Virus record (IMG/VR): IMGVR_UViG_3300042883_000874
Coordinates: 37,923 to 101,922 of that record
DNA length: 64,000 nucleotides
Reading direction: 5' to 3' (one strand)
Source: a virus
The notes under the pieces were generated by a model that worked only from the letters and a program-made list of their open reading frames with translations, made no database searches and was not told the origin of the DNA. The translations under genes were made by a program, and so were the position numbers. Below are positions 1-64,000 of the stretch, piece after piece (positions within the stretch are counted from its first letter, which is position 1; the number at the start of each line of letters is the position of its first letter).

Positions 1-1
1 A

Positions 2-883
2 TGGGATAAGATTATGGAAAAACTTACAGCTCCAGAAGAAGATAAAGTTATTCCTCCTGCTGCTGAAAAACCTAAAGATGCAGATAGAAAACCTATTGAA
101 CAACATACTCCTATTCCTTATGGTGAAAATCAAAATGCTCCTTGGTGGTTACAAGATACTATTAAAACATTTGGTGCTGTAGGAGATATGGCTAGACTTA
201 AAAAGTATTTACCTTGGCAAGCTACTCCTCAAGTAAGATTACCAGAAGCAACATTCTATGATCCTACTAGAGAACTTGCTGCTAATACTGAAATGGCTAA
301 CATGGCTATGCAAAATTCTGCAGCATTTACTAATCCACAACAACAAGCTGCTGCTAATACAGTTGCTCAAGGTCAAATGGCTAAAGCTGCTGCTGATACA
401 ATGGGAAAATATAATAACTTAAATGTTACTTTAGCTAATCAATTATCTCAACAAAATACAGGTATTATGAATCAAGCTTCTCAAAATAAAGCTAATCTTG
501 ATACACAATTATATGATAAATATACAGTAGCTAATCAACAGTTTGATAATTCTAAAGCACAAGCTAGACAAAATATAAGACAATCTTATATGGATGCTAT
601 TACTAATAGAGCTAATACAGCTAACTTAAATACATTGTATCCTCAGTATGCTGTTGATCCTTCTGGTGGAGGTTTTGCTTATTTTAGACCAGATCCTAAT
701 AAGATAGATCCTGCAACTAGATATGATCATTATGATGCTTTACAGAAAAAAGCACAACAGTATTCTAGTGATCCTACAATACAAGCTAAGTATTTTAATA
801 TTATGTTAAATAAAGGAATTGATCCTAATGATCCTAATGATGAACTTAATCTGATTAATAATAGAGGTTATAGAAACAGTTAA
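2..883 (+). CDS. Virion/cargo-type protein, Q/A/N-rich helical; probably truncated at window start
   Basis: Frame is open from base 2, upstream of ATG 14; Cys-free, Q/A/N-rich, lies ahead of the giant virion genes. Confidence 0.55.
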   Translation, partial: WDKIMEKLTAPEEDKVIPPAAEKPKDADRKPIEQHTPIPYGENQNAPWWLQDTIKTFGAVGDMARLKKYLPWQATPQVRLPEATFYDPTRELAANTEMANMAMQNSAAFTNPQQQAAANTVAQGQMAKAAADTMGKYNNLNVTLANQLSQQNTGIMNQASQNKANLDTQLYDKYTVANQQFDNSKAQARQNIRQSYMDAITNRANTANLNTLYPQYAVDPSGGGFAYFRPDPNKIDPATRYDHYDALQKKAQQYSSDPTIQAKYFNIMLNKGIDPNDPNDELNLINNRGYRNS

Positions 884-962
884 TAAAGCAAATAAACTTT
901 AAAAGTGTATTACAACCTCAAATAAATTTTGTATATTTAAAACATAATATTTTACTAAAACT

Positions 963-1454
963 ATGAAACAATTAATGCTTACAAAAGGATACTATGCTCT
1001 AGTTGATGATGATGATTATTATTGGGTTAGTCAATTTAATTGGTGTGCTATAGAACTTGATGGTCAAGTATATGCTAGAAGAAGTAAAAAGAAAGGTATA
1101 TTAAAAAGTAATGAACCTTATGAAATTTATTTACATAGAGTAGTAACTAGATGCACAGATAAAACAAAAGTAATTGATCATATAGATCATAATGGGTTAA
1201 ACTGTCAAAAAGATAATCTTAGAATATGTACACCCAGTGAAAATAAAAGAAATGTTAGAGCTTATACAACTAGTTCATCTGTATTTTTAGGTGTAAGTTT
1301 TGATAAAATAAGAAATAAATGGGTAGCTCAATTAACACATAATAATAATAAAATTTTAAGTAAAAGATTTACTACAGAAAAAGAAGCAGCTACTGCTTAT
1401 GATGCTGCAGCTAAAGTATATCACGGAGAATTTGCAAATTTAAATTTTAAATAA
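963..1454 (+). CDS. HNH-AP2 homing endonuclease
   Basis: LHR...IDHIDHNGLNCQKDNLR HNH motif, then AP2 domain (GVSFDKIRNKWVAQL...EAATAYDAAAKVYHGEFANLNF). Confidence 0.9.
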   Translation: MKQLMLTKGYYALVDDDDYYWVSQFNWCAIELDGQVYARRSKKKGILKSNEPYEIYLHRVVTRCTDKTKVIDHIDHNGLNCQKDNLRICTPSENKRNVRAYTTSSSVFLGVSFDKIRNKWVAQLTHNNNKILSKRFTTEKEAATAYDAAAKVYHGEFANLNFK

Positions 1455-1455
1455 T

Positions 1456-4233
1456 ATGGCTACCTATCTTCAAAATGTCACCGACTATATCCCTCAGATA
1501 CAACCATTCCGCCCAGATTATAACTTTTTGGGCAATGTTTTACAGACAAGACAAACTAAGTATGATGCTTCTAAGAAACAAATAAGTGAGTTATATGGCT
1601 CCCTATTGAATGGACCATTAAGTAAAGAGACTAATATTAAAAGAAGAGATGAGTTCTTTAAGGTTATTGATAATGATATTAAAAGAATATCAGGTTTAGA
1701 TTTATCCTTACAACAAAATGTTGACCAAGCACAAAATGTATTTAAAGGTTTCTATGATGACAAGTACTTAGTAAGTGATATGGTTAAAACTAAAAACCAT
1801 ATGAATGAACTAGAGAAAGGTGAAAATTCTAAATATTGTTATGACCAAGATAAATGTGGTGGTACATATAATGAAACATCAATGAGAAAGCTTCAATATA
1901 AAATGGAAGAGTTCAAAGCTACTTCTGATGATGAAGCTTTAAATTTTGACATGGGTAGTTATGATGCTTACTATAACTGGCAAAAAGATGCTGCAAAAAA
2001 TCTTAAAGATCAAGGTATGACTGTTACTCAAGACAGTGAATCTGGTCATTATATTGTAAGAGACAAAAATGGTGTATTAGTAGAGAATGCTTTATATAAT
2101 ATGTTTGATCAAATTTATAGTAATGACCCTAGAGTTGCTAATAATTATGATACTAAAGCTTATGTTTTTAGAAAAGATTCAGTAAGAGGTTTAATGCCTC
2201 AATATAACAATGATGAAAAAGCTGCTGAAAAAGTTTTTATTGAACAAAATATGAACAAGGGTATTAAAGCTTTAAATAAAGATTTAACTATTGTAAATAA
2301 CAACCACAACCAATTAAAAGGTAGACAGATTGAACTTGAGCGTAAAAAAGGAGCTTTAACTAGTAGAGAAAAACAAGAATTAGAAGTTATTAAACAAAGA
2401 AGAGAAGCTGCTACTGTCACTAGAGATAACTTACAATCTAGATTAACTAGTATTCAAACAAACATGGATTCTGGTGATATGAGATCTTTAATCAACAAGT
2501 TTGATCAATCAAACTCTGCAGCATTCCAACATGAAGACTTAAGCAAGATGGCTAAGATAATGTCTATGCAAGGTGCAGAACATACAATAGTTAAAGAAAC
2601 TGCTGCTTATGACTTAGCTCTTAAAAAAAATCTTGAAAAATATAAAAGTGATTTAAATATTTTTGAAAAAGTTATTCAAAGCAATATAGATAAAGAATTA
2701 GAAAAATATAAAAAAGATCTTGATAAAACAGCAGCTAATGAACAGGCTAATTCAACTACAGAATTATTTCCAGGAGCTGTTGGATCAAATGTACCTTTAA
2801 ATTTAACAGAACATCCTGAAGGTGTATATATATTACAAGCTGCTGAAAGTTCTGATGTATTTAAAAAAGCTAATGATGGTTCTATGAATCTTTTATATAC
2901 AACTTTTAAAGCTGCTAAAAAAGCTGCTCTTGCTGATCCTACAACAGGTGCTGGAGCCATTGATTATTTAGATAAAACTTATGGTAAAGGTAAATGGCAA
3001 ACTATGGAAACAGCTGAACAAGTTAAAGCTGCTATTAAAGATCAACCTTTACAGTCTTTAAAAAAAACACAAACTTATATAAAAGATAATCCAAACACTA
3101 GTTGGGGAAAAGAGGTATTAAAAAGTAATAGTGTTGCATTAGCACAAGTAAATATAGATGCTGCTGCAGGTGTTGCTCAATTAAATAATTTTAAAAAAGG
3201 AATTAAAACTACTGCTGAAAAAGTAGCTAATTCAGTAGATCCTGATTTTAAATTAGCAAAATATTTAGTGAATGAGTATGGTGTTTTAGATCATGATGAT
3301 AAACCAAATGCAAAGTTTATAACTGAATTTTTAAAAACAAGACCTAATGGTAGTAAAGGTGATATTGAAGATGCTTTCCAAAAAGCTAAGAGTCAGTTTT
3401 TATATCATTACAATAGACAACCTAAAATAGGCTTTGACCAAATGATTGATATTACTAAGAATGAAGGTTCTGGTATGAAGAGTAGTAATTCATTACTTTT
3501 TAATAGAGTAGATGCTTCACAAAATCCTGATATAAATAAACAGATATCTAACACATTAAGTCAAGCTTTTGCTAACCCAGGTAAATACAAAGCTTTAATA
3601 GGAGGTCTTGATGCAGAAAATTATGCAAGTAGTAAAGATAGTGATCCAGGAGCTGATGCATTTTTTAGACAGTTTCTTATTGACATGAATAAGGCTGATA
3701 AAAAAGATGCCAAAAGACCTATTTATAGTGTTGTTGTTAATGGAACTGCTGCTGATGATTTAACTCAAAGTGGTTTTACAATAAGACCTTCTCAAGCATA
3801 TATTCAAGATTATATGACTAAAAATGAAAAAGATCCAGGGTTAGTAAGTCCTGATATTCTTACAAGAGGTATATCATTATTTTATGATAACAGTACTATT
3901 AAAACAGATATTACTTCTAAATTAAAAGTTAATGCTATGGAGAAAATACTTTTAGAAAAAGGTTCTTATACAGTAAATAACTTTTCAGAGACTTCTGGTA
4001 GAATAGAAATTGAGTATGATCCTGATACAAAGTTGACAACTATACAACCTTATTATATATCACATGATGGTGATAAAATTATAGATCTTAAAGGTAATCC
4101 ATATATTGTTGATGATATTAAAGCTGTAGATGAAACAGTTAATATATACATTAATGGATTAGCAAATGGTCAAAGAACTAATGATTTAGTTGATGAAAGA
4201 CAAAGATTAATAAATCAAAGTAAAAATAAATAA
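1456..4233 (+). CDS. Large virion cargo/ejection protein (925 aa)
   Basis: Helical/coiled-coil ORF immediately upstream of the RNAP block, as in crAss-like phages. Confidence 0.6.
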   Translation: MATYLQNVTDYIPQIQPFRPDYNFLGNVLQTRQTKYDASKKQISELYGSLLNGPLSKETNIKRRDEFFKVIDNDIKRISGLDLSLQQNVDQAQNVFKGFYDDKYLVSDMVKTKNHMNELEKGENSKYCYDQDKCGGTYNETSMRKLQYKMEEFKATSDDEALNFDMGSYDAYYNWQKDAAKNLKDQGMTVTQDSESGHYIVRDKNGVLVENALYNMFDQIYSNDPRVANNYDTKAYVFRKDSVRGLMPQYNNDEKAAEKVFIEQNMNKGIKALNKDLTIVNNNHNQLKGRQIELERKKGALTSREKQELEVIKQRREAATVTRDNLQSRLTSIQTNMDSGDMRSLINKFDQSNSAAFQHEDLSKMAKIMSMQGAEHTIVKETAAYDLALKKNLEKYKSDLNIFEKVIQSNIDKELEKYKKDLDKTAANEQANSTTELFPGAVGSNVPLNLTEHPEGVYILQAAESSDVFKKANDGSMNLLYTTFKAAKKAALADPTTGAGAIDYLDKTYGKGKWQTMETAEQVKAAIKDQPLQSLKKTQTYIKDNPNTSWGKEVLKSNSVALAQVNIDAAAGVAQLNNFKKGIKTTAEKVANSVDPDFKLAKYLVNEYGVLDHDDKPNAKFITEFLKTRPNGSKGDIEDAFQKAKSQFLYHYNRQPKIGFDQMIDITKNEGSGMKSSNSLLFNRVDASQNPDINKQISNTLSQAFANPGKYKALIGGLDAENYASSKDSDPGADAFFRQFLIDMNKADKKDAKRPIYSVVVNGTAADDLTQSGFTIRPSQAYIQDYMTKNEKDPGLVSPDILTRGISLFYDNSTIKTDITSKLKVNAMEKILLEKGSYTVNNFSETSGRIEIEYDPDTKLTTIQPYYISHDGDKIIDLKGNPYIVDDIKAVDETVNIYINGLANGQRTNDLVDERQRLINQSKNK

Positions 4234-4234
4234 G

Positions 4235-7200
4235 ATGGCAGAAGAATTAGCTAGTCAAGGACAAGAACAAGAACAACTTGCTCCTCAAGAAAGTGAATTA
4301 ACTAATGGGGCTCCTGCTTTACAAGCTTTAAATAATTCTGCTGTTGATAGAATAAGACAAATTGAAGAATCTTTAAATTTACCAGCTAGACCAAATAGTA
4401 TTGATGCTTATAAAAATATAGCAGGTAATCCTATAACAGGATCTAATCCTTCAGCAAAAAATTCAAATAGCTCTGTTGACTTTTTTACAAGCATGGATAA
4501 AGCTTTATCAGCTATGCCTAAAAAAGAAAGTGATATCTATGGAGCAATGAGACCATTTAGTTATAATGGTGATACTGATGGAGCTAACTTTGAAAGATAC
4601 CATTCTTCTGGTGATTTGTATAATAAAATTGGCTTTTCTCCTTATAGAGATAATGAATCTTTATATAATGATAAGATGACATTTGGTGATGAGTTTGTAA
4701 GAGCTGCATCACAATGGGATAACTTAGTAGGTACAGGTTTTAGATCCGGAATTAGGTCTTGGAGTACTTTATTTACTGATCCTTTAGCTCCAGATTTAGA
4801 AGGTGCTAGAGAAATGGAAAGAATAATGGCTGTTGGTTCATCTACAAAAGGTGGTATTGGTGGTTTTTTTATAAATACTTTTTTAAACTCAGGATATACT
4901 ATTGGTATTGGTGCAGATTTTTTAGCTGAAGAATTAGCTTTAATGGGATTAACTGCTGCTACTGGTGGACTAATGGGAGCAACTGGTGCTTCTATGATGG
5001 TAGGTAAAGGCTTAAATGCTGTTGAAAATGTTTTTCAAGGAGCTAAAACTGCTTTTGCTGGGTCAAAAAGAATGGAGAATCTCCGTGCTATAAACAGTGT
5101 TCCTGAAATGAAAAGTCTTTGGACTAAGATGAGTCAAGGAACTAAAAGTGTTGTAAGAGAAACTGCTAATATTTTAAATCCTTTAGACCAAACTGTTGAT
5201 GCATTAAGAGCTACTGACTATGCAAGTAACTATGCTAAGATGACCAAAACTTTTGGAGCTTTTGCTGATGACATGTTGATGATGAAAGGAGCTGTTTCTG
5301 AAGCTAAGCTTGAAGGTGGGATGGCTAAGATTAATATTACAGAAGATCTTGTTGCAAAATATAGATCTGAAAATGGTAAAGATCCTGATGGAGCAGAGAT
5401 GCTAAAGATAGAAAAAATTGCTAATGATAAAGCTTATCAAGTTGCTTTTTGGAACTTACCTGCAATTACTACTAGTAATAAGTTAATGTATGCTACAATG
5501 CTTGCTCCTTTAAGAAGTGTTATGGGAAGAGAAGGTGCTGTTAAATTAGTAGATGATTACTTGTTTAATGGTAAAACATTCTCTGCTGTAGGTGAAGGAT
5601 TCTTATCTAAAGGTAAAGCTGCATTACAATCTTTTACAAAACCTAAATTTTATGGTCAGTTTGGTATGAATTATCTTAAAGCAAACTTTGCTGAAGGTAT
5701 TCAAGAAAACTTACAAGAAGCTATATCTAGTGGAGCTGCTAAACATGCAATGCAATTATATACAGATCCTATTAAAGCAGGTTATGAAGGTTATATGCCT
5801 CATTTTATGCAAGGTCTTGGTGAACAGTTTTCTGCACAAGGAGCTGAAACATTTGCTGGTGGTTTTGCTATGGGTATGTTTGCTCAACCTGTAATGGCTG
5901 CACCTTCTGTTGCTATAAGTAAGCTAGTTAAAGCTTGGGGTACTGAAAATTATGCTGCTGCTGAAAAATTAAACAAAGAATTTAAAGCTAAAAATGCACA
6001 ATATTTAAATGACTTTTATGATAAAGCATTAATTACATTAGCTCCTGATATAGACAATTCTATAACAACAGGTAGATTAGCTGATGATATGTATACAGCT
6101 GCTAGAAATGGTAAAAAGAAAGAAGCTATTGATGCTATAGAAAACATTAAAGATAATAAAATACTAGTAGCCCTTCAAACTGGTAAATTAGATATTATGA
6201 TTAACAAAGTTGCTCAATATAAAAACTTAAGTAGAGCTGAAGTTGTTGAAGCATTTGGTAAATATGGTATTAAAGAACAAGATGTAGACAGTGCTCTAGG
6301 TAAAATAGATGGTATTGTTGCAAGAGCTAATCAACTTAAAAAAGACTATGAAGATGTTGCCGAAAAATATCCTAATCCATTTAATCCTAATAAATTTATA
6401 TTGGGAACTTCTGAAAGAAAAGCTGCAGAAATTGCTTACAAAGCTTGGGAAACTGCTAAGTATAACTTAACATTTGCTAAAGCTACTTATACTTCTCACA
6501 GTAAAAGAGTAGCTGATGTAGCTAATATTTTCTCAAATATTTCTAATGACCTAGCTAAAGCTGATGCTCAAAACTTAATGACATTGCTTAACCCTGCAAC
6601 AACAAAAGGTGAGATCTTAGCACTAAGGCAAGAGCTTTCTGTTCTAGATGATAATGTTCCTGAACAAAAAAAGCTTAAAGCAGAAAAAACTAAACAGCTA
6701 GAAACTATAAATAATTTCTATGAAGCTGTTAAAGCTGTTAAAGAAGCAAAAACTCCTGAAGAAAAAGAAGCTAAAGATGAAATAGCTAAGAAAGCTTTTA
6801 TGGAGCATGTTAAATTCTTAGCTAAAAAGAATGATCATATTGTATTTAATGAAGATATAGAAAAAGCTTATAGTGTAGTTAAAGATCATATGAGTCTTAA
6901 AGATGATATGAAAGGTCTTGCTGAAAGTATTAATGTATTAATGGCTCCTCAAAACTTTTTTAAATTACACACTAGATTAAATGATGCTTATAGTGAAATT
7001 CTTAATAATAAAGAAGGTATTATTGAAGAAAATCAAAAGTTAATTAATAGATTAAACAGTATCAATGGTATATTAAATTTAGTTACTGTAGACTCAGGTT
7101 TAAATATCCCTAATGAATTAATAGAAAAATATGTTGAAGCTTTAGATAATGATATAGAAATGCCAGTAGCTACATACTTTATGGATGCTCAAGGTAATAA

Positions 7201-9706
7201 AGTAACTGCAGGTCCTCAATTTGATATTGCTTTAAAATTATTCAGCAACTTTACAGCTATTGCTGCTAAAGAAAAAGAAGATGAGCTTAAAAATAGACCA
7301 GTAAAAACATTACAAAGTACTATTAATGACATAATAGCTAACAAAGATTTTATTAAACTATCTGAAGATGGTACACATTATGTAAATACTAAAACTGGTA
7401 AAAAGTATGAGAGAGTTACTAACTACATTGCTGATGAAAAATCTAAAAATGATTTTAAAGATGGTATTGAAAAAGGTGAAGATATAGAAGATTACAAACA
7501 AAGATTAATTGGATTAAACTATAAAGGAAAACCTTTAACAAAAAAGCTTACAACAGCTTCTTCTCAGATTATTGGTACAAAAATAGATGTTCTAGTAAGA
7601 GATTTCTTTAATGGAGAACTTAAAGATTTATCAACATATGATGTATCTTCTTTAGAAGAGGTTCAAGCCTTTGTAAAAGAGTTACAACAAATTAAAGATA
7701 AAATGGATGCTAGAGGTGAAAAAGTTCTAGCAAATGATATTTTATTATATGATGATAACTTAGGTGTTGCTGGTACTGTAGATTTACTTACCTATACTGA
7801 GAGTGGTGATATCCGTATATATGATATGAAATCCATGAGAGGTAATCAGTTTACTAATGTTTATTTTAGTGGTATAAATGAAGGAAAAACAGTATATGAT
7901 AATATTTTTGAAGAAGGTAAAGATTCTAATAAAGTAAAACATCAAAAACAATTATCATTATATAGAATTTTATTAAATAATACTCACAACTTAAGAGCAA
8001 AAACTCTTGCTGTAATGCCTATTGAAGTAATATATCAACCAGGTGATGTTGTAACTAGTGAATTAAATCTATTACCTGGAGTAAGAGTAACTCCTTTAGA
8101 TCAAATTAAAGATGCTAGATTACTTCCTTTAAGAGATCAAGGTGAAAAAATAATTTCTTCATTAAGTCCTACAAGAAAAGAAGCACCAAAGACTGAAGAA
8201 GAAGCTAAAGAACAAGCTATTGAAGCTGAGACTAAAAGATTGTTAATGCAACCTAGAGAGAGTCTTACTCCTGCTGAAGAAAAAGCTTTAAGATTTGGAT
8301 TGCCGGGCTCTTCTACTTTACAGACTAGAAAAGAATTTATTGAAAAAAGAATAGAGTTACTAGAGAAAAAAGCTGAAGCTTTAGGTTTAGATGCTATTGA
8401 GATTAATGATACTCTTGCTTACTTAGATGGTATATTAGATACAAGTACTGAAAGTATTCAAAACAATCTTAAAAATATAGATGATCAGATTAAAAGTTTA
8501 AATAATATTATTAAGTCTAAAAGCTCTAAGAAAACTGCAAAAGGTGTTAAAGTTCAAGAGAAGATAGCTGAACTTAAAGCTGCCCGTACAGCAGAGTTTC
8601 AGTTGTTAAATGCTATTACAGATAGAGTAAAAGAACTTGAAGAAGATTTATCTGATGTTGAAGCTGTACAACAAGACTTACAAAAACAAGCTCAATACTA
8701 TTCTTCATTGATTAGTGACCCTACTCTTACTACTTATACAAGAGATGAGTTAATTGCTAGAAGAGATAAGATAAACTCTAAGATAAATACTATAGGTAAA
8801 TTACTTATAGCTGTTAGAAAAGCTATTGCTGATTCAATAAGATATATTAAAGAACATGTTAGTTTGTTATTTCAAACTGATAAAAATCTTAAGACTTTTA
8901 TATCAGATAATGAGTATGAAAATTTTCAATATCCTACAATAAAAAATAAGATTGAGAGTCTTCAAAATGAAGTATTAAATAACATAAATTCAGCTGAGTT
9001 TCTTGAAGTAGTAAAAACTAAAGAGGAAGAAAGGCAAGCTCAATTACTAGCTGCTTTATTAAAATATCAAGATCAAGTAAGATACTTAAGTGAACTAATT
9101 GATAACTATAAAGAAAACAATATAGGAAATAAGTTTACTACTACTACAATGAATCTTAATGCTAAAGAAGTTGTTGCTAGTAAACAAAAAGAATATCCTG
9201 TTACTATCAGTAGAAAGAATGCTAGAATTCAATCAAGAATTAAAGAAGCTAAACTTGCAGCTAGAGATGTTGCTGAAGTTGAGACAGTTACAGTTCCAAC
9301 AGGAGAAGTAGTTGTTTCAAAAGTAGGGCCAACAAAAGTAACTAGTCAACAGTTAAATGAGAATTTAAATTTAAAAAGTTTAAAGGTTGCTCAAACTAAT
9401 AAATTTGAAGTTATTTATGATAATATTCAGTATAAAATTGAGAAAGTTGGAACAAATTCAGTAACTTTGAAAAGTGCACTTGGTACAAAGGTAACAATAA
9501 ATGAAGATGATCTAGTTAGAGATCTTAGAATTGTACAACCAGGTATTGAGGAATCAACTGTAGAGGAAAATGAAATTATTAAAGCTAATGAAAAACTTAT
9601 TTCTGAAGAGCCTAAAGAGTTTAAAAAAACCAAAGCTGCAGATAAAGAAGATTATGCAAAAAGATTAAAAACAGGAAAAACAAATCTTATAGAAAACCTT
9701 TGTTAA
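4235..9706 (+). CDS. Giant virion protein (1823 aa) with G/A-rich hydrophobic segments, coiled coils and a PD-(D/E)xK nuclease domain
   Basis: GVAGTVDLL...IYDMKS...QLSLY nuclease motifs at ~7.4-8.1 kb; G/A-rich putative membrane helices in the N-terminal third. Confidence 0.75.
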   Translation: MAEELASQGQEQEQLAPQESELTNGAPALQALNNSAVDRIRQIEESLNLPARPNSIDAYKNIAGNPITGSNPSAKNSNSSVDFFTSMDKALSAMPKKESDIYGAMRPFSYNGDTDGANFERYHSSGDLYNKIGFSPYRDNESLYNDKMTFGDEFVRAASQWDNLVGTGFRSGIRSWSTLFTDPLAPDLEGAREMERIMAVGSSTKGGIGGFFINTFLNSGYTIGIGADFLAEELALMGLTAATGGLMGATGASMMVGKGLNAVENVFQGAKTAFAGSKRMENLRAINSVPEMKSLWTKMSQGTKSVVRETANILNPLDQTVDALRATDYASNYAKMTKTFGAFADDMLMMKGAVSEAKLEGGMAKINITEDLVAKYRSENGKDPDGAEMLKIEKIANDKAYQVAFWNLPAITTSNKLMYATMLAPLRSVMGREGAVKLVDDYLFNGKTFSAVGEGFLSKGKAALQSFTKPKFYGQFGMNYLKANFAEGIQENLQEAISSGAAKHAMQLYTDPIKAGYEGYMPHFMQGLGEQFSAQGAETFAGGFAMGMFAQPVMAAPSVAISKLVKAWGTENYAAAEKLNKEFKAKNAQYLNDFYDKALITLAPDIDNSITTGRLADDMYTAARNGKKKEAIDAIENIKDNKILVALQTGKLDIMINKVAQYKNLSRAEVVEAFGKYGIKEQDVDSALGKIDGIVARANQLKKDYEDVAEKYPNPFNPNKFILGTSERKAAEIAYKAWETAKYNLTFAKATYTSHSKRVADVANIFSNISNDLAKADAQNLMTLLNPATTKGEILALRQELSVLDDNVPEQKKLKAEKTKQLETINNFYEAVKAVKEAKTPEEKEAKDEIAKKAFMEHVKFLAKKNDHIVFNEDIEKAYSVVKDHMSLKDDMKGLAESINVLMAPQNFFKLHTRLNDAYSEILNNKEGIIEENQKLINRLNSINGILNLVTVDSGLNIPNELIEKYVEALDNDIEMPVATYFMDAQGNKVTAGPQFDIALKLFSNFTAIAAKEKEDELKNRPVKTLQSTINDIIANKDFIKLSEDGTHYVNTKTGKKYERVTNYIADEKSKNDFKDGIEKGEDIEDYKQRLIGLNYKGKPLTKKLTTASSQIIGTKIDVLVRDFFNGELKDLSTYDVSSLEEVQAFVKELQQIKDKMDARGEKVLANDILLYDDNLGVAGTVDLLTYTESGDIRIYDMKSMRGNQFTNVYFSGINEGKTVYDNIFEEGKDSNKVKHQKQLSLYRILLNNTHNLRAKTLAVMPIEVIYQPGDVVTSELNLLPGVRVTPLDQIKDARLLPLRDQGEKIISSLSPTRKEAPKTEEEAKEQAIEAETKRLLMQPRESLTPAEEKALRFGLPGSSTLQTRKEFIEKRIELLEKKAEALGLDAIEINDTLAYLDGILDTSTESIQNNLKNIDDQIKSLNNIIKSKSSKKTAKGVKVQEKIAELKAARTAEFQLLNAITDRVKELEEDLSDVEAVQQDLQKQAQYYSSLISDPTLTTYTRDELIARRDKINSKINTIGKLLIAVRKAIADSIRYIKEHVSLLFQTDKNLKTFISDNEYENFQYPTIKNKIESLQNEVLNNINSAEFLEVVKTKEEERQAQLLAALLKYQDQVRYLSELIDNYKENNIGNKFTTTTMNLNAKEVVASKQKEYPVTISRKNARIQSRIKEAKLAARDVAEVETVTVPTGEVVVSKVGPTKVTSQQLNENLNLKSLKVAQTNKFEVIYDNIQYKIEKVGTNSVTLKSALGTKVTINEDDLVRDLRIVQPGIEESTVEENEIIKANEKLISEEPKEFKKTKAADKEDYAKRLKTGKTNLIENLC

Positions 9707-9707
9707 T

Positions 9708-12700
9708 ATGGTATGTGATTTAAGTAAAAATAATTTAAAAGAGAATCTTGAAAATTATGTAAACCTTTTAATTGAAGGGCAACTTTTAAATGAAGAAAAG
9801 TTTAATTATAAAGATATAATTGATACTATTCAAAAAGATATAGCAGCTGCAAAAAATGACATTCAACAATCATTAGGTGTTGCATATCATGTGCCTCAAA
9901 TTATCTATGATACCATAAAGAATAATCCTGAACTTAGTGAAAAAGAACTTGTTAAAAGAGGTTATGATTCAACTCAGTTAATTAAAGACATAACTGCTTT
10001 AGAAGATGCTGAAGATAAAATGGCTGCTATCTCTACTTTATTAGGTATAGAGAATACAAGTATTGAAGAAATAGAAAAAGTAATAGCTCAGCAAGCTACA
10101 AATCCAGATAAGATTTATTTTAAAGTAGAAGGTTCAGAAGAGCTTGCAATAGATAATATTTTATCTGTTGATGGATATAATTTAACAACTCAACAAACAG
10201 CTGAAGAAGAAAAAGTAAATGGTAAAACTATCCCTAGTAGAACAGCAAGAGATGCAGATAAAGCATTCTATCAAGATGGTTTAGCTAAGATTTTACTAGC
10301 TAGAACAAGTGCTGACCAAGATTTTACAGAACTTGAATATGATGGTAAAACTGGTTTTAGAGGAAAAGTAATGTATGAAAAAAACATTCCAGGAAAAAAA
10401 AGAGCTGGTAGAGAAGACTGGTTACCTAGAAATGTAGTTATGCTTGTTTTAACTGATAATCAAGGTAATATTATGTACTTTGATGAAAATCATAAAATTG
10501 CTAATATTAATACAGGTAAACCTATTTACTTTGCATTAAAAACAGTAAGTGTTACTAATACTAAAAACATTAAAGCTAGTCTAGCTTCTAAATTTAAAAA
10601 CATAACTCCTGAACAAGAGCAAGAAATTAATGAAAAAGTTAAAAAAGATGCTGAAGCTCTTAATAAACTTAAAAAGAAATTAGAAGATACAGAATCAGTT
10701 TTAGTTAACTTAACTGGAGGGTCAGTTGGAGTTGCTCAAAAATTAGATATTTTAACAGAGAAAGAACAAAAAGAAGGAGGAGCTACCTTATCAGAATTTA
10801 ATCAAGATTCTTTTGACCCAAATATAGTATTTGTTAGAGAGGTATTAAAAGGTGTTACAAGAACTTTACCAGCAGTTAAGTTTTATACTGCAGAAAATTT
10901 AATAACATTAAAGAATTCAACAACTCTTGGTAATCAGGATCCTGAACTAATGGATCATCTTATAACTGTTCTTACTGAAGATATTGGATTAACTGATGTA
11001 GAAAAAGAACAATATGTTAGTCAGTTTATAAATCTTTATAGAGATGCTGCTGAATCTGATGCAAAACTTTTACCTTATGTTATTGGTATAAAAACTGATA
11101 ATAATAAAAAGCTTTATATTAATCTTAATAATGTAAGTGTGCCTTTAGAAAATAAAGAGGTATCTAAGCAAATGCTTAAAGACTTCTTTACTAATAGTGT
11201 ATATATTCATTTTAATAATAAACTTTATACAAAACAACAATACACTAAATACACTATTGAAGATACAGCTATTGGGTATAAGATAGTTTCTAAAAATGAA
11301 TTAGCTTATAAACCATTTATATTCAGCAAGTTTACACCTAGAGTTGTAAGAGATAAGAATACAGGTTTACCAATGGTTGTAAATGGTTATTTAAACTTTG
11401 AATCTGAGTTAACTCAAGCTGAAGTTAAACAACAAGTTGTTGAAACTAGAAATAATACTGTAGCTCAAAATATACCAATAACCAATACTGAAGCAGAAGA
11501 AGACTTGGATGATTTAAAATCTTCTAAGTTAATACAAAACTCTGCTACAGCTAAACAAGATGCTAGAGCTGAAAACTGGTGGAGAAATGAATCAGCATTG
11601 GCTAAAGAAGTGGATAGTGCTGGAAAACCTCTTTTTAGTCTATCCCTATTAAGAAATGTTGTAAACTCTGATGCATGGGCAAATTTTAGTAATTCAACTA
11701 TTACTTTATTTAAAGGAGCTAGTTTTACTCAAGTTTATCATGAGGCTTGGCATGCTTTTAGTCAAGTGTATTTAACTAAAGATGAAAGAACTGAGTTGTT
11801 ATACAAACCTGTATCAAAACTTCCAGGCAGTTTTAATGTTGTTAAGAAATTTGTAGAACCAGGTGGTGGTGTTTCTTATAGAATGGTTACTTTAAACTTT
11901 AAAGATCTTGATGTAAACAAGAGACAAGATAGATTATTAATAGAAGAATTTATAGCTGAAGAGTTTAGAAAGTATGCTATGAATAATGGTAAGTTTAAAA
12001 CTGACTCTAAAGCAAAGACTGCCTTAGGTAGAATCTTTGATAGAATATGGAAGGCTTTAAAAGCTCTAGTAGGAAATTCTGATGTATACTCTAACACAAG
12101 TTCAGAAGGTGTTTTAGGTGATATGTTTAATGCTTTATATTCAGCTAAGTCTCCTGAAGACTTATTACCATATTCAGCTAATCTAAAAAATGCTGAGTTT
12201 GGTTCATTAAATAGTGGAGGTATTGTAACAGACAATGCTGAAAATGACTTAAGTGTATCTGAAGCTTTACTATTAACTAGAACTATAGATGGTATATTAT
12301 CAGAATATGTAAATGAACAAGTAGGAAAAGGTCACTTTAGTGCAGTAACAAAAGTATTTTCAAGTAGAAAGTCACTTACTAATATTTATAATAGAGCAAA
12401 GAATAGACTTAATGATAAAATAATTCAGTTAACAGATGAGAGATCTAAGCTTGCACCTACTGATGAACAAGCATTAACTATCATTAATGATAAGATTAAC
12501 TTATTAACAAGAGCTGTTAGAGATGAAGTATTTGGAGATATTGGTAAAGCCTTAGCTGGTCAAACTGCTAATGTTTCAGTTGTTTCTTTTCATAAAAACA
12601 ACAGTACATTTAAAGATTTATTATCTACATTCAAACCTATAGTAGATGAAAAAGATAGTGATGACTATGAAGAGACCAGTGACACTGCTCAACAAGAGTT

Positions 12701-15700
12701 AGCTACAAGTCTTGATGCTTCTAGTAATGATGTTGCTTCAGAAAAATTAGCTGATGACTTAGTATTATATGTAATAAAAAGTTTAAATAAACAAACTAAA
12801 GATGGAGAGCCTGAACTAAATGAATTAGGTTTTCCTGAACCAATTGAGTTCTTACCTTTTTGGAGAGTCTTAATGGATAAAGCTTCTGGTGAAACTTCAC
12901 CATTAGGTTTATATAACAACCTTAAAAATGCATCAAAAGTATCTCCTTTGTTTACACAATTGTTAGGTAAGATATACTCGCAACAAACAGAAGAAGGTGA
13001 ATTACTTTCTCCATCTGACTCATTAACCAAAATGTTTAAAGAAGGTAGTGACATTGGAGCTTTGTGGATGAAGTTTGTACAGTCTACAAACTTACATAAA
13101 GTTGATATAGTTTCTACTGTTGTTCAAGAATATTCTAATAAACCAACTGATATAAGAGTTGGTAAAACAACTGCAGATTATTTAGGAATTGTAAATACTG
13201 ATTGGCCTTTAGCTTTTCAACAAAAAGAAATTGATAGTTTTACATATAAAAAAGATCAACTTAACTATATAGATTTAGAAGCTGTAGTTAATAGATATCT
13301 TATTAAAGGTGTAAACAATGAAAATAAAAATGTTTACAGTGTTTCAAAAGAAAACTATATTCCTTTCTTAAATAGTATTGGCTTATTCTTATCTGACATG
13401 TCAGAAATTAAAGATAGTCTTGTACCTAATGATATAGATTTTATTGCAGATGCTATTGGACAAACTCAAGATAGTAATGATTTAGCTACAAAAGACAAGG
13501 ATAAAGTAAATATTGATAACATTATTGTTTATTTAGGTAAAGCTAGAACATTAAGCAATGGTACAAAACTTCCTGCAAATGCTTTTGCTGTAAACAAGTT
13601 AGCTGAAACAGAAGCTTCTTATTCTACTGAATATGCAAACTCTATGAGATTTAATGCTGCTAAAAAGTTAAAGTCTTTATTTGCACTTAATAGTACTGAT
13701 ACTCAAAAAATAAATGGTCTTAAGAAAGCTAATGAACAAGGAGATTTATATTCAGATAATCCTGAACTTGTTCACATGAACTTTCTTAATCCTAAGAGTA
13801 ATCCTTTGACAAAAGGTTCAATCATACTAAAATCTTTATTTTCTAGTGTTACTGGTATTAAGATTAAAGATAATGATATTAACTACCGTGATCTTAGTGG
13901 TATTAGTTACATAGATGAAACTTATGCTAGTGATGGTGTTACAAGTGCTAAGATGGGCTTTTTAGATAAAGTGTTATCTGTATTTATTTCTACTCTTGGT
14001 GGAGGTTACATGGATGGAATTCAAGCTGGTGATAAAAGTTCAAACTTTGGAGTTAAGCTTAATGTTATTGATACCTATGATGAAAAAATAAACAAAGGTT
14101 TATATGTAGACACTGTAGCTTTTATGAAAGATGCTTCAGGTAGATCTATAATGGGATATAACCCAATGCAAAAAATATTAGATATGTTGTATCCTAAATT
14201 AGAGGGTGAGATAAGAAGAATTGCAATGGTTAAAGCTGATCCTGAATACTATAACAATATTACAGGATTTGAAAGAGGTACTGAATTTGATATTTTTGAT
14301 GAGATACTTGATGGTTCTCCTGGTCTTAAAGAGGCTTTAAAGTCTGAAGAACTATTTGAAAGTTTAAATAAAGTAGGTGATTTATATATTGTATTAAATG
14401 ATAATCCTGCATTAAAAAAACAACTTAATGATAATATTATTAAATTCTTTGATAAACTAGAAGAGAGTTATAATAAAGATTTATTTGATCCAATTTTTGG
14501 AGTTGATCAACCTTTACCTGCAATATTAAAAGAACTTATATTAAAAGACTTAGTTAATAATACTAAAGAAAAAAATAATATTTATGGGGCTACTCCTGAA
14601 GATGTAGATTTAAATATTAAAAAAGCAGCTATAAAGTCTTATATGTTTAATAACTTTATACATAAGACTGAAACTACTTTATTATTACAAGGAGATGGCT
14701 TCCAATTTGATCATACTAAAGATGATATGACTAAGAGAGGTCCTGGTTCTCAATCTGGTGGTACTATATTTCCTGTTGATCTATTGACTAAGATCTTTAT
14801 TGATGCTAAAGTAGGAAGACCTTATGAACAAAAACTTATAGCTGATAAGATTATTGCAGAAAAAGAAGTAAGAACTTATGGGCCTACTCTTAATTCAGCA
14901 ATTATACAAGAAAGTGAAGTTACTTCAGTTTACTTTAATATGTACAGAGATTTATTTAAAAGAGACTATATAGATAAAGGATTAACTGATGAAGATGAAA
15001 TTAATGCAGCTTTATATGGTGTAGATCCTGACACAGGTGAGATAGGTAATGCTGAAGTTGATGCAGAAGGTAATTACAGTAATGTATTTAAAGGAGGTAA
15101 AATGAAAGCCTTTATTAACATTCAAGATGCGGATGGTCAAGCTTTAATTACTTTTGATACTTATAGAATACTTAGACAAGCTGAAGGTAATTGGTCAAAT
15201 GAACAAGAAGCTTTGTACTTTAAAGTTATAAATGGAGAAACAATTACTGCTACTGAGTTAACTAACATGTTTCCTGTATATAAATTACAATACGATGGAC
15301 CACTTGCTACAGAAGTTGGTAGATTTCCTATACAAGCTTTTCATAAGTATTCATTATTCCCATTAATACCAAGTGTTATTAAAGACTTCCCTGCTAATGA
15401 TGTACATAAAGCAATGATTTCTCAAAACATTGACTATATTACATTTACATCTGGTTCTAAAAGATCATCTATTAAGTCTAGTCCTGAAAGTAAGGGAGAT
15501 TCTATATATGAAGGAGATACAAGTAATCTTAAAGCTGACTTTACTTTTACACCTAATACTATTTATATTGCTTACTTAAAGAACCAAACCTCAGTTAATA
15601 CTTACTTTAAACAACAATCTACATTCTCTACTCAGTTACGTAAGTTAATAACTAGTTTATTGTATGCTTATGGTGTACCAACAGATTATATTAAAGCTAA

Positions 15701-18700
15701 TAACTTTAACAGTCCTGAAGAGGCACAAACAGCTTGGGATAAAGTTAAATACAAAAGACTTGAAAGTAAATTTCATGATTATACTGAAGAATTCAAGGAG
15801 AGTATTGATGATTATGTAAAGTTTAAGAAAGAAGAATTACTTGAAGAACTAGGCTGGACAGAAGATGATTTATATGCTGAAAAAGTAGATGATGCAAAAA
15901 TTAAATCAATGCTTGTAGTTTTAAATAAAGAATTTAAAAGACAAGGCTTTAGTGCACATGAAAGAGAATTATTAGAATCATCATCTAATATTGACAAGTT
16001 AGACTTAAGTGTTAGTCCTTTAGCAGCTAGATTTGAAAGAATGATTATGGCTATGGTTAATAACAGATTAGTTAAGACCAAGTTAAAAGGTGAACCTTTA
16101 GTTGAGGTATCATCAGCTTTCATGCAAAATACTAAACTTAGAAATGCTACTGCAGAAGAAAAAGCTAAATATAAAGATGATTTTGCAACTAATGGTTTAA
16201 AACCTTATGCTGTTGATGGTATAAATAACAGTATAGGCTTTATGTTCAAAAGAGCCTTAGGTAAGATGGATGAAAATTTATTTCAAACTGATTACTTTAT
16301 TCTTAATGAAGCTGGTGAATATGTAAATTCAGGACAGCCTATTGCTATATATAAAGATGAAGATCAAGAAGAACTTGACTTTGATGCTAGTTTCATTAGA
16401 TTAAATGAAATGCTTAGAGTTGATGCCTGGAGAGCTAATGATGAGAATAATAAAAAGTTAAGACTTACAGGTGTAAGGATTCCAGTACAAGGTCATAACT
16501 CTATGGAGTTTGGTGAAGTAGCTGAGTTCTTAAGACCAGAGGCTGGACCAATTATCATTATTCCTGCTGAGATTGTAGCTAAATCAGGTACTGACTTTGA
16601 CGTTGATAAGATGACTACCTACATGCCATTTCTTACTAGAAGTGGTAAGTTAATGAGGAAGTATGATAAAGAAGGAATTGAAGCAGAAAGAAAAGAGTTA
16701 GAACAAAAGTTTGAAGATTTAAAAATTACTAAAGGAGCTATTGAAATACTTAAAAATAAAAAACAAGCTCAATGGTTAGATATTAATCTTAAACTTAATG
16801 ACTTTAGAAAAGCTGTTAGCATAAGAGCTAGAGGTTTAAATATTGATGCTGATTTATTAAATTCACTTACAAGTTCTAAAAGTAAAGAGATCATAAAAAT
16901 TATGAGTGATCCAAATGTAGAAAATCTTGTAAAAGAATTCTTTCCTAAAGCTAGTCTTATTTACAACTACTCAATAAAAGGAATTACTTTAGAAGATGTT
17001 GATGCTGTTGATGGAGCTTTAAGATCATTATATAAAAATAAATCTGAACTTAGTAAAGTATATACTGAACTTTCTGATCTTAATGATAATGAAAATAACT
17101 TAGGAGGTGGTCTTCAAAATAAACTAATTCAAGATATGGTTAATATTCTTGAGTTACCTGAACTAGCTGCTTCATTAATGTCTCCAAATGATACTAACTT
17201 AGTTAAGCCTTATGCTGATAAGATAAAAGGTTATATACAAGAAGCTGATAATGAGACTGACTTTACCAAATCTCTAATGACTGGTAATAAAATGTACAAG
17301 AAAGGAATCAGTACTACAAAAATATATACTGAAACTTATAATATTAAAAAGCATCAAGAAAACTTTAGTAGTAAAGACTCATTAGGTATTGCTGCTGTAG
17401 ATAACTACATCAATAACTTGCTTAATATGGCAGGAGCTAAGATGCAAAAATCTGTAAATGTTACAGCAAAAGTAGCTGAAACTAAAAGATCTTTCAATAA
17501 AAAAACAAATAAATGGGATACAAAAACTGTATGGGCTAATCAAGTTGTAGAAATTCCTTTAGATTTAAATCTTGCTCATAACAAACTTGATGGTGCTATA
17601 TCCTTATCTCACATCATGGATAAAGAAGGTAAGAATTCTATTGCTGATATTATCAATCAGATGATGAATGGTTTTGTGGATGCTGGTAAAGATGCTTGGG
17701 TTGCTTACTTACAAGGTAATCCTGAAGTTGTACCTAAGTTCTTATTCTTATTAGAGGCTGGTGTTCCTATTGAAACTATAGCATACTTTGTATCTAATCC
17801 AATGACTAGACAGTATGTTAAAGACAAAGCTAAGGCTAAAGCTACTTTATCAAAGTTGTTTAATTTTGGTACTCAGTATGATGTAGCTCCTAATATGTTA
17901 AAGACTATTTCAGAATATTTACCAGAAGCTGAAGCTGAAATTCTCTCTAAAAATGGTTATAAGGACTTGCCAAAAGATAGTATTTATAATATTACAACAG
18001 CTTTAAACTATTTTAAGAAACCTGAAACTTTCACTAAAGAAACTCTTGAAGGATTAGTAAAATCAAAGTTAAACTATAAAGATCCTAATCAAATAGCTGC
18101 ATTCTTAGAGTACTTGTATGTAGAAAAAATTATTGAGGATTATGATGCAATGAAAAAAGCAATGAATCCTGATACTAAACCTAGTGGTGATCAATACTCA
18201 GCTCAAGCAAAAATTGAAGAAGTTGCTGGTCTTGCAAATACACCAACTTTAGATCCTGGTCCAATACAAAAACTATCTACAGATAGTATTATATCTCCAT
18301 ATTTTATACAAGATTTTGCTAGAAGATTGTTTAGTAGATTATTTAAGTTAAGAGATGATGCTCAGTTAAATAACTTTCTTATTAAAACTTTTAAAAATAG
18401 AACTGCTATGTCTCAAGCAAAAAAAGCTACAGGATATGACAGTGAAACTTATATTACTAAGTTTAAAAACTTTATTTCTCAGTACATTTTTGCTAATGAG
18501 TTAAGAGTTTATAAATCTGGAGATACTGAATATAAAAATGAAGTTATTAATCCTAAGTTTTTAGAACAACTTAATCAGGATTTTGATGCTGGTTTATACT
18601 TAGCTACTAGTACTGATGAAAACTCTTATAAGAATAGAGGTTTAACTCCTATTAATGGTAAAGCATTTCCAAGATTAGTAAAAATGGGGAAAGATCAACA

Positions 18701-20729
18701 AATGTATTTTGTACCTAATGAAAAACTAAGAACTGATTTTATTGAGTTTGGGTTAGAGAGAGAATACTTAAGAAAGAGAACTACTCTTGCTGATGTTATT
18801 GATACAAATGAGTTTCTTACCAGAAGAAAAAGATTAAAAGATTCAGGTTCTTTAGAGTATAAACAAACAGATGAAGAAACTAATGAAGAATATGTTAATA
18901 GATTAAATAATCTTACCTATGAAGATATGTTAGCTAATAAAGCTTTAACTAATACTTACAACATATGGCAGTTATTTAGATCTGGAGACAATACTATAGC
19001 TAGAGAGTTGATGGATATCATTACAAACTATCCTGAGATGAGTGATCTTACTAAATACTCTATGTTAAAACAGTTTATGCCTCAAGGTATACCTAACATA
19101 GCTGCTTATAGAGATGTGTTAAACTTCCAATTAAAAAATTATGAGAATCTTGATGAAGGTTTAATTAGTGAATACTATACCCAATGGAATAATTTATCTA
19201 ATGTTGGTGAACCTAAATTAACTAGTAAAAAATACAGTGATGGTAAAGCTAATGCTTACATAAGTAAGTTTTTTGAGAATCTTCCTATCTATGCTTTCTT
19301 ACAATCAGGTATGGATTCAAGTAAGTTCTCTTTATCTAGTATGATGCCTTATGAAAAGTATCAAGAAATAATGGAAAAAGCTTCTGAGAAGTTTCTTAAA
19401 AAGATTGAAACAACTGATCCTGATACAATTTTTGGTGGTTTAAAGAAACTGTTTGAAATGGAGAATAGTGCATCTCAAGGAAAATTAAGAAACAGAGGAG
19501 CTAATTTAAAAGTTGATATTTCTAACTTACCTGATGCTGAAAATAACATCTATGAACAACCATTCATTAAGCCAGTAACAGGAGATACTGAAATTCCTAC
19601 AGGAATATTTAATATAACTAGTACTTATGTTCAGAATGGTAGAGAGTATCCAGTTACTAAGGATAGGGTTGAAAAATTAATAAAAGCAAACCCTAATGTT
19701 ATATTCTTACTTTCTCCAGCTGACTTACACAAGGTTGGTAAGGACTTAACTCCTGAAGAAATTAAAGCTGCTCAAAAAAATATTGATATTGCTATTGACA
19801 GAATATTAAGTCAAGGTAATGATGTAGTAATATTTGCTGAAGGCTTTGGAGATTCTCCTAAGAACTTCTTCAGTACTAGTACTGACATGAGTACTAAACC
19901 AGTAATTAGTCCAGTTGTAACTGAAAAGAGTACAACTACTCAACAATCTGCTGAAGAAAAAGAAGTTGATAGACTTAGAGCAAAAGAAAAAGCAGCGTAT
20001 GCTGCTATGACTAACCCAGCAGATCAAGAAAAGAGAAAAGAAATTTATCTTAAGTATGATAAGTTACTTACTCCTTTAATGAAAAAGATTGATGCTACTC
20101 AACCATCTAGTAGTGTTATACCTAAAGGTTTTAAACTTTCTATAGATAAAAAAGGTAAAGATCAAGGTAAAGCTAATTTAGCAAATGCTTTTATTTCTTA
20201 TCCTAATTCTGGAACATCAAGTTATGCTTATTTACAAGATGCTAAAAAACAAGGTATTCCTGTTAATGATGAAATTAAAGTTGGCCCACAAGTAATAGCT
20301 TTTGTTTCTGTAAATGGTAATAATAAAGCTACAGATAAACAGATAGAAGATACTTATTTACAAGCTAGAGAAATAATTGAAGCAGGTGGTACTATTATAA
20401 TGGACTCAACTTCTGATGCTAATAGATCATGGAATAAACAAGGAGAAGCTTTAGTACAAGCTGAATTAGGAGTTCCAACAGGTCAAACTTCTAAAGGGTA
20501 TAACTATTGGGGAATTAATCCTGAAAGTACTACTCAACCATCTACTGAAGCATTAGACTTTAAAACTATGCCTGAATTTACAATAGATAGAAAGAGAGAA
20601 ATTTTAACTAACTTAGCAGCCAAACATGGTGTAACTCAACAAGAAGCTTATGAGTATATCAATGAAGCTTTGAATGATAAAACTAAGAACCCTGTTACTA
20701 TAATTAATAAACTAAAAGAATGTTACTAA
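9708..20729 (+). CDS. Virion-packaged crAss-like two-barrel RNA polymerase (3673 aa) with zincin metallopeptidase domain
   Basis: RIPVQGHNS...AKSGTDFDVDK catalytic motif (DFDVD 16593-16607); DADGQ motif; HEAWH (11739-11753) with downstream EEFIAEEF. Confidence 0.9.
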   Translation: MVCDLSKNNLKENLENYVNLLIEGQLLNEEKFNYKDIIDTIQKDIAAAKNDIQQSLGVAYHVPQIIYDTIKNNPELSEKELVKRGYDSTQLIKDITALEDAEDKMAAISTLLGIENTSIEEIEKVIAQQATNPDKIYFKVEGSEELAIDNILSVDGYNLTTQQTAEEEKVNGKTIPSRTARDADKAFYQDGLAKILLARTSADQDFTELEYDGKTGFRGKVMYEKNIPGKKRAGREDWLPRNVVMLVLTDNQGNIMYFDENHKIANINTGKPIYFALKTVSVTNTKNIKASLASKFKNITPEQEQEINEKVKKDAEALNKLKKKLEDTESVLVNLTGGSVGVAQKLDILTEKEQKEGGATLSEFNQDSFDPNIVFVREVLKGVTRTLPAVKFYTAENLITLKNSTTLGNQDPELMDHLITVLTEDIGLTDVEKEQYVSQFINLYRDAAESDAKLLPYVIGIKTDNNKKLYINLNNVSVPLENKEVSKQMLKDFFTNSVYIHFNNKLYTKQQYTKYTIEDTAIGYKIVSKNELAYKPFIFSKFTPRVVRDKNTGLPMVVNGYLNFESELTQAEVKQQVVETRNNTVAQNIPITNTEAEEDLDDLKSSKLIQNSATAKQDARAENWWRNESALAKEVDSAGKPLFSLSLLRNVVNSDAWANFSNSTITLFKGASFTQVYHEAWHAFSQVYLTKDERTELLYKPVSKLPGSFNVVKKFVEPGGGVSYRMVTLNFKDLDVNKRQDRLLIEEFIAEEFRKYAMNNGKFKTDSKAKTALGRIFDRIWKALKALVGNSDVYSNTSSEGVLGDMFNALYSAKSPEDLLPYSANLKNAEFGSLNSGGIVTDNAENDLSVSEALLLTRTIDGILSEYVNEQVGKGHFSAVTKVFSSRKSLTNIYNRAKNRLNDKIIQLTDERSKLAPTDEQALTIINDKINLLTRAVRDEVFGDIGKALAGQTANVSVVSFHKNNSTFKDLLSTFKPIVDEKDSDDYEETSDTAQQELATSLDASSNDVASEKLADDLVLYVIKSLNKQTKDGEPELNELGFPEPIEFLPFWRVLMDKASGETSPLGLYNNLKNASKVSPLFTQLLGKIYSQQTEEGELLSPSDSLTKMFKEGSDIGALWMKFVQSTNLHKVDIVSTVVQEYSNKPTDIRVGKTTADYLGIVNTDWPLAFQQKEIDSFTYKKDQLNYIDLEAVVNRYLIKGVNNENKNVYSVSKENYIPFLNSIGLFLSDMSEIKDSLVPNDIDFIADAIGQTQDSNDLATKDKDKVNIDNIIVYLGKARTLSNGTKLPANAFAVNKLAETEASYSTEYANSMRFNAAKKLKSLFALNSTDTQKINGLKKANEQGDLYSDNPELVHMNFLNPKSNPLTKGSIILKSLFSSVTGIKIKDNDINYRDLSGISYIDETYASDGVTSAKMGFLDKVLSVFISTLGGGYMDGIQAGDKSSNFGVKLNVIDTYDEKINKGLYVDTVAFMKDASGRSIMGYNPMQKILDMLYPKLEGEIRRIAMVKADPEYYNNITGFERGTEFDIFDEILDGSPGLKEALKSEELFESLNKVGDLYIVLNDNPALKKQLNDNIIKFFDKLEESYNKDLFDPIFGVDQPLPAILKELILKDLVNNTKEKNNIYGATPEDVDLNIKKAAIKSYMFNNFIHKTETTLLLQGDGFQFDHTKDDMTKRGPGSQSGGTIFPVDLLTKIFIDAKVGRPYEQKLIADKIIAEKEVRTYGPTLNSAIIQESEVTSVYFNMYRDLFKRDYIDKGLTDEDEINAALYGVDPDTGEIGNAEVDAEGNYSNVFKGGKMKAFINIQDADGQALITFDTYRILRQAEGNWSNEQEALYFKVINGETITATELTNMFPVYKLQYDGPLATEVGRFPIQAFHKYSLFPLIPSVIKDFPANDVHKAMISQNIDYITFTSGSKRSSIKSSPESKGDSIYEGDTSNLKADFTFTPNTIYIAYLKNQTSVNTYFKQQSTFSTQLRKLITSLLYAYGVPTDYIKANNFNSPEEAQTAWDKVKYKRLESKFHDYTEEFKESIDDYVKFKKEELLEELGWTEDDLYAEKVDDAKIKSMLVVLNKEFKRQGFSAHERELLESSSNIDKLDLSVSPLAARFERMIMAMVNNRLVKTKLKGEPLVEVSSAFMQNTKLRNATAEEKAKYKDDFATNGLKPYAVDGINNSIGFMFKRALGKMDENLFQTDYFILNEAGEYVNSGQPIAIYKDEDQEELDFDASFIRLNEMLRVDAWRANDENNKKLRLTGVRIPVQGHNSMEFGEVAEFLRPEAGPIIIIPAEIVAKSGTDFDVDKMTTYMPFLTRSGKLMRKYDKEGIEAERKELEQKFEDLKITKGAIEILKNKKQAQWLDINLKLNDFRKAVSIRARGLNIDADLLNSLTSSKSKEIIKIMSDPNVENLVKEFFPKASLIYNYSIKGITLEDVDAVDGALRSLYKNKSELSKVYTELSDLNDNENNLGGGLQNKLIQDMVNILELPELAASLMSPNDTNLVKPYADKIKGYIQEADNETDFTKSLMTGNKMYKKGISTTKIYTETYNIKKHQENFSSKDSLGIAAVDNYINNLLNMAGAKMQKSVNVTAKVAETKRSFNKKTNKWDTKTVWANQVVEIPLDLNLAHNKLDGAISLSHIMDKEGKNSIADIINQMMNGFVDAGKDAWVAYLQGNPEVVPKFLFLLEAGVPIETIAYFVSNPMTRQYVKDKAKAKATLSKLFNFGTQYDVAPNMLKTISEYLPEAEAEILSKNGYKDLPKDSIYNITTALNYFKKPETFTKETLEGLVKSKLNYKDPNQIAAFLEYLYVEKIIEDYDAMKKAMNPDTKPSGDQYSAQAKIEEVAGLANTPTLDPGPIQKLSTDSIISPYFIQDFARRLFSRLFKLRDDAQLNNFLIKTFKNRTAMSQAKKATGYDSETYITKFKNFISQYIFANELRVYKSGDTEYKNEVINPKFLEQLNQDFDAGLYLATSTDENSYKNRGLTPINGKAFPRLVKMGKDQQMYFVPNEKLRTDFIEFGLEREYLRKRTTLADVIDTNEFLTRRKRLKDSGSLEYKQTDEETNEEYVNRLNNLTYEDMLANKALTNTYNIWQLFRSGDNTIARELMDIITNYPEMSDLTKYSMLKQFMPQGIPNIAAYRDVLNFQLKNYENLDEGLISEYYTQWNNLSNVGEPKLTSKKYSDGKANAYISKFFENLPIYAFLQSGMDSSKFSLSSMMPYEKYQEIMEKASEKFLKKIETTDPDTIFGGLKKLFEMENSASQGKLRNRGANLKVDISNLPDAENNIYEQPFIKPVTGDTEIPTGIFNITSTYVQNGREYPVTKDRVEKLIKANPNVIFLLSPADLHKVGKDLTPEEIKAAQKNIDIAIDRILSQGNDVVIFAEGFGDSPKNFFSTSTDMSTKPVISPVVTEKSTTTQQSAEEKEVDRLRAKEKAAYAAMTNPADQEKRKEIYLKYDKLLTPLMKKIDATQPSSSVIPKGFKLSIDKKGKDQGKANLANAFISYPNSGTSSYAYLQDAKKQGIPVNDEIKVGPQVIAFVSVNGNNKATDKQIEDTYLQAREIIEAGGTIIMDSTSDANRSWNKQGEALVQAELGVPTGQTSKGYNYWGINPESTTQPSTEALDFKTMPEFTIDRKREILTNLAAKHGVTQQEAYEYINEALNDKTKNPVTIINKLKECY

Positions 20730-20730
20730 T

Positions 20731-23079
20731 ATGAGCTGTGTAAATCCCAATGATTCTTTATTTAAGATTTTACTTAAAAAAGTTAAAAATCCTTTATTAG
20801 CTGAGATTGAGTTTGATAAACAGTCTGAAGGTGAACCTGTAAATAAAGCTGAGGCTTCTTATGATAAAGCTCTTATTAAAAATGCTGGCAATGATGTATC
20901 TAAAATATTTGAAAACTATCTTGCTCAATTTGGTATCACTGTAAAAGATATCAATGAAGTAAAAGATAAGTTAAATATTGATGAAGTAGGTTATGCTGAC
21001 ATTCTATCTAAGATTGCCTTTGTTAAAGACAGGAAAAACTTGCCAGAAATAGCTGGTGAATTCATTGCTTACATGATGAAACATAATGGTCTTGTAAAAG
21101 ACATTATATTAGACTTTGCAAAGAATGATGCTAAACTAAAGATAAAAAAGAGTGCTATATACTATGTAGCATCAGGTTTAGGTAAAAGTGTTTTGGCTAA
21201 AAAAAATCCTAACAAGTTTGTTGATATGGATGATTTATTATTTAAAGCTGTTAAGAATATAACAGGTTTAGATATGAATACTATGGATGCATCTATGGAG
21301 CTTAACAAAAATGAAGATGTTGGTAAAGAACTTGTAAAATTAATAGAAGCAGTAAGTGATACTAAAATTATATTAAGTCCTTTAAATGAGGCTAAAATTA
21401 AAAACTTAGGCTTAACATATAAGAAATTCTTTGTTCCTAGTGCAGAGAATATACCTAACATAATAAAAGGTATATCTGAAAGATCTACTAATCCTTATGA
21501 TATTGATGAAGAGTTATATAATGAGTTGTATGTAGATAGAGTATCTAAAAATAAAAATGTTTTTCAAGTTAATAACTATATTGAGAATGAGTTTGAAAAT
21601 TTAAGTACTGATACTCAAAACTTAGAAGAATTCTTAGATAGAGGTGATTATGTTACTACTAATAATTATAGTGATTTATTAAAAGATCAAGACTATTTTA
21701 AAAGAATAGGTATTCTAATTGCTAATGAACTACAAGGTAGATATGATATTTCAAATGATAAGTCATTAGTAAGTAAAATCAAGAAGATTATTAGTAAGTT
21801 CTTTGGGTTATTTAAGAAATCTGATGTTACTACTATTAATAAAAACATTGGTATTATTGTAGATAATGTAGTTAAGCAAAATAAAAACTTTATTACAGCA
21901 AGTATATATAAACCAGGAGCTGAAGGTAAGATTACCAAACCTGTATCCATTAAACAAGCTTTATTAAAAGATGAGTTTGGTAAAAAAATTATATATAAGC
22001 TTTCACAAAAAGGTTTTATTCTTACAGGATCTACAGCTTTATCAGAACAGGGTACTATATTAAGACCAAATGAGAACCCTTTACATGATATTGATTGGGT
22101 AAGCCCTTTCTCTAGAGAAGAGACAGATAAAATTTTTAAAGAAGTGTATCCTGATGCTATTTTTGTCAGAGACATTCAAGATGTAAAAGGAGGCTATACT
22201 ACTGATAGTTATTTAATAGCTCCAGAAGGTTATGAAATTAAAGGTTATGAGGCCAAAAAATATGGTGATAAAATTATTATAGATTCTTATAGTGTTGTAG
22301 ATAAAAAAACTGAGGAAACTGTAGGTACTTATGCTTTAGAGTTTGATGAGGTTAAGAATAAAATGGTTGAAAAGGAAAATGGTGTAACTGGTAAAGTTAT
22401 TGACTTTTTTAGCTATGAAGATTACCAAAAATCAAATAAAAATGAAGCCTTTGAATTTGTTACTTCTGATAAAGTTTCTATTAAATTAGCTAATTGGAAA
22501 GATATCTTTGCTGCTAAATTAAAATTTGCAAGATATAAAGACATATGGGATTATAACAGGTTTGTACCTAATGAGAATATTCAAGAGATAGATGAGGAGA
22601 TAAATGATTATATTACTAAAAAAGTTATTAAAAACTTTGGAATAGCAATTCCTGGTAAAGATAGTGAGCCTCTTGTTCCTAAAGCAGAAACTGATAAGTT
22701 TAATAATGCTGTTATGATGAACAATAATATATTACCATCTGAGTTTTTTACAGGTATAAATAATGTTCATAATTGGAAACTTAATAAGAAAAATCTATAT
22801 AATTTAGTAGATAAAGACACTAAAGAAATATACTTAAGAGATGTAAACCTTAAAACAGGTTATATGGAAGAAGGAGATGTTATAGTTACACCTATCAATG
22901 TTGCTGAACAAGCTGAGACAATAGATTCTGTAAACAATAGTATAGAAAAATATAGACTTGATGAAATTTTAGCTGAAAAAGGTTATGATGCAAATGATAT
23001 TATTAGTAATTTAGAGGCTGCAACAACCCAAGAAGAATTAAATAAGATTATTAACAAATTATTAAAACTGATATGCTAG
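20731..23079 (+). CDS. Virion polyvalent protein with P-loop kinase-like and Pol-beta-fold nucleotidyltransferase-like domains
   Basis: YYVASGLGKS...FVDMD (~21160-21235); FILTGSTAL...HDIDW (~22015-22098). Confidence 0.6.
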   Translation: MSCVNPNDSLFKILLKKVKNPLLAEIEFDKQSEGEPVNKAEASYDKALIKNAGNDVSKIFENYLAQFGITVKDINEVKDKLNIDEVGYADILSKIAFVKDRKNLPEIAGEFIAYMMKHNGLVKDIILDFAKNDAKLKIKKSAIYYVASGLGKSVLAKKNPNKFVDMDDLLFKAVKNITGLDMNTMDASMELNKNEDVGKELVKLIEAVSDTKIILSPLNEAKIKNLGLTYKKFFVPSAENIPNIIKGISERSTNPYDIDEELYNELYVDRVSKNKNVFQVNNYIENEFENLSTDTQNLEEFLDRGDYVTTNNYSDLLKDQDYFKRIGILIANELQGRYDISNDKSLVSKIKKIISKFFGLFKKSDVTTINKNIGIIVDNVVKQNKNFITASIYKPGAEGKITKPVSIKQALLKDEFGKKIIYKLSQKGFILTGSTALSEQGTILRPNENPLHDIDWVSPFSREETDKIFKEVYPDAIFVRDIQDVKGGYTTDSYLIAPEGYEIKGYEAKKYGDKIIIDSYSVVDKKTEETVGTYALEFDEVKNKMVEKENGVTGKVIDFFSYEDYQKSNKNEAFEFVTSDKVSIKLANWKDIFAAKLKFARYKDIWDYNRFVPNENIQEIDEEINDYITKKVIKNFGIAIPGKDSEPLVPKAETDKFNNAVMMNNNILPSEFFTGINNVHNWKLNKKNLYNLVDKDTKEIYLRDVNLKTGYMEEGDVIVTPINVAEQAETIDSVNNSIEKYRLDEILAEKGYDANDIISNLEAATTQEELNKIINKLLKLIC

Positions 23080-26000
23080 CCTGCCCAATTGAATCAAGTG
23101 ATGAGTGGAAAAAGACATTAGCTGATGCTAATGGTGATAGAGATGCTGCACTTATAGAATGGAGAAAACCTGATGGTTTTGGTTCAAAAGATGAGTTTAA
23201 CTTAGAAGTTGATGGAGAAACTTTTGAAACAGAAAGACCTGGGCCAACAGAACCTTTAGAGCCTGAAGTAAAACCTGATAAGTTTTCTAAATTAATAGAT
23301 GATATTAAAGTATATCTTACTACACAATACACTATCTTAACTAAAAAGAAGATTGCTGATCAACCTGAAAAGCAAGCTAGATTGCAAAAGGTTATTGATG
23401 ACTTTGCAGCTCTTGAAGGAGTTGAGTCTATAACAATGTTTATTGATGATGCTTATAAAAAATCCCAACTTGCTAAAGATAGATTTGCTAAGATTATTGC
23501 TAATGAAAAGAACTTAACAAGTAGAGAATTAATGCAAGAGTTATCTGCTATTAATGAATTTGCTAATGGTTATTCTATTCTTGATGAGATTAATAAACAA
23601 GATATTTTTGATTTCTTTAGTGAAAAGGTAGATCCTTCTATTCCAGAAGCACTACTTACTCCTGCTCAAAAACTTACAAGAGCTATTGAAATAAAAAATA
23701 ATATAAATCAACAATTTGTTGAAATTGGTAGACCTTTAATAGCTGAGTTTTTATTAGATTATAAATCAGAAAATATTGGAGAAGATATAATGCCTGAAGT
23801 AACTAAACTTCAAGAACAAATTAAAGCTATTGAAAATGATAGTTCTAAAAATGAAGCTGAAAAACTTAAAGCTATAGAACCTTTACAAAAAAGACTTGAT
23901 AAGTTTCAATCTTTTGTTCTTGATAAAGACTCAATGATAGAGCTTTTAAAAGAAGCTAGTTCTGATGAGAGTGTACTTTCTTACTTAATTGATCCTTTAA
24001 TTAGTTCTAAAGATGCTGCTTTAGGTTTATTTGCTAAAGCTATAAAGAGTCAACTTACTTATGCTAATGTAAAGAATGTTGAAACTAAAAATGAATGGGC
24101 TAAATACTTTTTAGATTATGCAGATTCTACTTCAATAAGCAGAAACAATGTAGCAGAATTTAATGAAGGTATTTATGAGTATGTAGAAGAAAGTTATACA
24201 GATAGTGTAACAGGAGAAATTGTTACTAAAAGAATTCCTCATTTTGTACAAAAATATGACATGACTGCTTATAATAAAGCAGCAAAAGCTGAACAAAAAA
24301 GAAGAGGTTTAGCTCCTGTTTTAAGTGCAAATCCTACAGAATATGAGCAAAAGAAACTTGATAAGTATAATGAAGGACTTGGTAAATGGTATTCTGAAAA
24401 TAAACAATCTAAACCTATTGAAGAGATAGAAGCTATTATTGCTAGTAAGAAAAAAGAACTAGAAAAAAACTTAATTAGTCAAAAAGAATATGATGACTGG
24501 TATAGTTCTAGAGTTTTTAAAACTAAAAATGGTACTATTCAATATAGGTGGGAAATGACTCAGCCATCAGAAAAGTATCTTAATCCAAAATGGTCAGCTC
24601 TTTATGATATAAATGGTAAACCTATTGGAGAAAAAGGAAAACTACATCAGTTTTATTTAAAAACTTACTTTGAAGCTCAAGAACTTCTTCCTGAATCACA
24701 AAAATTAGGATACAGATTACCTGATGTTCCTAAAGAAGATTATGAAAGAGTTTTATCTAATGGTCTTATTGATACAGTTACTGAGAACTTTAAAGATGCT
24801 ACACAAATTAGAGCTCAAGATTCACAACAATATGGTACAGCTAATGCATCAAACTTAGGTGTTAAGTTTATACCTGTTCATTATACTCAAAAAAGTTTAG
24901 CTCCTGAAGATATAAGTCTTGATTTAGGTAAATCTGTATTATTATTTAGTGCAATGTCTAATAGATTTCATGCTTTAAATGAAGTAAATGCTGAGATATC
25001 TTTGTTTAAAACAGTTGTTGGAGCTAGAACTGTTGCTGAAACTAACAGCAAAGGAGAGCCTATAATGAATCAAATTGCTAATAAGCAAAACATTGTAAGA
25101 TTTCTTAAAAAAAATGGAGAAAGTTATTCTCAAAAACATGTTGATGACTTTATTGATATGATTGTATATGGAGAAACACAAGCAGCTGAAGAGTTATTTG
25201 GTTTATCTATGAGTAAAATTACAAATACAGCCAGTGGTATATCTGCAGTAACATCTCTTTCATTAGATGCATTAAAGGGTATGGCCAATAACTTACAAGG
25301 TAATATCCAAATGATTATTGAAGCTAACTCTGGACAGTTTTTTGCTAAGTCTAATTTAGCTAATGGTAAAGGTTTTTATTGGAAATCTGTACCTTCTATG
25401 CTTGCTGACTTTGGTCAACCAACTCCTACTAGTTTATTAGGACAACTTGCTGAATTTTATGATGCCATACAAGGAGAATTTATTGATCAGTATGGTAAAA
25501 AAGTAACAGGAACTGCAGCTTTAAGATTAATGAGTATAGATACTATATTCTTTAACCAATCTTTTGCTGAACATGAAATTCAAGTATCAGGTATGTGTGC
25601 TTTAATGGATGCTACAATGGTTACTGATAAAAATACAGGAGAAGTAATAAGTCTTTTACAAGCTCATATTCTCTATGGAGCATATGGTGTTGCAGAAAAT
25701 ACTAACTTCTCTGAGAAAAAAAGACAAAACTTTCAAAATACTTTACATGCTTTAAATAAAAGAATGCATGGTGTCTATAATGAGTTTGATAAAGGTACAT
25801 CTCAAAAATATTCTGTAAGTAGATTAGCTATAATGTATAGAAAGCATTTAGTACCAGGATACCGTAGAAGATTTAATGACTTAGCAATGGATCAAGAACT
25901 TGGTACATTTACTGAAGGTTACTATAGAACTTTTTGGGATTTATTTTTCAAAGATTTAGTAACTTTTAAATGGAACATGATTGAAGGGTGGTCTACATAT

Positions 26001-26441
26001 ACTCCTTTTCAAAAAGCTCAGATGAAAAGAGTTATAGCTGAACTTGCAACAATTGTAACTACTACAGCTTTAATAGCAATACTTACTTCTATGGGAGATG
26101 ATGATGATGAATTAAAAGACAATTATGCTTATAACTTTGCTTTGTATGAGTTAGTAAGGATGAAGAGTGAAACATCTTCTTATATATCGCCTCCTGATGC
26201 ATATAGAGTTGTTAGATCTCCAACAGCAATGACTAGTACTCTAGAAAGAGTTATTAAATTTACTAATCAGTTTTTCTTAACTTGGGATCCAGATGAGTTA
26301 GACTTTAAGAGAAAATCTGGAGTATGGGATAAAGGTGATAATAAGTCATGGGCATACTTCTTGAAGATGATGGGTTACTCTGGATATAATCTTAAACCAG
26401 AAGAAGCTGTTGAATCATTCCAAGGTACATTAAAAAAATAA
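23073..26441 (+). CDS. Large virion protein (1122 aa), last gene of the RNAP block
   Basis: Helical ORF with a C-terminal hydrophobic helix followed by acidic GDDDDE; position typical of crAss-like cargo genes. Confidence 0.6.
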   Translation: MLACPIESSDEWKKTLADANGDRDAALIEWRKPDGFGSKDEFNLEVDGETFETERPGPTEPLEPEVKPDKFSKLIDDIKVYLTTQYTILTKKKIADQPEKQARLQKVIDDFAALEGVESITMFIDDAYKKSQLAKDRFAKIIANEKNLTSRELMQELSAINEFANGYSILDEINKQDIFDFFSEKVDPSIPEALLTPAQKLTRAIEIKNNINQQFVEIGRPLIAEFLLDYKSENIGEDIMPEVTKLQEQIKAIENDSSKNEAEKLKAIEPLQKRLDKFQSFVLDKDSMIELLKEASSDESVLSYLIDPLISSKDAALGLFAKAIKSQLTYANVKNVETKNEWAKYFLDYADSTSISRNNVAEFNEGIYEYVEESYTDSVTGEIVTKRIPHFVQKYDMTAYNKAAKAEQKRRGLAPVLSANPTEYEQKKLDKYNEGLGKWYSENKQSKPIEEIEAIIASKKKELEKNLISQKEYDDWYSSRVFKTKNGTIQYRWEMTQPSEKYLNPKWSALYDINGKPIGEKGKLHQFYLKTYFEAQELLPESQKLGYRLPDVPKEDYERVLSNGLIDTVTENFKDATQIRAQDSQQYGTANASNLGVKFIPVHYTQKSLAPEDISLDLGKSVLLFSAMSNRFHALNEVNAEISLFKTVVGARTVAETNSKGEPIMNQIANKQNIVRFLKKNGESYSQKHVDDFIDMIVYGETQAAEELFGLSMSKITNTASGISAVTSLSLDALKGMANNLQGNIQMIIEANSGQFFAKSNLANGKGFYWKSVPSMLADFGQPTPTSLLGQLAEFYDAIQGEFIDQYGKKVTGTAALRLMSIDTIFFNQSFAEHEIQVSGMCALMDATMVTDKNTGEVISLLQAHILYGAYGVAENTNFSEKKRQNFQNTLHALNKRMHGVYNEFDKGTSQKYSVSRLAIMYRKHLVPGYRRRFNDLAMDQELGTFTEGYYRTFWDLFFKDLVTFKWNMIEGWSTYTPFQKAQMKRVIAELATIVTTTALIAILTSMGDDDDELKDNYAYNFALYELVRMKSETSSYISPPDAYRVVRSPTAMTSTLERVIKFTNQFFLTWDPDELDFKRKSGVWDKGDNKSWAYFLKMMGYSGYNLKPEEAVESFQGTLKK

Positions 26442-26453
26442 ACTTATATAACA

Positions 26454-26588
26454 ATGGCAAAAGTACAAGTATCAATGACAATGGCTGCTAAGCCAAAGAT
26501 TACTAGAAAAGGAGTAGTAGCTAAAAGCAAAACTTCTAAGAATAAAAACAGTAAGAACTACAAAAAACCTAATGTAGGTCAGGGATAA
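26454..26588 (+). CDS. Small basic protein, 44 aa (MAKVQVSMTMAAKPKITRKGVVAKSKTSKNKNSKNYKKPNVGQG)
   Basis: Translated by hand; A-rich start context; ends at the terminator; missed by the ORF track. Confidence 0.7.
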   Translation: MAKVQVSMTMAAKPKITRKGVVAKSKTSKNKNSKNYKKPNVGQG

Positions 26589-26625
26589 AAAAAAATAGGC
26601 TACCCCGAAGGATAGCCTGTATTTT
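26587..26625. terminator. Bidirectional intrinsic terminator between convergent modules
   Basis: A-run, AGGCTA/TAGCCT stem, then T-rich tail, located at the strand switch. Confidence 0.8.
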
Positions 26626-27007
26626 ATTTGTTTAGTATTCTTGCAATGTTAGGTGGGAAGTACTTGTTACTTTTCATGATTTTTCCATCTTCTCTGAATA
26701 ATGGTTCACCATTCTCATCAAGTTTGGACATGTTAGATTCTTGTATTTCATTAAATACATCTTCAATTATGTTTTGCATACCATGCTTCAGTATTGTACC
26801 ACAAAGGATATATAACTGATCCCCTAAAGCATCAGCTATTTCTATCATATCTTTTTGTTTACAAGCTTCTAAATACTCTTCATTCTCTTCAGCCATAAGT
26901 GTATGTCTTAATAAGAAATCATTTTCTGGTAATAACTGAGGTTCAGTACCATCTTTTTGTTTGAATACTCTGTGGAATGTAGCCACCTTGTTTAATTGCT
27001 CTTGCAT
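26624..27007 (-). CDS. MazG-like / PRA-PH nucleoside triphosphate pyrophosphohydrolase
   Basis: EENEEY...EIADALGDQLY...SNMSKL...REDGKIMK. Confidence 0.9.
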   Translation of the reverse strand: MQEQLNKVATFHRVFKQKDGTEPQLLPENDFLLRHTLMAEENEEYLEACKQKDMIEIADALGDQLYILCGTILKHGMQNIIEDVFNEIQESNMSKLDENGEPLFREDGKIMKSNKYFPPNIARILNK

Positions 27008-27008
27008 A

Positions 27009-27659
27009 TTATATTATTTGATTTTGGGTTAATATTTCTCTTACTTTAGTTATCAAATCTGACATACTACCATTGTTGTCTATCACATAATCAAAGTTAT
27101 GATCATCAAGAGCTGTTTCTGAGGGGTGTGGTACTCCTATACCATGATGTACTCTTATATTTTCAGAAATTTGTTTAAATCTTTGTATTCTAATAGTAAT
27201 ACCATTTCTAGATTTTACAGCATCAAACTCATTAGGGAATCTCATGTCTGTAATAATCCAATTTTGGTTAGTATAATCAGCATATAAAGCATTGACCCAT
27301 ACATTTTCATGTAAACCATTTCTCATAGCTTCTGTACCAAGTTTTTGAAGTAACTCTCTATAAGTCATTCCCCAATCAGAACCTATTTGTAATTTCTTAA
27401 ACTCTTGATCTTCAAGTTGTTCTAAAGTACATCCAGTTAATATACAAGCAATCTCTTTGAGTTTGCCTGCATATTTTTTTATTTCCCAATGTTTGTGGTT
27501 AAATGGATAACCTGCAGTTTTTAAGTTTACCCATTCCTCAAAAGACATATTAGTAGATAAACCTTGACTATTTGCAGCTTTAAACCAATCAAGATACTGT
27601 ATAATTAAACCTACAGTGTCTTTTCCTGAGCCTATGCGGCCTGAAATAGCCAAAATCAT
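27009..27659 (-). CDS. Deoxynucleoside monophosphate kinase
   Basis: GRIGSGKDT P-loop, RELLQKLGTE, ITDMRFPNE, HPSETALD. Confidence 0.9.
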   Translation of the reverse strand: MILAISGRIGSGKDTVGLIIQYLDWFKAANSQGLSTNMSFEEWVNLKTAGYPFNHKHWEIKKYAGKLKEIACILTGCTLEQLEDQEFKKLQIGSDWGMTYRELLQKLGTEAMRNGLHENVWVNALYADYTNQNWIITDMRFPNEFDAVKSRNGITIRIQRFKQISENIRVHHGIGVPHPSETALDDHNFDYVIDNNGSMSDLITKVREILTQNQII

Positions 27660-28360
27660 TGTAATATATTTTTATAAGTCCAATAAAACCCACCAGAAGA
27701 TTTTGAAACCTCTCTAGCACATTGCCCTATACCTTCTACATTTATGTTTAAGGTAGATCCTGCTTCTTTAGCAGTATTCCATTTTTTTATCATAATTGTT
27801 TTTTCTTTATTAAATTGATATACATTTTTATCAGGTTTAAGTTTAAATCCTTTTATTCCATTATTCCAAGGTATAAATCCTTTTTTAAAAACAGTTTTTG
27901 TCAGATTTTTAGATCTATATATACTAGCACATTTTTTAGAACAGGTTATTTTACGAGCAGTAACACATGATGAAAAAGATTCATTACATGTAATACATAT
28001 TTTCTTATTACCTATACCTGTATTCCAAGGAATTTGCCCTTTTTTAAAAGAAGTTTGATTACCTGTTTCAAGACCATCTCCTCCAAGTGTATGATTGCAA
28101 AGAGTAAATCCCCAAACTTTAAACTGAGAAATCCAGTATTTTTCCCAAAACTTCCAATCAGAATCTACCTCATCAATTATTTCAAAGAGGGGTCTTAATT
28201 TTTGAGTTTTTAATAAATTAATCCAGTTTCTTTTATGAGTACCTTTATCTCTAGCAATATTGCTATGATTATGTTTTCTCTGTTTAGGGTTTACAGTTTT
28301 ACCTACATACCGTACTTCATTAGTAATAGGATGAGATAATGTATAAATATATGTTTTCAT
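27656..28360 (-). CDS. GIY-YIG homing endonuclease with NUMOD-type DNA-binding repeats; likely start 28360
   Basis: YIYTL...RYVGKT, E..WI; repeated FKKG.IPWN.G; C-terminal NUMOD1-like SSGGFYW. Confidence 0.85.
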   Translation of the reverse strand: MKTYIYTLSHPITNEVRYVGKTVNPKQRKHNHSNIARDKGTHKRNWINLLKTQKLRPLFEIIDEVDSDWKFWEKYWISQFKVWGFTLCNHTLGGDGLETGNQTSFKKGQIPWNTGIGNKKICITCNESFSSCVTARKITCSKKCASIYRSKNLTKTVFKKGFIPWNNGIKGFKLKPDKNVYQFNKEKTIMIKKWNTAKEAGSTLNINVEGIGQCAREVSKSSGGFYWTYKNILQ

Positions 28361-28364
28361 GATA

Positions 28365-28396
28365 CAAATATACATTATCTTTTTCTTATATACAAA
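28365..28396 (-). promoter_or_regulatory. Bacteroidota primary-sigma promoter for the endonuclease
   Basis: TTTG-N20-TATATTTG, 4 nt before ATG 28360. Confidence 0.75.
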
Positions 28397-28433
28397 TGCC
28401 ACTTCCCAGTTTACCAGATATACCTATAATCAT
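28386..28433 (-). pseudogene. Stranded original 5' end of the dNMP kinase (MIIGISGKLGSG-ICI*)
   Basis: Matches kinase N-terminus MILAISGRIGSG; translationally coupled to the upstream stop (TAATG). Confidence 0.75.
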
Positions 28434-28654
28434 TAGTTTATAGTTTTAGCTTTGATTAAACCTTCATTAATTAAATCTGTAGCTGTTCTTCCAAACCAGC
28501 CTTGTAATTTCCATGCTAAACCTGTGTCAACTAAGTGTTGCCAAGCTTTTAGCATGTCTTCTTGAGAGTCACACTCAAGAAAACCTTCAGCAATTCCTAC
28601 TGCTGTAAAATCATCAAATGTTTCTTCACTTGTTTGTGCATTAAGTGTTTTCAT
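28433..28654 (-). CDS. Small phage protein
   Basis: AWQHLVDTGLAWKLQGWFGRTA motif; operon context. Confidence 0.7.
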   Translation of the reverse strand: MKTLNAQTSEETFDDFTAVGIAEGFLECDSQEDMLKAWQHLVDTGLAWKLQGWFGRTATDLINEGLIKAKTIN

Positions 28655-28663
28655 ATATTTTTT

Positions 28664-28834
28664 TTATTTTTTTTGTTTTTCTTGAGCTTCTTCCTTTTCT
28701 ATTATCTTGATTAAATCTTCAAGATCAAGTTGGGCTCCTACTTTGAATTGTACTTCTGTAGGTTTTATACCTGTAACCTTATTATGCTCATTCTCTTGTG
28801 CACTAAATAAGTTTTCTGTGGTGTTATCTGCCAT
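28664..28834 (-). CDS. Small hypothetical protein, 56 aa (MADNTTENLF...)
   Basis: Translated by hand; coupled to the polB stop. Confidence 0.5.
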   Translation of the reverse strand: MADNTTENLFSAQENEHNKVTGIKPTEVQFKVGAQLDLEDLIKIIEKEEAQEKQKK

Positions 28835-30741
28835 TAGTCAAATAAATTTAATTGTGTTATTTTGGGTAATATATTATCAATTTCCTTATATATTTTATCT
28901 ATATAATAAGAGTCATCAATGTTATAATCTTCCCAAGGTTTTTCTTCATAAGTATTAAAGAGTTCTTGCATCCACTTCCCAGCTTCAACTTGTATCTCTC
29001 TTTTATCATGTTTGTTTACTTTATAGATCTTACAGCCTCCTGTAGAGATATAATATCTTAAAGTTTTTTGTAAAGGTTTTTTATGTATGCCTTCTTTGTC
29101 TACACAAATTTGTTGGAACTCCCAATCTCCTTTAATTTTTACACCAGAGCAATAGTCAAATATGTTTCTATTGTCTTGTAAAAATTGTTCAGGTAATTTG
29201 TTTTCAATAAAGAATGCATAGATTGCTTTAGGTATAATTAAGTTACTCTTGTTTTTATGAAGAGCAAGATTGTTAAACTCAAATCTACCTTTACATTTAG
29301 ATTTGCCAGCCATATTAACTGCAATGTAATTATTTACATCACCTATTACCATTTTGCTGTATTGATCATGCTCAAGTTGTAATTGAGTAATATCCTCCCA
29401 TTTTTTGCAAATTTCTAGATATATATCTTTATAACTTGCAGGGATTATCATCTCAAGACCATCTGTATTTTGCATTAATGGTTGACAGTCTGGTATAGCC
29501 TCAACTAACATTTCATATAGCATCATTAGAGATAGCTGACCATTGATTGTAATCCTCATTGTGAATTCAGGATCATATAGAAAACTGTTTGCATCATTAC
29601 TTAAGCCATAAGTTGAATTAAGAATAATCTTGTATACATAATTTTTAGGATCACTTTTAGGAAGCTTTTTTCTTTCCTCAAAAAACCACTCATATTTGCT
29701 ACAAAATATATCTCTATCTAGATGTGCCGGTGACCACTTATTCCTAATGGCCAGATTTGGATAAAAACTAGTTACATCAGATGACATTATAATCATATCA
29801 TCTTTTGCTTCATAAACTCCACTTCTTATACAACCATGAACTCCACCTAAGCCAAAGTCTGTCTTTACACCTTTATATTTAAAGCTGTATTTAAAGCCTC
29901 CTTTGGTGTCTCTTGCATTTATTATTAAATCATTGAAGTTATATAGTAAATCTTTAAAAGTGTCTGTAGTAAAGCTTGTGTAAGGCAGGATGATATCCTT
30001 TATCTTTATGTTATCTCTACTAGTTCTTAAATTTCTAAGATTATACTTACTTACATTCATTTCTTCACTTAAGAATGTCAAGAATAACTCTTTAGAGATT
30101 CTTGGTTCTGATGCACTAAACAAAGGAAGATTGTATTCTTGAGTTAAAGTTTTTCTAAGATTAATCTGTTCCTTGCTAAAGTTCATAATTTGCTTAGTAG
30201 ACTTAACATCATTTATACAATAGCTTATGATTGTATCAAGTTGTTCTTGTGTTGTGATACTTGTACTATGATGAATAGGCATATCTAATAGATTGTGCCA
30301 GTCCATAGAGTACTGTATCCATTTTAAGCTGGATCTTTTTGCTGGATTATCCCAATGGTTAAGCTTGAATACATCAATTTGTCTAATAGATAAGTCTTTC
30401 TCACTAAATTCTGAGAACTCTTTCATATTTTGTCTTTCAATGATATCTTGGGCTTTCTTATAGACCATACCAGCTATAGTTGGTCCATCTAGTTTTACTA
30501 ATGACTTATTATTTCTTACTATATACTCTGAAATTTGAGAGTCAAAAGCTAAGCCATTAAAGGATATGTGCCATTCTCCATTTACACTGTTGCTTACAAG
30601 AAAGTCAATAAGTTCTTTTATTTCATTTTTTAGATGACCTATAACAAAGATCTTTTGTTCTGTTCCTGTATAGTGTTCTGCTACTAAGGTAGTACAATCA
30701 ACTAGTGTTTCATAGTCAATTACCCAATGGTTTTTTGCCAT
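28834..30741 (-). CDS. polB: Family B DNA polymerase with 3'-5' exonuclease
   Basis: IDYET and SFNGLAFD exonuclease motifs; SSDVTSFYPN, KIILNSTYG, QNTDG. Confidence 0.95.
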   Translation of the reverse strand: MAKNHWVIDYETLVDCTTLVAEHYTGTEQKIFVIGHLKNEIKELIDFLVSNSVNGEWHISFNGLAFDSQISEYIVRNNKSLVKLDGPTIAGMVYKKAQDIIERQNMKEFSEFSEKDLSIRQIDVFKLNHWDNPAKRSSLKWIQYSMDWHNLLDMPIHHSTSITTQEQLDTIISYCINDVKSTKQIMNFSKEQINLRKTLTQEYNLPLFSASEPRISKELFLTFLSEEMNVSKYNLRNLRTSRDNIKIKDIILPYTSFTTDTFKDLLYNFNDLIINARDTKGGFKYSFKYKGVKTDFGLGGVHGCIRSGVYEAKDDMIIMSSDVTSFYPNLAIRNKWSPAHLDRDIFCSKYEWFFEERKKLPKSDPKNYVYKIILNSTYGLSNDANSFLYDPEFTMRITINGQLSLMMLYEMLVEAIPDCQPLMQNTDGLEMIIPASYKDIYLEICKKWEDITQLQLEHDQYSKMVIGDVNNYIAVNMAGKSKCKGRFEFNNLALHKNKSNLIIPKAIYAFFIENKLPEQFLQDNRNIFDYCSGVKIKGDWEFQQICVDKEGIHKKPLQKTLRYYISTGGCKIYKVNKHDKREIQVEAGKWMQELFNTYEEKPWEDYNIDDSYYIDKIYKEIDNILPKITQLNLFD

Positions 30742-30780
30742 ATTATTTATATTCAGTTTAGCTGTTTCCCCTTATAGTGT

Positions 30781-30812
30781 AAAAAAAAGGGAGCAGATTT
30801 CTCTACTCCCTA
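30781..30812 (-). terminator. Intrinsic terminator
   Basis: AGGGAG..CTCCCT stem followed by a U-run on the minus strand. Confidence 0.75.
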
Positions 30813-30833
30813 TAGGTTAGCTTAATATTACTA

Positions 30834-31259
30834 TTAAGGCATAATGATAGAAGGCTTAGGAGCCTCAACAACAGCACCAATAAAGTGCTGCATATAATCA
30901 ACTTTATCTGCATTTACTGCAAAGAACTGTACAAAAGCAATGATTTCTGCTTGATCTAAGATGAAATATTTCTGAAGTTGTTCAGCAAGTTTTCTTTCTT
31001 GCTTGATAACAGTTTTTTCACCAGTCTCAGGATCTTCCTTTGGAGATTTTCTTAATTCTGGATCACCATTTTCATTAACTTTAGCAAACATAGCATACTC
31101 ATTTCTCTTATATGTAGAAGTAATTTCTAAAGCTTTTTTGTCTTTATTATACACTACATCTAAGTAAGGAGAGTCATTACTTGCTGGAATCATTCTGAAA
31201 GTATTTTCATCAGGTGACCAGGGAGCTGTTACTAACAGCATTGTTTTTAAGTTTGTCAT
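30834..31259 (-). CDS. Hypothetical protein
   Basis: ORF in operon context. Confidence 0.6.
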   Translation of the reverse strand: MTNLKTMLLVTAPWSPDENTFRMIPASNDSPYLDVVYNKDKKALEITSTYKRNEYAMFAKVNENGDPELRKSPKEDPETGEKTVIKQERKLAEQLQKYFILDQAEIIAFVQFFAVNADKVDYMQHFIGAVVEAPKPSIIMP

Positions 31260-31286
31260 TTTCTAGTTGGTTTTAATTTTCACAAA

Positions 31287-31853
31287 TTAAGTCAATTTTG
31301 AGTTAAATTCCAAATTTTTTATACAAGTTTTAAGAGTTTCTTTATTAAAGTCCACATGAGAACATAATTCTCCTACTTCCATTAACAAGGATTCTTTTAC
31401 TCCCATCATCTCTGAATACATTTTGTAATACTTTTCAGGATTCATATAACTTTCAATATAAGCAAAGTTTGAGTCTTTTTTACCATAAAAATTTTCTATC
31501 TTTTTCTTATAGTTAGGACTAAGCTTTGAATATTTACCAGCTCTTATGTTATCCCAGTCTTCTGCATGAGGATTAAAGTCAAATACATACACTCCTTTAT
31601 TATCTTCAACTTGTTTGAAGTCATAAAAGAGCTTGTTACCTAACAATTTTTCTTTTTCAAAAACTGTAAACTCTGAATCATCTCTAAGATGATAATGACA
31701 GATTAATTTTCTGTCACATAAACTATACTGGTCTTCCCAGCTCAGATAAGTTTCAATAGGGGTAACACTTGCTCCCCTCTTTATTTCCAGGATAGGATAC
31801 ATAAATATCCTACTCTTCTGAAAATAGTCTTTATACAATGATGTTATGGCCAT
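31287..31853 (-). CDS. Hypothetical replication-module protein
   Basis: ORF with GKYSKLS motif; TAATTTTG promoter-like element at 31869-31876. Confidence 0.6.
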   Translation of the reverse strand: MAITSLYKDYFQKSRIFMYPILEIKRGASVTPIETYLSWEDQYSLCDRKLICHYHLRDDSEFTVFEKEKLLGNKLFYDFKQVEDNKGVYVFDFNPHAEDWDNIRAGKYSKLSPNYKKKIENFYGKKDSNFAYIESYMNPEKYYKMYSEMMGVKESLLMEVGELCSHVDFNKETLKTCIKNLEFNSKLT

Positions 31854-31865
31854 ATAATTATAAAT

Positions 31866-32894
31866 TTACAAAATTACTTGACTTGCTGCAAATTTGTAAG
31901 GTAAACTATAATTATTATTCTTGTAGTGCCAGTTAGCTTCAATTAATTTATCAACTAATACAGTATCCCATAAGGCCAGTGTTTCAGAAGATACTTCAAA
32001 ACAATACACTTGATTATATTTGTCAATAACAATAAAGTTAAAGATAACTTTCCAATCAGAAGTAATAATATGTTTATATACATCTTTGACAAGTCGGGTG
32101 TAAATAGCTGCCTGTACATTGTAGTTGTAGAACTGTATTGTTTCTGGGAAGTCTGTGATAGTCTTACCAGTTGTCTTTAAGTCATTGATGTAAATAATTT
32201 TCTTATCATTATTGATTTGAATACTATCTGCAATTCCCTTTAGACCAATGTTTTCTATTCCTGCAGTGTCTGAAGACAAAGCTATTTCATTAAACATGTC
32301 TATGTTTTCCATCTCTGTGTTATATAACCCTAGTAATTCACAAACCTTTTTGTCTGCTCTCAGTAAAGTTACTGCCTCATTGCATCTTTGTAATGTTTCA
32401 CTATCTATTAGGTCCCTATTCCCTTTAGATTTTAAAAATTCAAAGTAGCTGATTGTTTCCTCTGTGATGATTTTTGATAACCTCTGGTCATCAGTTTTTA
32501 AGGATTGGTGTAAGTTGATCTCTTTGAGTATTTCTAAAATTTCTGCACCCAAATCAGCTAGTGTAAGTTCTGTAGCTGGTTGTGGATCCATAGATTTTAA
32601 AATGCTATGTACTTTATCTATAACTATTCTTGAGTTGCCTGTTGGGAGATTTGATGGTAAAAGTACAAAATTATCTTCAAACTCATGATTATTTAATATC
32701 AAACAGTGAATAACTTTTCCATCAATAAGATGTGAGTCAATTCTATCTTCTCTTTGATTGAGAACATAGTGATTATAATACATCTTTGGAGAGAATAAAA
32801 GCTTATTCAAGCCTGAATAACTTAATATAAAAGGCTTTTCATAAAACTCTTTCTCTAACTCAGCAATTGTTTTTTTAGATTTAGTATCTATCAT
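31866..32894 (-). CDS. PD-(D/E)xK exonuclease (RecE/ExoVIII-like)
   Basis: LSYSGL, GKVIH, LKGIADS...NDLKTT...YNVQAAIY. Confidence 0.85.
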   Translation of the reverse strand: MIDTKSKKTIAELEKEFYEKPFILSYSGLNKLLFSPKMYYNHYVLNQREDRIDSHLIDGKVIHCLILNNHEFEDNFVLLPSNLPTGNSRIVIDKVHSILKSMDPQPATELTLADLGAEILEILKEINLHQSLKTDDQRLSKIITEETISYFEFLKSKGNRDLIDSETLQRCNEAVTLLRADKKVCELLGLYNTEMENIDMFNEIALSSDTAGIENIGLKGIADSIQINNDKKIIYINDLKTTGKTITDFPETIQFYNYNVQAAIYTRLVKDVYKHIITSDWKVIFNFIVIDKYNQVYCFEVSSETLALWDTVLVDKLIEANWHYKNNNYSLPYKFAASQVIL

Positions 32895-34075
32895 AGGTCT
32901 GTTATTGGTTTTTCTTCAATTAATTCTGGTACAACAACTTGAGCCTGCTTATTAAACTCCATTAACTTCTTAATGTCATCTGAAGGTTCTACATTAGTCA
33001 TTTTAAAGTATGTGCTATCACCATGATCATTAACATATTCTATAGCTTCAGGTAAAATTAAAGCCATATTTTCATATGTCATTATATTTTTATCTACAAG
33101 TTTATATACAATATCATCATAAGATACTTCACTATAATTTATATTAACATCAAAAAACTTCAATAAACTTTTAAAGTTTACATGATTTTTCATGTCTGAG
33201 TTAGCCATATGTCTTCTATGCTCTTTCATTAGTAATAATAAATAAACAGCTGATTGTAAATAATTACAATTGGCCATTGATTCCATAGCTACTTTATGAT
33301 TATCCTTATCAGAACTTTCAAATAAGTTTTTTACACCTTCATAGATTTCTTGATCCATTACAAGCTCAGAGTTTAATAAACTTAGTAAAGCTGATTCATC
33401 ATATACATTACCATGAGTCAATAAGGTATTATAAAGAGCTTCTTTCTCAGGACTTTCAAACTCATAAAGAGTCATATCAAAAGCTTCAACTAATTCTTTT
33501 TGATCATCAGTAAGAGGTAAGTCATTACCATTAGCATCTTCTCTAACAAGATCTTGTTCATCCATAAAATCATATACAGGACCATTAAAAGCACCAGCTG
33601 ACTTTATAGCACTTTTTACACTATAAGATGTTATAACAAAATCAGCTTCTGTACTTTCAATATCTTCAATTAATTTAATAATTTGCTGTAAATGCTCACT
33701 AGAACATCTTACTTTAGTTGCAGCAAGATACTTTAACATTGCTTTTTTTGTAATACAGTCTGTATTATAAAGTTTTTCAATAAGCTCTGTATCTATATTT
33801 TCTTTATTAGTAAACCAGATATTAGCTTTTTCTTTAAATTTCACTACAGCTGTATCAGTAGATTCACAAAAAGATTTTACTTTAAATCTTGGAATATTAC
33901 AATTAGGAAATATAAAAAGCTTATCTTTAGCTACAGGAACATAAAGTCCTTTAAGAATACTTAAAGGTGAATAAGTACTAAATACTCCTCTAATATCATA
34001 TTTTAACTCTGAATTATAACTACTATTTTTTATTGGCAGTCTATCTATATAGACTGCTGTTTGTTTATTTACCAT
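32891..34075 (-). CDS. Hypothetical protein of the MoxR/vWA cluster
   Basis: 394-aa ORF; shares a helical motif with two neighbours. Confidence 0.6.
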   Translation of the reverse strand: MVNKQTAVYIDRLPIKNSSYNSELKYDIRGVFSTYSPLSILKGLYVPVAKDKLFIFPNCNIPRFKVKSFCESTDTAVVKFKEKANIWFTNKENIDTELIEKLYNTDCITKKAMLKYLAATKVRCSSEHLQQIIKLIEDIESTEADFVITSYSVKSAIKSAGAFNGPVYDFMDEQDLVREDANGNDLPLTDDQKELVEAFDMTLYEFESPEKEALYNTLLTHGNVYDESALLSLLNSELVMDQEIYEGVKNLFESSDKDNHKVAMESMANCNYLQSAVYLLLLMKEHRRHMANSDMKNHVNFKSLLKFFDVNINYSEVSYDDIVYKLVDKNIMTYENMALILPEAIEYVNDHGDSTYFKMTNVEPSDDIKKLMEFNKQAQVVVPELIEEKPITDL

Positions 34076-34547
34076 AGGTTTCTACATTAATTGGTTCAAC
34101 ATTTAAAGCTAAGTGCTTGTATTCTTCTTTTATTGTCAATGTTACATTATAGTATTTATTTCTACATTGGCCAATAGTTCCACTAATCACATCTGTTTCT
34201 AGTTTTTGAAAGATTTCAGGAGTATTCCATCCTTGAGTAGTTAAGAACTCAGAAAAAGTTCTTGATCCTTTTTGACTAATAAAGAATAATCTTGATTGGT
34301 CTCTAAAGTTTCTACTAGCTTTTGTTCTTAAATTTACCATTAAACTTGGATATACAGATCTAGCTAATTGCCAGATATAATAAATTGATTTTTCTACATC
34401 ACAAGTGTTTAATATTAACTGACCCATCTTATGATCAGCTGTATCATTACTTTTAAACATTTTGTACAGTACTTTTGTAGATTCTTCATCTAATATAACA
34501 GCCTCCCCATTTGTAGGAGAAGCTGTTATTGTTTGTGTGTTGTCCAT
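34065..34547 (-). CDS. Hypothetical protein of the MoxR/vWA cluster
   Basis: ORF with the shared motif. Confidence 0.6.
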   Translation of the reverse strand: MDNTQTITASPTNGEAVILDEESTKVLYKMFKSNDTADHKMGQLILNTCDVEKSIYYIWQLARSVYPSLMVNLRTKASRNFRDQSRLFFISQKGSRTFSEFLTTQGWNTPEIFQKLETDVISGTIGQCRNKYYNVTLTIKEEYKHLALNVEPINVETYGK

Positions 34548-34562
34548 ATATTTTTATTTGGA

Positions 34563-35750
34563 TTACTTCATTGCCATTTTGACAACTTCTGCATTAAGCA
34601 TTAATTTCTGAAATTTAGCTTTATTGCTAGTGATTACTCTCCTTACAATGATGTATTTCAAGTCATTAGTAAATACTTCACCAGTACAAAACTTAGTTAA
34701 TCTTTCTGTAACTGCCTGGGTAATTGTGTTACCTTCTGCATAGTTACAAGTAAAGTTAATTAACCTTGTTACTAATACACTTGCAATATCAGCTCTATAA
34801 TCATTACCTACACCAATACAACTGTTTAATTCACCAATAATATAAGCTTCATTTTGGTGTAATAACATGTCTTTAGGAGTAACTAACTTATCTAATTTAT
34901 TATTAATAAATGTAGTAAAGAAAGTACTAAAAGTTGGATTAGTAGTAGCTTCACCTAATTGTTGAATCAATGGTAATTGATCTGCAAAATTATCAATAGA
35001 CATTAAAGAGTTAAAGAACATAGTTACAGTTCTTGCATTGATATCTTCAGCATCCATTAACTCCGGGTGTAATAATAAGAAGTTGATACATCTTGAATCA
35101 ATACCAGTTTTCTCTGCATATCTAGCCCATACATTAACATCAAACTTATAGTTTACATTAATTACACGAGTCTTTTGAGCACCATCCATTGCTGATACAG
35201 AATAGTTTCCATTATCAGGATTAGAAGTTAAGATGATCATAGATCCTACAGGTAAACACCAGTTATTATAACATTGAGTTTCTAATAAAGTCATAGTAGC
35301 TTGAATAAACTTTTCACTTGCTCTAGAATAATCATCTAATAATAAGATCATTGGTTGTTCTCTACCATTAATCCATTCTGGAGAAGCATGAGTCATTCTA
35401 ATTTTTCCTGATGGTTTAAGACCTGCAGTAATATATTGAGGAATTGCTCCTTCAACTACCCAGCGGTTAGTACCATCTTTAGCTATCATTTCATGTTCTT
35501 TACATGGATATCCTACTAGATCAGATACATCTTCTAACTCTGCTAAATTCTTTCTAACTAATTCCATTCCTAGTTCATTAGCTAATTGTAAAATAGTAGA
35601 AGTCTTACCACCACCAGCTTCACCTTCAATGTTTACTGCTTGTACAGCTAAACCTTTTTCAGATAATACTTTGTTATTGTTATAAATATAAGTTAAGAAT
35701 GATTTTAATTCTTCTGAGTTTAAGCTAATTTTATTACTTGTTGTTGACAT
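34563..35750 (-). CDS. MoxR-like AAA+ ATPase
   Basis: GEAGGGKT Walker A, LLLDDYSRA Walker B, LTSNP sensor 1, MDGAQKTR. Confidence 0.85.
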   Translation of the reverse strand: MSTTSNKISLNSEELKSFLTYIYNNNKVLSEKGLAVQAVNIEGEAGGGKTSTILQLANELGMELVRKNLAELEDVSDLVGYPCKEHEMIAKDGTNRWVVEGAIPQYITAGLKPSGKIRMTHASPEWINGREQPMILLLDDYSRASEKFIQATMTLLETQCYNNWCLPVGSMIILTSNPDNGNYSVSAMDGAQKTRVINVNYKFDVNVWARYAEKTGIDSRCINFLLLHPELMDAEDINARTVTMFFNSLMSIDNFADQLPLIQQLGEATTNPTFSTFFTTFINNKLDKLVTPKDMLLHQNEAYIIGELNSCIGVGNDYRADIASVLVTRLINFTCNYAEGNTITQAVTERLTKFCTGEVFTNDLKYIIVRRVITSNKAKFQKLMLNAEVVKMAMK

Positions 35751-35768
35751 ATATTTTTATTTTGAATA

Positions 35769-36983
35769 TTAATTTAATTTAATTTGTAGACCTTTTAAGT
35801 CTGAATTAAGCTGAGACTGAGATGATATAACCCATAATACAGGACCTCTACACTTTTCTGGTGCAGGTGCTTCTCCATCAGTAAGATAGATCAAGCAGTT
35901 ATATTTCTTTTTGTTTGCATCATAGTAATCTGTTACTGGATGAAAATTAGTACCACCTCTGCCATGAATTTCAAAATCCTTCTTAGGATCAAATTTACCA
36001 ATATGGGAAATTGCTGTATCACATTGTACAAGAGTAACTTCTGTACCAGATCTACTAATGTGATGTATTTCATGCAAAAATTCTATAAGTTCATTTGTAC
36101 TTACTGAACCTGATGTATCTACAGCTACTAAAATATGTCTTTTCTCTTTGTGCTTTAATCCTGGATTTTCAATAAATCTAAAATTAGGCTTTTGTCTTGA
36201 CATCTTAGTAAATGTCTTAATGGATCCACCAACAAATCTTCTTACATAAGCTCTCCAATTAAACTTTGGAGGATTAAGTTTAGAAATTTTATCAATGATT
36301 TCAGCCATTTCACCAGGGATCTTTCCTCTTGATTTTGTTACTTGATCTACAACTTCTTTCAGTATATGCTCAGTCTGTGTTTTAATCAACTTCTTAGTTG
36401 CTTCATCTAAATTGTCAAACTCTTCCCATGTTCCATGATCAGGTAATTTAACTTCAACTTCTCCTTGCCCATTAATAGATACAGTGATTCCTCCTTCTCC
36501 TTTTTCATTACATTCAATCATCTTATCCAAATTAGGACATGTACCTGGATTCTCTTTAGCCTCCATTAACTTATCATAATAATACTTAGTACCTTTCTTA
36601 GGTTCTAAGTTTAATTCTGGATATACTTCAGGAAGTTGTGGCCCAGGTGGTAAGAAGATACTATCAATATATTGATTAATTTCAATATCCATAGCAATAT
36701 TAGCTATCATTTTATCACTTAAGTGATCATAATCTGTGATATGAAAGAAAGCAATATGTAAAATCTCATGCTTTAATAATCCTATCCTTTGATCAGGAGT
36801 TAACTTATCCCAGAATTCTTCATTGAGATATAATTGATAGTTAATTCCTAGTCTGCTTACACCAGCTGTAGGTACTTTTGTACTCCATTGCTTATTAAGC
36901 ATAATAAGAAAGAGACCATAAAAGGCCTCCTTTAACATCAAATCTTTACTAGCCTTAGCTAGTTCTTCACTTTTGTTTTTCAT
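35769..36983 (-). CDS. Metallopeptidase plus vWA-domain protein (DUF2201-like)
   Basis: LKHEILH; VDTSGS MIDAS; GRGGTNF; YLTDG. Confidence 0.9.
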   Translation of the reverse strand: MKNKSEELAKASKDLMLKEAFYGLFLIMLNKQWSTKVPTAGVSRLGINYQLYLNEEFWDKLTPDQRIGLLKHEILHIAFFHITDYDHLSDKMIANIAMDIEINQYIDSIFLPPGPQLPEVYPELNLEPKKGTKYYYDKLMEAKENPGTCPNLDKMIECNEKGEGGITVSINGQGEVEVKLPDHGTWEEFDNLDEATKKLIKTQTEHILKEVVDQVTKSRGKIPGEMAEIIDKISKLNPPKFNWRAYVRRFVGGSIKTFTKMSRQKPNFRFIENPGLKHKEKRHILVAVDTSGSVSTNELIEFLHEIHHISRSGTEVTLVQCDTAISHIGKFDPKKDFEIHGRGGTNFHPVTDYYDANKKKYNCLIYLTDGEAPAPEKCRGPVLWVISSQSQLNSDLKGLQIKLN

Positions 36984-37422
36984 CTTGTTTCTTTAAGGTT
37001 ATTTCAATTTGTATATCATCAATAAATTCAAAATGAGTAGTAGACATGCTATCTTTAAGAAATCTAGCAAACTCTTTCATGAAAACTTTTACATTTTCTT
37101 CTTTATTATCTTGTTCTTTCATGATTTTCATTATATCATTATAACTAACAGCATTAGAATCTTTAGAAATACCTAAAGATGCATGATACTTTAATACTTT
37201 AGAACAGTGTTCATGCCATAATCCAAAAGTTTTTAAATTATTCTTTCTTAAGAATAAAGTATATATTAATGATTTTTTTTGGTCTACATTCTTTATACAC
37301 TCTAGTGCAACTACTTGATCTTCTTCTGTACTATCTAACATTTGTGATAAATTATCATATGATTCAGAATCAATAACTAATTTTTCTTTTAGTCTTCTAT
37401 TTTTAGTGTTTTGATCATCCAT
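36967..37422 (-). CDS. Hypothetical protein of the MoxR/vWA cluster
   Basis: ORF with the shared motif; true start may be slightly downstream. Confidence 0.55.
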   Translation of the reverse strand: MDDQNTKNRRLKEKLVIDSESYDNLSQMLDSTEEDQVVALECIKNVDQKKSLIYTLFLRKNNLKTFGLWHEHCSKVLKYHASLGISKDSNAVSYNDIMKIMKEQDNKEENVKVFMKEFARFLKDSMSTTHFEFIDDIQIEITLKKQDEKQK

Positions 37423-37736
37423 AAAGGTGTTGTTTTGTTTGATATATTATCCAGCCATTCTTTAGCTGAAGGTATGTGATTGTTACAGTCTTCTTTGACA
37501 TGTTGTTCTCCAATGTATCTTATGTATACTCTTTTTCCTATAGAGTTAATCATAAACTTTCCAAAGATTTCTTCTAATTGAAAGATACCTTCTGAGTGAT
37601 GTCTAAACATTCTGTGATAAGAGTGACCTACCCATTTTTTAGTTTCATCAAACCATTCATGATATTGTAAATACTCTTCAGGTTCCCCTCCCCACTTTTT
37701 AGCAGATGAGCGGCTGTGATCATATGGATGTGCCAT
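37389..37736 (-). CDS. His-rich protein (DUF6915-like)
   Basis: MAHPYDHSRSSAKKWGG...HRMFRHHSEGIF...GEQHVKED. Confidence 0.75.
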   Translation of the reverse strand: MAHPYDHSRSSAKKWGGEPEEYLQYHEWFDETKKWVGHSYHRMFRHHSEGIFQLEEIFGKFMINSIGKRVYIRYIGEQHVKEDCNNHIPSAKEWLDNISNKTTPLWMIKTLKIED

Positions 37737-38089
37737 TAATCTTCAATTATATTACCTTCATGATTATAAGTAGTATAACTCCTATATTCAATATTAACTT
37801 CAATACTATATTCACCAGTTTTAGTATCTATACTTAAAGTACCATTTCCACCATCATTATTATACCAGTCTTCTATGTTTCCATTATCAAGTAAAGTATA
37901 GCAATAATCATTTACATCACTATCAAGTTCTTTATTAACATCAGCAAAAAGATTACTAATTGTAGAATCTGATAAATGGTAATTCATATCATCAATAGCT
38001 CCACTGTCACCTCCACCAGAAAATTCTGCATATACACTTACAATACCAAGATCCCTTAATCTTAGCATCAATTCTAATCCTGTTGCCAT
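37736..38089 (-). CDS. Acidic protein (DUF6878-like)
   Basis: FSGGGDSGAI...DWYNNDGGNG. Confidence 0.7.
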   Translation of the reverse strand: MATGLELMLRLRDLGIVSVYAEFSGGGDSGAIDDMNYHLSDSTISNLFADVNKELDSDVNDYCYTLLDNGNIEDWYNNDGGNGTLSIDTKTGEYSIEVNIEYRSYTTYNHEGNIIED

Positions 38090-38511
38090 TATTTCTTTTG
38101 TTTATAAAATCTGCCTAATATGTTGCCATTCAAGTACATATCATTTTCTAATACACCTAGTTCAAACTGATGTTTAACTTCTTGATAAGTTAATTCAGTT
38201 TTACTAAAGCATATCTTAAGGATAGTTCTTTGAATAAGCATACCATCTTTATGTGCTTTTTTAAGTACATCATTACTACTATAGTAATTTTGGTAAGCAG
38301 ATTTGGTTACTACTTTGTATTTTTTGAGTCTCTTGTCTGTAGAGATAGCTTTCTTAGCAAGTTTGGTTTTAGTATTAGAAAAGAAGTTCTTCTTACCTAT
38401 GTAAGTATAAGATTTACCATCAAGTATAACAGACATTTGGTATATGAAACCTATTCCATTTTCTGGAATGTCACTATCTTCAAATACTCTTCCTTTATAT
38501 ATCCAACTCAT
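38089..38511 (-). CDS. GIY-YIG-fold nuclease
   Basis: GFIY...YIGKK...YYSS...E...YLNGNI. Confidence 0.7.
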   Translation of the reverse strand: MSWIYKGRVFEDSDIPENGIGFIYQMSVILDGKSYTYIGKKNFFSNTKTKLAKKAISTDKRLKKYKVVTKSAYQNYYSSNDVLKKAHKDGMLIQRTILKICFSKTELTYQEVKHQFELGVLENDMYLNGNILGRFYKQKK

Positions 38512-38645
38512 GCTTTTAAGTTTTTTAACATTATTATTAATTCTTTATCAATAAGTCTATCTAGCTTTGAAAGTATTTCCATTTTAAGTTCATTGGTTAA
38601 GTCCTGTTGTTCTAATGTCATTAACCAATCTTGAAACTCATCCAT
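38508..38645 (-). CDS. Small hypothetical protein, 45 aa (MDEFQDWL...)
   Basis: Translated by hand; overlaps both neighbours. Confidence 0.5.
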   Translation of the reverse strand: MDEFQDWLMTLEQQDLTNELKMEILSKLDRLIDKELIIMLKNLKA

Positions 38646-39624
38646 TTAACTTTTCTTTTAATAAAGGGGTTAACTGGTCTTTAACTTTATGAATGCCATG
38701 ATCTCTTACAGAGTCAGATAAATCTTTTGACATATCAAGAATAACATATGGTATACCATACTTATCTTTATACTTCTTCATAGATTCCTTTCCTGCATTA
38801 TCATTGTCAAATAAAGTACAGATACCTTTATATTTATGCTTATATGCTGTGATAGCATGTTCTGGTATCAAAACATTTTCACTATCCGGGGCTATTGCCT
38901 CAGCATTTTTATATCCAAGTTTAGTAAAAGCCATTATATCTTTCAATGAACTACAGATAACTAGATATGGTAATTCCATAGTTAATTGGTCTGAGCCTTG
39001 AGTATAATCTTTTATCTTAATAAATTTATGATCCTTTGTATAGGGATGATAAATTTTATACAACAAACCATCTTTTCTAAAGTAACCATATATATTACTA
39101 CCTTTAATAGTAAGTTCCTTTATTTCACCTTCTTCTTCTTTTGAAAGTTTATATTCTGCTAGAGGCATTACATTATAAAACTCTAAAAGTTTAGAGCCTA
39201 TATGAAATTTACCCCAGAATTTACTATCTAGGTTAGTCCAGGTTCTTGTAGCAAAGTTTGTTACTTTGAATTTAGTTTGTCTTTTAAATTCTCTTATACT
39301 ATAATCTTCCTTATTAGTAAGAGTATAAGTATTGTAATCTTCAATTATTTTATAAGCAGTCTCTCCACGAGTACTTAAGCTAAACATCTGCTGTATTAGA
39401 TCTAAAGCATCTCCTGTTTTACCAGTAGAAAAGTCTTTATATCTATAAGTTGTGTTCTTTGAATAATATACATACATTGAAGGAGTTTTGTCATTAGGAT
39501 TAAATACTGATTTAATCTTTATGTCTTGTCCACTCAGCTTTTCTGTTAAGTTTAAATAATGTTCATAGACCCATTCTCTAGGAACCTCACTTATACTTGT
39601 AATCAATGATTTTATTCTTAACAT
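38638..39624 (-). CDS. DNA primase (TOPRIM)
   Basis: YKDFSTGKTGD, SSLKD, APDSE, LFDNDNAG, KDLSD. Confidence 0.85.
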   Translation of the reverse strand: MLRIKSLITSISEVPREWVYEHYLNLTEKLSGQDIKIKSVFNPNDKTPSMYVYYSKNTTYRYKDFSTGKTGDALDLIQQMFSLSTRGETAYKIIEDYNTYTLTNKEDYSIREFKRQTKFKVTNFATRTWTNLDSKFWGKFHIGSKLLEFYNVMPLAEYKLSKEEEGEIKELTIKGSNIYGYFRKDGLLYKIYHPYTKDHKFIKIKDYTQGSDQLTMELPYLVICSSLKDIMAFTKLGYKNAEAIAPDSENVLIPEHAITAYKHKYKGICTLFDNDNAGKESMKKYKDKYGIPYVILDMSKDLSDSVRDHGIHKVKDQLTPLLKEKLNG

Positions 39625-39636
39625 AGTTTTAGTATA

Positions 39637-39661
39637 AAAGGGGAGTTATTAGCTCCCCTTG
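39637..39661 (-). terminator. Intrinsic terminator
   Basis: AAGGGGAG..CTCCCCTT hairpin with U tail. Confidence 0.7.
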
Positions 39662-39667
39662 TTAATA

Positions 39668-40378
39668 TTAAAGATCAAAGTCTGCTCCTGAATTTGTGAT
39701 AAGACCACCTGATGCATCTAATGTATCAGTAGCATCTCCAAATTCACTAACAGCTGTAACTGCTTTTCTTTTAATGTGAGTACCTTCTGCAAACTTTATA
39801 AGTTTACTTGGTTCAGCAGTTAAAGATTCAACAGGTACACCATCTTTGCTATATTTTGGTAAATACAAATCATAGCTGTTATATCCAGCTTTGTTTTGAT
39901 ATTCTTTACCTGCAATACAGAAATTAAATAAAGTGTCTTTGTAAGGCTTGTCTGTACCAAAAGCTTTAAACAATGATTCAACTGTATCATGTTTATTGTC
40001 TTGCTTATCTAACCAAGAATCACAACCTAAGCTAATACACAATTGTTTAAGAGCTTTTAATAATTCTTTATCTCTGCTTACAGCAATACCAGATTTAGTT
40101 TCACCATCAGCAAAAGCCCATTCAGTTAATTTAACTGTACCTACTTTTCCAGCATGTCTACCTAATTCAGGCTTGTCTTTGTTAATAAAGAAGCCTTCAA
40201 ATGCATCACCCATTGATTCACTTTCTAAACTTAATAAAACATTATATGCACCTTCCTTGTATTTAAAATCCTCAAGGGCTACATTGTTAATTTTACATTT
40301 TTGAGATCCTGGTTCTAATGTTTTAGCAACTCCTTCTCCACCAACTTTGATGTCTTTTGTACTTAATTTTCCGCTCAT
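39668..40378 (-). CDS. Putative ssDNA-binding protein
   Basis: Between recombinase and primase; acidic-aromatic C-terminal tail (GADFDL). Confidence 0.5.
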   Translation of the reverse strand: MSGKLSTKDIKVGGEGVAKTLEPGSQKCKINNVALEDFKYKEGAYNVLLSLESESMGDAFEGFFINKDKPELGRHAGKVGTVKLTEWAFADGETKSGIAVSRDKELLKALKQLCISLGCDSWLDKQDNKHDTVESLFKAFGTDKPYKDTLFNFCIAGKEYQNKAGYNSYDLYLPKYSKDGVPVESLTAEPSKLIKFAEGTHIKRKAVTAVSEFGDATDTLDASGGLITNSGADFDL

Positions 40379-40406
40379 GTTATTTATTTTTTATGTTATT
40401 ATGTTA

Positions 40407-41036
40407 TTATTTAACTTCTGTATAATTTGTATCTACTACTTCTGAGATTGTACCATCATCATTTCTTTTAACTTGTTCTTCTTTTAAGAAAGTATCAGCA
40501 AGTTCTTCTGCAGTATACAAACCTAGTAACATATCAGCACCAATTCTATTAGCACCTTTAGCAAGACATCTAGCATAAAGCATTTCTCTTGGCATTCTTG
40601 TCCAGTTATCCTTACTAGTTAAACCTTGAAGAGTAGCATCTTTCCATGTAAATGAACATGTTTCATTCATACCATCTCTAGTAAAAACAATTGTAGTTCT
40701 TCTATCACTTGGCTTAGTACCATCAGGTTTTGGTGATATAATATCTGTAGATCCATCAGGATAAACATATACACCATCTTCTTTAGTATAAAACTTTATA
40801 TTACCTCTTCTTAGTAATGCACCAATTGCTTTAGCACTTAAACTTAATCTACCTTGAATAGGTATGATATAGTGAAATGCTTGCATTGTTGGAAAGCCTA
40901 ATTCTTTACCCATTTGAGCAATAGTAAAAGCTTCTTCTACAGTTTTAATATGAGAAGGTAACTTCTTTGAGTCAATTAAGGTAGTCAGAAACTTACTTAA
41001 GTCTGCTTCTGTTTTGATTACTTCATTATTTTCCAT
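40407..41036 (-). CDS. RecT/Sak-like single-strand annealing recombinase
   Basis: GKELGFPTMQA..IQGRLSL; NWTRMPREMLYARC; LGLYTAEEL. Confidence 0.75.
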   Translation of the reverse strand: MENNEVIKTEADLSKFLTTLIDSKKLPSHIKTVEEAFTIAQMGKELGFPTMQAFHYIIPIQGRLSLSAKAIGALLRRGNIKFYTKEDGVYVYPDGSTDIISPKPDGTKPSDRRTTIVFTRDGMNETCSFTWKDATLQGLTSKDNWTRMPREMLYARCLAKGANRIGADMLLGLYTAEELADTFLKEEQVKRNDDGTISEVVDTNYTEVK

Positions 41037-41611
41037 TATTTATTTTTTATTATGTTATTAAGCCATTCTTTTTTACTAACTGGTTTGTTCAATAATATTG
41101 CTGCAAGATCTAGCATAGTCATCTCATTAATAGGAGGATCTAAGCTTAAATCTGGCAAGTCAAAGTCAGTTTCAATAGTCTTTGTCTCTATCTTTTTTGT
41201 TTTAACTGGAGGAGCAATAGGGGCTTCTACAGTAGGTTCAGAAATACTATATTTCTTAATTAATTTTAATTCATCTACAGGTACAAGATATCTTATGTGT
41301 CCTGTTACTGCAGCTGGTTCTGTTTTTTCATACTCCTCATCAAAGTGAGGGTTGAATCTCCATAAATATAAAGCTCTCTCTATATCTTCTGGAACATTGT
41401 CTCTATTTGTGAACTCAATAAAAAGATCTTGTCCTCTACTAATTTCACTGTGAAAAAAACTGATATGTACTTCAGTCTTTCCTGTAGGCCTATAGGCCAT
41501 TTTTGGTATAATGATACTATCAGCATCACCATTTTCCAACATTGCTTTACTATGAAAATCTTTAATTAATTTAAGATTCTCTTTTTTGTCTAATCCATAG
41601 GTTATTATCAT
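41036..41611 (-). CDS. Hypothetical protein
   Basis: ORF in operon context. Confidence 0.6.
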   Translation of the reverse strand: MIITYGLDKKENLKLIKDFHSKAMLENGDADSIIIPKMAYRPTGKTEVHISFFHSEISRGQDLFIEFTNRDNVPEDIERALYLWRFNPHFDEEYEKTEPAAVTGHIRYLVPVDELKLIKKYSISEPTVEAPIAPPVKTKKIETKTIETDFDLPDLSLDPPINEMTMLDLAAILLNKPVSKKEWLNNIIKNK

Positions 41612-42597
41612 ATTCTTACTTTTCTTACTTGTTGTGGAGGTGTTGGTATTTCTACAATACTCATTTTTTTATACTCAGTTTTAAAGAAAGCTATGCCTGT
41701 TTCACCATTTCTTGACTTAAGAAAATGCATAGCTAGTATTGATTTATCTGAATTTATAATATATCTTTCTACACCATAATAAATAATTTTTTGTTTACCT
41801 GGTCTATTAAGGCCTATTAATGTATCTGCATGTTGAAGCAAAGCATCTGCTCCAAATAAATCAGATTCTAAAATAAAGTTACCATACTTTCCATCTTCAT
41901 TTCTCTCAGGGCTGTCAATATTTCTATTAAGTTGACTAACTATTATAAAAGCAATTGGGTATCTTCTCTTAAGAGTTGTTACCATTTCTCCTAATGAATA
42001 TAGAGTGTCATAAACATCTTTTTCAAAAGGAGCTCTCTTTAGTAAAATAGAGTGATCTAATGTAATTATAGTATTTGTATAAATTCTTTTACCATCTTTG
42101 TCTAAACTAGAATGTTGAAGCATGTATTCTTCAATGATTTCTTTAAACTCTAATATGTTACAGGGTTCATCTACTATGTCAATAGGATACTTTATTTGTT
42201 CTTTAGCAAATGCTCTACAAGCTTCAAATTCTTCATCACTTAATCTTTCATCAGCACTACATAGTTCTTTATAACTTTTTCCTGTATGTCCTGAGTATGC
42301 TCTAATTGCAGATACTCTACCTACCATCTCAAACTGAAATTCTAAAACTCTAAAAGACATTAAAGGATTACATTTAAATGCTCCTCTTACTAATAAATCT
42401 TTAACAACAGTTTTACCAGTAGCTGGTCTAGCTCCAATAACAGTAGTAGAATGCCATTCTATACCATTAACTGTTGCTTCATTAAAAGAAGCCCAAGGAG
42501 TTTTAATACTAGTAATTTTTCCATGCATTCTGCCTTGTAGATAAGCCAAGGATTCCACAAAGCCCTCTTTCTGAGTCTTCCATTTTACTTTTGCCAT
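41608..42597 (-). CDS. dnaB: DnaB-like replicative helicase (C-terminal ATPase domain only)
   Basis: GARPATGKT, FQFEM, TLDH, SQLNR, ADALLQHAD, KSRNG. Confidence 0.9.
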   Translation of the reverse strand: MAKVKWKTQKEGFVESLAYLQGRMHGKITSIKTPWASFNEATVNGIEWHSTTVIGARPATGKTVVKDLLVRGAFKCNPLMSFRVLEFQFEMVGRVSAIRAYSGHTGKSYKELCSADERLSDEEFEACRAFAKEQIKYPIDIVDEPCNILEFKEIIEEYMLQHSSLDKDGKRIYTNTIITLDHSILLKRAPFEKDVYDTLYSLGEMVTTLKRRYPIAFIIVSQLNRNIDSPERNEDGKYGNFILESDLFGADALLQHADTLIGLNRPGKQKIIYYGVERYIINSDKSILAMHFLKSRNGETGIAFFKTEYKKMSIVEIPTPPQQVRKVRI

Positions 42598-42632
42598 GTA
42601 TTTTGATTATTTGTTGGTTTTTTTTCTTTAAG

Positions 42633-42663
42633 CAAACTTACTTAAAAACTTTAATATTTCAAA
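42633..42663 (-). promoter_or_regulatory. Bacteroidota primary-sigma promoter for the helicase operon
   Basis: TTTG-N19-TAAGTTTG. Confidence 0.75.
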
Positions 42664-42696
42664 TACTTTTTTACAAGTACTTGATAATCAATTGCA

Positions 42697-43320
42697 TTAT
42701 TTACCAAATACTTTTTCAGTAAAGATTGGTTCTTTGAACTCTTCACCATTAAGTACTAAATCACAATAAGCAGCTAAATCAGATGACCATGACTTATCAG
42801 ATTCTTGCTTTCTAATGAAATATTTAGAAGTTCTGGTGTATTTATATCCTTTAGCTTCTTCAGCCTCAAGATATAACTCAGTTGCATCTAATATTACATC
42901 CCAAGCATAATCATGCTCTGTAAAGAACCATCTAAAAGAAGTAATAATCTCTTTGATTGGGGCTCTAGCAGGCTTGTTACTACCTAGTTTCATTCTAGGA
43001 AATAAAGTATTATACTTTTCTGCATTAGTATCAAAGTCATCACCCATAATTGAGTTATCAGACTTCTTAAGCTGTACTGCAAAATAAGATTCCATCTTAC
43101 TGATTAAACTCATACTTTTAGGTTCTAAAAGATAAAGTTTATCATTTTGTGTAAGCCAGGCATTCTGTATTAATAATCTTAGTTCTTGATGAACATTGAT
43201 ATTAGGAGGAGCTATACTATAATGAATGCAATAAAGTAGGTAAAATTGGTTAGGAGTTAGTTTCTCCTCTGTCATGTTGTTGAATAATATCAACAAGTTC
43301 ATCTGTTTCTTTAAAGCCAT
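42697..43320 (-). CDS. Hypothetical protein, possible replication initiator or helicase loader
   Basis: N-terminal wHTH-like pattern; lies directly upstream of dnaB. Confidence 0.45.
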   Translation of the reverse strand: MALKKQMNLLILFNNMTEEKLTPNQFYLLYCIHYSIAPPNINVHQELRLLIQNAWLTQNDKLYLLEPKSMSLISKMESYFAVQLKKSDNSIMGDDFDTNAEKYNTLFPRMKLGSNKPARAPIKEIITSFRWFFTEHDYAWDVILDATELYLEAEEAKGYKYTRTSKYFIRKQESDKSWSSDLAAYCDLVLNGEEFKEPIFTEKVFGK

Positions 43321-43729
43321 CTTCTATTTCTTTTAGTATTGTTAAGGTTGTTTCTTCTTTAATTTCAATAAAGTTTTTTATTTTACTTATACCATGTAAA
43401 ACATTTGAATGATTAAATCCAAAATATTTACTAATACCTACTAAAGTATAGCCCATATTGTGAAGATGATAAAACATAGCTTGTCTGTAACATATTAAAT
43501 CTCTATCTCTAACTCTTTGTTTTACTGTATAAACATCACCAAACTTCTTATACATTACAAAATTAACAATTTTCTCAACATCTTGTAGGGATAGAGGTCT
43601 GAGTTTGTTATTTCTATTTAAATAAAGCACTTTAGGTTGTGTTCCATACTTTGAATAAAAGTTATCACAAAAAATTTTTACATCTTCTTCTTGCTCTTTT
43701 TCAAGCTTTTTCATTTCATTTGTTACCAT
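43250..43729 (-). CDS. DnaA domain IV-like HTH protein
   Basis: R.RDLICYRQAMFY...TLVGISKYFGFNHSNVLHGISKI resembles the DnaA C-terminal signature. Confidence 0.75.
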   Translation of the reverse strand: MVTNEMKKLEKEQEEDVKIFCDNFYSKYGTQPKVLYLNRNNKLRPLSLQDVEKIVNFVMYKKFGDVYTVKQRVRDRDLICYRQAMFYHLHNMGYTLVGISKYFGFNHSNVLHGISKIKNFIEIKEETTLTILKEIEDGFKETDELVDIIQQHDRGETNS

Positions 43730-44439
43730 GTTATTTCTTGGTTAAATTGTTTTTTTGTAAGCATATTTACTTTATTAAATACATCATTACAGTCCCAAGA
43801 TAGTAATTCCTTGTAAGCTGCTGATGCTGGGTGACTTGTAAATATCTTCTCTGAATACTCCGGTACTGATTCTGCCCATTCTTGAGCTTTCTTACCCATA
43901 AATACATAGATTAAGTTAGGGTTATTAACACTAAGAAAATCAAATAAGAATGTTAAGAAAGGTCTCCAAAGTTCATAGTGAGTTCCTGTTTTATGAATTG
44001 TAGTTGTTAAAGCACAATTTAACATAAGTACTCCTTGATTAGACCATCTTGCCAAGTCAGCATCACCTGTATAAGTTTCATGATATACTGTTTCTTCTAA
44101 AGCTTTAAACATATATCTCAATGATGCTTCAGGTTTACCAATATTACTACATGAAAATGCTATACCATCCGCTACATATATTTGAGGATAAGGGTCTTGT
44201 CCTATTAGTACAACTTTTAATTTGTCTAATGGACATTCCTCAAATGCTCTAAACATCTGCTTTACTGGTGGTGTGAATCTTTTGTCGGCTCTTGCCTCTG
44301 CTAGTAATGTATTAAGAATCTTATCATATTCACTACTAAGAATAAAAGTTTTTAACTTATCTCCCCAGCCTGAATTCTTTAAGTTCTCATACAATTTTGT
44401 TTTTACTTCTTCTAAATTTACTGAATCTAGTGTGCTCAT
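43723..44439 (-). CDS. ung: Uracil-DNA glycosylase, family 1
   Basis: VVLIGQDPYP, ADGIAFS, WSNQGVLMLN, SHPAS. Confidence 0.95.
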   Translation of the reverse strand: MSTLDSVNLEEVKTKLYENLKNSGWGDKLKTFILSSEYDKILNTLLAEARADKRFTPPVKQMFRAFEECPLDKLKVVLIGQDPYPQIYVADGIAFSCSNIGKPEASLRYMFKALEETVYHETYTGDADLARWSNQGVLMLNCALTTTIHKTGTHYELWRPFLTFLFDFLSVNNPNLIYVFMGKKAQEWAESVPEYSEKIFTSHPASAAYKELLSWDCNDVFNKVNMLTKKQFNQEITW

Positions 44440-44452
44440 ATTATTTTTTTTG

Positions 44453-44460
44453 TATATTTG
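44453..44460 (+). promoter_or_regulatory. -7 promoter element (TATATTTG)
   Basis: 4 nt before ATG 44465; TGTG 18 nt upstream. Confidence 0.6.
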
Positions 44461-44464
44461 CTGT

Positions 44465-44770
44465 ATGGAAGAAACTATTAAATATAAAACATTACCTCCT
44501 GATGCTCTTATTAATATAGAGGTATCAGGTACTTTTTACAAAAAACTTACTAATTTATTATTAGCATTAGGAGAGTCAGTTCCAGCTGAAGAATTTCAGG
44601 CTGTACTTGAAAAAATAAAAACTGATGAGCCACCTAAAGATATTTTTGAAGTTAATGTACATTTAATAATAGCTTTAATTTATGAAATTGAAACTAAAGC
44701 TGTAGCCCAAAACAAAATAAAAGAAATTGAAGTTAATGCTGAAACAGGAAAGCCTGTTACCGAAAGTTAA
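44465..44770 (+). CDS. Hypothetical protein (MEETIKYKTL...), lone plus-strand gene in the module
   Basis: Fills the gap between minus-strand genes and has its own promoter; the track start at 44222 overlaps ung. Confidence 0.7.
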   Translation: MEETIKYKTLPPDALINIEVSGTFYKKLTNLLLALGESVPAEEFQAVLEKIKTDEPPKDIFEVNVHLIIALIYEIETKAVAQNKIKEIEVNAETGKPVTES

Positions 44771-45146
44771 TATTAACAAAATCTCCTCTTTGTATTAAAG
44801 TCTGTATTGTTAGACTTAGCTCATCTTTAGAGCAATCTGCAAATGATTTATATTCTATTTCACCATTTACTTCTGATGAGAGGCCACTAGCTGTTTTTAT
44901 GTCTCTTTCCATATCTTCAAATGTATCACCTATTTCTTTAGCTAATTCTCTGATACACACTTTAATTTTAGAAATTTGTGTATATGTACCATCTGTTAGA
45001 TTAGCCTCAAAGAATACTTGAACTAAATGATCTTCTGATAAGCTACTTAAAAATAATTTATACAAGCCTTCATCATTAGGATTTTTATAAATAAGCTTGT
45101 TTCCAGACTTCTTTAATATTACACTATGTATGGCTTCTTGACTCAT
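44757..45146 (-). CDS. Hypothetical protein, possibly NinB-like
   Basis: IRELAKEIGDTFEDM...KSFADCSKDEL pattern. Confidence 0.5.
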   Translation of the reverse strand: MSQEAIHSVILKKSGNKLIYKNPNDEGLYKLFLSSLSEDHLVQVFFEANLTDGTYTQISKIKVCIRELAKEIGDTFEDMERDIKTASGLSSEVNGEIEYKSFADCSKDELSLTIQTLIQRGDFVNINFR

Positions 45147-45259
45147 TTTGTATTAGGATTTGTTTTTTTCCATGCTGACTTTGCTGCTTTTAAAGCTGCT
45201 TTTTCTTCTTTAGTTTTCTTAAATAACTCTCCACCTTTTATTGCTTTTACTTCTGACAT
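45143..45259 (-). CDS. Small basic peptide, 38 aa (MSEVKAIKGGELF...)
   Basis: Translated by hand; ATGA overlap with the next gene. Confidence 0.5.
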   Translation of the reverse strand: MSEVKAIKGGELFKKTKEEKAALKAAKSAWKKTNPNTK

Positions 45260-45282
45260 TTTATTTGTTTTAATTGTTAATA

Positions 45283-45537
45283 TTACATACCCCAATAACC
45301 TCTTGGATCTTCTTCAATTAAGGTATCTTTGGTTGCATAATCCCAACCCCAAGATCCTTCATCATTTTCATAAGAATTTTCAATCCACTTTTGTAAAGAT
45401 TCTATATCTTTAAATGATGTATTGTTAGCAGCACTACAGCCATCACAATCAGTAGACCAATAGTTAATATAGATTATACCATTAGCTAACAATTGTTTTA
45501 AGCCTTCATTTTCTGCTTCTAAACTTAAATGTTTCAT
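45283..45537 (-). CDS. Hypothetical protein with DCDGC motif
   Basis: ORF. Confidence 0.55.
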   Translation of the reverse strand: MKHLSLEAENEGLKQLLANGIIYINYWSTDCDGCSAANNTSFKDIESLQKWIENSYENDEGSWGWDYATKDTLIEEDPRGYWGM

Positions 45538-45538
45538 A

Positions 45539-45790
45539 TTAATAGTTTTCTTGTTTACTTGTGAATATTAACATTTTATTCTTTTCCTTGATAGCTTCTA
45601 ATCTTGCTTTATCAAGTTCTAAGATGCATTCTCCACCTAATTCTAAGTCTGTTTCTATTTCTTCTCTTTCAATGATTAAGCTTCTTATTGTTCTAGACAA
45701 GCCTTTTGTTTCTGACTGATTAGCCAAAATTGTTTCTACATGCTTTAAGAATAATGTATCCTTAGCATAATCTTTTAAATTAATTTTCAT
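45539..45790 (-). CDS. Hypothetical protein
   Basis: ORF. Confidence 0.5.
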   Translation of the reverse strand: MKINLKDYAKDTLFLKHVETILANQSETKGLSRTIRSLIIEREEIETDLELGGECILELDKARLEAIKEKNKMLIFTSKQENY

Positions 45791-46104
45791 TCTGAGTAGT
45801 ATTGATTAAGTTCATGTACTTCATTTTTAGCTTCTTCTAGAATTTTTTCTAAAGCTGCTTCTATGTCCCAGTCTTGAGTTACTGGTAAGCCAAATCTATT
45901 GGCTGCAAAAAACTGATAAGGAAAGTATGCATCAATATTAAGTTCTTCTAACTTAAAACCTACCATACCACCTTGAATCAATAATTTTGCTACTTTAGTT
46001 ACTGTGTATGTCTGCCCTTCTACTAACCATTTAGAGTTAGGAATATCATTGGGCTTACTCTTGTTGTCCAAGCATATCACTTGGAAGGGTGTCTTCATTT
46101 CCAT
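45787..46104 (-). CDS. Hypothetical protein (SH3-like beta pattern)
   Basis: VICLD...WLVEGQTYTV...ANRF. Confidence 0.55.
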   Translation of the reverse strand: MEMKTPFQVICLDNKSKPNDIPNSKWLVEGQTYTVTKVAKLLIQGGMVGFKLEELNIDAYFPYQFFAANRFGLPVTQDWDIEAALEKILEEAKNEVHELNQYYSE

Positions 46105-46387
46105 CTTCTTCTGGTTCTATGTAGTTAGGATTCCATTGTGGGTCTGTTGACTCTTCAGGTACATAATGACCTTTTTCAGTTGATTGTAATCTTAAGTTTT
46201 TGTGATAGGTTTCTTCATCATCTTCATGTAGACTATGAGAAGACTGTCCTGTAGGGATAAAGTCCTCATCACATTGATATAAAGTAATATCTAAGAATTG
46301 TTTTACACCCTCATCATTAGTTAAGTGTGCAGGTAGAGTCATAAACTTCATTTTTATGTCACCTATTTGTATTGCTGTTGTTGCCAT
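46055..46387 (-). CDS. Hypothetical protein, probably leaderless
   Basis: TATATTTG (46392-46399) 4 nt before ATG. Confidence 0.6.
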   Translation of the reverse strand: MATTAIQIGDIKMKFMTLPAHLTNDEGVKQFLDITLYQCDEDFIPTGQSSHSLHEDDEETYHKNLRLQSTEKGHYVPEESTDPQWNPNYIEPEEDGNEDTLPSDMLGQQE

Positions 46388-46399
46388 GTTGCAAATATA

Positions 46400-46651
46400 T
46401 TAAAATCTTTTAATTGTTACCTTATAAAATTTAATATTTGCTATTGGGCTTAAATCAACTTCAGTAGCTTCAATTAATTTATGAGGATAAGGTTGCTTTG
46501 TTAATGTTTTAAATGTAGTTTCATTAAGATTACTCTTGTAATCCCATGATCCATGCCACTTAATAGTTGTACCCCGGTTGATGGGAGTTTCTATTGTTCT
46601 TAGTTCTGAGTTTTGCATTAAGATATGCTCATCAAGTTTAGGTAAATCCAT
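46400..46651 (-). CDS. Hypothetical protein
   Basis: ORF. Confidence 0.5.
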   Translation of the reverse strand: MDLPKLDEHILMQNSELRTIETPINRGTTIKWHGSWDYKSNLNETTFKTLTKQPYPHKLIEATEVDLSPIANIKFYKVTIKRF

Positions 46652-46652
46652 G

Positions 46653-46943
46653 TTATTCTATTTTTACTGATAAATGATTCTCTTGTAATGCTTCATAAAT
46701 AGGTTTAAGCTTTTTCTGACTACCATGTTTTATATCACATTTACCATTATTGTGTACAATAGATGCTATTTGTTCAGCTTGTTCAATAGAATGATTGCAG
46801 TATAATATTAAACATTCAATAACATGTTCAAATGAATTTACATCATCATTATAAAGAATTATAGCTTTACTAGGTTCAGTCATCTCTTTAATTTCAGCTT
46901 CAAGCTGTTTCTCCACTATTGGGTCCAGGGTTATTGTTTCCAT
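46653..46943 (-). CDS. clpS: ClpS-like adaptor protein
   Basis: ILYNDDVNSFEHVI...AEQIASIVHNNGKC. Confidence 0.9.
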   Translation of the reverse strand: METITLDPIVEKQLEAEIKEMTEPSKAIILYNDDVNSFEHVIECLILYCNHSIEQAEQIASIVHNNGKCDIKHGSQKKLKPIYEALQENHLSVKIE

Positions 46944-47229
46944 CTTTTGATTTTTTAATTACTTGATCTCTTACATCATAAGTTAAGTCCATTAACAAGT
47001 CATATATTTCTTGCTGTTCCATTGAGGTAGTACTACCTTCTTTATAGTTAGTAAGTTTGTTCAAGGCTTCTTCATATTCTTTTACAGTAGAAAACAGTTT
47101 TTTAAAATAATGTTTAAACTGAAACCTATGCTCTGGTAATGTATGAATTAATTCTGATAAACATCTAACATGTGCAAGCATTAATGTGATGTTAAGGGCA
47201 TCATCTTGTTTTAAATTTTGGTGGCTCAT
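46900..47229 (-). CDS. Hypothetical protein
   Basis: ORF. Confidence 0.5.
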   Translation of the reverse strand: MSHQNLKQDDALNITLMLAHVRCLSELIHTLPEHRFQFKHYFKKLFSTVKEYEEALNKLTNYKEGSTTSMEQQEIYDLLMDLTYDVRDQVIKKSKDGNNNPGPNSGETA

Positions 47230-48308
47230 ATCCAGGTTATTTTTGTTTGGTCATAATCTTCTAATGCTTTAATTACCCAATCTTCATCTATAGTATTTAT
47301 ATAACATAATACATGTATTGTAGATTTATCATTTGGGTTTAATCTTAAAAGCCTACCTATTCTTTGACTAGCTTTTCTTTCATTACCATAAGCATGCATA
47401 ATTATACCTATTTTAAGATTAGGAATATTAATACCTTCTGATAACTGTAATACACAGCTTAACTCATCAATTTTTCCATCTTTAAAGTCTTCTAGATTGT
47501 ATTCAGAATTAGGATTACCACTATGATAACTATTATCACATAATCTATCAGCTTGTTCTTGAGTATTAGCAAACAGTAAAGTTTTCTCAGTAGTAGACAT
47601 CAACAAATTTTTAGCATAAGCTTCCTTAGTAGGAAAGTTCATTATGGCTTTCATTCTCATGATTCTCATCATATGAATTTCTTTATCACTACTAGCTCTA
47701 TGACATCTACCAGTCCAATATTTGTAATTAGCTGATTCTGATGTGTAAAAGAACTTTGGTGCTTTGCCTGCTTTCATGTTTTGTTTTGTGTCTAGTTCTA
47801 AGGTGTGCACTATAATTTTATAATCATTAAGAATATTATCTTCTATTGCAGTATCTGTTTCATATTTGTATACTACTGGAATAAATTGCTTAAACATCTT
47901 TCCTTTTTCTGATTGTTCAATTTTTGGTGGTGTACCTGTTAATCCTATTAAGATGCCTTGATAATCATTTAACCACAATGAATGTGATTTTAACAAAGAA
48001 TGAGCCTCATCTAAATATACTGCTTGATAATCTATATCTTGATTTATAAGTGATAAATAAGTACTAAAAGTAATATGAGATATTAAATACTCCATATCAA
48101 ACTTTTTAGCATCATCTTTCCATGATTGAAATATGGAAATTTTTGGAGCAACTACAAGAAAGAAAGCATTATCATCATACAAAGAAGCCATATGTTTTAA
48201 TCCTACTAATGTTTTACCAGTTCCTACTGACATAGCCACAGTTCCTCTTTTTACTTTACTTAAAGCATCTAGTGCTTCTGCTTGTATTTGATCTTTAGTT
48301 TTTTTCAT
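47226..48308 (-). CDS. Superfamily 2 DExH helicase
   Basis: GTGKT, DEAH, LTGTP, EGINIP, QRIGRLLR. Confidence 0.9.
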   Translation of the reverse strand: MKKTKDQIQAEALDALSKVKRGTVAMSVGTGKTLVGLKHMASLYDDNAFFLVVAPKISIFQSWKDDAKKFDMEYLISHITFSTYLSLINQDIDYQAVYLDEAHSLLKSHSLWLNDYQGILIGLTGTPPKIEQSEKGKMFKQFIPVVYKYETDTAIEDNILNDYKIIVHTLELDTKQNMKAGKAPKFFYTSESANYKYWTGRCHRASSDKEIHMMRIMRMKAIMNFPTKEAYAKNLLMSTTEKTLLFANTQEQADRLCDNSYHSGNPNSEYNLEDFKDGKIDELSCVLQLSEGINIPNLKIGIIMHAYGNERKASQRIGRLLRLNPNDKSTIHVLCYINTIDEDWVIKALEDYDQTKITWI

Positions 48309-48507
48309 TAATATTCATTTTTATTGTATGATTTTTACATAAGGTTACATCATTACTATTGTAATGTTTAATAACACCAGTTTGTTCAAGAGCTACAACA
48401 AATATTGTGTTTTCATGTACACCATAGTCCATAAGAAATAGAACTTGCCCATCTCCATGAGGTGTAGTAACCCACATTATTTGCTGTAATTCATGAATAA
48501 CTGTCAT
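48295..48507 (-). CDS. Small phage protein
   Basis: WVTTPHGDG...DYG motif. Confidence 0.6.
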   Translation of the reverse strand: MTVIHELQQIMWVTTPHGDGQVLFLMDYGVHENTIFVVALEQTGVIKHYNSNDVTLCKNHTIKMNINEKN

Positions 48508-48512
48508 AATAT

Positions 48513-49064
48513 TTAGTCTTCTGTAAAGTTAGGAATAATCTCTGTAAAACCAATAGGAGGCTCTTTCATGACACTTATTCTGTCTCTTGCCCAAGTTCCT
48601 ACTAATTCTTTATTATCTCCATGATAGTCTCCACCACCTCTTCCATTTCCTTCTGCTGTTAGTAAAGGTAAAGGATGAACCCTCATATTATTTACATTCC
48701 AATTTCCATTTATAGGTTTACATCTAGTTTTATCTACAAACTCTTGTCTGTCCCAATTAACTAAATAATGATAATTTGGTGGTATAGCTTCAATAAGCAT
48801 TCCAAGTTTATTTTTATCTTGAGATGATTCATATAGAGTCTCACCTTCCTTTGCTTCAGGATCAGCATAATCTCCAGCCCATACTATTCTTTGACCAGCC
48901 CATCTTGACTTATCTTCACCATCATCTAATAGTAAAAACTCTACAGTTTCTACAAAATTATTAGTTAGGTAAGAATGCTCCATAAGTTTAGCTCCATTAT
49001 CAAAATCATGAGGTTGAATCCATTCCATTGTATCAGTATTTATTGCTATGTAATATTGCCCCAT
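48513..49064 (-). CDS. Phage protein with MGQYY N-terminus
   Basis: MGQYY...GAKLMEH...WAGDY...GRGGGDY...GTWARD. Confidence 0.65.
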   Translation of the reverse strand: MGQYYIAINTDTMEWIQPHDFDNGAKLMEHSYLTNNFVETVEFLLLDDGEDKSRWAGQRIVWAGDYADPEAKEGETLYESSQDKNKLGMLIEAIPPNYHYLVNWDRQEFVDKTRCKPINGNWNVNNMRVHPLPLLTAEGNGRGGGDYHGDNKELVGTWARDRISVMKEPPIGFTEIIPNFTED

Positions 49065-49065
49065 A

Positions 49066-49233
49066 TTACATAAAGAATGGCCATAATAAACCTTTAAATT
49101 CTCCTACAAAAGGACCTATAAATAGAGTACTGATAAATCCATGATCTTGTGCCCAGTCATACCAAAATACAAGAGTCATTATTTGTGATATAATGAAGTA
49201 TAGCCAAGCTAAAACATATAATATTGATTGCAT
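49066..49233 (-). CDS. Small membrane protein, 55 aa
   Basis: Translated by hand: MQSIIYVLAWLYFIISQ...LWPFFM. Confidence 0.55.
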   Translation of the reverse strand: MQSILYVLAWLYFIISQIMTLVFWYDWAQDHGFISTLFIGPFVGEFKGLLWPFFM

Positions 49234-49257
49234 AATTTGTTTTTTTAAAGTTTATAA

Positions 49258-49413
49258 TTATTTTTTGTTTAAATACTGTTTTTCTATTAAAGTAATAGCT
49301 TCTAATACCATCATTCTTGCAGTAAAGCTAGGTTTTTCTTGTTTTAATGAATGTTCTGCTATTTTTAAAGTAGTTAGTATTGTTTCTAAATCTTTTTTGT
49401 CTATACTAAGCAT
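49258..49413 (-). CDS. Small hypothetical protein, 51 aa
   Basis: Translated by hand: MLSIDKKDLETIL... Confidence 0.5.
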   Translation of the reverse strand: MLSIDKKDLETILTTLKIAEHSLKQEKPSFTARMMVLEAITLIEKQYLNKK

Positions 49414-49711
49414 CAAAATTAATATTAGGTAAGTCTAGTTCTTTAGCAACATTAATGTCAATAAAAGATACTCCTGATGGTGGTGCAGGATTAGGAGCAA
49501 ATAAAGTATCTGCTACTGATTGATCTACACACCAAACATTGCCTGATCTATAAGGACTTGTTACATCTGCTGTTTTTGTTTCAACAGCTCCTATTAATAC
49601 AAAGCCTTTAGACATAAGTTCTGTACAGTCATCACAAGGCTTCTTAGCCCATTCAACTGGTTTAGAACTGTCTGCATTCTTTGCACATATTGGGCATATT
49701 TTATTTTCCAT
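49406..49711 (-). CDS. Zinc-finger protein
   Basis: CPIC...CDDC. Confidence 0.6.
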   Translation of the reverse strand: MENKICPICAKNADSSKPVEWAKKPCDDCTELMSKGFVLIGAVETKTADVTSPYRSGNVWCVDQSVADTLFAPNPAPPSGVSFIDINVAKELDLPNINFDA

Positions 49712-49712
49712 A

Positions 49713-50423
49713 TTATTTATATAATTCTTCTAGCATGCTTCTCATAGCTGTTTCATCATGAACTAACTTCATACTTGCTTTATTTTGAGCTAATTTTTGC
49801 ATAAATGTAGTATGATTGTAACTTATACTAGGAGATCTTCTAAATTTAACAAAAGATTTCATAAATTTAGAATTGTTTGTTCCTAAAAATGATATTACAT
49901 CTATTAAATCTGAAGTAACTTTATCAGCATCTTTAGATGTTGCTTTAAATGTACCATTTTTAATAGCATTGTGGTTACTTTCTCCTAAAATTAAAGCAGA
50001 AATAGAGTAACTTAAACCTGTTGCTAGTTTATGTGCTCTTAATTTTTCATATTCTTTGCAACATAGTGTAGCATATGCATTAACATAGTCATCAAGTATC
50101 CATTTTAAGCTAGAATTATTAAGACTAGCCATCATATTCACAATAAAAGGAATATCTTCTGTTTCAACAACTTTACATTGAACAGTTTTCCAATCTACTT
50201 TATGAAGAGCTGCTAACATATGCTGACCATCTATAATATAATAACCTACTTTATTACCATTAAGTTTTGTCTTTGCTATAACAGGTGTTCTTAAAATTCC
50301 ATTATTAAACATTAAACTAAGTAATTTATCTACTTGGCTCATGGTAAGCTTTCTATTGAAAGGTATAGCTTTAACTTCTTTTATTTGTAGTTTTTCAATT
50401 GGGTGATCTATAATATTTTTCAT
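49713..50423 (-). CDS. ParB/Srx-like N-terminal domain protein
   Basis: FNR...YIIDGQH.LAAL...LNNSSLKW. Confidence 0.7.
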   Translation of the reverse strand: MKNIIDHPIEKLQIKEVKAIPFNRKLTMSQVDKLLSLMFNNGILRTPVIAKTKLNGNKVGYYIIDGQHMLAALHKVDWKTVQCKVVETEDIPFIVNMMASLNNSSLKWILDDYVNAYATLCCKEYEKLRAHKLATGLSYSISALILGESNHNAIKNGTFKATSKDADKVTSDLIDVISFLGTNNSKFMKSFVKFRRSPSISYNHTTFMQKLAQNKASMKLVHDETAMRSMLEELYK

Positions 50424-50454
50424 GTCTCTGTCTTTTTAAGTTTTTAATTAATTT

Positions 50455-50865
50455 TTAAGTTATTCTTTTTATACTGTAACCTTTTTCCATAGCAAATTCT
50501 CTATGATTTTCTACATACTCATGACAGTTATGGCATAAGGCTAACCAATTAGTCTCATCAAGTAGATCATTTCCAATCCTACCTTTCTTATGATGAACTT
50601 CAGTAGCCTGACCTTTACATACTCCTTGAATATTAGCTTGACACATAGGGAATTCTAATAAGAACAATACTCTCTTAGCAGAGTATAGTTTTTCTTCTTT
50701 AGATCTTTTCTGGGACCGGGGAGCAATAGGCTTTGCTTTAATTGTTGGTTTTTTCATGTCAACTCCAGTAGTTGAACACTTTTTGCAAAGTTTCTCACCA
50801 CCCCGGCTTGTCCAGATAAAAGATTCAAGATTGCATTTACTACAAATCTTTTTTTTCTGTATCAT
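50455..50865 (-). CDS. HNH-family Zn-finger nuclease; likely start 50865
   Basis: CSKC, CKKC; CQANI..C...EVHH...NWLALCHNCH. Confidence 0.75.
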   Translation of the reverse strand: MIQKKKICSKCNLESFIWTSRGGEKLCKKCSTTGVDMKKPTIKAKPIAPRSQKRSKEEKLYSAKRVLFLLEFPMCQANIQGVCKGQATEVHHKKGRIGNDLLDETNWLALCHNCHEYVENHREFAMEKGYSIKRIT

Positions 50866-51082
50866 TTTCAGGTGCTTTAGTCTCAAGTACTTCTCTTGTT
50901 GCTGATTTCTTACAAATAAGAACACCATTTCTAAAAGTTTTACTAAGAACTGTTACAGCTGATCTAATTTCATTAAGGTCATTGTCTTGCTTCATCATTT
51001 GTTTTAATAAAGCTTCTTCAGCTTCATTCTCTGGAGCAAAAAGCAAGGATACTCCACCATTTACTATAAATTCTACTTGCAT
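50840..51082 (-). CDS. Hypothetical protein
   Basis: ORF. Confidence 0.55.
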   Translation of the reverse strand: MQVEFIVNGGVSLLFAPENEAEEALLKQMMKQDNDLNEIRSAVTVLSKTFRNGVLICKKSATREVLETKAPENDTEKKDL

Positions 51083-51492
51083 AATTCTGTTGGGGTTAGT
51101 TGGTTAAAATTCTTAGGTAATACTTTTCTTTCAATAAGTCTTGCTATTACTAATGGTTTGTTAATCTTTAGCATCTTGAATGACATGTTGTTTACATGAT
51201 CAGGATGACCTTCAGTACCAAAATAATTTACTAAACTGTTTGTTATCTCCATTCCAGGAAATATTCTTACAAAAAACTCATTAGCAAGTTGGTTAGTTAC
51301 TTCTTGTTTAAGTAAATTTACAACAACTTGACATTTTTTATAGGACTTGTTAATTCTTTTTTTCTTTTCTATACTCATCTTTGAGATCTCATCCTGTGAA
51401 TATATACTCAAGCCAAATAAAGCTCTATTGTATAAAAAATTCTGATAAGAATTGTAGGGATCTTTTTCAAATCTACTTGGTTTTGTTTGCAT
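51073..51492 (-). CDS. Hypothetical protein
   Basis: ORF. Confidence 0.6.
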   Translation of the reverse strand: MQTKPSRFEKDPYNSYQNFLYNRALFGLSIYSQDEISKMSIEKKKRINKSYKKCQVVVNLLKQEVTNQLANEFFVRIFPGMEITNSLVNYFGTEGHPDHVNNMSFKMLKINKPLVIARLIERKVLPKNFNQLTPTELCK

Positions 51493-51512
51493 GTTTCTTT
51501 AGTTAAAATGTT

Positions 51513-51546
51513 AAAAAAAAAGGGGTAGAATTATTATCCTACCCCT
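51513..51546 (-). terminator. Intrinsic terminator
   Basis: AGGGGTAG..CTACCCCT hairpin followed by a long U-run. Confidence 0.8.
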
Positions 51547-51573
51547 ATTATTTATTTATTTGTTTGTTTACAA

Positions 51574-52035
51574 TTATAGATCTGTTAAATCTGATACTAC
51601 ATTTTCAGATACTTGAGCATAAGCTGCTTTAATATCTTCTGTGTTGTTGTGTGCAATTACTACATCTTCAGTTGAAGAGCTTAATGTATAGAAAGTCTTT
51701 CTATAAACTGGTTGTCCATCTACACAACATACTACACCTGTTTTACCAGCAATTTTGTAGTCACGCTCAGGGTTATTCATGTTGAATGGCTCTAAACTTT
51801 CTTTGAATGCAATCTTGCCTGGTAATTCTTTACCTGCAGACCAGTTGAATGATTTTAAATCTTCTACTGTGCCATGTACTAATGCACTGATTGCTTTTTT
51901 TCTAGTAAAACCATTCTCATCAAATGATGATTTTACTTGTTGTAATCTGATGTGTCCCCACTCTGTGTTGTTTTTAGAGATGATTACTACTGCTCCTGTT
52001 GATTCATCTGCTGTTACTGTTACTTTTGAGTTCAT
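51574..52035 (-). CDS. Hypothetical beta-rich protein flanked by terminators
   Basis: ORF with long A-rich leader. Confidence 0.6.
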   Translation of the reverse strand: MNSKVTVTADESTGAVVIISKNNTEWGHIRLQQVKSSFDENGFTRKKAISALVHGTVEDLKSFNWSAGKELPGKIAFKESLEPFNMNNPERDYKIAGKTGVVCCVDGQPVYRKTFYTLSSSTEDVVIAHNNTEDIKAAYAQVSENVVSDLTDL

Positions 52036-52097
52036 GATTTTTGGTTTTTAATTGTTAATTGTTAATTGATTTTTGAGTCAGGGTTTATTATAAATGC

Positions 52098-52121
52098 AAA
52101 AAACCAGGAGACTCATCCTGG
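52098..52121 (-). terminator. Intrinsic terminator
   Basis: CCAGGA..TCCTGG hairpin followed by U6. Confidence 0.7.
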
Positions 52122-52155
52122 CTTCAACATATTAATACTATTGTGCACATAGTAT

Positions 52156-52458
52156 TTAATCTGGGTCTTCTGATACATCTTCTATATTAACTATAGTTTC
52201 TATATCATCTACTGTTAGAGTGTTAATTGATATATCTAATGAGGAGATCATCTCTTCACTATCTAGATCATAGTCTAAAGTAATTTCTTTTTCTTTGATA
52301 ACTTTAGTTTCTTTCTTAATTGATGAATCATGCCAATGAGAAGTGGGGTAACTCCCTATATTCATACCATTCAAATCTTGTAGATCTGTATCTGACAAGC
52401 TAAGGTATTCTTCTATTGATAAATGGACTACCTTTCCATTTGGCATTTGAATTATCAT
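52156..52458 (-). CDS. Acidic hypothetical protein
   Basis: MIIQMPNGKVVHLSIEEYL. Confidence 0.6.
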   Translation of the reverse strand: MIIQMPNGKVVHLSIEEYLSLSDTDLQDLNGMNIGSYPTSHWHDSSIKKETKVIKEKEITLDYDLDSEEMISSLDISINTLTVDDIETIVNIEDVSEDPD

Positions 52459-52461
52459 TGT

Positions 52462-52692
52462 CTATAAGAAACTAATGGTTAATCCTAGGATAATTGTTAC
52501 AACTACAATAGCCCAAGCTAACATAGTAGTAATTTTGTTTAAAGAGACTAGATCTTTTCTTAAAGTATCAACTGTTTCTTCATATTTTTCTAAATATACA
52601 TACTTTCTCTTCTTCTTAAAAGAGCTTTTTTCTTCATTAAAAGCTAAGTCTATGTTTTTCCAGCTAGCTTCTTCTTTTTTATTTAAGTCCAT
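52462..52692 (-). CDS. Small membrane protein
   Basis: C-terminal TM helix; TATATTTG at 52707-52714. Confidence 0.6.
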   Translation of the reverse strand: MDLNKKEEASWKNIDLAFNEEKSSFKKKRKYVYLEKYEETVDTLRKDLVSLNKITTMLAWAIVVVTIILGLTISFL

Positions 52693-52724
52693 AATAATTT
52701 TTTTAACAAATATACAAATTATTT

Positions 52725-53216
52725 TTAAGATGCTATATCTTCATTATTTATTTGTAATTCTTCCAGCTCATCTAATACATCTACTAGATTTTCTACTTTT
52801 TTAAATATATATTTTCCTTCTACATAATAAGTTTCATCTAAAACTTCTTCTGTATCTTTTTTTACATATTTAAAACTGATATTATAAGGAGCTGCATTAT
52901 ATTTATCAACACTAGTTATTTCACAAGGTATACATTGACCTAATGCACCTGGTAATTTTAAAGTAGAATCTTTATTCATTCTCCAAGATGTTAGATTAGA
53001 AATATCTATGTATACCCAGTCACCTTCTTTGTAATTAAATTCAGGATACATTCCTAGTAAACCTTTATAAATTTGTTCTAAAGCTATATTACTTTTAGAA
53101 AGATGACCTACTATTAGTTCAGCAAACTTTTGTTTATCTTTTATAACTAAATGTTTTTCTAGTAATTGCTCTATGTCTTCTATTGTTATTTCTACACTTA
53201 TTGATTTTATTGCCAT
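52725..53216 (-). CDS. Hypothetical protein
   Basis: ORF. Confidence 0.6.
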   Translation of the reverse strand: MAIKSISVEITIEDIEQLLEKHLVIKDKQKFAELIVGHLSKSNIALEQIYKGLLGMYPEFNYKEGDWVYIDISNLTSWRMNKDSTLKLPGALGQCIPCEITSVDKYNAAPYNISFKYVKKDTEEVLDETYYVEGKYIFKKVENLVDVLDELEELQINNEDIAS

Positions 53217-53500
53217 TAGTCTAGTATTGATCCTTCAAATTTGTTTATATAAGCTTTTACTTCCTCTAAAAACTTATAGGTACTTGTCTCTTCTATAGAA
53301 GATTTGGTTACACCACTGGCCACTAATTTTTTATGAGATATAATTAACTGTTTATACAAGAACTTAGTTGTAATTAAAGCATGCTGCTTAGCATTGCTCA
53401 TATCATAATCAGCATAAGTTTTATAGTTCTCAATATAATGTTGTCTCATTAACTCTTTAGCTGTTTCTTCAGCTGTTAATACCTTGTTAAGTTCTATCAT
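53216..53500 (-). CDS. Hypothetical protein
   Basis: ORF. Confidence 0.55.
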   Translation of the reverse strand: MIELNKVLTAEETAKELMRQHYIENYKTYADYDMSNAKQHALITTKFLYKQLIISHKKLVASGVTKSSIEETSTYKFLEEVKAYINKFEGSILD

Positions 53501-53543
53501 ATCAGTCTTGTTTTTAGTTAATCCTCAATTCGCGAATTGCAAA

Positions 53544-54011
53544 TTAGTTCTGTGGTAAGTAAATAAAGTGCTCTTTGTACTTTCTTTGGTCTTCTAGATA
53601 TGTCTCAAATGTAATAAAGTAATCATTTATACTACCTTTAGTATTTCTTTCAAGTTTTACTATTACATAAGTATCTTTATCTAAACTATACTCCCAAAGT
53701 TCATCTTTTCTAGTGACTTTATATTGTTCATTATATGTCAATATTAAAGAAGGTAGTCTAAACTTGTGATACTTAAACATACAGGTTGTAATTGTTTCTA
53801 AGGAATCAGTTAAGTAATAATATTCTTGAAATCCAAAGTCTGCATTAAAATACCTGATGTTTGGTTCTGTTGGGTCTTCCCAGTCATATACTCTATAAAA
53901 TGTAACATCTGGATATTTCTCACTTAATGTAGCCATTTTAATACCTAAGTCTGTTTGAGAAAATATACTTAAGTTACTGATTATCAGTAGTATAGTTAAT
54001 AATTGTTTCAT
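53544..54011 (-). CDS. Secreted protein with signal peptide
   Basis: MKQLLTILLIISNLSIFS-Q, Bacteroidota-type SPI with Gln at +1. Confidence 0.6.
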   Translation of the reverse strand: MKQLLTILLIISNLSIFSQTDLGIKMATLSEKYPDVTFYRVYDWEDPTEPNIRYFNADFGFQEYYYLTDSLETITTCMFKYHKFRLPSLILTYNEQYKVTRKDELWEYSLDKDTYVIVKLERNTKGSINDYFITFETYLEDQRKYKEHFIYLPQN

Positions 54012-54238
54012 GATATGTCTCCTATTGTTACATCATCTGCTTCATCTTCTTTTAAAGACTTTCTAGTCTGTAATAACTTATGTGTCTTGTTTGACATAAG
54101 TAAAAAATCATAAGTGTATTCTCCCTTGGGAGTAGTTGCTCCTAGTTTATTATCAATAAGGTAATTTTCCATAGTTTGAATACTTTTTAAGTATTGATCT
54201 TTGATGTATTGTGCTCTATAACTGTCTGTGTCTGTCAT
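54008..54238 (-). CDS. Hypothetical protein; start 54238
   Basis: The longer track start overlaps the tRNA. Confidence 0.5.
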   Translation of the reverse strand: MTDTDSYRAQYIKDQYLKSIQTMENYLIDNKLGATTPKGEYTYDFLLMSNKTHKLLQTRKSLKEDEADDVTIGDIS

Positions 54239-54256
54239 AATATTTAGTTTAGTTTG

Positions 54257-54329
54257 TGATCCTGCCAAGATTTGAACTTGGAGCCTATACATTAGAAGTG
54301 TATTGCTCTTCCATTTGAGCTACAGGACC
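54257..54329 (-). tRNA. tRNA-Arg(UCU), CCA not encoded
   Basis: GGTCCTG/CAGGATC acceptor stem, TAGCTCAAATGGAAGAGC D-arm, ATACA-CTTCTAA-TGTAT anticodon arm, CCAAG-TTCAAAT-CTTGG T-arm. Confidence 0.92.
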
Positions 54330-54516
54330 AATAAGGTGTGGGTGTGTGAATACTAAAAACTACCACATTAAAAATACCCACCTTTTTCACCCACAATATT
54401 TTCAATTAGTTTTTGACCAAAATAAGATTTTGCAAATATAGCATTATTTCTTAAATAGTGTAATTGTACTTTTTTGTATGAAGATACTGCTGTTGTTTTC
54501 TTTAATACTTGAAATA

Positions 54517-54909
54517 TCATACTGAAAAATGTTTAAAGGCTAGATAAGCCAATAAGAAAGCACATATTACTGATTTTGTAGTAATTAAACCCATAGTTTG
54601 ATAATAAGTTTTATTTCTTTTAACTAATTCAGTAATTAAATTAACTAAAATTATTGCTATAAATATTCTGTCATAACTTGTAAAGAACATTCCAACATAT
54701 AACCAAACAATATACATGATACCAATAAGATTAAAGTATCTAACATTAATATGGATTACTGTGTCATCTTTAGTTATCATCTTTGAATTATAAAGCTTAT
54801 AAGGCTTAGCAATATTATACAGTTCATACATAAGAAATACTAGGGTCAATAGGTAATATATTTTTATCATAATATTAGTTATATAAGAATGTATACAACC
54901 AGGCTTCAT
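54517..54909 (-). CDS. Multi-pass membrane protein
   Basis: About four hydrophobic helices. Confidence 0.6.
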   Translation of the reverse strand: MKPGCIHSYITNIMIKIYYLLTLVFLMYELYNIAKPYKLYNSKMITKDDTVIHINVRYFNLIGIMYIVWLYVGMFFTSYDRIFIAIILVNLITELVKRNKTYYQTMGLITTKSVICAFLLAYLAFKHFSV

Positions 54910-54989
54910 TAGCTAGCTGCAATTGGATTAAGGACATATAATAATTTTCTTCTACTGTTTTCATAATGTATAGTTTTTAGTTAGTTATT

Positions 54990-55410
54990 TAAAAAATACT
55001 AGTCTTTCCTAGCAGCCAGTCTTTGATATCCATGATCTTATGAATTTAAAGGTCTGATGTTCTACATTAAAGGTAACAAATTTTAGGAATATTCAACCTA
55101 CTGGGTTATACCTATTAATACGATGGATAACCTTCTCACCCTCTGACAAGAGAGTGTATATATGACCTACCCCAGAAAAGTTTGCCCCAGCTGAGATTAC
55201 ACTGAGGACTAGATGTTAAAGCGGTTTTTTCCTTTTAAAAACTTACTTAGATCTTACTCATGATAAAAAGGTCAACACTAACCTCATGCTCCGTGCCAGG
55301 GCTTTAGAGAGGTCCTCCTTGATTATAGTGAGTTCAGAAAGTACTTTCTTGGGGGCTCACTAATAGGATTGTTCAAAGGGGTCCTATTATCCCCTTAAGG
55401 TATCTCTTAC
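54990..55410 (-). ncRNA. Candidate structured non-coding RNA (~420 nt)
   Basis: No long ORF, GC-richer than flanks, multiple stems, ends in a hairpin plus U-run. Confidence 0.45.
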
Positions 55411-55545
55411 CTAGTATCTACACTTTTTACAGTTCAATTTATGATACTGAGCTTGAATCCAAACACCTAGTAATACTAATAGTACTATTGGAGTACCTAT
55501 TAATATTCCTAGTGCTACCCAAGTATAAAATAATATTTTTCTCAT
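55411..55545 (-). CDS. Small membrane peptide, 44 aa, with C-terminal CKKC
   Basis: Translated by hand: MRKILFYTWVALGILIG...NCKKCRY. Confidence 0.5.
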   Translation of the reverse strand: MRKILFYTWVALGILIGTPIVLLVLLGVWIQAQYHKLNCKKCRY

Positions 55546-55946
55546 TTTCCTGCTAGTACTAATGTTTCATCAATAGAAGTAATAAGAGTTTCTTCACCAG
55601 TATATACTAAATTAATGCTTTTATTTGATTTAAAGTCTACATCAATAATAATCTCAGCATTATCATAAGCTATAAAGCTCATATATTTGATTTTACCATC
55701 TTTGTTTTCAAATTTTAGGACATATTCTTTATTAAGACTAAAACCTATCTTATAGTTTCTTCTACTAACGGCAGAAGTTACTATTTTGTACTCATTGTTA
55801 TCTAATACTTCATATAGTGTATATGAAACAGAAGATTGGTTTAAAAATACACCTTCTATAAAGGCTTCTGGCTGTTTTGCAGCATTTACATTTAATGTGA
55901 TAAAGCATATAAGCAATATCATGATTGATTTGATTGTTGTTTTCAT
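55542..55946 (-). CDS. Secreted beta-sandwich-like protein
   Basis: Signal peptide ending VNA. Confidence 0.6.
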   Translation of the reverse strand: MKTTIKSIMILLICFITLNVNAAKQPEAFIEGVFLNQSSVSYTLYEVLDNNEYKIVTSAVSRRNYKIGFSLNKEYVLKFENKDGKIKYMSFIAYDNAEIIIDVDFKSNKSINLVYTGEETLITSIDETLVLAGK

Positions 55947-56172
55947 GTTTGGTTTGTTTTAATTGTTTTACTTACTAATAGTATCTTTTACTATAGTATC
56001 TTTTTGTTGAATAAATAAGTTATAAGAATTTTGCAAATGTTCTGGGTGAGTCTTAGCATACTCTGTTTCTTCCATCATAGGAATTGATATAATAAAACAT
56101 AATAAACATGCTACACCTAGTATTATAAAGATAGTTTTCATGATTATTTTGATTAATTAGTTAATATATTAG

Positions 56173-56409
56173 CTACCACTTACCACTGTTAGTTATACAA
56201 TATCTACTTCCTACATGAGCATTCATCCAATCACCTGCTGATAAAGTAAATGTTTTATTACTATTACTGCATTCATTCTTAATAACTACTGAGTAATCAG
56301 CAACATTATCAGATTGAACTATTCCACAATTACAGGGTCCTTCATCTTCTTTTTTCTTGCAAGAGCTAATTAAAGCTACAATTGCAATTGACATTATTAT
56401 TTTTTTCAT
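56173..56409 (-). CDS. Lipoprotein
   Basis: Lipobox ISS-C followed by KKKEDE; four further Cys. Confidence 0.75.
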   Translation of the reverse strand: MKKIIMSIAIVALISSCKKKEDEGPCNCGIVQSDNVADYSVVIKNECSNSNKTFTLSAGDWMNAHVGSRYCITNSGKW

Positions 56410-56411
56410 AT

Positions 56412-56807
56412 TTATTTGTTTTTAATTATTTCTATTAGTTTATCTAAACAAGCTTGTTCTGCTTCTTCGTGAGTGTTATATATCTCATTCCACACATTGA
56501 GATAATGATCTTTTTTCCAAATACTACCTTCAAACTTATTATCAGGTTCATCATCTTGATATACAACACTATAAAATAAATCATACTTCTCTCTAAACCA
56601 TCTAAATGCTTGTTGGTATAGTGGTGCACCAAACCATTTTAACCTACCATGTTTCTGAAAAGGTGTATAATCTCCTGAAGCATCTCGCATCACATTGAAA
56701 TAAAAAGCATCTGTATTTTTACCATCCCAAAAAGCCAAACAAGGTTCATCAAATCCTAATTCTTTTAAAGCTACTGCTTGGATGTAGCTAACAAACTCAT
56801 TTTCCAT
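56412..56807 (-). CDS. Phage protein (FVSY.QA..LK.LGF.EPC family)
   Basis: Motif shared with 58957-59223. Confidence 0.7.
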   Translation of the reverse strand: MENEFVSYIQAVALKELGFDEPCLAFWDGKNTDAFYFNVMRDASGDYTPFQKHGRLKWFGAPLYQQAFRWFREKYDLFYSVVYQDDEPDNKFEGSIWKKDHYLNVWNEIYNTHEEAEQACLDKLIEIIKNK

Positions 56808-56808
56808 G

Positions 56809-57069
56809 TTATTTTATATTAGTTAGTAATTCTTCCCATTCTTCTTTTTTAATATAACCTGTTTCACCTGCATAATACTTAGATTGTTGTAAATCTTTTA
56901 TTTTTTCAACATGTAGTTTAGCAAATTCTAGTAACATCTGATCTAAAAGATTATCTTCATATTTTTTTTGAGGTTTACCATCCCCAAGACCTTTACCTTT
57001 TATATTAACACATCCATTGGGGATATATTTGAGACGAGTCTCTTCTGCTGTTGGTATGTTATTTTCCAT
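56809..57069 (-). CDS. Hypothetical protein
   Basis: IPTAEE...EFAKLHV. Confidence 0.55.
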   Translation of the reverse strand: MENNIPTAEETRLKYIPNGCVNIKGKGLGDGKPQKKYEDNLLDQMLLEFAKLHVEKIKDLQQSKYYAGETGYIKKEEWEELLTNIK

Positions 57070-57176
57070 TGTCTACAGGTTTAGGTGTACATACATGACC
57101 ATCACTCCACTTGATTCCTGGAGGAGGTGTTAATTCTGGTGAGCTGTACTTGGTACCACACTCACTACATATAAAG

Positions 57177-57668
57177 TTATTCATTGGTTTGTTTTTTAAT
57201 TGGTGGATTATAGTTATCTCTAAGATGTTCAAATAAAGACCAAGCATATGATGCATTTTTATTATCTCTAAATTCTTTCCATATAACATCCCATGCTTGT
57301 TCTTTTAATTGAACAAGTCTAGTAGGATATGCATCATTTTCTGTAAGAGGTCTTGTTGCTTTATCTACAAGTTTAGCACAGTAATTCACATGACCTAGAT
57401 TATCTGTGCTATACCCATCATTACAGCAAGCTACAAAATGAGTTATATCAGCATTTCTATGACATGCACAATTACATATTTCTCTGTTGTCAAAGATATT
57501 AAATTCTACTTCTTGACCTTTATCAGAATCAGATAATCCTGGGCCATTTACATAGCCATGATCTAATATAGGTAGTGAGTTTTGATTTTTCTTTACAATG
57601 TTTTCTCCAATAACTTCATCATAAATTACTATCCATCCTTGTTCTGTTTTATGCAGTGTTCCTTTCAT
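57177..57668 (-). CDS. Hypothetical protein with CNCACH...CC cluster
   Basis: ORF. Confidence 0.55.
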   Translation of the reverse strand: MKGTLHKTEQGWIVIYDEVIGENIVKKNQNSLPILDHGYVNGPGLSDSDKGQEVEFNIFDNREICNCACHRNADITHFVACCNDGYSTDNLGHVNYCAKLVDKATRPLTENDAYPTRLVQLKEQAWDVIWKEFRDNKNASYAWSLFEHLRDNYNPPIKKQTNE

Positions 57669-57732
57669 ATTATTTAATTTATAAGGTTATACTCTGTTTT
57701 TATTTTGTATTTATAAGGTTATAGCCTTATAT

Positions 57733-57978
57733 TTAATGTTTTGTATAGTAAGTGAATATATCTTTATATGCACAATATATACCAAGTACAAATATTCCAA
57801 TTACAGCAAGTCCTATGCAGCCAATAAACCATGTAGCAACATGGTCACGATTTTTCCTGGTCACATTAAGAAGTTTATCAATTAAAAGTCCTGTAAGGTA
57901 GGGTAGCCCTATAAATACAACTGCTACTATTATTAATGTTATTATTGTTTCTAAGTGTATTATTAAATTATCTTTCAT
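57733..57978 (-). CDS. Two-TM membrane protein
   Basis: Two hydrophobic helices. Confidence 0.55.
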   Translation of the reverse strand: MKDNLIIHLETIITLIIVAVVFIGLPYLTGLLIDKLLNVTRKNRDHVATWFIGCIGLAVIGIFVLGIYCAYKDIFTYYTKH

Positions 57979-57979
57979 A

Positions 57980-58258
57980 TTAGTCTTGTTTGTTTAGTGA
58001 GTTAATGAATGAGTCAAAATCTTTTATATTATCAGGTACACCATGCCCTCTACCACTATTAAAAGCATTCTCTAAATCTTCCTCTGTGTATTTCTTATCA
58101 GCCATATCTGTTTTACACTGCTCATAACCATCCACAAAATGACCTAAAATTTTTTCATATTTATTAAATGTAGCTTGACTTTTAATTCTACATTTAGTAG
58201 AAGCATATCTATGACCCTTAATCAATATATCATTTCTTATTTCTTCAGGTGTTTTCAT
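57980..58258 (-). CDS. Hypothetical protein
   Basis: ORF. Confidence 0.55.
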   Translation of the reverse strand: MKTPEEIRNDILIKGHRYASTKCRIKSQATFNKYEKILGHFVDGYEQCKTDMADKKYTEEDLENAFNSGRGHGVPDNIKDFDSFINSLNKQD

Positions 58259-58531
58259 ATTATTTATTTTTGTTTAATATTATCCACAAATCATTATAAT
58301 CTGTGGATAATACTCATGATTAATACTCTTGTACTTCTCCACCATCATATGTATCTTGAGGCAAAGGCTGTTGTTCATACTTACTGATTAAATAATTTAA
58401 GTAATCATCTAGAATTTGTTCCATGTCTATCATATGTTTATAATTTTAGGGTTAGTAATAAGAACTATTTTATGATAATTGTATCATAATATGCAGTATA
58501 TTGCATAAAACTGTGTCATTTTTGTAATTCT

Positions 58532-58732
58532 TCAATTCTCTTTGCCATTAGTTATATCTTTTAGTTGGTTAAGTATACTTTCTGATTTTTTACCCCAAAA
58601 CATCTCACACTTATCTTGGTCTCTAGGAGAATCAATAAAATATGATTGCATTTCTGGGTCTGCTTCACAGGTGAATCTGTAACAAAGTTCCTTTAAAGGA
58701 CATGTGTCATCTTTACATTTAGTTATATCCAT
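58532..58732 (-). CDS. Small Cys-rich protein
   Basis: DITKC....CPLKELCYRF...QSYF...C. Confidence 0.65.
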   Translation of the reverse strand: MDITKCKDDTCPLKELCYRFTCEADPEMQSYFIDSPRDQDKCEMFWGKKSESILNQLKDITNGKEN

Positions 58733-58761
58733 GTTATTTCTTTTAAGTTATTGATTAGATA

Positions 58762-58940
58762 ATCTACTACTTAACCCACAAACAAACAGATAACTATTTG
58801 ATTGACAGTGGAATTAAGTAATAGATGTTTAAAGATTAATCTAAGCACAAGTTATAACTTCCTACTTCAAAAAAAAGCCTAAGCCACTAGAGGAGGAATA
58901 ATAAGGTACTAGATACTTATATTATAACTGTGCATTAGAT
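58762..58940. ncRNA. Tandem long stem-loops, candidate small RNA
   Basis: 58762-58779 pairs with 58808-58826; 58839-58857 pairs with 58922-58940. Confidence 0.4.
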
Positions 58941-58956
58941 ATGTTGTTTACTTGAA

Positions 58957-59223
58957 TTATCTCTCATAATGTTGTATTCTAAGTTTTTTTATTAAGTTAT
59001 TTACTTGGTCTTCTTTTTCTTTTTCATCTAAGCACATAACACCTCTTTGTATTGTAATTTGTTGTTGTAACCATCTGATTGCTTGTTGATATAGTGGTAA
59101 TTGAACAAGTCCTTCACCATTATCCATATCTTTAGATGCCATACAAGGGTCAGTAAAACCTAATTTTTTTAAATGTAAGGCCTGTTCATAAGAGATGAAC
59201 TCTTTTTCAAAATTGTGTTCCAT
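58957..59223 (-). CDS. Paralog of 56412-56807
   Basis: EFISYEQALHLKKLGFTDPC...PLYQQA.RW. Confidence 0.65.
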   Translation of the reverse strand: MEHNFEKEFISYEQALHLKKLGFTDPCMASKDMDNGEGLVQLPLYQQAIRWLQQQITIQRGVMCLDEKEKEDQVNNLIKKLRIQHYER

Positions 59224-59264
59224 GTTTTTTTGTTAAATTGTTGATTACTAATAAGTTAAAGTTG

Positions 59265-59620
59265 CTTAGTAAAAAGGTTGAATAGTCTAAATCAAAAACT
59301 AAAATTAAGCCAAAGACCTCTCTCTGTGTTCAAAGTCAAAGATAAAAACTAAGTCTTGTTGTGTATCCTCACAGAGTTCTTCACTCTGCTTTTTTGTGAG
59401 GTGCTGCCAGTTTTTCCCATAGGGTAACCTGTCAAGCCATTGGTATCTTTTGTGAAAAGACCCTACAAAACTAGTATTTAAGTTTACAGAGAAAGCGGTT
59501 GGTGTACCATAAGGTACTTTTAGTATATTAATAAATAATATGATTTTTTTTAGAGTTTTTAGGAACCTTTTTACTAAGTTTAAAGAGTAAGAGAATCAGC
59601 TTAGGCCTATCTCTTACTCA
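59265..59620 (-). ncRNA. Candidate large structured RNA downstream of the coiled-coil gene
   Basis: Perfect 15-bp closing inverted repeat, nested stems, hexamer repeats. Confidence 0.6.
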
Positions 59621-59632
59621 CCTTCAATGTAG

Positions 59633-60553
59633 TTAGGATTCAGGATCCAAGTTCTTTAAGAAAAGATCTATGGTACCCTGAAAACGAGGATCAATGGAGA
59701 TCCTTAGTGCAGAAGCCTGCTGAATCTTGGTCTGTCTATCAGACTCAAAATTCCCAAAAGCTACAGTAGCAGCCTCACTATGAGTGCTCATTAAGTCAGA
59801 GTAATCCTGTCTCAACTTTTGGTTGATTAGATTAATCTCTGATGCCTTAACAGCATTCTCTTTAGAGATGCGAGCATTCTCCTCAGTAACCAAGTTCTTA
59901 ACCTTGGCCTTGAAGTAATTTACTCTCTGCTCATAGCTTCTGTGTAAAGCAGCTAACTTCTCATGGAAGCTCAATAGCTCCTCTGAGGTGTGGTGAGCTT
60001 CCACCTTCACAGGTGTTTTTATACCACTCTGGAGCTCAATGAAGTCTAAGACTTTCACATTAGGCAAGTCCTTTCTAAGAACATCCAAAGGACAATTCTT
60101 ATGTATAAACTGCCCTATATGAGAAGCATAGGCTTCTTGCTCCAAATACTCAGAGTACTCAGCTTTTGAGAGACTATCCCATCCCCAGTCTTCCCCTACC
60201 ATGTCTTGAATTACAAGAGTATGGTACTCAGGTTGCTCTGGGGCCACTAAGCTATTAATGAACCTTTCTTTCTTAAGGTCATTAATTAAGGCATCCTTAG
60301 CCTTGATGTTGCTCATCAAGAATGCCTGGGTTGCATGCAGTTGGCCTTTTTCTACCAACAGTTCTACTATATTAGTAGGAACCGGCTTACCTACTTGCAG
60401 CATGTAGGTTTCTCCATTGGTTTTGAAAACCTTTGAAGAGTTATTAATACCACTAATGGTATTACTAATCTCAGATGCTCTTTGATTACAAAGATTTGAG
60501 ATACTTGCTGCTTGTGATAAGCTTAAGCCTGTTTTGTCTAGATTATTTCTCAT
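59633..60553 (-). CDS. Coiled-coil protein (~306 aa; likely start MRNNLDKTGLSLSQA)
   Basis: Long helical ORF with GC-richer codon usage than its neighbours. Confidence 0.75.
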   Translation of the reverse strand: MRNNLDKTGLSLSQAASISNLCNQRASEISNTISGINNSSKVFKTNGETYMLQVGKPVPTNIVELLVEKGQLHATQAFLMSNIKAKDALINDLKKERFINSLVAPEQPEYHTLVIQDMVGEDWGWDSLSKAEYSEYLEQEAYASHIGQFIHKNCPLDVLRKDLPNVKVLDFIELQSGIKTPVKVEAHHTSEELLSFHEKLAALHRSYEQRVNYFKAKVKNLVTEENARISKENAVKASEINLINQKLRQDYSDLMSTHSEAATVAFGNFESDRQTKIQQASALRISIDPRFQGTIDLFLKNLDPES

Positions 60554-60633
60554 AATACTGTCTAAAGGGTTGACCAATACACCCAGAGGTTTTAGTTTTG
60601 TTGTTTGATTTGATTGTTGAATTGTTTGTTTTG

Positions 60634-60909
60634 TTAGATTAACCCATAGTTTTCAGGGTTATCTAACATATCCATGCCCATATGATAAGCAATATCATGG
60701 TCAACTTGGCTTATTGCTTCTTTCTGTAAAGCAATTAACTCTTCTCTTAATCTATTATTAAGTTTAAAGTCACCTATTGTCATGAATCCTTTTCTAAGGA
60801 CTGTACCTACAGGAGGTATATCAGCTACATATAGTTCTATTGTACTTTCTATACCTAAGCATTTAAGAGCTGTAATAGCTCTAACTGTTGCATCTTTAAA
60901 ATCTTCCAT
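60634..60909 (-). CDS. Hypothetical protein
   Basis: ORF. Confidence 0.55.
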   Translation of the reverse strand: MEDFKDATVRAITALKCLGIESTIELYVADIPPVGTVLRKGFMTIGDFKLNNRLREELIALQKEAISQVDHDIAYHMGMDMLDNPENYGLI

Positions 60910-61042
60910 GTCTGAGTTGGGGTTTAAGTTGTTGATTACTAATTGATTACATTCTTCAGGTAGACTAGTTCTAAACTAATCTACCACAGTTGAATGTTAC
61001 TGGTGGGTTCTTACGAATGAAGTATACCCACTAACCTTATGC

Positions 61043-61096
61043 ATTGCCTACACATATTTCTATGTGTTTCATCCCTTGAGGAATCATCAGGGCAAT
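61043..61096 (-). ncRNA. Type I hammerhead ribozyme
   Basis: AUUGCC-CUGAUGA-U(UCCU CAA GGGA)U-GAAA-CACAU(AGAAAU)AUGUG-UA^-GGCAAU. Confidence 0.8.
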
Positions 61097-61098
61097 TA

Positions 61099-61410
61099 TT
61101 ATTCATATCCTTGATTATCAGGGATATTTTCTCCATGAAAGTCATCATATTCTTTTAACTTTTCAGGAGATATAGTAGCTCTATGTTCTTTAATCTGTTT
61201 TTCTAATGAACAGATAAGAGCTCTTTGTTCATCTACCCACCATCTGTACTCAAGGTTCTCTTGATAAATATCAGATACATCTTCTATATCTTGTGAAGAT
61301 AACTGAGGTGGTCCTGTCATTATTAACTCTGATATAGCTGTGCTTAATTCAGAGTTTAATCCATCTAACCAAGTTAGTGGGTGTGATTCAGCTGTAATTT
61401 CTAGTTCCAT
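61099..61410 (-). CDS. Hypothetical protein
   Basis: ORF. Confidence 0.55.
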   Translation of the reverse strand: MELEITAESHPLTWLDGLNSELSTAISELIMTGPPQLSSQDIEDVSDIYQENLEYRWWVDEQRALICSLEKQIKEHRATISPEKLKEYDDFHGENIPDNQGYE

Positions 61411-61521
61411 TTTCTTTGAGTTGTTTTTTAGGGTTGGGTTAATTACTTAGATCCTATATTAGGCATAAAGATAGATTCATCATCTTGCCATATATATTCT
61501 TCATATTCTTCATCCATTGTT

Positions 61522-61719
61522 TTAAGATTTAAAGGGTTTAAATTGTTTATTTAGGAATTGATAGTACAATATCTTTGGTATGAAGTAGGCTGAGTTACCA
61601 AACTTATCAAAGTCTGCTAAGCTTGCATGTTCATCAAACCAAGGTTCATCCATAAGTTCCTGAGTTTCAGGCCATTGAACTAATACATATTCAAAATGTG
61701 TTGGGTCATCTACTTGCAT
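61522..61719 (-). CDS. Small phage protein
   Basis: YVLVQWPETQELMDEPWF...GNSAYFIP. Confidence 0.65.
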   Translation of the reverse strand: MQVDDPTHFEYVLVQWPETQELMDEPWFDEHASLADFDKFGNSAYFIPKILYYQFLNKQFKPFKS

Positions 61720-61744
61720 AGTTTATAAGATTAAAGGGTTAGTA

Positions 61745-61969
61745 TTATACAGGAACATAAATTATGTTATTATAATTCATTGTTAATCCTATAAATTGAA
61801 GTTCAGTACCATCTTTGTTGAATTGAAGACTAGTTAGGTAGTGACCTTTTCTTAGCATTTCTGTATTTGGGTATATATCTAAGTATAAAAAATTAATATC
61901 TCTATTGTGTTTGACTACAAGAAATCCAAATTCTTCATATCTATCTCTCATTTGATCTATTTTTGTCAT
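61745..61969 (-). CDS. Hypothetical protein
   Basis: ORF. Confidence 0.5.
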   Translation of the reverse strand: MTKIDQMRDRYEEFGFLVVKHNRDINFLYLDIYPNTEMLRKGHYLTSLQFNKDGTELQFIGLTMNYNNIIYVPV

Positions 61970-62343
61970 GGTTAATTGGGTTAATAGGTTAATAATTTTA
62001 AAGGCCTGGGTTACTCTCTCTTTCCTATAAGAGAAAACATTACTATAAGTAATAAGAGATATTATATGTATAGAGATATAATAAGAGAGTATATTACTAA
62101 GTTATATGTATTAAGATATAGTTTAACCTATCTTACTAGTACTTAGCTATATGACCCACCTAAAACAAATGAGCATAATTTAACTAAAAGCTAAATACTT
62201 TGAGTTATATGGATGGTTGATAGTATTAAACAGCCTCTAATCTATTATAATTCTATTTTTTTCCACAGCTATTACTATTCTTATCAATTTATAACTAGCT
62301 AATACACAGTGAGTTATATATTATTGGTCTACTTCTCTCACCG

Positions 62344-62751
62344 CTAGGATAAGAAGTTATTAGATATCTTAATACATCTATCTATAAACTCCTTATAGTT
62401 TGTGTTATGCTTCATGAAGTTACACAAAGTACAACATGATATCAAATTATCATGTACATAGCCTATTGTATTATCTATTCTGTCAATACCTATTCCTTTT
62501 ATAGGTTCATTACAGTAATGACAAGATGTATCCCAAAAGGTATTGAACTGCTCAATAGTTATATTAAAAGAATAACCTCTTCTTAAAGCTCCTCTCTTAT
62601 AAACATTGTATCTAGTCTTAGGTTGTTTATGATATTGATATTTAGTTTTACATGATTTCTGTACTATAACCCTTAAAGCTTTTTTACAAGATATACATCT
62701 TAAACTATTATTTGTTTCAGTAGGGTTACTACAATCTTTACATGTCTTCAT
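62344..62751 (-). CDS. HNH endonuclease
   Basis: CHYC...GIDRIDNTIGY..DNLISCCTLCNFMK; own TATATTTG at 62775-62782. Confidence 0.85.
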   Translation of the reverse strand: MKTCKDCSNPTETNNSLRCISCKKALRVIVQKSCKTKYQYHKQPKTRYNVYKRGALRRGYSFNITIEQFNTFWDTSCHYCNEPIKGIGIDRIDNTIGYVHDNLISCCTLCNFMKHNTNYKEFIDRCIKISNNFLS

Positions 62752-62981
62752 AATAAGTTATTTACTTGTTTCTACAAATATACAAAATATAATGGAGATA
62801 ACCTAATAAATGTGGAGACAAAGTTTCACACACACAATAGACCTGGACCAAATCCCCACAGCTTTACTACAAAATACACAAAGCCACAGTTACAGAGTAA
62901 GTAAAGACATAGACCTGAGACCACAACACAGGCTTAACTAATTAATATACAATCAGTTAAGTCTATGTATACAGTCTAAGT

Positions 62982-63018
62982 AAAAAAAAACAGTAGAGGT
63001 ATTACCCCCTACTGTTTT
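62982..63018 (-). terminator. Intrinsic terminator
   Basis: AAAACAGTAG..CTACTGTTTT hairpin with long U-run. Confidence 0.8.
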
Positions 63019-63029
63019 ATATGTCTTAT

Positions 63030-63338
63030 CTAAAATGCTTTAGATAAGTTAGGTGCAGACGTAGTTGCTACTACTGCACTCTTAGGTCCTAATGTAGATA
63101 CTACATTAGCTTTACCTTGCGGATGTATCATCCATGAAGGTTCACCTGTTTCAGGTGTAAACCAAGACACTGCTAAGTCTTCTGCTAACACAGTAACCTT
63201 ATCAGATAATCTGTAAGTTCTACCATTGGTATCCTTACCAAATAGTTTTCCTGTGTTCTCATTCAGGATGATGTCAAAGCTGATGTTTTCAGAGTTGATA
63301 ATTGACATGATGTTGCGAGTCTGTTCAAATGTTGCCAT
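63030..63338 (-). CDS. Hypothetical early protein
   Basis: ORF; TATATTTG at 63443-63450 upstream, terminator downstream. Confidence 0.65.
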   Translation of the reverse strand: MATFEQTRNIMSIINSENISFDIILNENTGKLFGKDTNGRTYRLSDKVTVLAEDLAVSWFTPETGEPSWMIHPQGKANVVSTLGPKSAVVATTSAPNLSKAF

Positions 63339-63497
63339 TGTGAGTTGTGAGTATATGGGTTATTCTGTACACATTTTGTGTAAAGGACATATATCAATCT
63401 AAAAAATGGGTTAAAAAAAGAAAGCAAGTCAAAAAAAGAAAGCAAATATACAGCAGTAGTCCATGTCCATGTCTATAAGAGAAAAACAAACAGTAGA

Positions 63498-63698
63498 TTA
63501 CTCTACTGTATTGTTCTCTGCTGCATTAAGCTGACCTTCCATGTATGATTGAAGATGGTCTCTTAATTCTGTTAAAGCCATTTCTTGTCCTATAGCATTA
63601 TAGTGCAAATAGTCTGTATCTATAGATAAGTGTTTTGCTTTATAATCTATTGATATGTCAATCATCTCAATGATTGCTAGTACTGTAGTTGTGTCCAT
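63498..63698 (-). CDS. Hypothetical protein
   Basis: ORF. Confidence 0.55.
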   Translation of the reverse strand: MDTTTVLAIIEMIDISIDYKAKHLSIDTDYLHYNAIGQEMALTELRDHLQSYMEGQLNAAENNTVE

Positions 63699-63708
63699 GT
63701 TTTAAGTT

Positions 63709-63864
63709 TTAGGGTTTAATTAAATTAAAATCTTCAATAGATAAACATCTATGTTCTCTCCATTGTGGAGAATCAAACCAACAATCTACACCTTTAGTTC
63801 CAATTTCATAGTTTACTAATACAGAAGCTGGTGAGATAAAATACTTTTCAATAATTGTTTCCAT
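63709..63864 (-). CDS. Small hypothetical protein, 51 aa (METIIEKYF...)
   Basis: Translated by hand. Confidence 0.5.
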   Translation of the reverse strand: METIIEKYFISPASVLVNYEIGTKGVDCWFDSPQWREHRCLSIEDFNLIKP

Positions 63865-64000
63865 GTTATATAATTTTAAAAGTTAATATCAACCATAACA
63901 ATGGGATAAAAAAAGAAAGCAAAAACATTTAGAAGAGAGTCCATATAGGACTCAATCTTCTACCAGCAGCATAGTACTACTATACCAATGTCCATAAAGG

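Follow-up and report, generated by a model that had tools for sequence, protein, structure and literature searches.

Strand-wise avoidance of DCG removes nearly all CG from the genome of an uncultured lake crAss-like phage and points to a DNA-acting selecting factor

The genome of an uncultured lake phage, a crAss-like member of the Crassvirales, has lost almost all of its CG dinucleotides according to a simple rule. The avoided unit is the trinucleotide DCG (A, G or T before CG), counted on each strand separately; it is T that is avoided most in the first position, followed by A and G, and C is not avoided at all. We consider it moderately probable that this reflects continuing purifying selection on the phage DNA against DCG on either strand, exerted by a DNA-acting and most plausibly restriction-like factor of the host. 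The window, which is the whole stretch of DNA analysed here, comprises 64,000 nt (G000:C1:37923-101922) of a phage record of 101.9 kb, and is affected throughout:

1..64000, no strand: purge of CG wherever it forms part of a DCG/CGH trinucleotide, running on through the rest of the record

PHROG matches revealed the gene repertoire and gene order of Crassvirales, with a terminase, a portal, a major capsid protein, giant virion proteins including an RNA polymerase, and a polymerase/primase/helicase module; giant ORFs encode 3,673 and 1,823 aa. A megablast search against cultured phages gave no match, and the best cultured match was Cellulophaga phage phi14:2 (Crassvirales, Steigviridae), the polymerase of which is 34.5% identical. 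Both phages are similar in genome size (100.4 kb for phi14:2), in GC content (28.8% in the first 50 kb of phi14:2) and in a repertoire of polymerase, primase, DnaB helicase, uracil-DNA glycosylase (UDG) and virion RNA polymerase. In contrast, phi14:2 has a rho(CG) of 0.49 with all four NCG words at 0.39–0.55, and avoids only CCGG (0 of 21 expected), which is the opposite of the phage described here.

The CG deficit is far beyond chance. The original prediction, made by eye, was of 60–70 CG against about 1,400 expected, and the count in the whole window came to 59 against 1,443 expected from base composition (rho 0.041; GC content 30.0%). The full record of 101,922 bp behaves in the same way, with 112 CG (rho 0.046) and 24 CCGG. 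Among 89 essentially random IMG/VR loci, which are unrelated chance matches of a palindrome scan and serve as a rough random background only, the minimum rho(CG) was 0.18 and the median 0.92; that scan of viral contigs, for the 14-bp palindrome that holds the sole CGCG, yielded only such unrelated chance matches. The predicted abundance of GC dinucleotides (1,726; rho 1.20) and of GATC (170 against 176.5 expected) was likewise found in the window. A regional scan showed that significantly more CG was kept only in the major capsid gene, one other structural gene and two short ORFs. Correction for codon usage left both the depletion and its context bias in place: genome-wide, coding sequences held 102 CG against 664±19 in a synonymous-codon shuffle, which preserves the codon usage of each gene, itself already poor in CG.

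The purge acts on DNA and not on codons, as the depletion is equally extreme at Arg codons, at NCG codons, at codon boundaries and in non-coding DNA. CGN accounts for 50 of the 966 Arg codons genome-wide and AGA for 865, NCG codons are near zero, CG at codon boundaries has an observed/expected ratio (O/E) of 0.03, and non-coding DNA holds 10 CG where 138 are expected. In window genes the Arg codons are AGA (522), AGG (35) and CGN (28), in line with the earlier statement that Arg is almost always AGA. The phage encodes a tRNA that matches this usage, again as predicted:

54256..54329, minus strand: tRNA-Arg(UCU), which reads AGA, the codon that replaces CGN

The tRNA gene itself lacks any CG, and its T-loop is TTCAA rather than TTCGA. 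The match is a co-occurrence: since codon boundaries and non-coding DNA are purged to the same degree, the link between AGA and tRNA-Arg(UCU) cannot be the cause of the depletion, and a tRNA or codon-usage cause is ruled out by this and by the strand symmetry. On the sense strand, O/E was 0.03 for TCG and 0.01 for CGA in the phage, and 0.04 and 0.02, respectively, in relatives of the type that avoids TCG only. Both strands are thus equally depleted, meaning that the purge works at the level of DNA and not of translation, and selection at the mRNA level is ruled out.

The surviving CGs reveal the rule. It had been noticed that around half of them stand in CCG or CGG, including several CCGG, and in the window this holds for 36 of 59 (61%), with 10 in CCGG. 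A model of uniform CG loss over the ten NCGN classes was rejected (deviance 122.6, 9 df, p about 4e-22). A half-site model, with factors of 0.10 for T, 0.17 for A, 0.21 for G and 0.58 for C, reduced the deviance to 22.4, leaving a residual (p = 0.001). CCGG is at its codon-aware neutral expectation, with 24 observed in the record and 20.2±3.8 in the synonymous shuffle; it is not specially spared, but is the only CG word without a DCG half-site. The same is visible in Pro codons, where CCG before G has a frequency of 0.036 (15/421), equal to the baseline for G-ending codons (0.028–0.044), and CCG before A, C or T has 0.002–0.008; DCG codons before G are at 0–0.005. The ten CCGG of the window are:

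4746..4749, no strand: surviving CCGG
8303..8306, no strand: surviving CCGG, in frame as the Pro codon CCG followed by G
29727..29730, no strand: surviving CCGG, in frame as CCG followed by G, within the DNA polymerase gene
35063..35066, no strand: surviving CCGG, in frame as CCG followed by G
38886..38889, no strand: surviving CCGG, in frame as CCG followed by G, within the primase gene
43860..43863, no strand: surviving CCGG, in frame as CCG followed by G, within the UDG-superfamily gene
46574..46577, no strand: surviving CCGG
50716..50719, no strand: surviving CCGG, in a small gene that weakly matches HNH
50803..50806, no strand: second surviving CCGG of this small, weakly HNH-matching gene
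60382..60385, no strand: surviving CCGG, in frame as CCG followed by G

Survivors other than CCGG are mostly Arg CGN codons, from which escape needs two synonymous steps. A longer motif around DCG was ruled out, as only the opposite half-site (G at +2) and a weak C at −2 are enriched around surviving DCGs. The idea that CCGG is kept because Pro-Gly would otherwise spell CCWGG was also discarded (95 CCWGG sites, Markov O/E 1.03).

Avoidance of this kind resembles classical restriction-site avoidance in that short words are removed genome-wide by synonymous changes, in a phage-specific manner not seen in the sampled candidate hosts, with spectra that differ between related phages and in a phage without a protective methyltransferase. 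It differs in that classical avoidance concerns the 4–6-bp palindromes of Type II enzymes, a pattern not seen here, where the avoided unit is an asymmetric trinucleotide, with strands counted separately, and the words jointly remove almost all CG. Palindromic 4-mers that lack CG occur at O/E values of 0.78–1.6, and GATC, AGCT, CATG and GGCC are not avoided, which makes ordinary restriction-modification avoidance a poor fit. PAM depletion in phages of CRISPR-bearing hosts is similar as a strand-symmetric loss of a 2–3-nt word read by host immunity, but the O/E of 0.02–0.2 per word in the phage is judged too deep for it. Reported effects of PAM avoidance are modest, and we know of no PAM of NCG type.

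Comparison with close relatives indicates how the words change. A relative with 97.2% identity (348 differences over 12,328 bp) has 8 of 9 CGs in common with the phage, and the two CGs that are not shared both lie in CCGG. None of the 94 C/T differences in this pair precedes G, where 14 are expected. Pooled over close pairs of the DCG-avoiding type, differences were found at 0 of 1,894 TYG, 5 of 2,023 AYG, 2 of 704 GYG and 8 of 1,434 CYG positions, so that DYG stands at 7 of 4,621 against about 0.015 overall. This is a deficit, not an excess, of change between CG and TG/CA. Close pairs of the TCG-only type differ at 4 of 2,986 TYG positions and normally at AYG, CYG and GYG, and in weakly avoiding pairs all YG classes are normal. 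TCG-type pairs do show some CCG/TCG differences at Arg CGT codons (5/273), and the selection is therefore strong but not absolute. The TCG-type relatives have been purged of Ser TCG codons also where a C to T change would turn Ser into Leu, and NCG codons followed by A are also purged, because they create CGA.

These data bear on the alternative named in the original prediction, CpG methylation followed by deamination that spares CCG. The methylating enzyme would belong to host or phage, 5-methylcytosine would deaminate spontaneously, CCG would escape through flank preference or repair, and the process would be a neutral mutational decay. A mild excess of TG/CA (rho 1.13) would agree with it; this excess amounts to about 1,430, and about 2,320 sites are missing. 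Methylation-linked CpG loss, known from vertebrates and from Mycoplasma penetrans with M.MpeI, likewise combines a strong CG deficit with a mild TG/CA excess, and CG-specific bacterial methyltransferases and the CpG under-representation of M. penetrans are on record (as cited in PMC11282364). The phage, in contrast, shows no CG hypermutability, CCGG is neutral in it, and its close relatives have the pairwise deficit described above, with 8 of 9 CGs stable over 2.8% divergence. We estimate from this CG turnover that loss would have to exceed gain about 1,000-fold. Vertebrate CpG values are roughly 0.2, which makes the depletion in the phage about fivefold deeper. The purge of TCG and DCG codons extends to places where C to T is non-synonymous, and before G a lost third-position C is replaced by A, not by T. 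Furthermore, searches for three methyltransferase families (PF00145, PF01555 and PF02086) gave no match in the phage, PF00145 (C5) was absent from 22 relatives and PF01555 (N4/N6) from 16 near-complete ones. Methylation and deamination are therefore disfavoured as an explanation, and we regard them as very improbable.

Two-step schemes, in which some hosts methylate NCG, Type IV nucleases of other hosts cut the marked DNA and the phage sheds the markable words, appear highly doubtful, if slightly less so. Flank-specific Type IV enzymes for 5-methylcytosine do exist, namely the MspJI family, PsuGI at BB5mCGD and McrBC (PMC12707154), but two hypothetical components are needed, and the R-5mC recognition of the McrBC type does not fit TCG as the most avoided word.

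A third possibility is that the composition or mutational regime of the phage follows that of an unsampled, DCG-free host, or that DCG is rarely created by the phage's own replication machinery. The dinucleotide content of phages generally tracks host CpG content (PMC11282364), and a low rate of gain would likewise produce a pairwise deficit of word-creating changes. No similarly CG-depleted genome was found among 401 evenly drawn Bacteroidota species, in which the ratio of WWWWCGWWWW to WWWWGCWWWW never fell below 0.23 (0.010 in the phage), and those with the lowest ratios had rho values of 0.48–0.90. Mimicry of host composition is thereby excluded for the sampled Bacteroidota. Five checked MAG bins that hold relatives had word ratios of 0.11–0.34, none near the phage. 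Sister phages whose polymerases are almost the same have strongly different avoidance spectra, and DCG arises by many mutational routes, all of which would need to be suppressed. We thus deem such a mirrored or intrinsic regime unlikely. Similar pairwise statistics would be given by a very low word-creating mutation rate or by a DCG hypermutator, and the one argument that speaks against these neutral versions is that from codon routes.

MAG bins with relatives carried names such as Micavibrio, Rickettsiales, Clostridium, Campylobacteraceae and Chitinophagaceae, among others. They were rejected as a guide to the host, as rpoB regions (eight bins) and word ratios mismatched the phage contigs, and are treated as mis-binning. 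The Bacteroidota promoter motif was also tried as a host clue, and the 7 occurrences of TTTG-N17-21-TANNTTTG do not differ significantly from the 4.15 expected.

The avoidance spectrum is labile among relatives, which include types that avoid TCG only, GCG only, DCG, or CCGG only, with differences between sister lineages. Such lineage-specific spectra are as expected if specificity follows the host strain. Gene content within ±10 kb of the polymerase was considered as a correlate and rejected; the top candidate, an ORF of 105–191 aa, occurs in strong and weak avoiders and follows the tree.

A reader of DCG might also be encoded by the phage, for example as a nuclease that degrades host DNA and from which the phage would protect itself by lacking the word. 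The T4 dC-specific endonucleases and the short-word nickases of chlorella viruses are analogues, and the purge is phage-specific, unseen in sampled hosts and found in a phage without a methyltransferase for self-protection. Nevertheless, no gene within the range above tracks the avoidance type once phylogeny is considered, and all 80 relatives carry the PD-(D/E)XK nuclease, regardless of spectrum. A change in specificity would, moreover, be suicidal before the genome was purged, yet the spectra of sister phages change. A phage-encoded enzyme accordingly seems improbable to us.

As a special case of selection by a DNA-acting host factor, a host cytosine deaminase or glycosylase could attack the C of DCG on exposed single strands, with lethal or highly deleterious effect. 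The rule works per strand and depends on the base before C, and a UDG-superfamily gene is present in the phage and in its cultured relative phi14:2. However, UDG genes are widespread among Crassvirales of every avoidance type, TC as a whole shows no depletion (rho 0.97), and to our knowledge no bacterial DNA deaminase requires G after C. We give this version little credence.

Selection by a factor that reads DCG is the explanation we prefer. The earlier suggestion of CG-directed selection is supported and can be sharpened to strand-wise DCG with CCGG neutral; the host defence that it named as the agent is a matter of inference. DCG would be the target word of a DNA-acting factor met during infection, most plausibly a host-encoded, restriction-like nuclease, nickase or other DNA-damaging enzyme that recognizes about three bases (N-C-G) per strand, and we infer that the agent is a host-encoded protein that damages or blocks DNA at DCG. 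The first-base preference of this factor would differ between host lineages. The phage, having no DNA methyltransferase, would escape by lacking the word, and the resulting heavy shift of Arg to AGA would be serviced by its own tRNA-Arg(UCU). We know of no enzyme that reads DCG or NCG.

Motif avoidance is the footprint left by a defence system in a phage genome. The present footprint is unusually deep, with 96% of CG removed, and its rule is clean: DCG is avoided on each strand, and CCGG is neutral. The selection behind it appears to be ongoing and can be measured, yet the footprint corresponds to none of the restriction, CRISPR or modification-dependent systems described so far. A literature search found no published report of DCG or TCG avoidance, or of near-total CG avoidance, in crAss-like phages. 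The rule is a precise specification for the agent, which should be active on DCG and not on CCGG, with a TCG-only version in other hosts. It also means that cytosine methylation should not be assumed whenever a virus is extremely poor in CpG, which matters for k-mer-based host prediction and for the reading of CpG statistics in viromes. The same kind of purge, with other first-base spectra, recurs in dozens of related phages, and the selecting agent is thus probably common in freshwater bacteria. More tentatively, and as a possibility we would put below even chances, lake and marine Bacteroidota, and possibly other bacteria, may carry a widespread, undescribed DNA-targeting immunity. It would recognize no more than about three bases (N-C-G), on each strand by itself, with a first-base specificity that diversifies between strains, and methyltransferase-free crAss-like phages would have responded by erasing the words, here nearly all CG. 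If real, such immunity would parallel, in bacteria, the antiviral sensing that is directed at CpG.

The window contains 59 CG dinucleotides against 1,443 expected (observed/expected ratio, rho, 0.041 at 30.0% GC) and the whole record 112 (rho 0.046), so that the extreme CpG depletion of the original prediction is real; the minimum rho(CG) in a sample of 89 essentially random viral loci was 0.18. As also predicted, GC dinucleotides (rho 1.20) and GATC (170 versus 176.5 expected) occur in the window at normal levels, arginine is nearly always encoded by AGA (865 of 966 codons in the whole record), and 36 of the 59 surviving CGs lie in a CCG or CGG context, with ten CCGG. The depletion persists after correction for codon usage: 102 coding CGs are seen, where a synonymous-codon shuffle with the codon usage of every gene retained predicts 664±19. 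Across the whole record, the dinucleotide in greatest excess is AG/CT (rho 1.27), above TG/CA (1.13), and where a third-position C is missing before G its place is taken by A, not T. On the plus strand of the genome, TCG (16) and CGA (19) reveal no physical-strand asymmetry.

The depletion acts on DNA rather than on mRNA or its translation, and its strength is equal across all three codon phases: arginine CGN codons number 50 of 966, NCG codons make up 0.05–1.4% of their families (the baseline for G-ending codons is about 4%), and C|G at codon boundaries has an observed/expected (O/E) ratio of 0.03. Non-coding DNA is as strongly depleted (10 CG versus 138 expected, alongside 142 GC dinucleotides). 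TCG (0.03) and its complement CGA (0.01) are equally rare on the sense strand, and the values in relatives avoiding only TCG are 0.04 and 0.02. The phage encodes one tRNA-Arg(UCU), as predicted:

54256–54329, minus strand: tRNA-Arg(UCU)

This gene is devoid of CG, its T-loop reading GTTCAAATC where many tRNAs have TTCGA; thus even an RNA gene obeys the purge.

The avoided unit is the trinucleotide DCG (A, G or T followed by CG; CGH on the opposite strand), read on each strand. Relative to base composition, CCGG is found 24 times for 57 expected, CCGC/GCGG 17 for 114 and CCGT/ACGG 18 for 257, while the remaining NCGN classes stand at about 0.03 of expectation (TCGA 0 of 289, GCGC 0 of 57). A Poisson model in which NCG on each strand adds its own factor lowers the deviance from 122.6 to 22.4, with half-site factors of 0.10 for T, 0.17 for A, 0.21 for G and 0.58 for C. 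The rule is sharper at the codon level, where CCG has a usage of 0.036 before G, matching GGG|G, GTG|G and CTG|G (0.028–0.044); usage of CCG before A, C or T is 0.002–0.008, and that of A/G/T-CG before G is 0–0.005. Since CCG|G lies at this baseline and CCGG at its synonymous-shuffle expectation (24 versus 20.2±3.8, hence neutral), CCGG is not protected and survives simply as the sole CG word without DCG. Retention of CCGG as an escape from CCWGG was rejected, because CCWGG is not avoided. The 88 non-CCGG survivors comprise 46 arginine CGN codons, 18 codon boundaries, 14 NCG codons and 10 non-coding sites; exchanging CGN for AGR takes two synonymous steps.

Selection by a CG-directed host defence and methylation-driven deamination sparing CCG had been offered as alternative causes. 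With a hypermutable CG, most differences between close relatives should fall at CG/TG sites; the opposite was observed. Over 12,328 gapless bases shared with a close relative (L003; 97.2% identity, 348 differences), 8 of 9 CGs were shared, both unshared ones were CCGG, and none of 94 C/T differences preceded G (14 expected). In pooled close pairs of DCG-avoiding (DCG-type) phages, C/T differences per site were 0/1,894 for TYG, 5/2,023 for AYG, 2/704 for GYG and 8/1,434 for CYG, against an overall C/T rate of about 0.015. TCG-type pairs showed 4/2,986 for TYG and normal values for AYG, CYG and GYG (0.016–0.021), and in weak avoiders every YG context was normal (0.043–0.062). TCG-type phages have also purged serine TCG at sites where C deamination would change Ser to Leu and the opposite strand lacks TCG, and have purged ACG, GCG and CCG codons only before A, where CGA arises; the words are therefore removed by routes other than the deamination product. 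CCG/TCG toggling before arginine CGT codons, seen at 5 of 273 sites, shows that selection is not absolute. No match to C5 (PF00145), N4/N6 (PF01555) or Dam-type (PF02086) methyltransferases was found in this phage; the C5 enzyme is absent from 22 relatives, and the N4/N6 enzyme from 16 near-complete relatives (strong and weak avoiders). The deficit of CG/TG differences and the purging by non-deamination routes disfavour methylation-driven decay and support selection, refined to strand-wise DCG with CCGG neutral.

Two genes outside the window retain CG significantly above the genome rate:

L001 (locus of this phage), 5559–7184 and 13444–15063: CG-retaining structural genes, including the major capsid gene

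In the major capsid gene 7 of 23 arginine codons are CGN, and in the other structural gene 9 non-CCGG CGs remain; a possible cause is translational selection favouring CGT where expression is high. A further exception lies in an intergenic gap:

53526–53539: perfect 14-bp palindrome CAATTCGCGAATTG, with the window's only CGCG

It supplies two of the nine non-coding, non-CCGG CGs and may be a protein-binding site retained despite the purge; a scan of a viral contig collection returned chance matches only. A few hexamer palindromes without CG are rarer in the whole record than a Markov model expects (CCATGG 0 versus 8.4, GGTACC 4 versus 16.3, GGATCC 6 versus 15.6, GCTAGC 3 versus 9.9), which is ordinary restriction-type avoidance added to the DCG purge.

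Judged by its gene set, the phage is assigned to the crAss-like phages. The 101,922-bp IMG/VR record (completeness estimate 85%), of which the window covers bases 37,923–101,922, encodes terminase, portal and major capsid protein, four giant ORFs (largest 3,673 aa) and, on the minus strand, a replication module. The products of this module include DNA polymerase, primase, DnaB-like helicase, SF2 helicase, dNMP kinase, PD-(D/E)XK nuclease and the following:

43723–44439, minus strand: UDG-superfamily protein (PF03167, E 5e-12)

A UDG-superfamily gene also lies in the replication module of Cellulophaga phage phi14:2 (Crassvirales), the closest cultured phage (polymerase identity 34.5%); the UDG-superfamily protein of our phage would bear on the purge only if a DCG-directed agent were a deaminase. 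Phage phi14:2 further has clustered genes for gamma-glutamyl cyclotransferase, ATP-grasp, COOH-NH2 ligase, aminotransferase and amidoligase (L120, the phi14:2 locus, 22025–27669), families without a match among 40 scanned proteins of this record, a minority of its genes. Unlike our phage, phi14:2 avoids only CCGG (rho(CG) 0.49).

Uncultured relatives in IMG/VR number in the hundreds (493 confirmed matches), and rho(CG) ranges from 0.03 to 0.67 across 80 of their polymerase-region loci. Many avoid TCG/CGA only (TCGA 0 of 50–70 expected; TCGG and TCGC about 0; TCGT 0.06–0.2; remaining CG words 0.4–1.0). Loci L054 and L057 show the same kind of purge restricted to GCG (GCGC 0; GCGT, GCGG and GCGA ≤0.1; TCG and ACG only mildly low). 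DCG is avoided, as here, in L003–L005, L025, L032, L033 and L039; CCGG is avoided additionally or alone in L012, L064, L067, L069 and L075, and a few relatives avoid almost nothing. In a quick tree search the avoidance types were scattered on the polymerase tree and sister lineages differed (TCG O/E 0.45 in L006 versus 0.05 in L008; likewise L055 and L059). None of the genes near the polymerase tracks avoidance type.

For hosts, WWWWCGWWWW was counted against the reversed word WWWWGCWWWW, giving 2 versus 191 in the phage (ratio 0.010). No phage-like ratio was present in 401 evenly drawn Bacteroidota species (minimum 0.23); five checked MAG bins holding relatives gave 0.11–0.34. The lowest-ratio Bacteroidota, in 20-kb samples, had rho(CG) of 0.48–0.90, with avoidance of TCGA or CCGG no stronger than ordinary, and the Bacteroidota promoter motif is not enriched in the phage. 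Contigs of this group (L083–L093) were binned as Micavibrio, Rickettsiales, Clostridium, Campylobacteraceae, Pseudomonadales, Gammaproteobacteria and Chitinophagaceae, and the rpoB regions of eight bins were mostly unlike the phage contigs in composition (one 1-Mb bin was similar). Given this taxonomic scatter and compositional mismatch, we rejected the bins as a guide to the host and take the placements to be probable binning artefacts.

The favoured interpretation is that some factor encountered during infection acts on DNA at DCG, which would make this word deleterious on either strand, and that a phage without methyltransferases would escape through not carrying the word. The agent could be a nuclease, nickase, deaminase or glycosylase, could read single- or double-stranded DNA, and could originate in the host, in a competing element or in the phage. 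That relatives vary in the first base, and that sisters differ, would fit a host-strain-dependent specificity, by analogy with restriction systems. Classical Type II avoidance fits poorly, since non-CG palindromes are untouched by the purge in this phage, and the effect of PAM avoidance, as generally known, was judged too weak for such depth. Our searches on restriction-site avoidance, PAM avoidance and bacterial CpG bias found general treatments in which the DCG rule is not described. The purge is classed here as motif avoidance, an anti-defence strategy; its new part is a three-nucleotide, strand-wise, CG-centred word and the reader that it implies, neither described so far in the literature searched.

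Follow-up and report, generated by a model that had tools for sequence, protein, structure and literature searches.

Four consecutive giant open reading frames (ORFs) of a crAss-like phage, which encode proteins of 1823, 3673, 782 and 1122 amino acids, have only seven cysteines in 7,400 translated residues, and six of the seven are located in the six termini that face the three gene junctions. This pattern is conserved in homologous proteins, it is coupled to whether the genes are split or fused, and it has one structural precedent in a cyanophage. We consider it probable that head-to-tail disulfide tethers join the four proteins into an unbranched cargo chain in the order 1823-3673-782-1122. 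The window referred to below is the whole stretch of DNA that was analysed (64,000 nucleotides), and all of its genes described here are on the plus strand.

Cysteine Content of the Four Giant Proteins

The first chain member (1823 amino acids, positions 4235..9706) begins with MAEELASQ and has no cysteine at its N-terminus. Its only cysteine, Cys1823 (codon 9701-9703), is the last residue of the protein, which ends in IENLC, and an exonuclease-like domain occupies residues 1014-1261. The second member is the virion RNA polymerase (RNAP; 3673 amino acids, 9708..20729). It runs from MVC to KECY, and its only cysteines are Cys3 (codon 9714-9716) and the penultimate residue, Cys3672 (codon 20721-20723). 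The RNAP label of the original prediction is supported by a catalytic DFDVD motif at residues 2296-2300 (positions 16593-16607), within the sequence DFDVDKM, and by a BLASTP alignment to gp66 of phage phi14:2 that spans the catalytic region (E 6e-10); a HEAWH motif is present at residue 678.

The third member (782 amino acids, 20731..23079) is an effector-like protein that extends from MSC to KLIC, with cysteines only at Cys3 (codon 20737-20739) and at the last residue, Cys782 (codon 23074-23076). It has a conserved core at approximately residues 48-620, which bears a GS...DIDW motif. The last member (1122 amino acids, 23073..26441) begins with MLAC and ends with GTLKK; Cys4 (codon 23082-23084) is near its N-terminus, and there is no cysteine at its C-terminus. 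The one internal cysteine, Cys842 (25596-25598), is not conserved and is replaced by F, L or I in relatives. The original prediction had reported all of these cysteines, and the translation agrees with it exactly, including the lack of an N-terminal cysteine in the first protein and of a C-terminal one in the last.

The predicted clustering at the three junctions is also confirmed, as the six junction-facing zones comprise only 54 of the 7,400 residues (binomial P ~1e-12). The four ORFs are strongly depleted in cysteine as well, with seven seen vs. about 98 expected at the genome-wide content of 1.33% (P ~2e-33). The protein encoded immediately upstream (925 amino acids, 1456..4233) is likewise Cys-poor, with only the closely spaced Cys128 and Cys134. 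Because it has no terminal cysteine, it is placed outside the chain and marks where the chain starts.

Pfam had no match in any of the four giant proteins, and PHROGs and Pfam together had almost nothing for them. No match to the RNAP or to the 782-amino acid protein was present in the INPHARED phage collection (megablast and tblastn), and a PDB sequence search with the 1122-amino acid protein found nothing.

The Three Gene Junctions

Junction 1 (9701..9716) reads TGT TAA T ATG GTA TGT, and junction 2 (20721..20739) reads TGT TAC TAA T ATG AGC TGT; the peptides of junction 2 (INKLKECY and MACVNPND) are found in relative L006 too. At junction 3 (23073..23084), which reads A TGC TAG CC TGC, the two genes overlap: the 1122-amino acid gene starts with an ATG that shares nucleotides with TGC, the Cys782 codon. 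The split at this junction is lineage-specific: both parts are fused in relatives L004, L005, L006 and L008, and no cysteine is present there. It is this extra split that gives the window a chain of four members.

The terminal peptides show no conservation from one lineage to another, as judged by BLAST of heads and tails, and conserved "plug" or "socket" modules were not found: when 132 N-terminal heads and 125 C-terminal tails were compared by all-against-all BLAST, the only link was to the nearest relative, L006. Comparison of the family profiles of the 782- and 1122-amino acid proteins yielded a probability of 1%, and shuffling tests on the N-terminal heads were not significant. The string IINKL, which the original prediction had reported as common to two C-termini, is present, but as evidence for homology it is weak (shuffling P 0.02-0.05, uncorrected). 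Structure prediction of the junction 2 complex (RNAP residues 3590-3673 with the whole 782-amino acid protein, separate alignments, no controls) gave ipSAE values of 0.23 and 0.14 vs. a mark of 0.32, which weighs neither for nor against the pairing.

Split inteins were considered as a candidate for these junctions. In these, one half of about 100 residues and another of about 35 flank the junction, and Cys, Ser or Thr is the first extein residue. The candidate was rejected, as only zero to one residues follow the C-terminal cysteine (up to six in relatives), two to three precede the N-terminal cysteine and there is no Pfam match.

Cultured Crassviruses

Two cultured crassviruses have putative chains that resemble the one in the window. 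The terminal cysteines of phi14:2 are Cys1797 (the last residue) in gp67, Cys3 and Cys2179 in gp66 and Cys3 in gp65; those of crAss001 are Cys2339 in gp47, Cys5 and Cys2404 in gp50 and Cys5 in gp49. The sets gp67-gp66-gp65 and gp47-gp50-gp49 share with the window a homologous RNAP, a homologous last protein and an identical terminal-Cys pattern. Both chains have three members rather than four, a difference that is attributed to the extra split in the window. The family profile of the 1122-amino acid protein aligns with phi14:2 gp65 over 896 columns (hhalign probability 100%, E 2.4e-59); the 1823-amino acid protein has the same position as gp67 and a similar size (1823 vs. 1797 amino acids), and the BLASTP E value between them is 0.33.

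The cargo proteins of phi14:2 and crAss001 have been detected in virions by mass spectrometry, and RNAP-type cargo is not resolved in the crAss001 maps. The crAss001 virion tail carries intermolecular disulfides, and the cargo must partly unfold for its exit (PMC10172136). No mention of the cysteines was found in the literature searched on these cargo proteins.

The crAss001 genes also bear on an explanation at the level of translation, in which ribosomes would hop from one Cys codon to the next, as in T4 gene 60, or translation would be coupled, so that one fused protein results. As hopping would have it, every junction of the window has the same Cys codon on both sides (TGT at the first two, TGC at the third), and in two of the three cases the "take-off" codon is located directly before the stop. 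However, crAss001 gp47 and gp50 are encoded on opposite strands, and 230-6,170 nucleotides separate the partners in 14 surveyed loci (some of them near-identical to each other), with ferritin-like or GIY-YIG genes in the eight inter-partner gaps that were scanned and matched. In addition, the codons are mismatched in three of ten relatives, the distance between the cysteine and the stop varies from zero to three codons and each downstream ORF retains its own ATG two to seven codons ahead of its cysteine. The opposite strands and the inserted genes, along with the mismatched codons and constant start codons, refute hopping or coupling as a general explanation, and we consider it to have almost no chance of being correct.

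Conservation in the Protein Families

All four window families obey the terminal-Cys rule in independent protein searches. In the 1823 family, one cysteine only is present in 12 of 13 homologues, and it is in the last three residues. A C-terminal cysteine is present in 64 of 65 RNAP homologues and both terminal cysteines in 48 of them; these 65 proteins have 137 cysteines in 240,254 residues, and 112 of the 137 are terminal. Exactly two cysteines, one at position 3-4 and one in the last one to three residues, are present in 25 of 34 homologues of the 782-amino acid protein that are similar in length. Of the 150 representatives of the last-module family, none has a C-terminal cysteine and 117 have an N-terminal one. 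The latter is present in 81 of 82 proteins in the 1300-2500-amino acid class and in none of the 14 forms of at least 2500 amino acids.

Split and Fused Genes in the Crassvirales

If the cysteines join separately encoded proteins, pairs of them should be present at every gene split and missing from fused genes, a check that the original prediction had proposed. The homologues passed it. Among adjacent pairs of Cys-poor giant ORFs in 91 non-redundant Crassvirales loci, both junction cysteines are present in 94 pairs, neither is present in 78 and only two pairs are discordant, one of which is a start-calling artefact (the counts ignore shared ancestry). Among other adjacent gene pairs, both cysteines occur in only 11 of 214. 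The ten closest IMG/VR relatives all have a cysteine pair at every junction; their junctions are located in different places, and the order of their domains is shuffled. The fully fused polyproteins of L089, L093 and L098 (5520-5639 amino acids) have no cysteines at all.

A few loci depart from the rule. L068 and L087 break it, and in L083 the cysteine is 18 residues from the end; lone internal cysteines do exist, 49 of them in 399,166 residues. The broken RNAP frame of L063, by contrast, agrees with the rule, as there is no cysteine pair at the break. This frame is continuous in the near-identical L064, and the break is probably a frameshift or assembly error.

The survey also addresses the possibility that the pattern arose by chance or as a by-product of a general avoidance of cysteine in virion proteins. 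Such an avoidance would fit with the lack of cysteine in other structural ORFs upstream in the genome, including portal-like and capsid-like ones. However, Cys-free neighbors on the upstream side have no terminal cysteines (the 78 pairs with neither), the pattern is repeated among families that were clustered at 50% identity and the placement probability given above is very small. The locus survey refutes this explanation, and it is exceedingly improbable.

It is also conceivable that the terminal cysteines are used in some arrangement other than head to tail, i.e., in homodimers, in rings of the middle proteins or as anchors to the portal, capsid or tail. Partners are not readable from the sequence, the two cysteines of each middle protein would permit ring closure and the crAss001 tail uses many intermolecular disulfides. 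None of these arrangements would couple a C-terminal cysteine to the N-terminal cysteine of the next protein (94/78/2) or remove both upon gene fusion, and they would leave the two ends of the set unexplained, where the first protein is missing just its N-terminal cysteine and the last just its C-terminal one (0/150). The A-4L link described below is heterotypic and head to tail. We therefore consider these arrangements unlikely.

Comparison with Known Systems

In Anabaena phage A-4L (A4), the sole cysteine of gp27, a giant ejection protein, is at residue 1715 of 1717, and the sole cysteine of gp26, the ejection protein encoded next to it, is at residue 5. A cryo-EM structure of the pre-ejectosome in the capsid has a head-to-tail disulfide between them (PNAS 2025, PMC12002296). 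The same signature, facing terminal cysteines in proteins that are otherwise Cys-free or nearly so, is present at all three window junctions. A4 differs from the window in that it has one link between two proteins, belongs to the family Saffermanviridae and lacks a virion RNA polymerase. Homology between A-4L gp26/gp27 and the window proteins was not detected (BLASTP, 67 residues at E 0.034; hhalign, 2% probability). The precedent therefore holds by analogy: the window would work like the gp27-gp26 system, and homology does not place it there. The A4 authors cast the bond as a local stabiliser, rather than as a general rule for chains that follows the splitting and joining of genes (PMC12002296). 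The original prediction knew of no description of such a mechanism; the A4 link had in fact been published, whereas no paper describing the terminal-Cys pattern in crassviruses was found.

Some crAss-like phages encode single giant fused cargo polyproteins (10.1101/2020.03.07.982082), and cleavage of these is assumed in the literature. They have the same modules in one chain that is Cys-free and joined by peptide bonds, and the window proteins would gain the same topology post-translationally. The disulfides of the crAss001 tail and of the gp57 dimer connect separately encoded virion proteins, as we propose for the window (PMC10172136), but they lock folded structural subunits and are neither at chain termini nor in ejected cargo. 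In T7 (gp14/15/16) and N4 (gp51, gp52 and vRNAP), internal proteins are expelled via the tail ahead of or with the DNA, and a giant RNAP is ejected by N4 as well. No covalent links among T7 or N4 ejection proteins are reported in the literature searched.

The Proposed Chain

The four proteins would form a cargo block that consists of the first protein, the virion RNA polymerase, the effector-like protein and the gp65-like last protein, and the equivalent proteins of relatives are packed in the capsid and then injected. Each is Cys-free save for one cysteine in the last one to two residues and/or one at position 3-4, and the C-terminal cysteine of each would pair with the N-terminal cysteine of the following one. 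The link would most probably be a disulfide, formed after the particle is assembled or released, and the resulting chain would imitate the single polyprotein of some relatives. Because the cysteines are at the very ends and none is internal, the linked thread would have no loops or branches, and it could traverse the narrow tail partly unfolded. In crassviruses, the proteins so bonded would be ejected in order as one thread and released by cytoplasmic reduction.

The site of particle assembly is a reducing cytoplasm, and the gut crassviruses inhabit an anoxic environment; both count against a disulfide. Eight small window ORFs with cysteines, a non-exhaustive set, included no phage thiol oxidase or thioredoxin. 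The facing cysteines might be joined by a metal ion, by a thioether or thioester or by enzymatic ligation. The comparative data would suit any link between two thiols, the sequence alone cannot identify its chemistry and a reducing cytoplasm disfavours early disulfide formation. However, a metal would be poorly held by a pair of thiolates, and adjoining conserved His, Cys, Asp or Glu residues are absent; no ligase-like partner gene was noticed, and the identical A-4L signature has been modelled as a disulfide. Such a link is improbable, slightly more so than the other arrangements of the cysteines considered above.

The original prediction had proposed a linear covalent chain that is packaged stoichiometrically, threaded through the tail as one polymer and released in the reducing cytoplasm. 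The head-to-tail chain is the best-supported reading, because the split and fused genes behaved as proposed and the A-4L signature corresponds to a disulfide that has been seen; stoichiometric packaging, one-polymer threading and reductive release are steps that we infer.

Implications for the Crassviruses

Hundreds of relatives keep the terminal-Cys rule, which points to putative end-to-end disulfide tethers between injected proteins. One such link was known, A4 gp27-gp26 (PMC12002296). The rule can be read from sequence across the order, and so it offers a concrete and cheap test. It predicts the order of the cargo chain from sequence, separates true gene ends from frameshift artefacts in metagenomic crass genomes (e.g., L063 vs. 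L064) and accounts for the free splitting and fusing of cargo genes.

How megadaltons of protein leave the particle before the DNA, in what order and with what driving force, is an open question for podovirus-like phages, and it has been noted for crassviruses (crAss001 atlas, 2026 N4 study). A tentative answer, which we regard as somewhat less than an even possibility, is a redox-gated "protein train" that is made by crassviruses and, through convergence, by at least one cyanophage. In it, terminal disulfides would connect separately translated cargo proteins into one unbranched thread, which would be drawn through the tail in a set order and then cut by cytoplasmic reductants to free an active RNA polymerase. 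If so, the genes could split or fuse freely because a disulfide can replace a peptide bond, and the shuffled architectures would be a result of this freedom; the nearly complete exclusion of internal cysteines would keep the thread free of loops.

Cysteine Placement in the Four Proteins

The cysteine positions in the original prediction are exact, as judged by translation of the four rightward ORFs. The 1823-aa protein (4235-9706) has only Cys1823, the 3673-aa protein (9708-20729) has Cys3 and Cys3672, the 782-aa protein (20731-23079) has Cys3 and Cys782, and the 1122-aa protein (23073-26441) has Cys4 and Cys842. Junction 1 reads TGT TAA T ATG GTA TGT and junction 2 reads TGT TAC TAA T ATG AGC TGT; at junction 3 the genes overlap, the start codon (ATG) of the last gene sharing bases with the Cys782 codon (TGC). 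Because cysteine makes up 1.33% of residues genome-wide (3-7% in tail-fibre-like ORFs), seven cysteines in 7,400 residues represent a strong depletion (P ~2e-33). Six of the seven lie inside the 54 terminal residues that face a junction, which is not due to chance (P ~1e-12).

The window covers bases 37923-101922 of an IMG/VR virus record that is 101,922 bp long and has an estimated completeness of 85%. Its G+C content is about 30%, and the giant ORFs run rightward and precede a leftward set of genes for replication (DNA polymerase, primase, helicases and an exonuclease). The window also contains two genes of the homing-endonuclease type: an HNH gene (963-1454, + strand; PHROG 99, E 9e-36) inserted between two cysteine-free virion genes, and a GIY-YIG gene (27656-28375, - strand) adjoining the replication block.

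The cysteine-poor virion proteins upstream of the chain have closely spaced cysteine pairs only: Cys128/Cys134 in a 925-aa protein (window 1837-1857) and Cys103/Cys106 in a 900-aa protein encoded outside the window (C1:32936-35638, C1 being the whole genome record). Similar pairs occur in crAss001 gp45 (390/398), phi14:2 gp69 (369/378) and gp28 of the Anabaena phage A-4L (1036/1039). Such pairs would make only tiny loops, which would fit a putative rule that these proteins be threadable. At the opposite extreme to the cargo block, and in the same particle, is an extremely cysteine-rich ORF run upstream of the window (C1:13444-22588; e.g., 78 cysteines, or 7.3%, in 1062 aa and 30 in 418 aa); the products are probably disulfide-rich tail-fibre or receptor-binding proteins.

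Protein Identities

A DFDVDKM motif at residue 2296, and an alignment to phi14:2 gp66 that spans the catalytic region (E 6e-10), identify the 3673-aa protein as the virion RNA polymerase (RNAP) of crAss-like phages. Its N-terminal part carries a conserved zincin-like HEAWH motif at residue 678 (window 11739-11753); the zincin domain of phi14:2 is said to reside in gp65. A very large family, with 2,470 cluster representatives at E up to 0.001, includes the 1122-aa protein and is homologous to phi14:2 gp65 (hhalign probability 100%, E 2.4e-59). The 1823-aa protein has an exonuclease-like domain at residues 1014-1261 (window 7274-8017; PHROG 298, E 5e-11) and no BLASTP similarity to phi14:2 gp67.

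The 782-aa protein matches no Pfam or PHROG family. Its core (residues ~48-620, window 20872-22590), which has an invariant GS...HDIDW motif, keeps about 55% identity among otherwise very divergent relatives and shifts position within their giant proteins. An AlphaFold model (mean pLDDT 63, with residues 370-560 confident) weakly matches the Helicobacter pylori JHP933 nucleotidyltransferase (Foldseek E 6e-3, probability 0.98). The core may be an injected effector of the nucleotidyltransferase type. Precomputed Pfam hits place further effector domains, e.g., PF18760 and PF07737, in cargo-protein homologues.

The Rule in Related Viruses

The cysteine placement is general. All 10 of the nearest IMG/VR relatives have giant ORFs almost without cysteine, with one cysteine 1-4 residues from the ORF end and the next ORF's cysteine at position 3-4, and domains mapped onto the window indicate that the breaks fall at differing places in a shuffled architecture. 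For example, two loci (L002 and L003) have the RNAP and 782-like core fused, with the break after the core, and four (L004, L005, L006 and L008) have the 782-like and 1122-like parts fused, with no cysteine at the site of junction 3. Two others (L007 and L010) have a wholly different module order.

About 90 further loci were fetched with a profile of the 782-like core and with phi14:2 gp66, and adjacent complete ORFs, each at least 500 aa and below 0.3% cysteine, were scored as pairs. Ten loci from human-gut sample 3300045988 (L070-L077, L097 and L100) were left out of the counts; under table 11 their gp66-matching region falls apart into short ORFs, which is expected for crAss-like phages with a reassigned stop codon. 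In 91 non-redundant loci, both junction cysteines were present in 94 pairs, neither in 78, and only two pairs were discordant (Fisher P 1e-47, a statistic that ignores shared ancestry). One of the two, in L069, is a start-codon artefact, the true start reading MVC. For comparison, only 11 of 214 pairs of other adjacent genes had both. The N-terminal cysteine was at position 3 (55 cases), 4 (26) or 5-7 (14), and the C-terminal one was the last residue (28), second (34), third (21) or fourth to seventh (12) from the end.

Three fully fused polyproteins (L089, L093 and L098; 5,520-5,639 aa) have no cysteine at all. The RNAP frame is broken in L063 (9491-17649) and continuous in the near-identical L064 (9491-17650); the break, probably a frameshift or assembly error, has no cysteine and serves as an accidental negative control. 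The rule could separate real gene ends from artefacts. There are rare exceptions: L068 (7370-24543) has a protein with an N-terminal cysteine and no upstream partner, and in L087 (2675-19795) C-terminal cysteines are followed by proteins without an N-terminal one.

Protein-database searches gave a similar picture. Twelve of 13 members of the 1823-aa family have a single cysteine, located in the last three residues. Among 65 RNAP homologues, 64 have the C-terminal cysteine and 48 have both; the homologues that lack the N-terminal one are in most cases longer, probably through fusion to the upstream protein. Across the 240,254 residues of the 65 homologues, 112 of 137 cysteines are terminal. Exactly two cysteines, one at position 3-4 and the other among the last 1-3 residues, occur in 25 of 34 similar-length homologues of the 782-aa protein; most of the remainder are from short contigs, lack one or both and are probably fragments, and two complete-looking homologues have the second cysteine further from the end. 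A C-terminal cysteine is lacking in all 150 representatives (50% identity) of the 1122-aa family; 81 of the 82 that are 1,300-2,500 aa long carry the N-terminal one, and all 14 fused forms of at least 2,500 aa lack it. These independent counts mean that the chain has defined ends, as was originally predicted. The terminal peptides are kept within families (MVCDLS... in this RNAP clade, CPNKNS-like heads in the 1122-aa family and IINKLLxxIC tails in the 782-aa family), with no conservation between them.

Cultured Phages

In phi14:2, the sole cysteine of gp67 is its last residue, gp66 has only Cys3 and Cys2179, and gp65 has only Cys3. In crAss001, gp47 has a single cysteine (2339 of 2341), gp50 has Cys5, Cys1334 and Cys2404 of 2412, and gp49 has only Cys5.

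The matched cysteine codons at the window junctions could suggest that ribosomes hop from one to the other. However, crAss001 encodes gp47 on one strand and gp50 and gp49 on the other, partners are 230-6,170 nt apart with genes between them in 14 of the loci surveyed (some of them nearly identical), TGT is paired with TGC in three of the 10 relatives, and an ATG is constant before the downstream cysteine. Together, these observations rule out hopping. The constraint acts at the protein level: it ties the C-terminus of one protein to the N-terminus of its successor and becomes dispensable once a peptide bond joins the two.

The intervening ORFs, where scanned, are mostly ferritin-like genes or GIY-YIG endonucleases (the latter in L082 and L088). 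A ferritin-like gene of about 160 aa (PF00210, E 1e-13 to 4e-19) lies exactly between the partners in six loci (L009:7372-7857, L031:17185-17679, L037:8017-8517, L055:8327-8818, L080:14480-14968 and L101:5694-6164), and L046 and L088 have ORFs of similar size at the same spot. A ferritin match is absent from the entire genome containing the window, and a redox tie between these genes and the cysteine pairs is speculation.

A Proposed Covalent Chain and Its Precedent

The simplest reading of the coupling in these sequences is that the proteins would be linked covalently, head to tail, and a disulfide is the likely bond. No thiol oxidase was found among eight small cysteine-bearing ORFs tested. 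The covalent chain originally proposed is the best-supported reading; the functional story attached to it, ordered threading and reductive release, is a plausible hypothesis. A chain linked solely through terminal cysteines, the internal ones having been removed, would be unbranched and free of loops, making threading possible. Presumably it would be ejected in order as one thread and released by reduction in the cytoplasm.

The crAss001 particle has intermolecular disulfides in its tail and about six copies each of gp47, gp49 and gp50, which must partly unfold to pass constrictions of <50 Å; the authors suggest that the order of exit is set by packing and mutual interactions (PMC10172136). 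These terminal cysteines are mentioned neither there, nor in the gp66 preprint (10.1101/2020.03.07.982082), nor in a 2026 paper on N4 ejection in which crassvirus cargo is discussed, and a full-text literature search returned nothing relevant on cysteine and the Crassvirales virion RNA polymerase.

The precedent is A-4L (cyanopodophage A4), in which cryo-EM of the pre-ejectosome revealed a disulfide between gp27 Cys1715 and gp26 Cys5 (PMC12002296). In its genome, gp27 (1,717 aa) and gp26 (1,114 aa) have one cysteine each, at the published bond position, the same signature as in the window. Homology to the window proteins was not detected, and so, the likeness is a functional analogy, possibly convergence. 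Compared with the A4 bond, the crAss-like viruses add putative multi-member chains that include an RNA polymerase, and an order-wide rule coupled to gene fission and fusion. The window itself adds a candidate chain of four members, whose third junction is lineage-specific.

Follow-up and report, generated by a model that had tools for sequence, protein, structure and literature searches.

Stable RNAs are well known from large phages. GOLLD, ROOL and the T4 species 1 and 2 RNAs belong here and often lie beside tRNA genes. To our knowledge, none of these RNAs has a dedicated protein gene or phased hexamer tracts. In bacteria, the TRAP protein forms a beta-sheet ring of 11 subunits of ~75 aa each and recognises (G/U)AG repeat sites in mRNA leaders, which results in attenuation. 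Evenly spaced triplets of fixed number are the signature of an oligomer that takes one triplet per subunit. Type III toxin-antitoxin systems (ToxIN-like) encode an endoribonuclease toxin of the ToxN/AbiEii type and an upstream array of RNA repeats of ~34-36 nt. VIPR is a phage system of RNA-guided recognition of gapped DNA targets; its RNA, the vrRNA, is ~100 nt long and consists of 9-16 YNNGG units with a period of 5 and hypervariable NN positions, often in arrays, with NNNGG, YNNNG and NNNNG as unit variants (10.64898/2026.04.26.720920). The protein Vipr belongs to the RAMP/RRM proteins (RRM core, G-loop, thumb) and oligomerises along the repeats (10.64898/2026.04.26.720920; 10.64898/2026.04.26.720927).

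The locus studied here resembles VIPR as a minimal phage module of a small protein gene and a non-coding RNA with short tandem repeats of constant and variable positions. VIPR is its closest analogue in outline, but the module is not a VIPR member. Unlike Vipr, the protein is predicted to be a helical bundle with two beta-hairpins and no RRM, and unlike the vrRNA, the RNA is 300-390 nt long, multi-helical and present in single copy, with 4 + 5-6 units of period 6 in fixed number. On balance, we favour a two-part phage module whose protein (306 aa, from a family confined to viruses) forms an RNP with a structured RNA dedicated to it.

The window, i.e. the whole stretch of DNA analysed, is the final 64 kb of an IMG/VR phage contig that measures 101.9 kb and is estimated to be 85% complete. 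Besides long rows of small genes, it contains an ORF of 3,673 aa, a DNA polymerase and a helicase. The module lies in the replication/early region of the phage. Its flanking genes are all on the minus strand, and the surrounding DNA is A+T-rich (~28-30% G+C). On the same strand the protein gene is followed, after a gap of ~10 nt, by the RNA, and the next gene starts 34 nt past the mapped RNA 3' end. The phage's own genome holds a single copy of the module.

Homologues of the protein measure 303-306 aa, which supports the ATG at 60553 as the start of the gene. As pointed out in an initial annotation made from the letters of the window, the ORF is richer in G+C (~41%) than the ~28-30% around it. 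The protein family is unnamed, with more than 2,400 homologues at 90% clustering and at least 713 clusters at 50% identity, 364 of them with E <= 1e-10, and it occurs solely on viral or viral-like contigs. All relatives listed are at most ~370 aa long, mostly near 300 aa, and no fused or longer forms were found among them. Single-protein and profile queries retrieved no more distant branches. A search of 185,579 cellular species genomes gave five matches; all are on MAG contigs (four of ~2.7-3.7 kb and one of 29.6 kb) and are therefore probably binned phage DNA. GenBank phage records gave no match by DNA or by protein, and hence no cultured phage in that set has the module.

Neither Pfam, PHROGs, NCBIfam nor PADLOC gave a significant match to the protein, a PDB sequence-profile search found no relative, and the ESM Atlas held no usable match. 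The AlphaFold (AF2) model (mean pLDDT 84, pTM 0.75) predicts a mostly helical protein built of two helix/beta-hairpin/long-helix units. Foldseek found no match to this model in the PDB and a single one in BFVD, an uncharacterised homologue; in a wide VIA-align search the matches were all generic helical bundles (Z < 8). Searches of Pfam and the PDB, Foldseek and VIA-align revealed no domain or fold recognisable as RNA-binding; in particular, there was no RRM/RAMP match in Pfam and no RAMP/Cas7 chain among the Foldseek and VIA matches listed. The invariant residues, mainly polar, histidine and basic, lie on the long helices, and one conserved basic helix contains the motif NYFKAKVKN. The homodimer prediction scored 0.41, against a mark of 0.42.

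Downstream of the gene, the initial annotation had proposed a structured RNA of ~315 nt. The element is real but slightly longer, ~366 nt with the hairpin HP0 and the outer pairs P0 included. The minus-strand RNA of the 409-nt gap folds with -100.9 kcal/mol as compared to -74.8 +/- 5.1 for shuffled sequences (z = -5.2), and the plus strand of the same gap gives z = -3.1. Among 80 IMG/VR loci on contigs of 6-365 kb, retrieved through the protein, a homologous RNA was found in 79 by BLASTN followed by two rounds of nhmmer (E 1e-14 to 1e-91). Homology of the RNA persists where the proteins are only ~48% identical, and the HP0 loop region retains ~90% nucleotide identity in phages whose proteins are ~50% identical. 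Only L025 gave no RNA match, and in this locus the DNA stops 45 nt past the gene. Locus L069 is cut where the gene ends. In the window the RNA starts with GGU and finishes with ACU, which together form the outer closing pairs P0; across the family its length is 300-395 nt.

An alignment of 56 sequences (A2, MAFFT) was used for the prediction of the common structure. RNAalifold predicted 40 pairs, 34 of them with compensatory changes. In a separate count over 34 pairs in five helices, 89.1% of cells are standard-paired versus 66.5% in shuffles, and none of 500 shuffles reached the observed value; sliding the 3' partner by 1-3 columns reduces pairing to 35-48%. Changes on both sides were counted in 33 of the 34 pairs. 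Covariation downstream of homologous genes, which had been suggested as a check of the proposed structure, is strongly positive by this count. G-U pairs (174) far exceed A-C pairs (44), so that the ORF-sense strand is the folding strand. Rfam 15 at gathering thresholds identified in the window only a tRNA and no family for the RNA; at permissive settings (E <= 10) the region 58700-60700 gave noise at 18-22 bits against cut-offs of 50-94. The element thus has no match to any Rfam family, and its presumed novelty withstood this check. Judged by these sequence comparisons, the element is a real, conserved folded RNA with a signal far beyond chance.

The features of the module are compiled in Table 1.

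Table 1. Features of the protein-RNA module, listed 5' to 3' along the minus strand (positions refer to the window)
Feature	Positions	Strand	Description
Protein gene	59633-60553	minus	306 aa, family unnamed; from ORF list
Whole structured RNA	59258-59623	minus	~366 nt here; nhmmer, alignment A2, covariation
HP0	59585-59619	minus	10-bp covarying hairpin directly after stop codon; arms 59585-59594 / 59610-59619
P1 5' arm	59564-59578	minus	15-bp closing helix, perfect inverted repeat
J1/2 linker	59498-59563	minus	variable, A/U-rich, lineage-specific hairpin(s)
P2 5' strand	59486-59497	minus	long-range helix, CGCUUUCUCUGU; anchor-based pair count
Central arm P3-P4-P5	59349-59474	minus	conserved CAGGUUA 59425-59431, apical hairpin
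Hexamer tract 1	59331-59354	minus	four phased units ACUUAG UUUUUA UCUUUG ACUUUG
P2 3' strand	59317-59327	minus	ACAGAGAGAGG; anchor-based pair count
Hexamer tract 2	59280-59316	minus	five phased units UCUUUG GCUUAA UUUUAG UUUUUG AUUUAG, then conserved CUAU box
P1 3' arm	59265-59279	minus	exact partner of P1 5' arm

Inside the outer pairs P0 (GGU/ACY), the RNA begins with HP0. This is the hairpin that had been noticed after the stop codon; it is present, not as a plain terminator but as a conserved part of the RNA. Its upper part is conserved in sequence and comprises an internal loop, a mini-stem of 2-3 bp and an AYAA tetraloop, and compensatory changes occur in all 9 stem pairs and in both mini-stem pairs. 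The perfect 15-bp inverted repeat of the initial annotation lies exactly where it had been placed and covaries as helix P1, with changes on both sides in all 15 pairs and 88.9% of cells paired. Likewise, the long-range helix CUUUCUCUGU/ACAGAGAGAG was recovered as P2. As MAFFT misaligned P2, this helix was counted from sequence anchors: its positions 0-8 are paired in 52-56 of the 56 sequences, with UA/CG/AU/GC exchanges, and overall pairing amounts to 90.7% versus 70.4% with shuffled partners. A local hairpin competing with P2, GCCUUUG/AGAAGGU, was rejected for want of covariation support (96.1% versus 96.0% shuffled). The internal loops of the central arm carry conserved CAGGUUA and AUAAUUG residues. 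Covariation was found in five pairs of P4 and three pairs of P5; the P3 pairing (CUGAG/CUUAG) is too conserved for a covariation test and is broken in three sequences. By these counts six helices have covariation support, five from the alignment and P2 separately. The smaller nested hairpins described earlier do exist, but they are lineage-specific or variable and lie outside the family core: those at 59442-59463 and 59367-59401, inserted in the central arm, occur in A2 only in this phage and its closest relatives, and GUACC/GGUAC (59504-59517) belongs to J1/2, the least conserved part of the alignment. In many relatives a U-run follows the outer helices.

Two tracts of U-rich hexamers of the form NNnUuG are unpaired in every subgroup fold. 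The first is flanked by the 3' strands of P3 and P2, the second by those of P2 and P1. Column by column, their information content follows a strict period of 6: the fourth position of the unit is a near-invariant U, the sixth is G or A, and positions 1-2 carry little information. The tracts contain no indels in the 56 sequences of A2 and the tract-2 spacer is constant (25 nt in 124 of 145 distinct copies), which means that the number of units is fixed (4 and 5-6). The phased hexamers, the conserved loop of the 5' hairpin and the tRNA-cluster neighbourhood described below were absent from the initial annotation of this element.

The association of gene and RNA holds in both directions. Scanning IMG/VR with a pattern derived from the RNA alone returned 95 stretches, of which 81 are copies of the RNA and 14 are chance matches inside lysine/alanine-rich coding DNA. 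The ORF lies directly upstream on the same strand in 78 of the 81 copies; the other three are cut by contig or locus ends. Together with the RNA at 79 of 80 protein-derived loci, this bears out the earlier proposal of one conserved module of protein gene and structured RNA. As any other neighbouring protein cluster is common to at most 24 of the 80 loci, the unit consists of the ORF and the RNA alone. Because the RNA accompanies the gene in related phages, protein and RNA probably make up one undescribed RNP. Such strict linkage could also reflect cis-regulation or a shared function without contact.

Of the 80 loci, 42 have one or more tRNA or tmRNA genes predicted by ARAGORN no further than 3 kb away, and all 122 tRNAs near the module are on its strand. 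Rfam searches of 20 related loci revealed many co-oriented tRNAs, one tmRNA, two hatchet ribozymes upstream of the ORF and a group I intron immediately behind the RNA; in the relative L015, GOLLD lies 1.6 kb downstream of the module. At some loci 26-81 nt separate the end of a tRNA from the ORF that follows, or a tRNA starts a few nt past the RNA. In the phage studied here, the single tRNA of the window (54257-54329; Rfam, gathering thresholds) is located ~5 kb downstream. When whole records were considered, the module was in or beside a tRNA cluster in four of five and ~110 kb away in one; since this distance separates module and tRNA arrays in a complete 365-kb phage, the association is not obligatory. 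A large ornate phage RNA that is often found by tRNA genes is reminiscent of GOLLD, ROOL and the T4 species 1 and 2 RNAs; however, it has no Rfam match to GOLLD, ROOL or another family, and it comes with a dedicated protein gene and phased hexamer tracts. The frequent location inside clusters of tRNA and stable-RNA genes points to a role of the particle in RNA or translation biology rather than in DNA packaging or virion structure.

Neighbours of this kind (tRNAs, tmRNA, GOLLD, group I intron and hatchet ribozymes in relatives) are typical for stable-RNA genes. They would equally suit a free-standing, stable non-coding RNA with a host factor as its target, with the protein in the same pathway and no shared particle. 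The hexamers, being U-rich, unpaired and exposed, might for example serve as a sponge or decoy that sequesters a ribonuclease or single-strand RNA-binding protein of the host; that the phage protein shows no known RNA-binding fold fits with this as well. Nevertheless, we consider a host-factor RNA unlikely, and the sponge or decoy variant likewise. The near-perfect two-way linkage with its fixed spacing of ~10 nt, maintained in hundreds of phages with differing neighbours, exceeds what a shared pathway usually gives. Moreover, the fixed number of hexamers and the conserved HP0 loop suggest one dedicated partner.

Concerning transcription, neither a Bacteroidota-type or sigma-70-type promoter nor, on the minus strand, an intrinsic terminator was found for the module in the window. 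For this reason the module is probably part of a longer transcript here. The same negative result, together with the ~10-nt spacing and the common strand, suggests that gene and RNA are co-transcribed. In one relative, a perfect promoter of the Bacteroidota type lies just ahead of the ORF. An RNA that always lies 3' of the same gene, starts ~10 nt past its stop codon and shows no promoter of its own might be a cis-acting 3' untranslated element of the protein's mRNA, with no role as a separate molecule. It could then block exonucleases, set the 3' end or mediate feedback of the protein on its own message, and the outer helices, together with the U-run that many relatives have behind them, might serve to terminate or protect the transcript. 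We judge this to be quite improbable, since a multi-helix RNA of 300-390 nt with invariant, fixed-length tracts far exceeds the needs of known 3' stabilisers. Furthermore, no terminator-like site follows the RNA in the window before the next gene begins 34 nt on, and where a tRNA lies within a few nt after the RNA, as in some relatives, tRNA processing would free the RNA.

The repeats themselves raise the question of whether the RNA is a guide. In a VIPR-like system the protein would polymerise on the tracts, and the variable hexamer positions would recognise a gapped target, either in the host or in a competing element. Short tandem repeats in which constant and variable positions alternate, placed beside a small phage gene, do follow the published vrRNA logic (10.64898/2026.04.26.720920), and parsimony changes on the tree show that variability is highest at unit positions 1-2. 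However, by the same count these positions are no faster than those in stems, with a similar frequency of changes, and slower than the linker. No partner columns covarying with them were found among the well-aligned columns. The protein is not of the RAMP/RRM type, the period is 6 instead of 5, and the constant part reads U-N-G instead of GGY. Each phage has one RNA with a fixed number of repeats and no array, and a search for VIPR-style gapped targets (skips 0-4) in the phage's own 102-kb genome returned the locus itself only. A guide function of this kind is accordingly very unlikely. The tracts also share features with TRAP sites, namely evenly spaced triplets (here U-U/A-G), non-conserved spacers and a fixed number. 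Unlike TRAP, an 11-mer ring of MtrB beta-sandwich subunits, the protein has no Pfam match and its model is mostly helical; no relation in sequence or fold was found. A type III toxin-antitoxin system was rejected, as PADLOC and Pfam gave no toxin match, the RNA is downstream of the gene and the repeats are 6 nt long.

The initial annotation had likened the closing repeat to retron a1/a2, and retron msr/msd RNA is likewise long, structured and bounded by an inverted repeat. Yet the adjacent gene does not encode a reverse transcriptase, PF00078 (RVT_1) has no match in the whole 102-kb contig whereas control genomes match, and the closing helix is the P1 stem, one of six covarying helices. On these grounds the retron was ruled out. 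A MITE was dismissed as well, given the single genome copy and an inverted repeat that covaries as an RNA helix across phages. More generally, a DNA-level element, be it an iteron replication origin, a miniature transposon with a 15-bp inverted repeat or a retron-type template, might be suspected from the perfect terminal inverted repeat, the short tandem repeats and the location in the replication/early region, but appears extremely improbable and is largely excluded, because compensatory changes in six helices with G-U favoured over A-C on one strand are the mark of a single-stranded transcript, repeats spaced 6 bp apart do not line up on one face of duplex DNA, a single genome copy is not that of a spreading transposon, and the contig is without a reverse transcriptase.

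Returning to the RNP that we favour, the following mechanism is proposed. The RNA would be made as the 3' part of the gene's transcript, which in many phages would include tRNAs. P0 and the 15-bp P1 close the molecule, HP0 presents its conserved apical loop, and P2 and the central arm P3-P5 complete the core. This scaffold holds out the two unpaired, U-rich tracts of phased hexamers. The protein may recognise the conserved HP0 loop, and copies of the protein, or its two helix-hairpin-helix halves, may bind the hexamer tracts in a 6-nt register. The outcome would be an RNP of fixed stoichiometry that acts early in infection.

In our view, the chances are about even that this is an undescribed class of phage RNP, characterised by a new-fold protein, a strict six-nucleotide register on two fixed-length tracts and a large RNA scaffold. 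A full-text literature search found no description of the module. The protein family, large by the cluster counts given above, is without name, domain or solved relative, and its partner RNA ranks among the better-supported new structured RNAs that can be obtained by sequence alone. A scaffold that displays a fixed number of phased repeats implies a defined protein-RNA assembly. As VIPR and TIGR-Tas illustrate, new principles of nucleic-acid recognition can lie concealed in phage repeat RNAs and their small partner proteins; the module would be a third, unrelated case of this general shape and offers a concrete, testable target. Its frequent placement in tRNA clusters may help to explain other roles of phage tRNA clusters, and a model of the RNA would annotate a recurrent "empty" gap of 300-400 bp in many large environmental phage genomes. 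If the proposed reading is true, this RNP class occurs widely, in hundreds of uncultured phages of the crAss-like and jumbo types, might influence translation in the host or the metabolism of tRNA, and might represent a second, non-RAMP solution to repeat-coded nucleic-acid recognition.

In some related phage loci, the module of the ORF and its structured RNA lies amid further stable RNAs. In locus L015, the module RNA is followed directly by a match to a group I intron and, further on, by a full-length GOLLD RNA, with more than ten co-oriented tRNAs around them. A second relative, L021, carries a phage-encoded tmRNA. In L016, and identically in L017, ARAGORN called a tRNA-like gene that starts 5 nt past the flank of the module RNA and whose anticodon has four bases (aaag).

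Features in the window and in related phage loci
Feature	Location	Detail
Group I intron match	L015:4274-4461	directly 3' of structured RNA
GOLLD RNA	L015:5528-5942	306 bits; 1.6 kb downstream of structured RNA
tmRNA	L021:5491-5879	59.7 bits; ~1.6 kb downstream of module
tRNA-like gene	L016:4216-4304	
Small protein	window 58957-59223	just after structured RNA
Small protein	window 56412-56807	2.5 kb further downstream
Hatchet ribozyme	L031:2493-2629	upstream of ORF, same strand
Hatchet ribozyme	L053:1305-1439	upstream of ORF, same strand
Repeated tract pattern	L096:7364-7430	42 nt apart
Promoter	L015:2921-3000	~35 nt to ORF start

Within the structured RNA of some relatives (L096, L108, L112, L122, L138 and L152), the exact pattern of the first U-rich tract, GACUUAG plus three hexamers, recurs 42 nt on in the second; an internal duplication may thus have given rise to the two tracts. 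In the window, the two small proteins encoded downstream share the N-terminal motif ME.EF.SY.QA..LK.LGF..PC and appear to be paralogues within one family of early proteins.

Upstream of the ORF, two related phages have hatchet self-cleaving ribozymes (73-82 bits), which may cut the transcript carrying the module. At window 60560-61500, including 61043-61096, a permissive Rfam search (E <= 1) returned neither a hammerhead ribozyme nor any other family. A perfect match to a Bacteroidota-type promoter (TTTG, 19 nt, TATATTTG) precedes the ORF in L015; no such site lies upstream of the ORF in the window. The L015 promoter suggests that the hosts are Bacteroidota and that the module is an independent transcription unit in L015.
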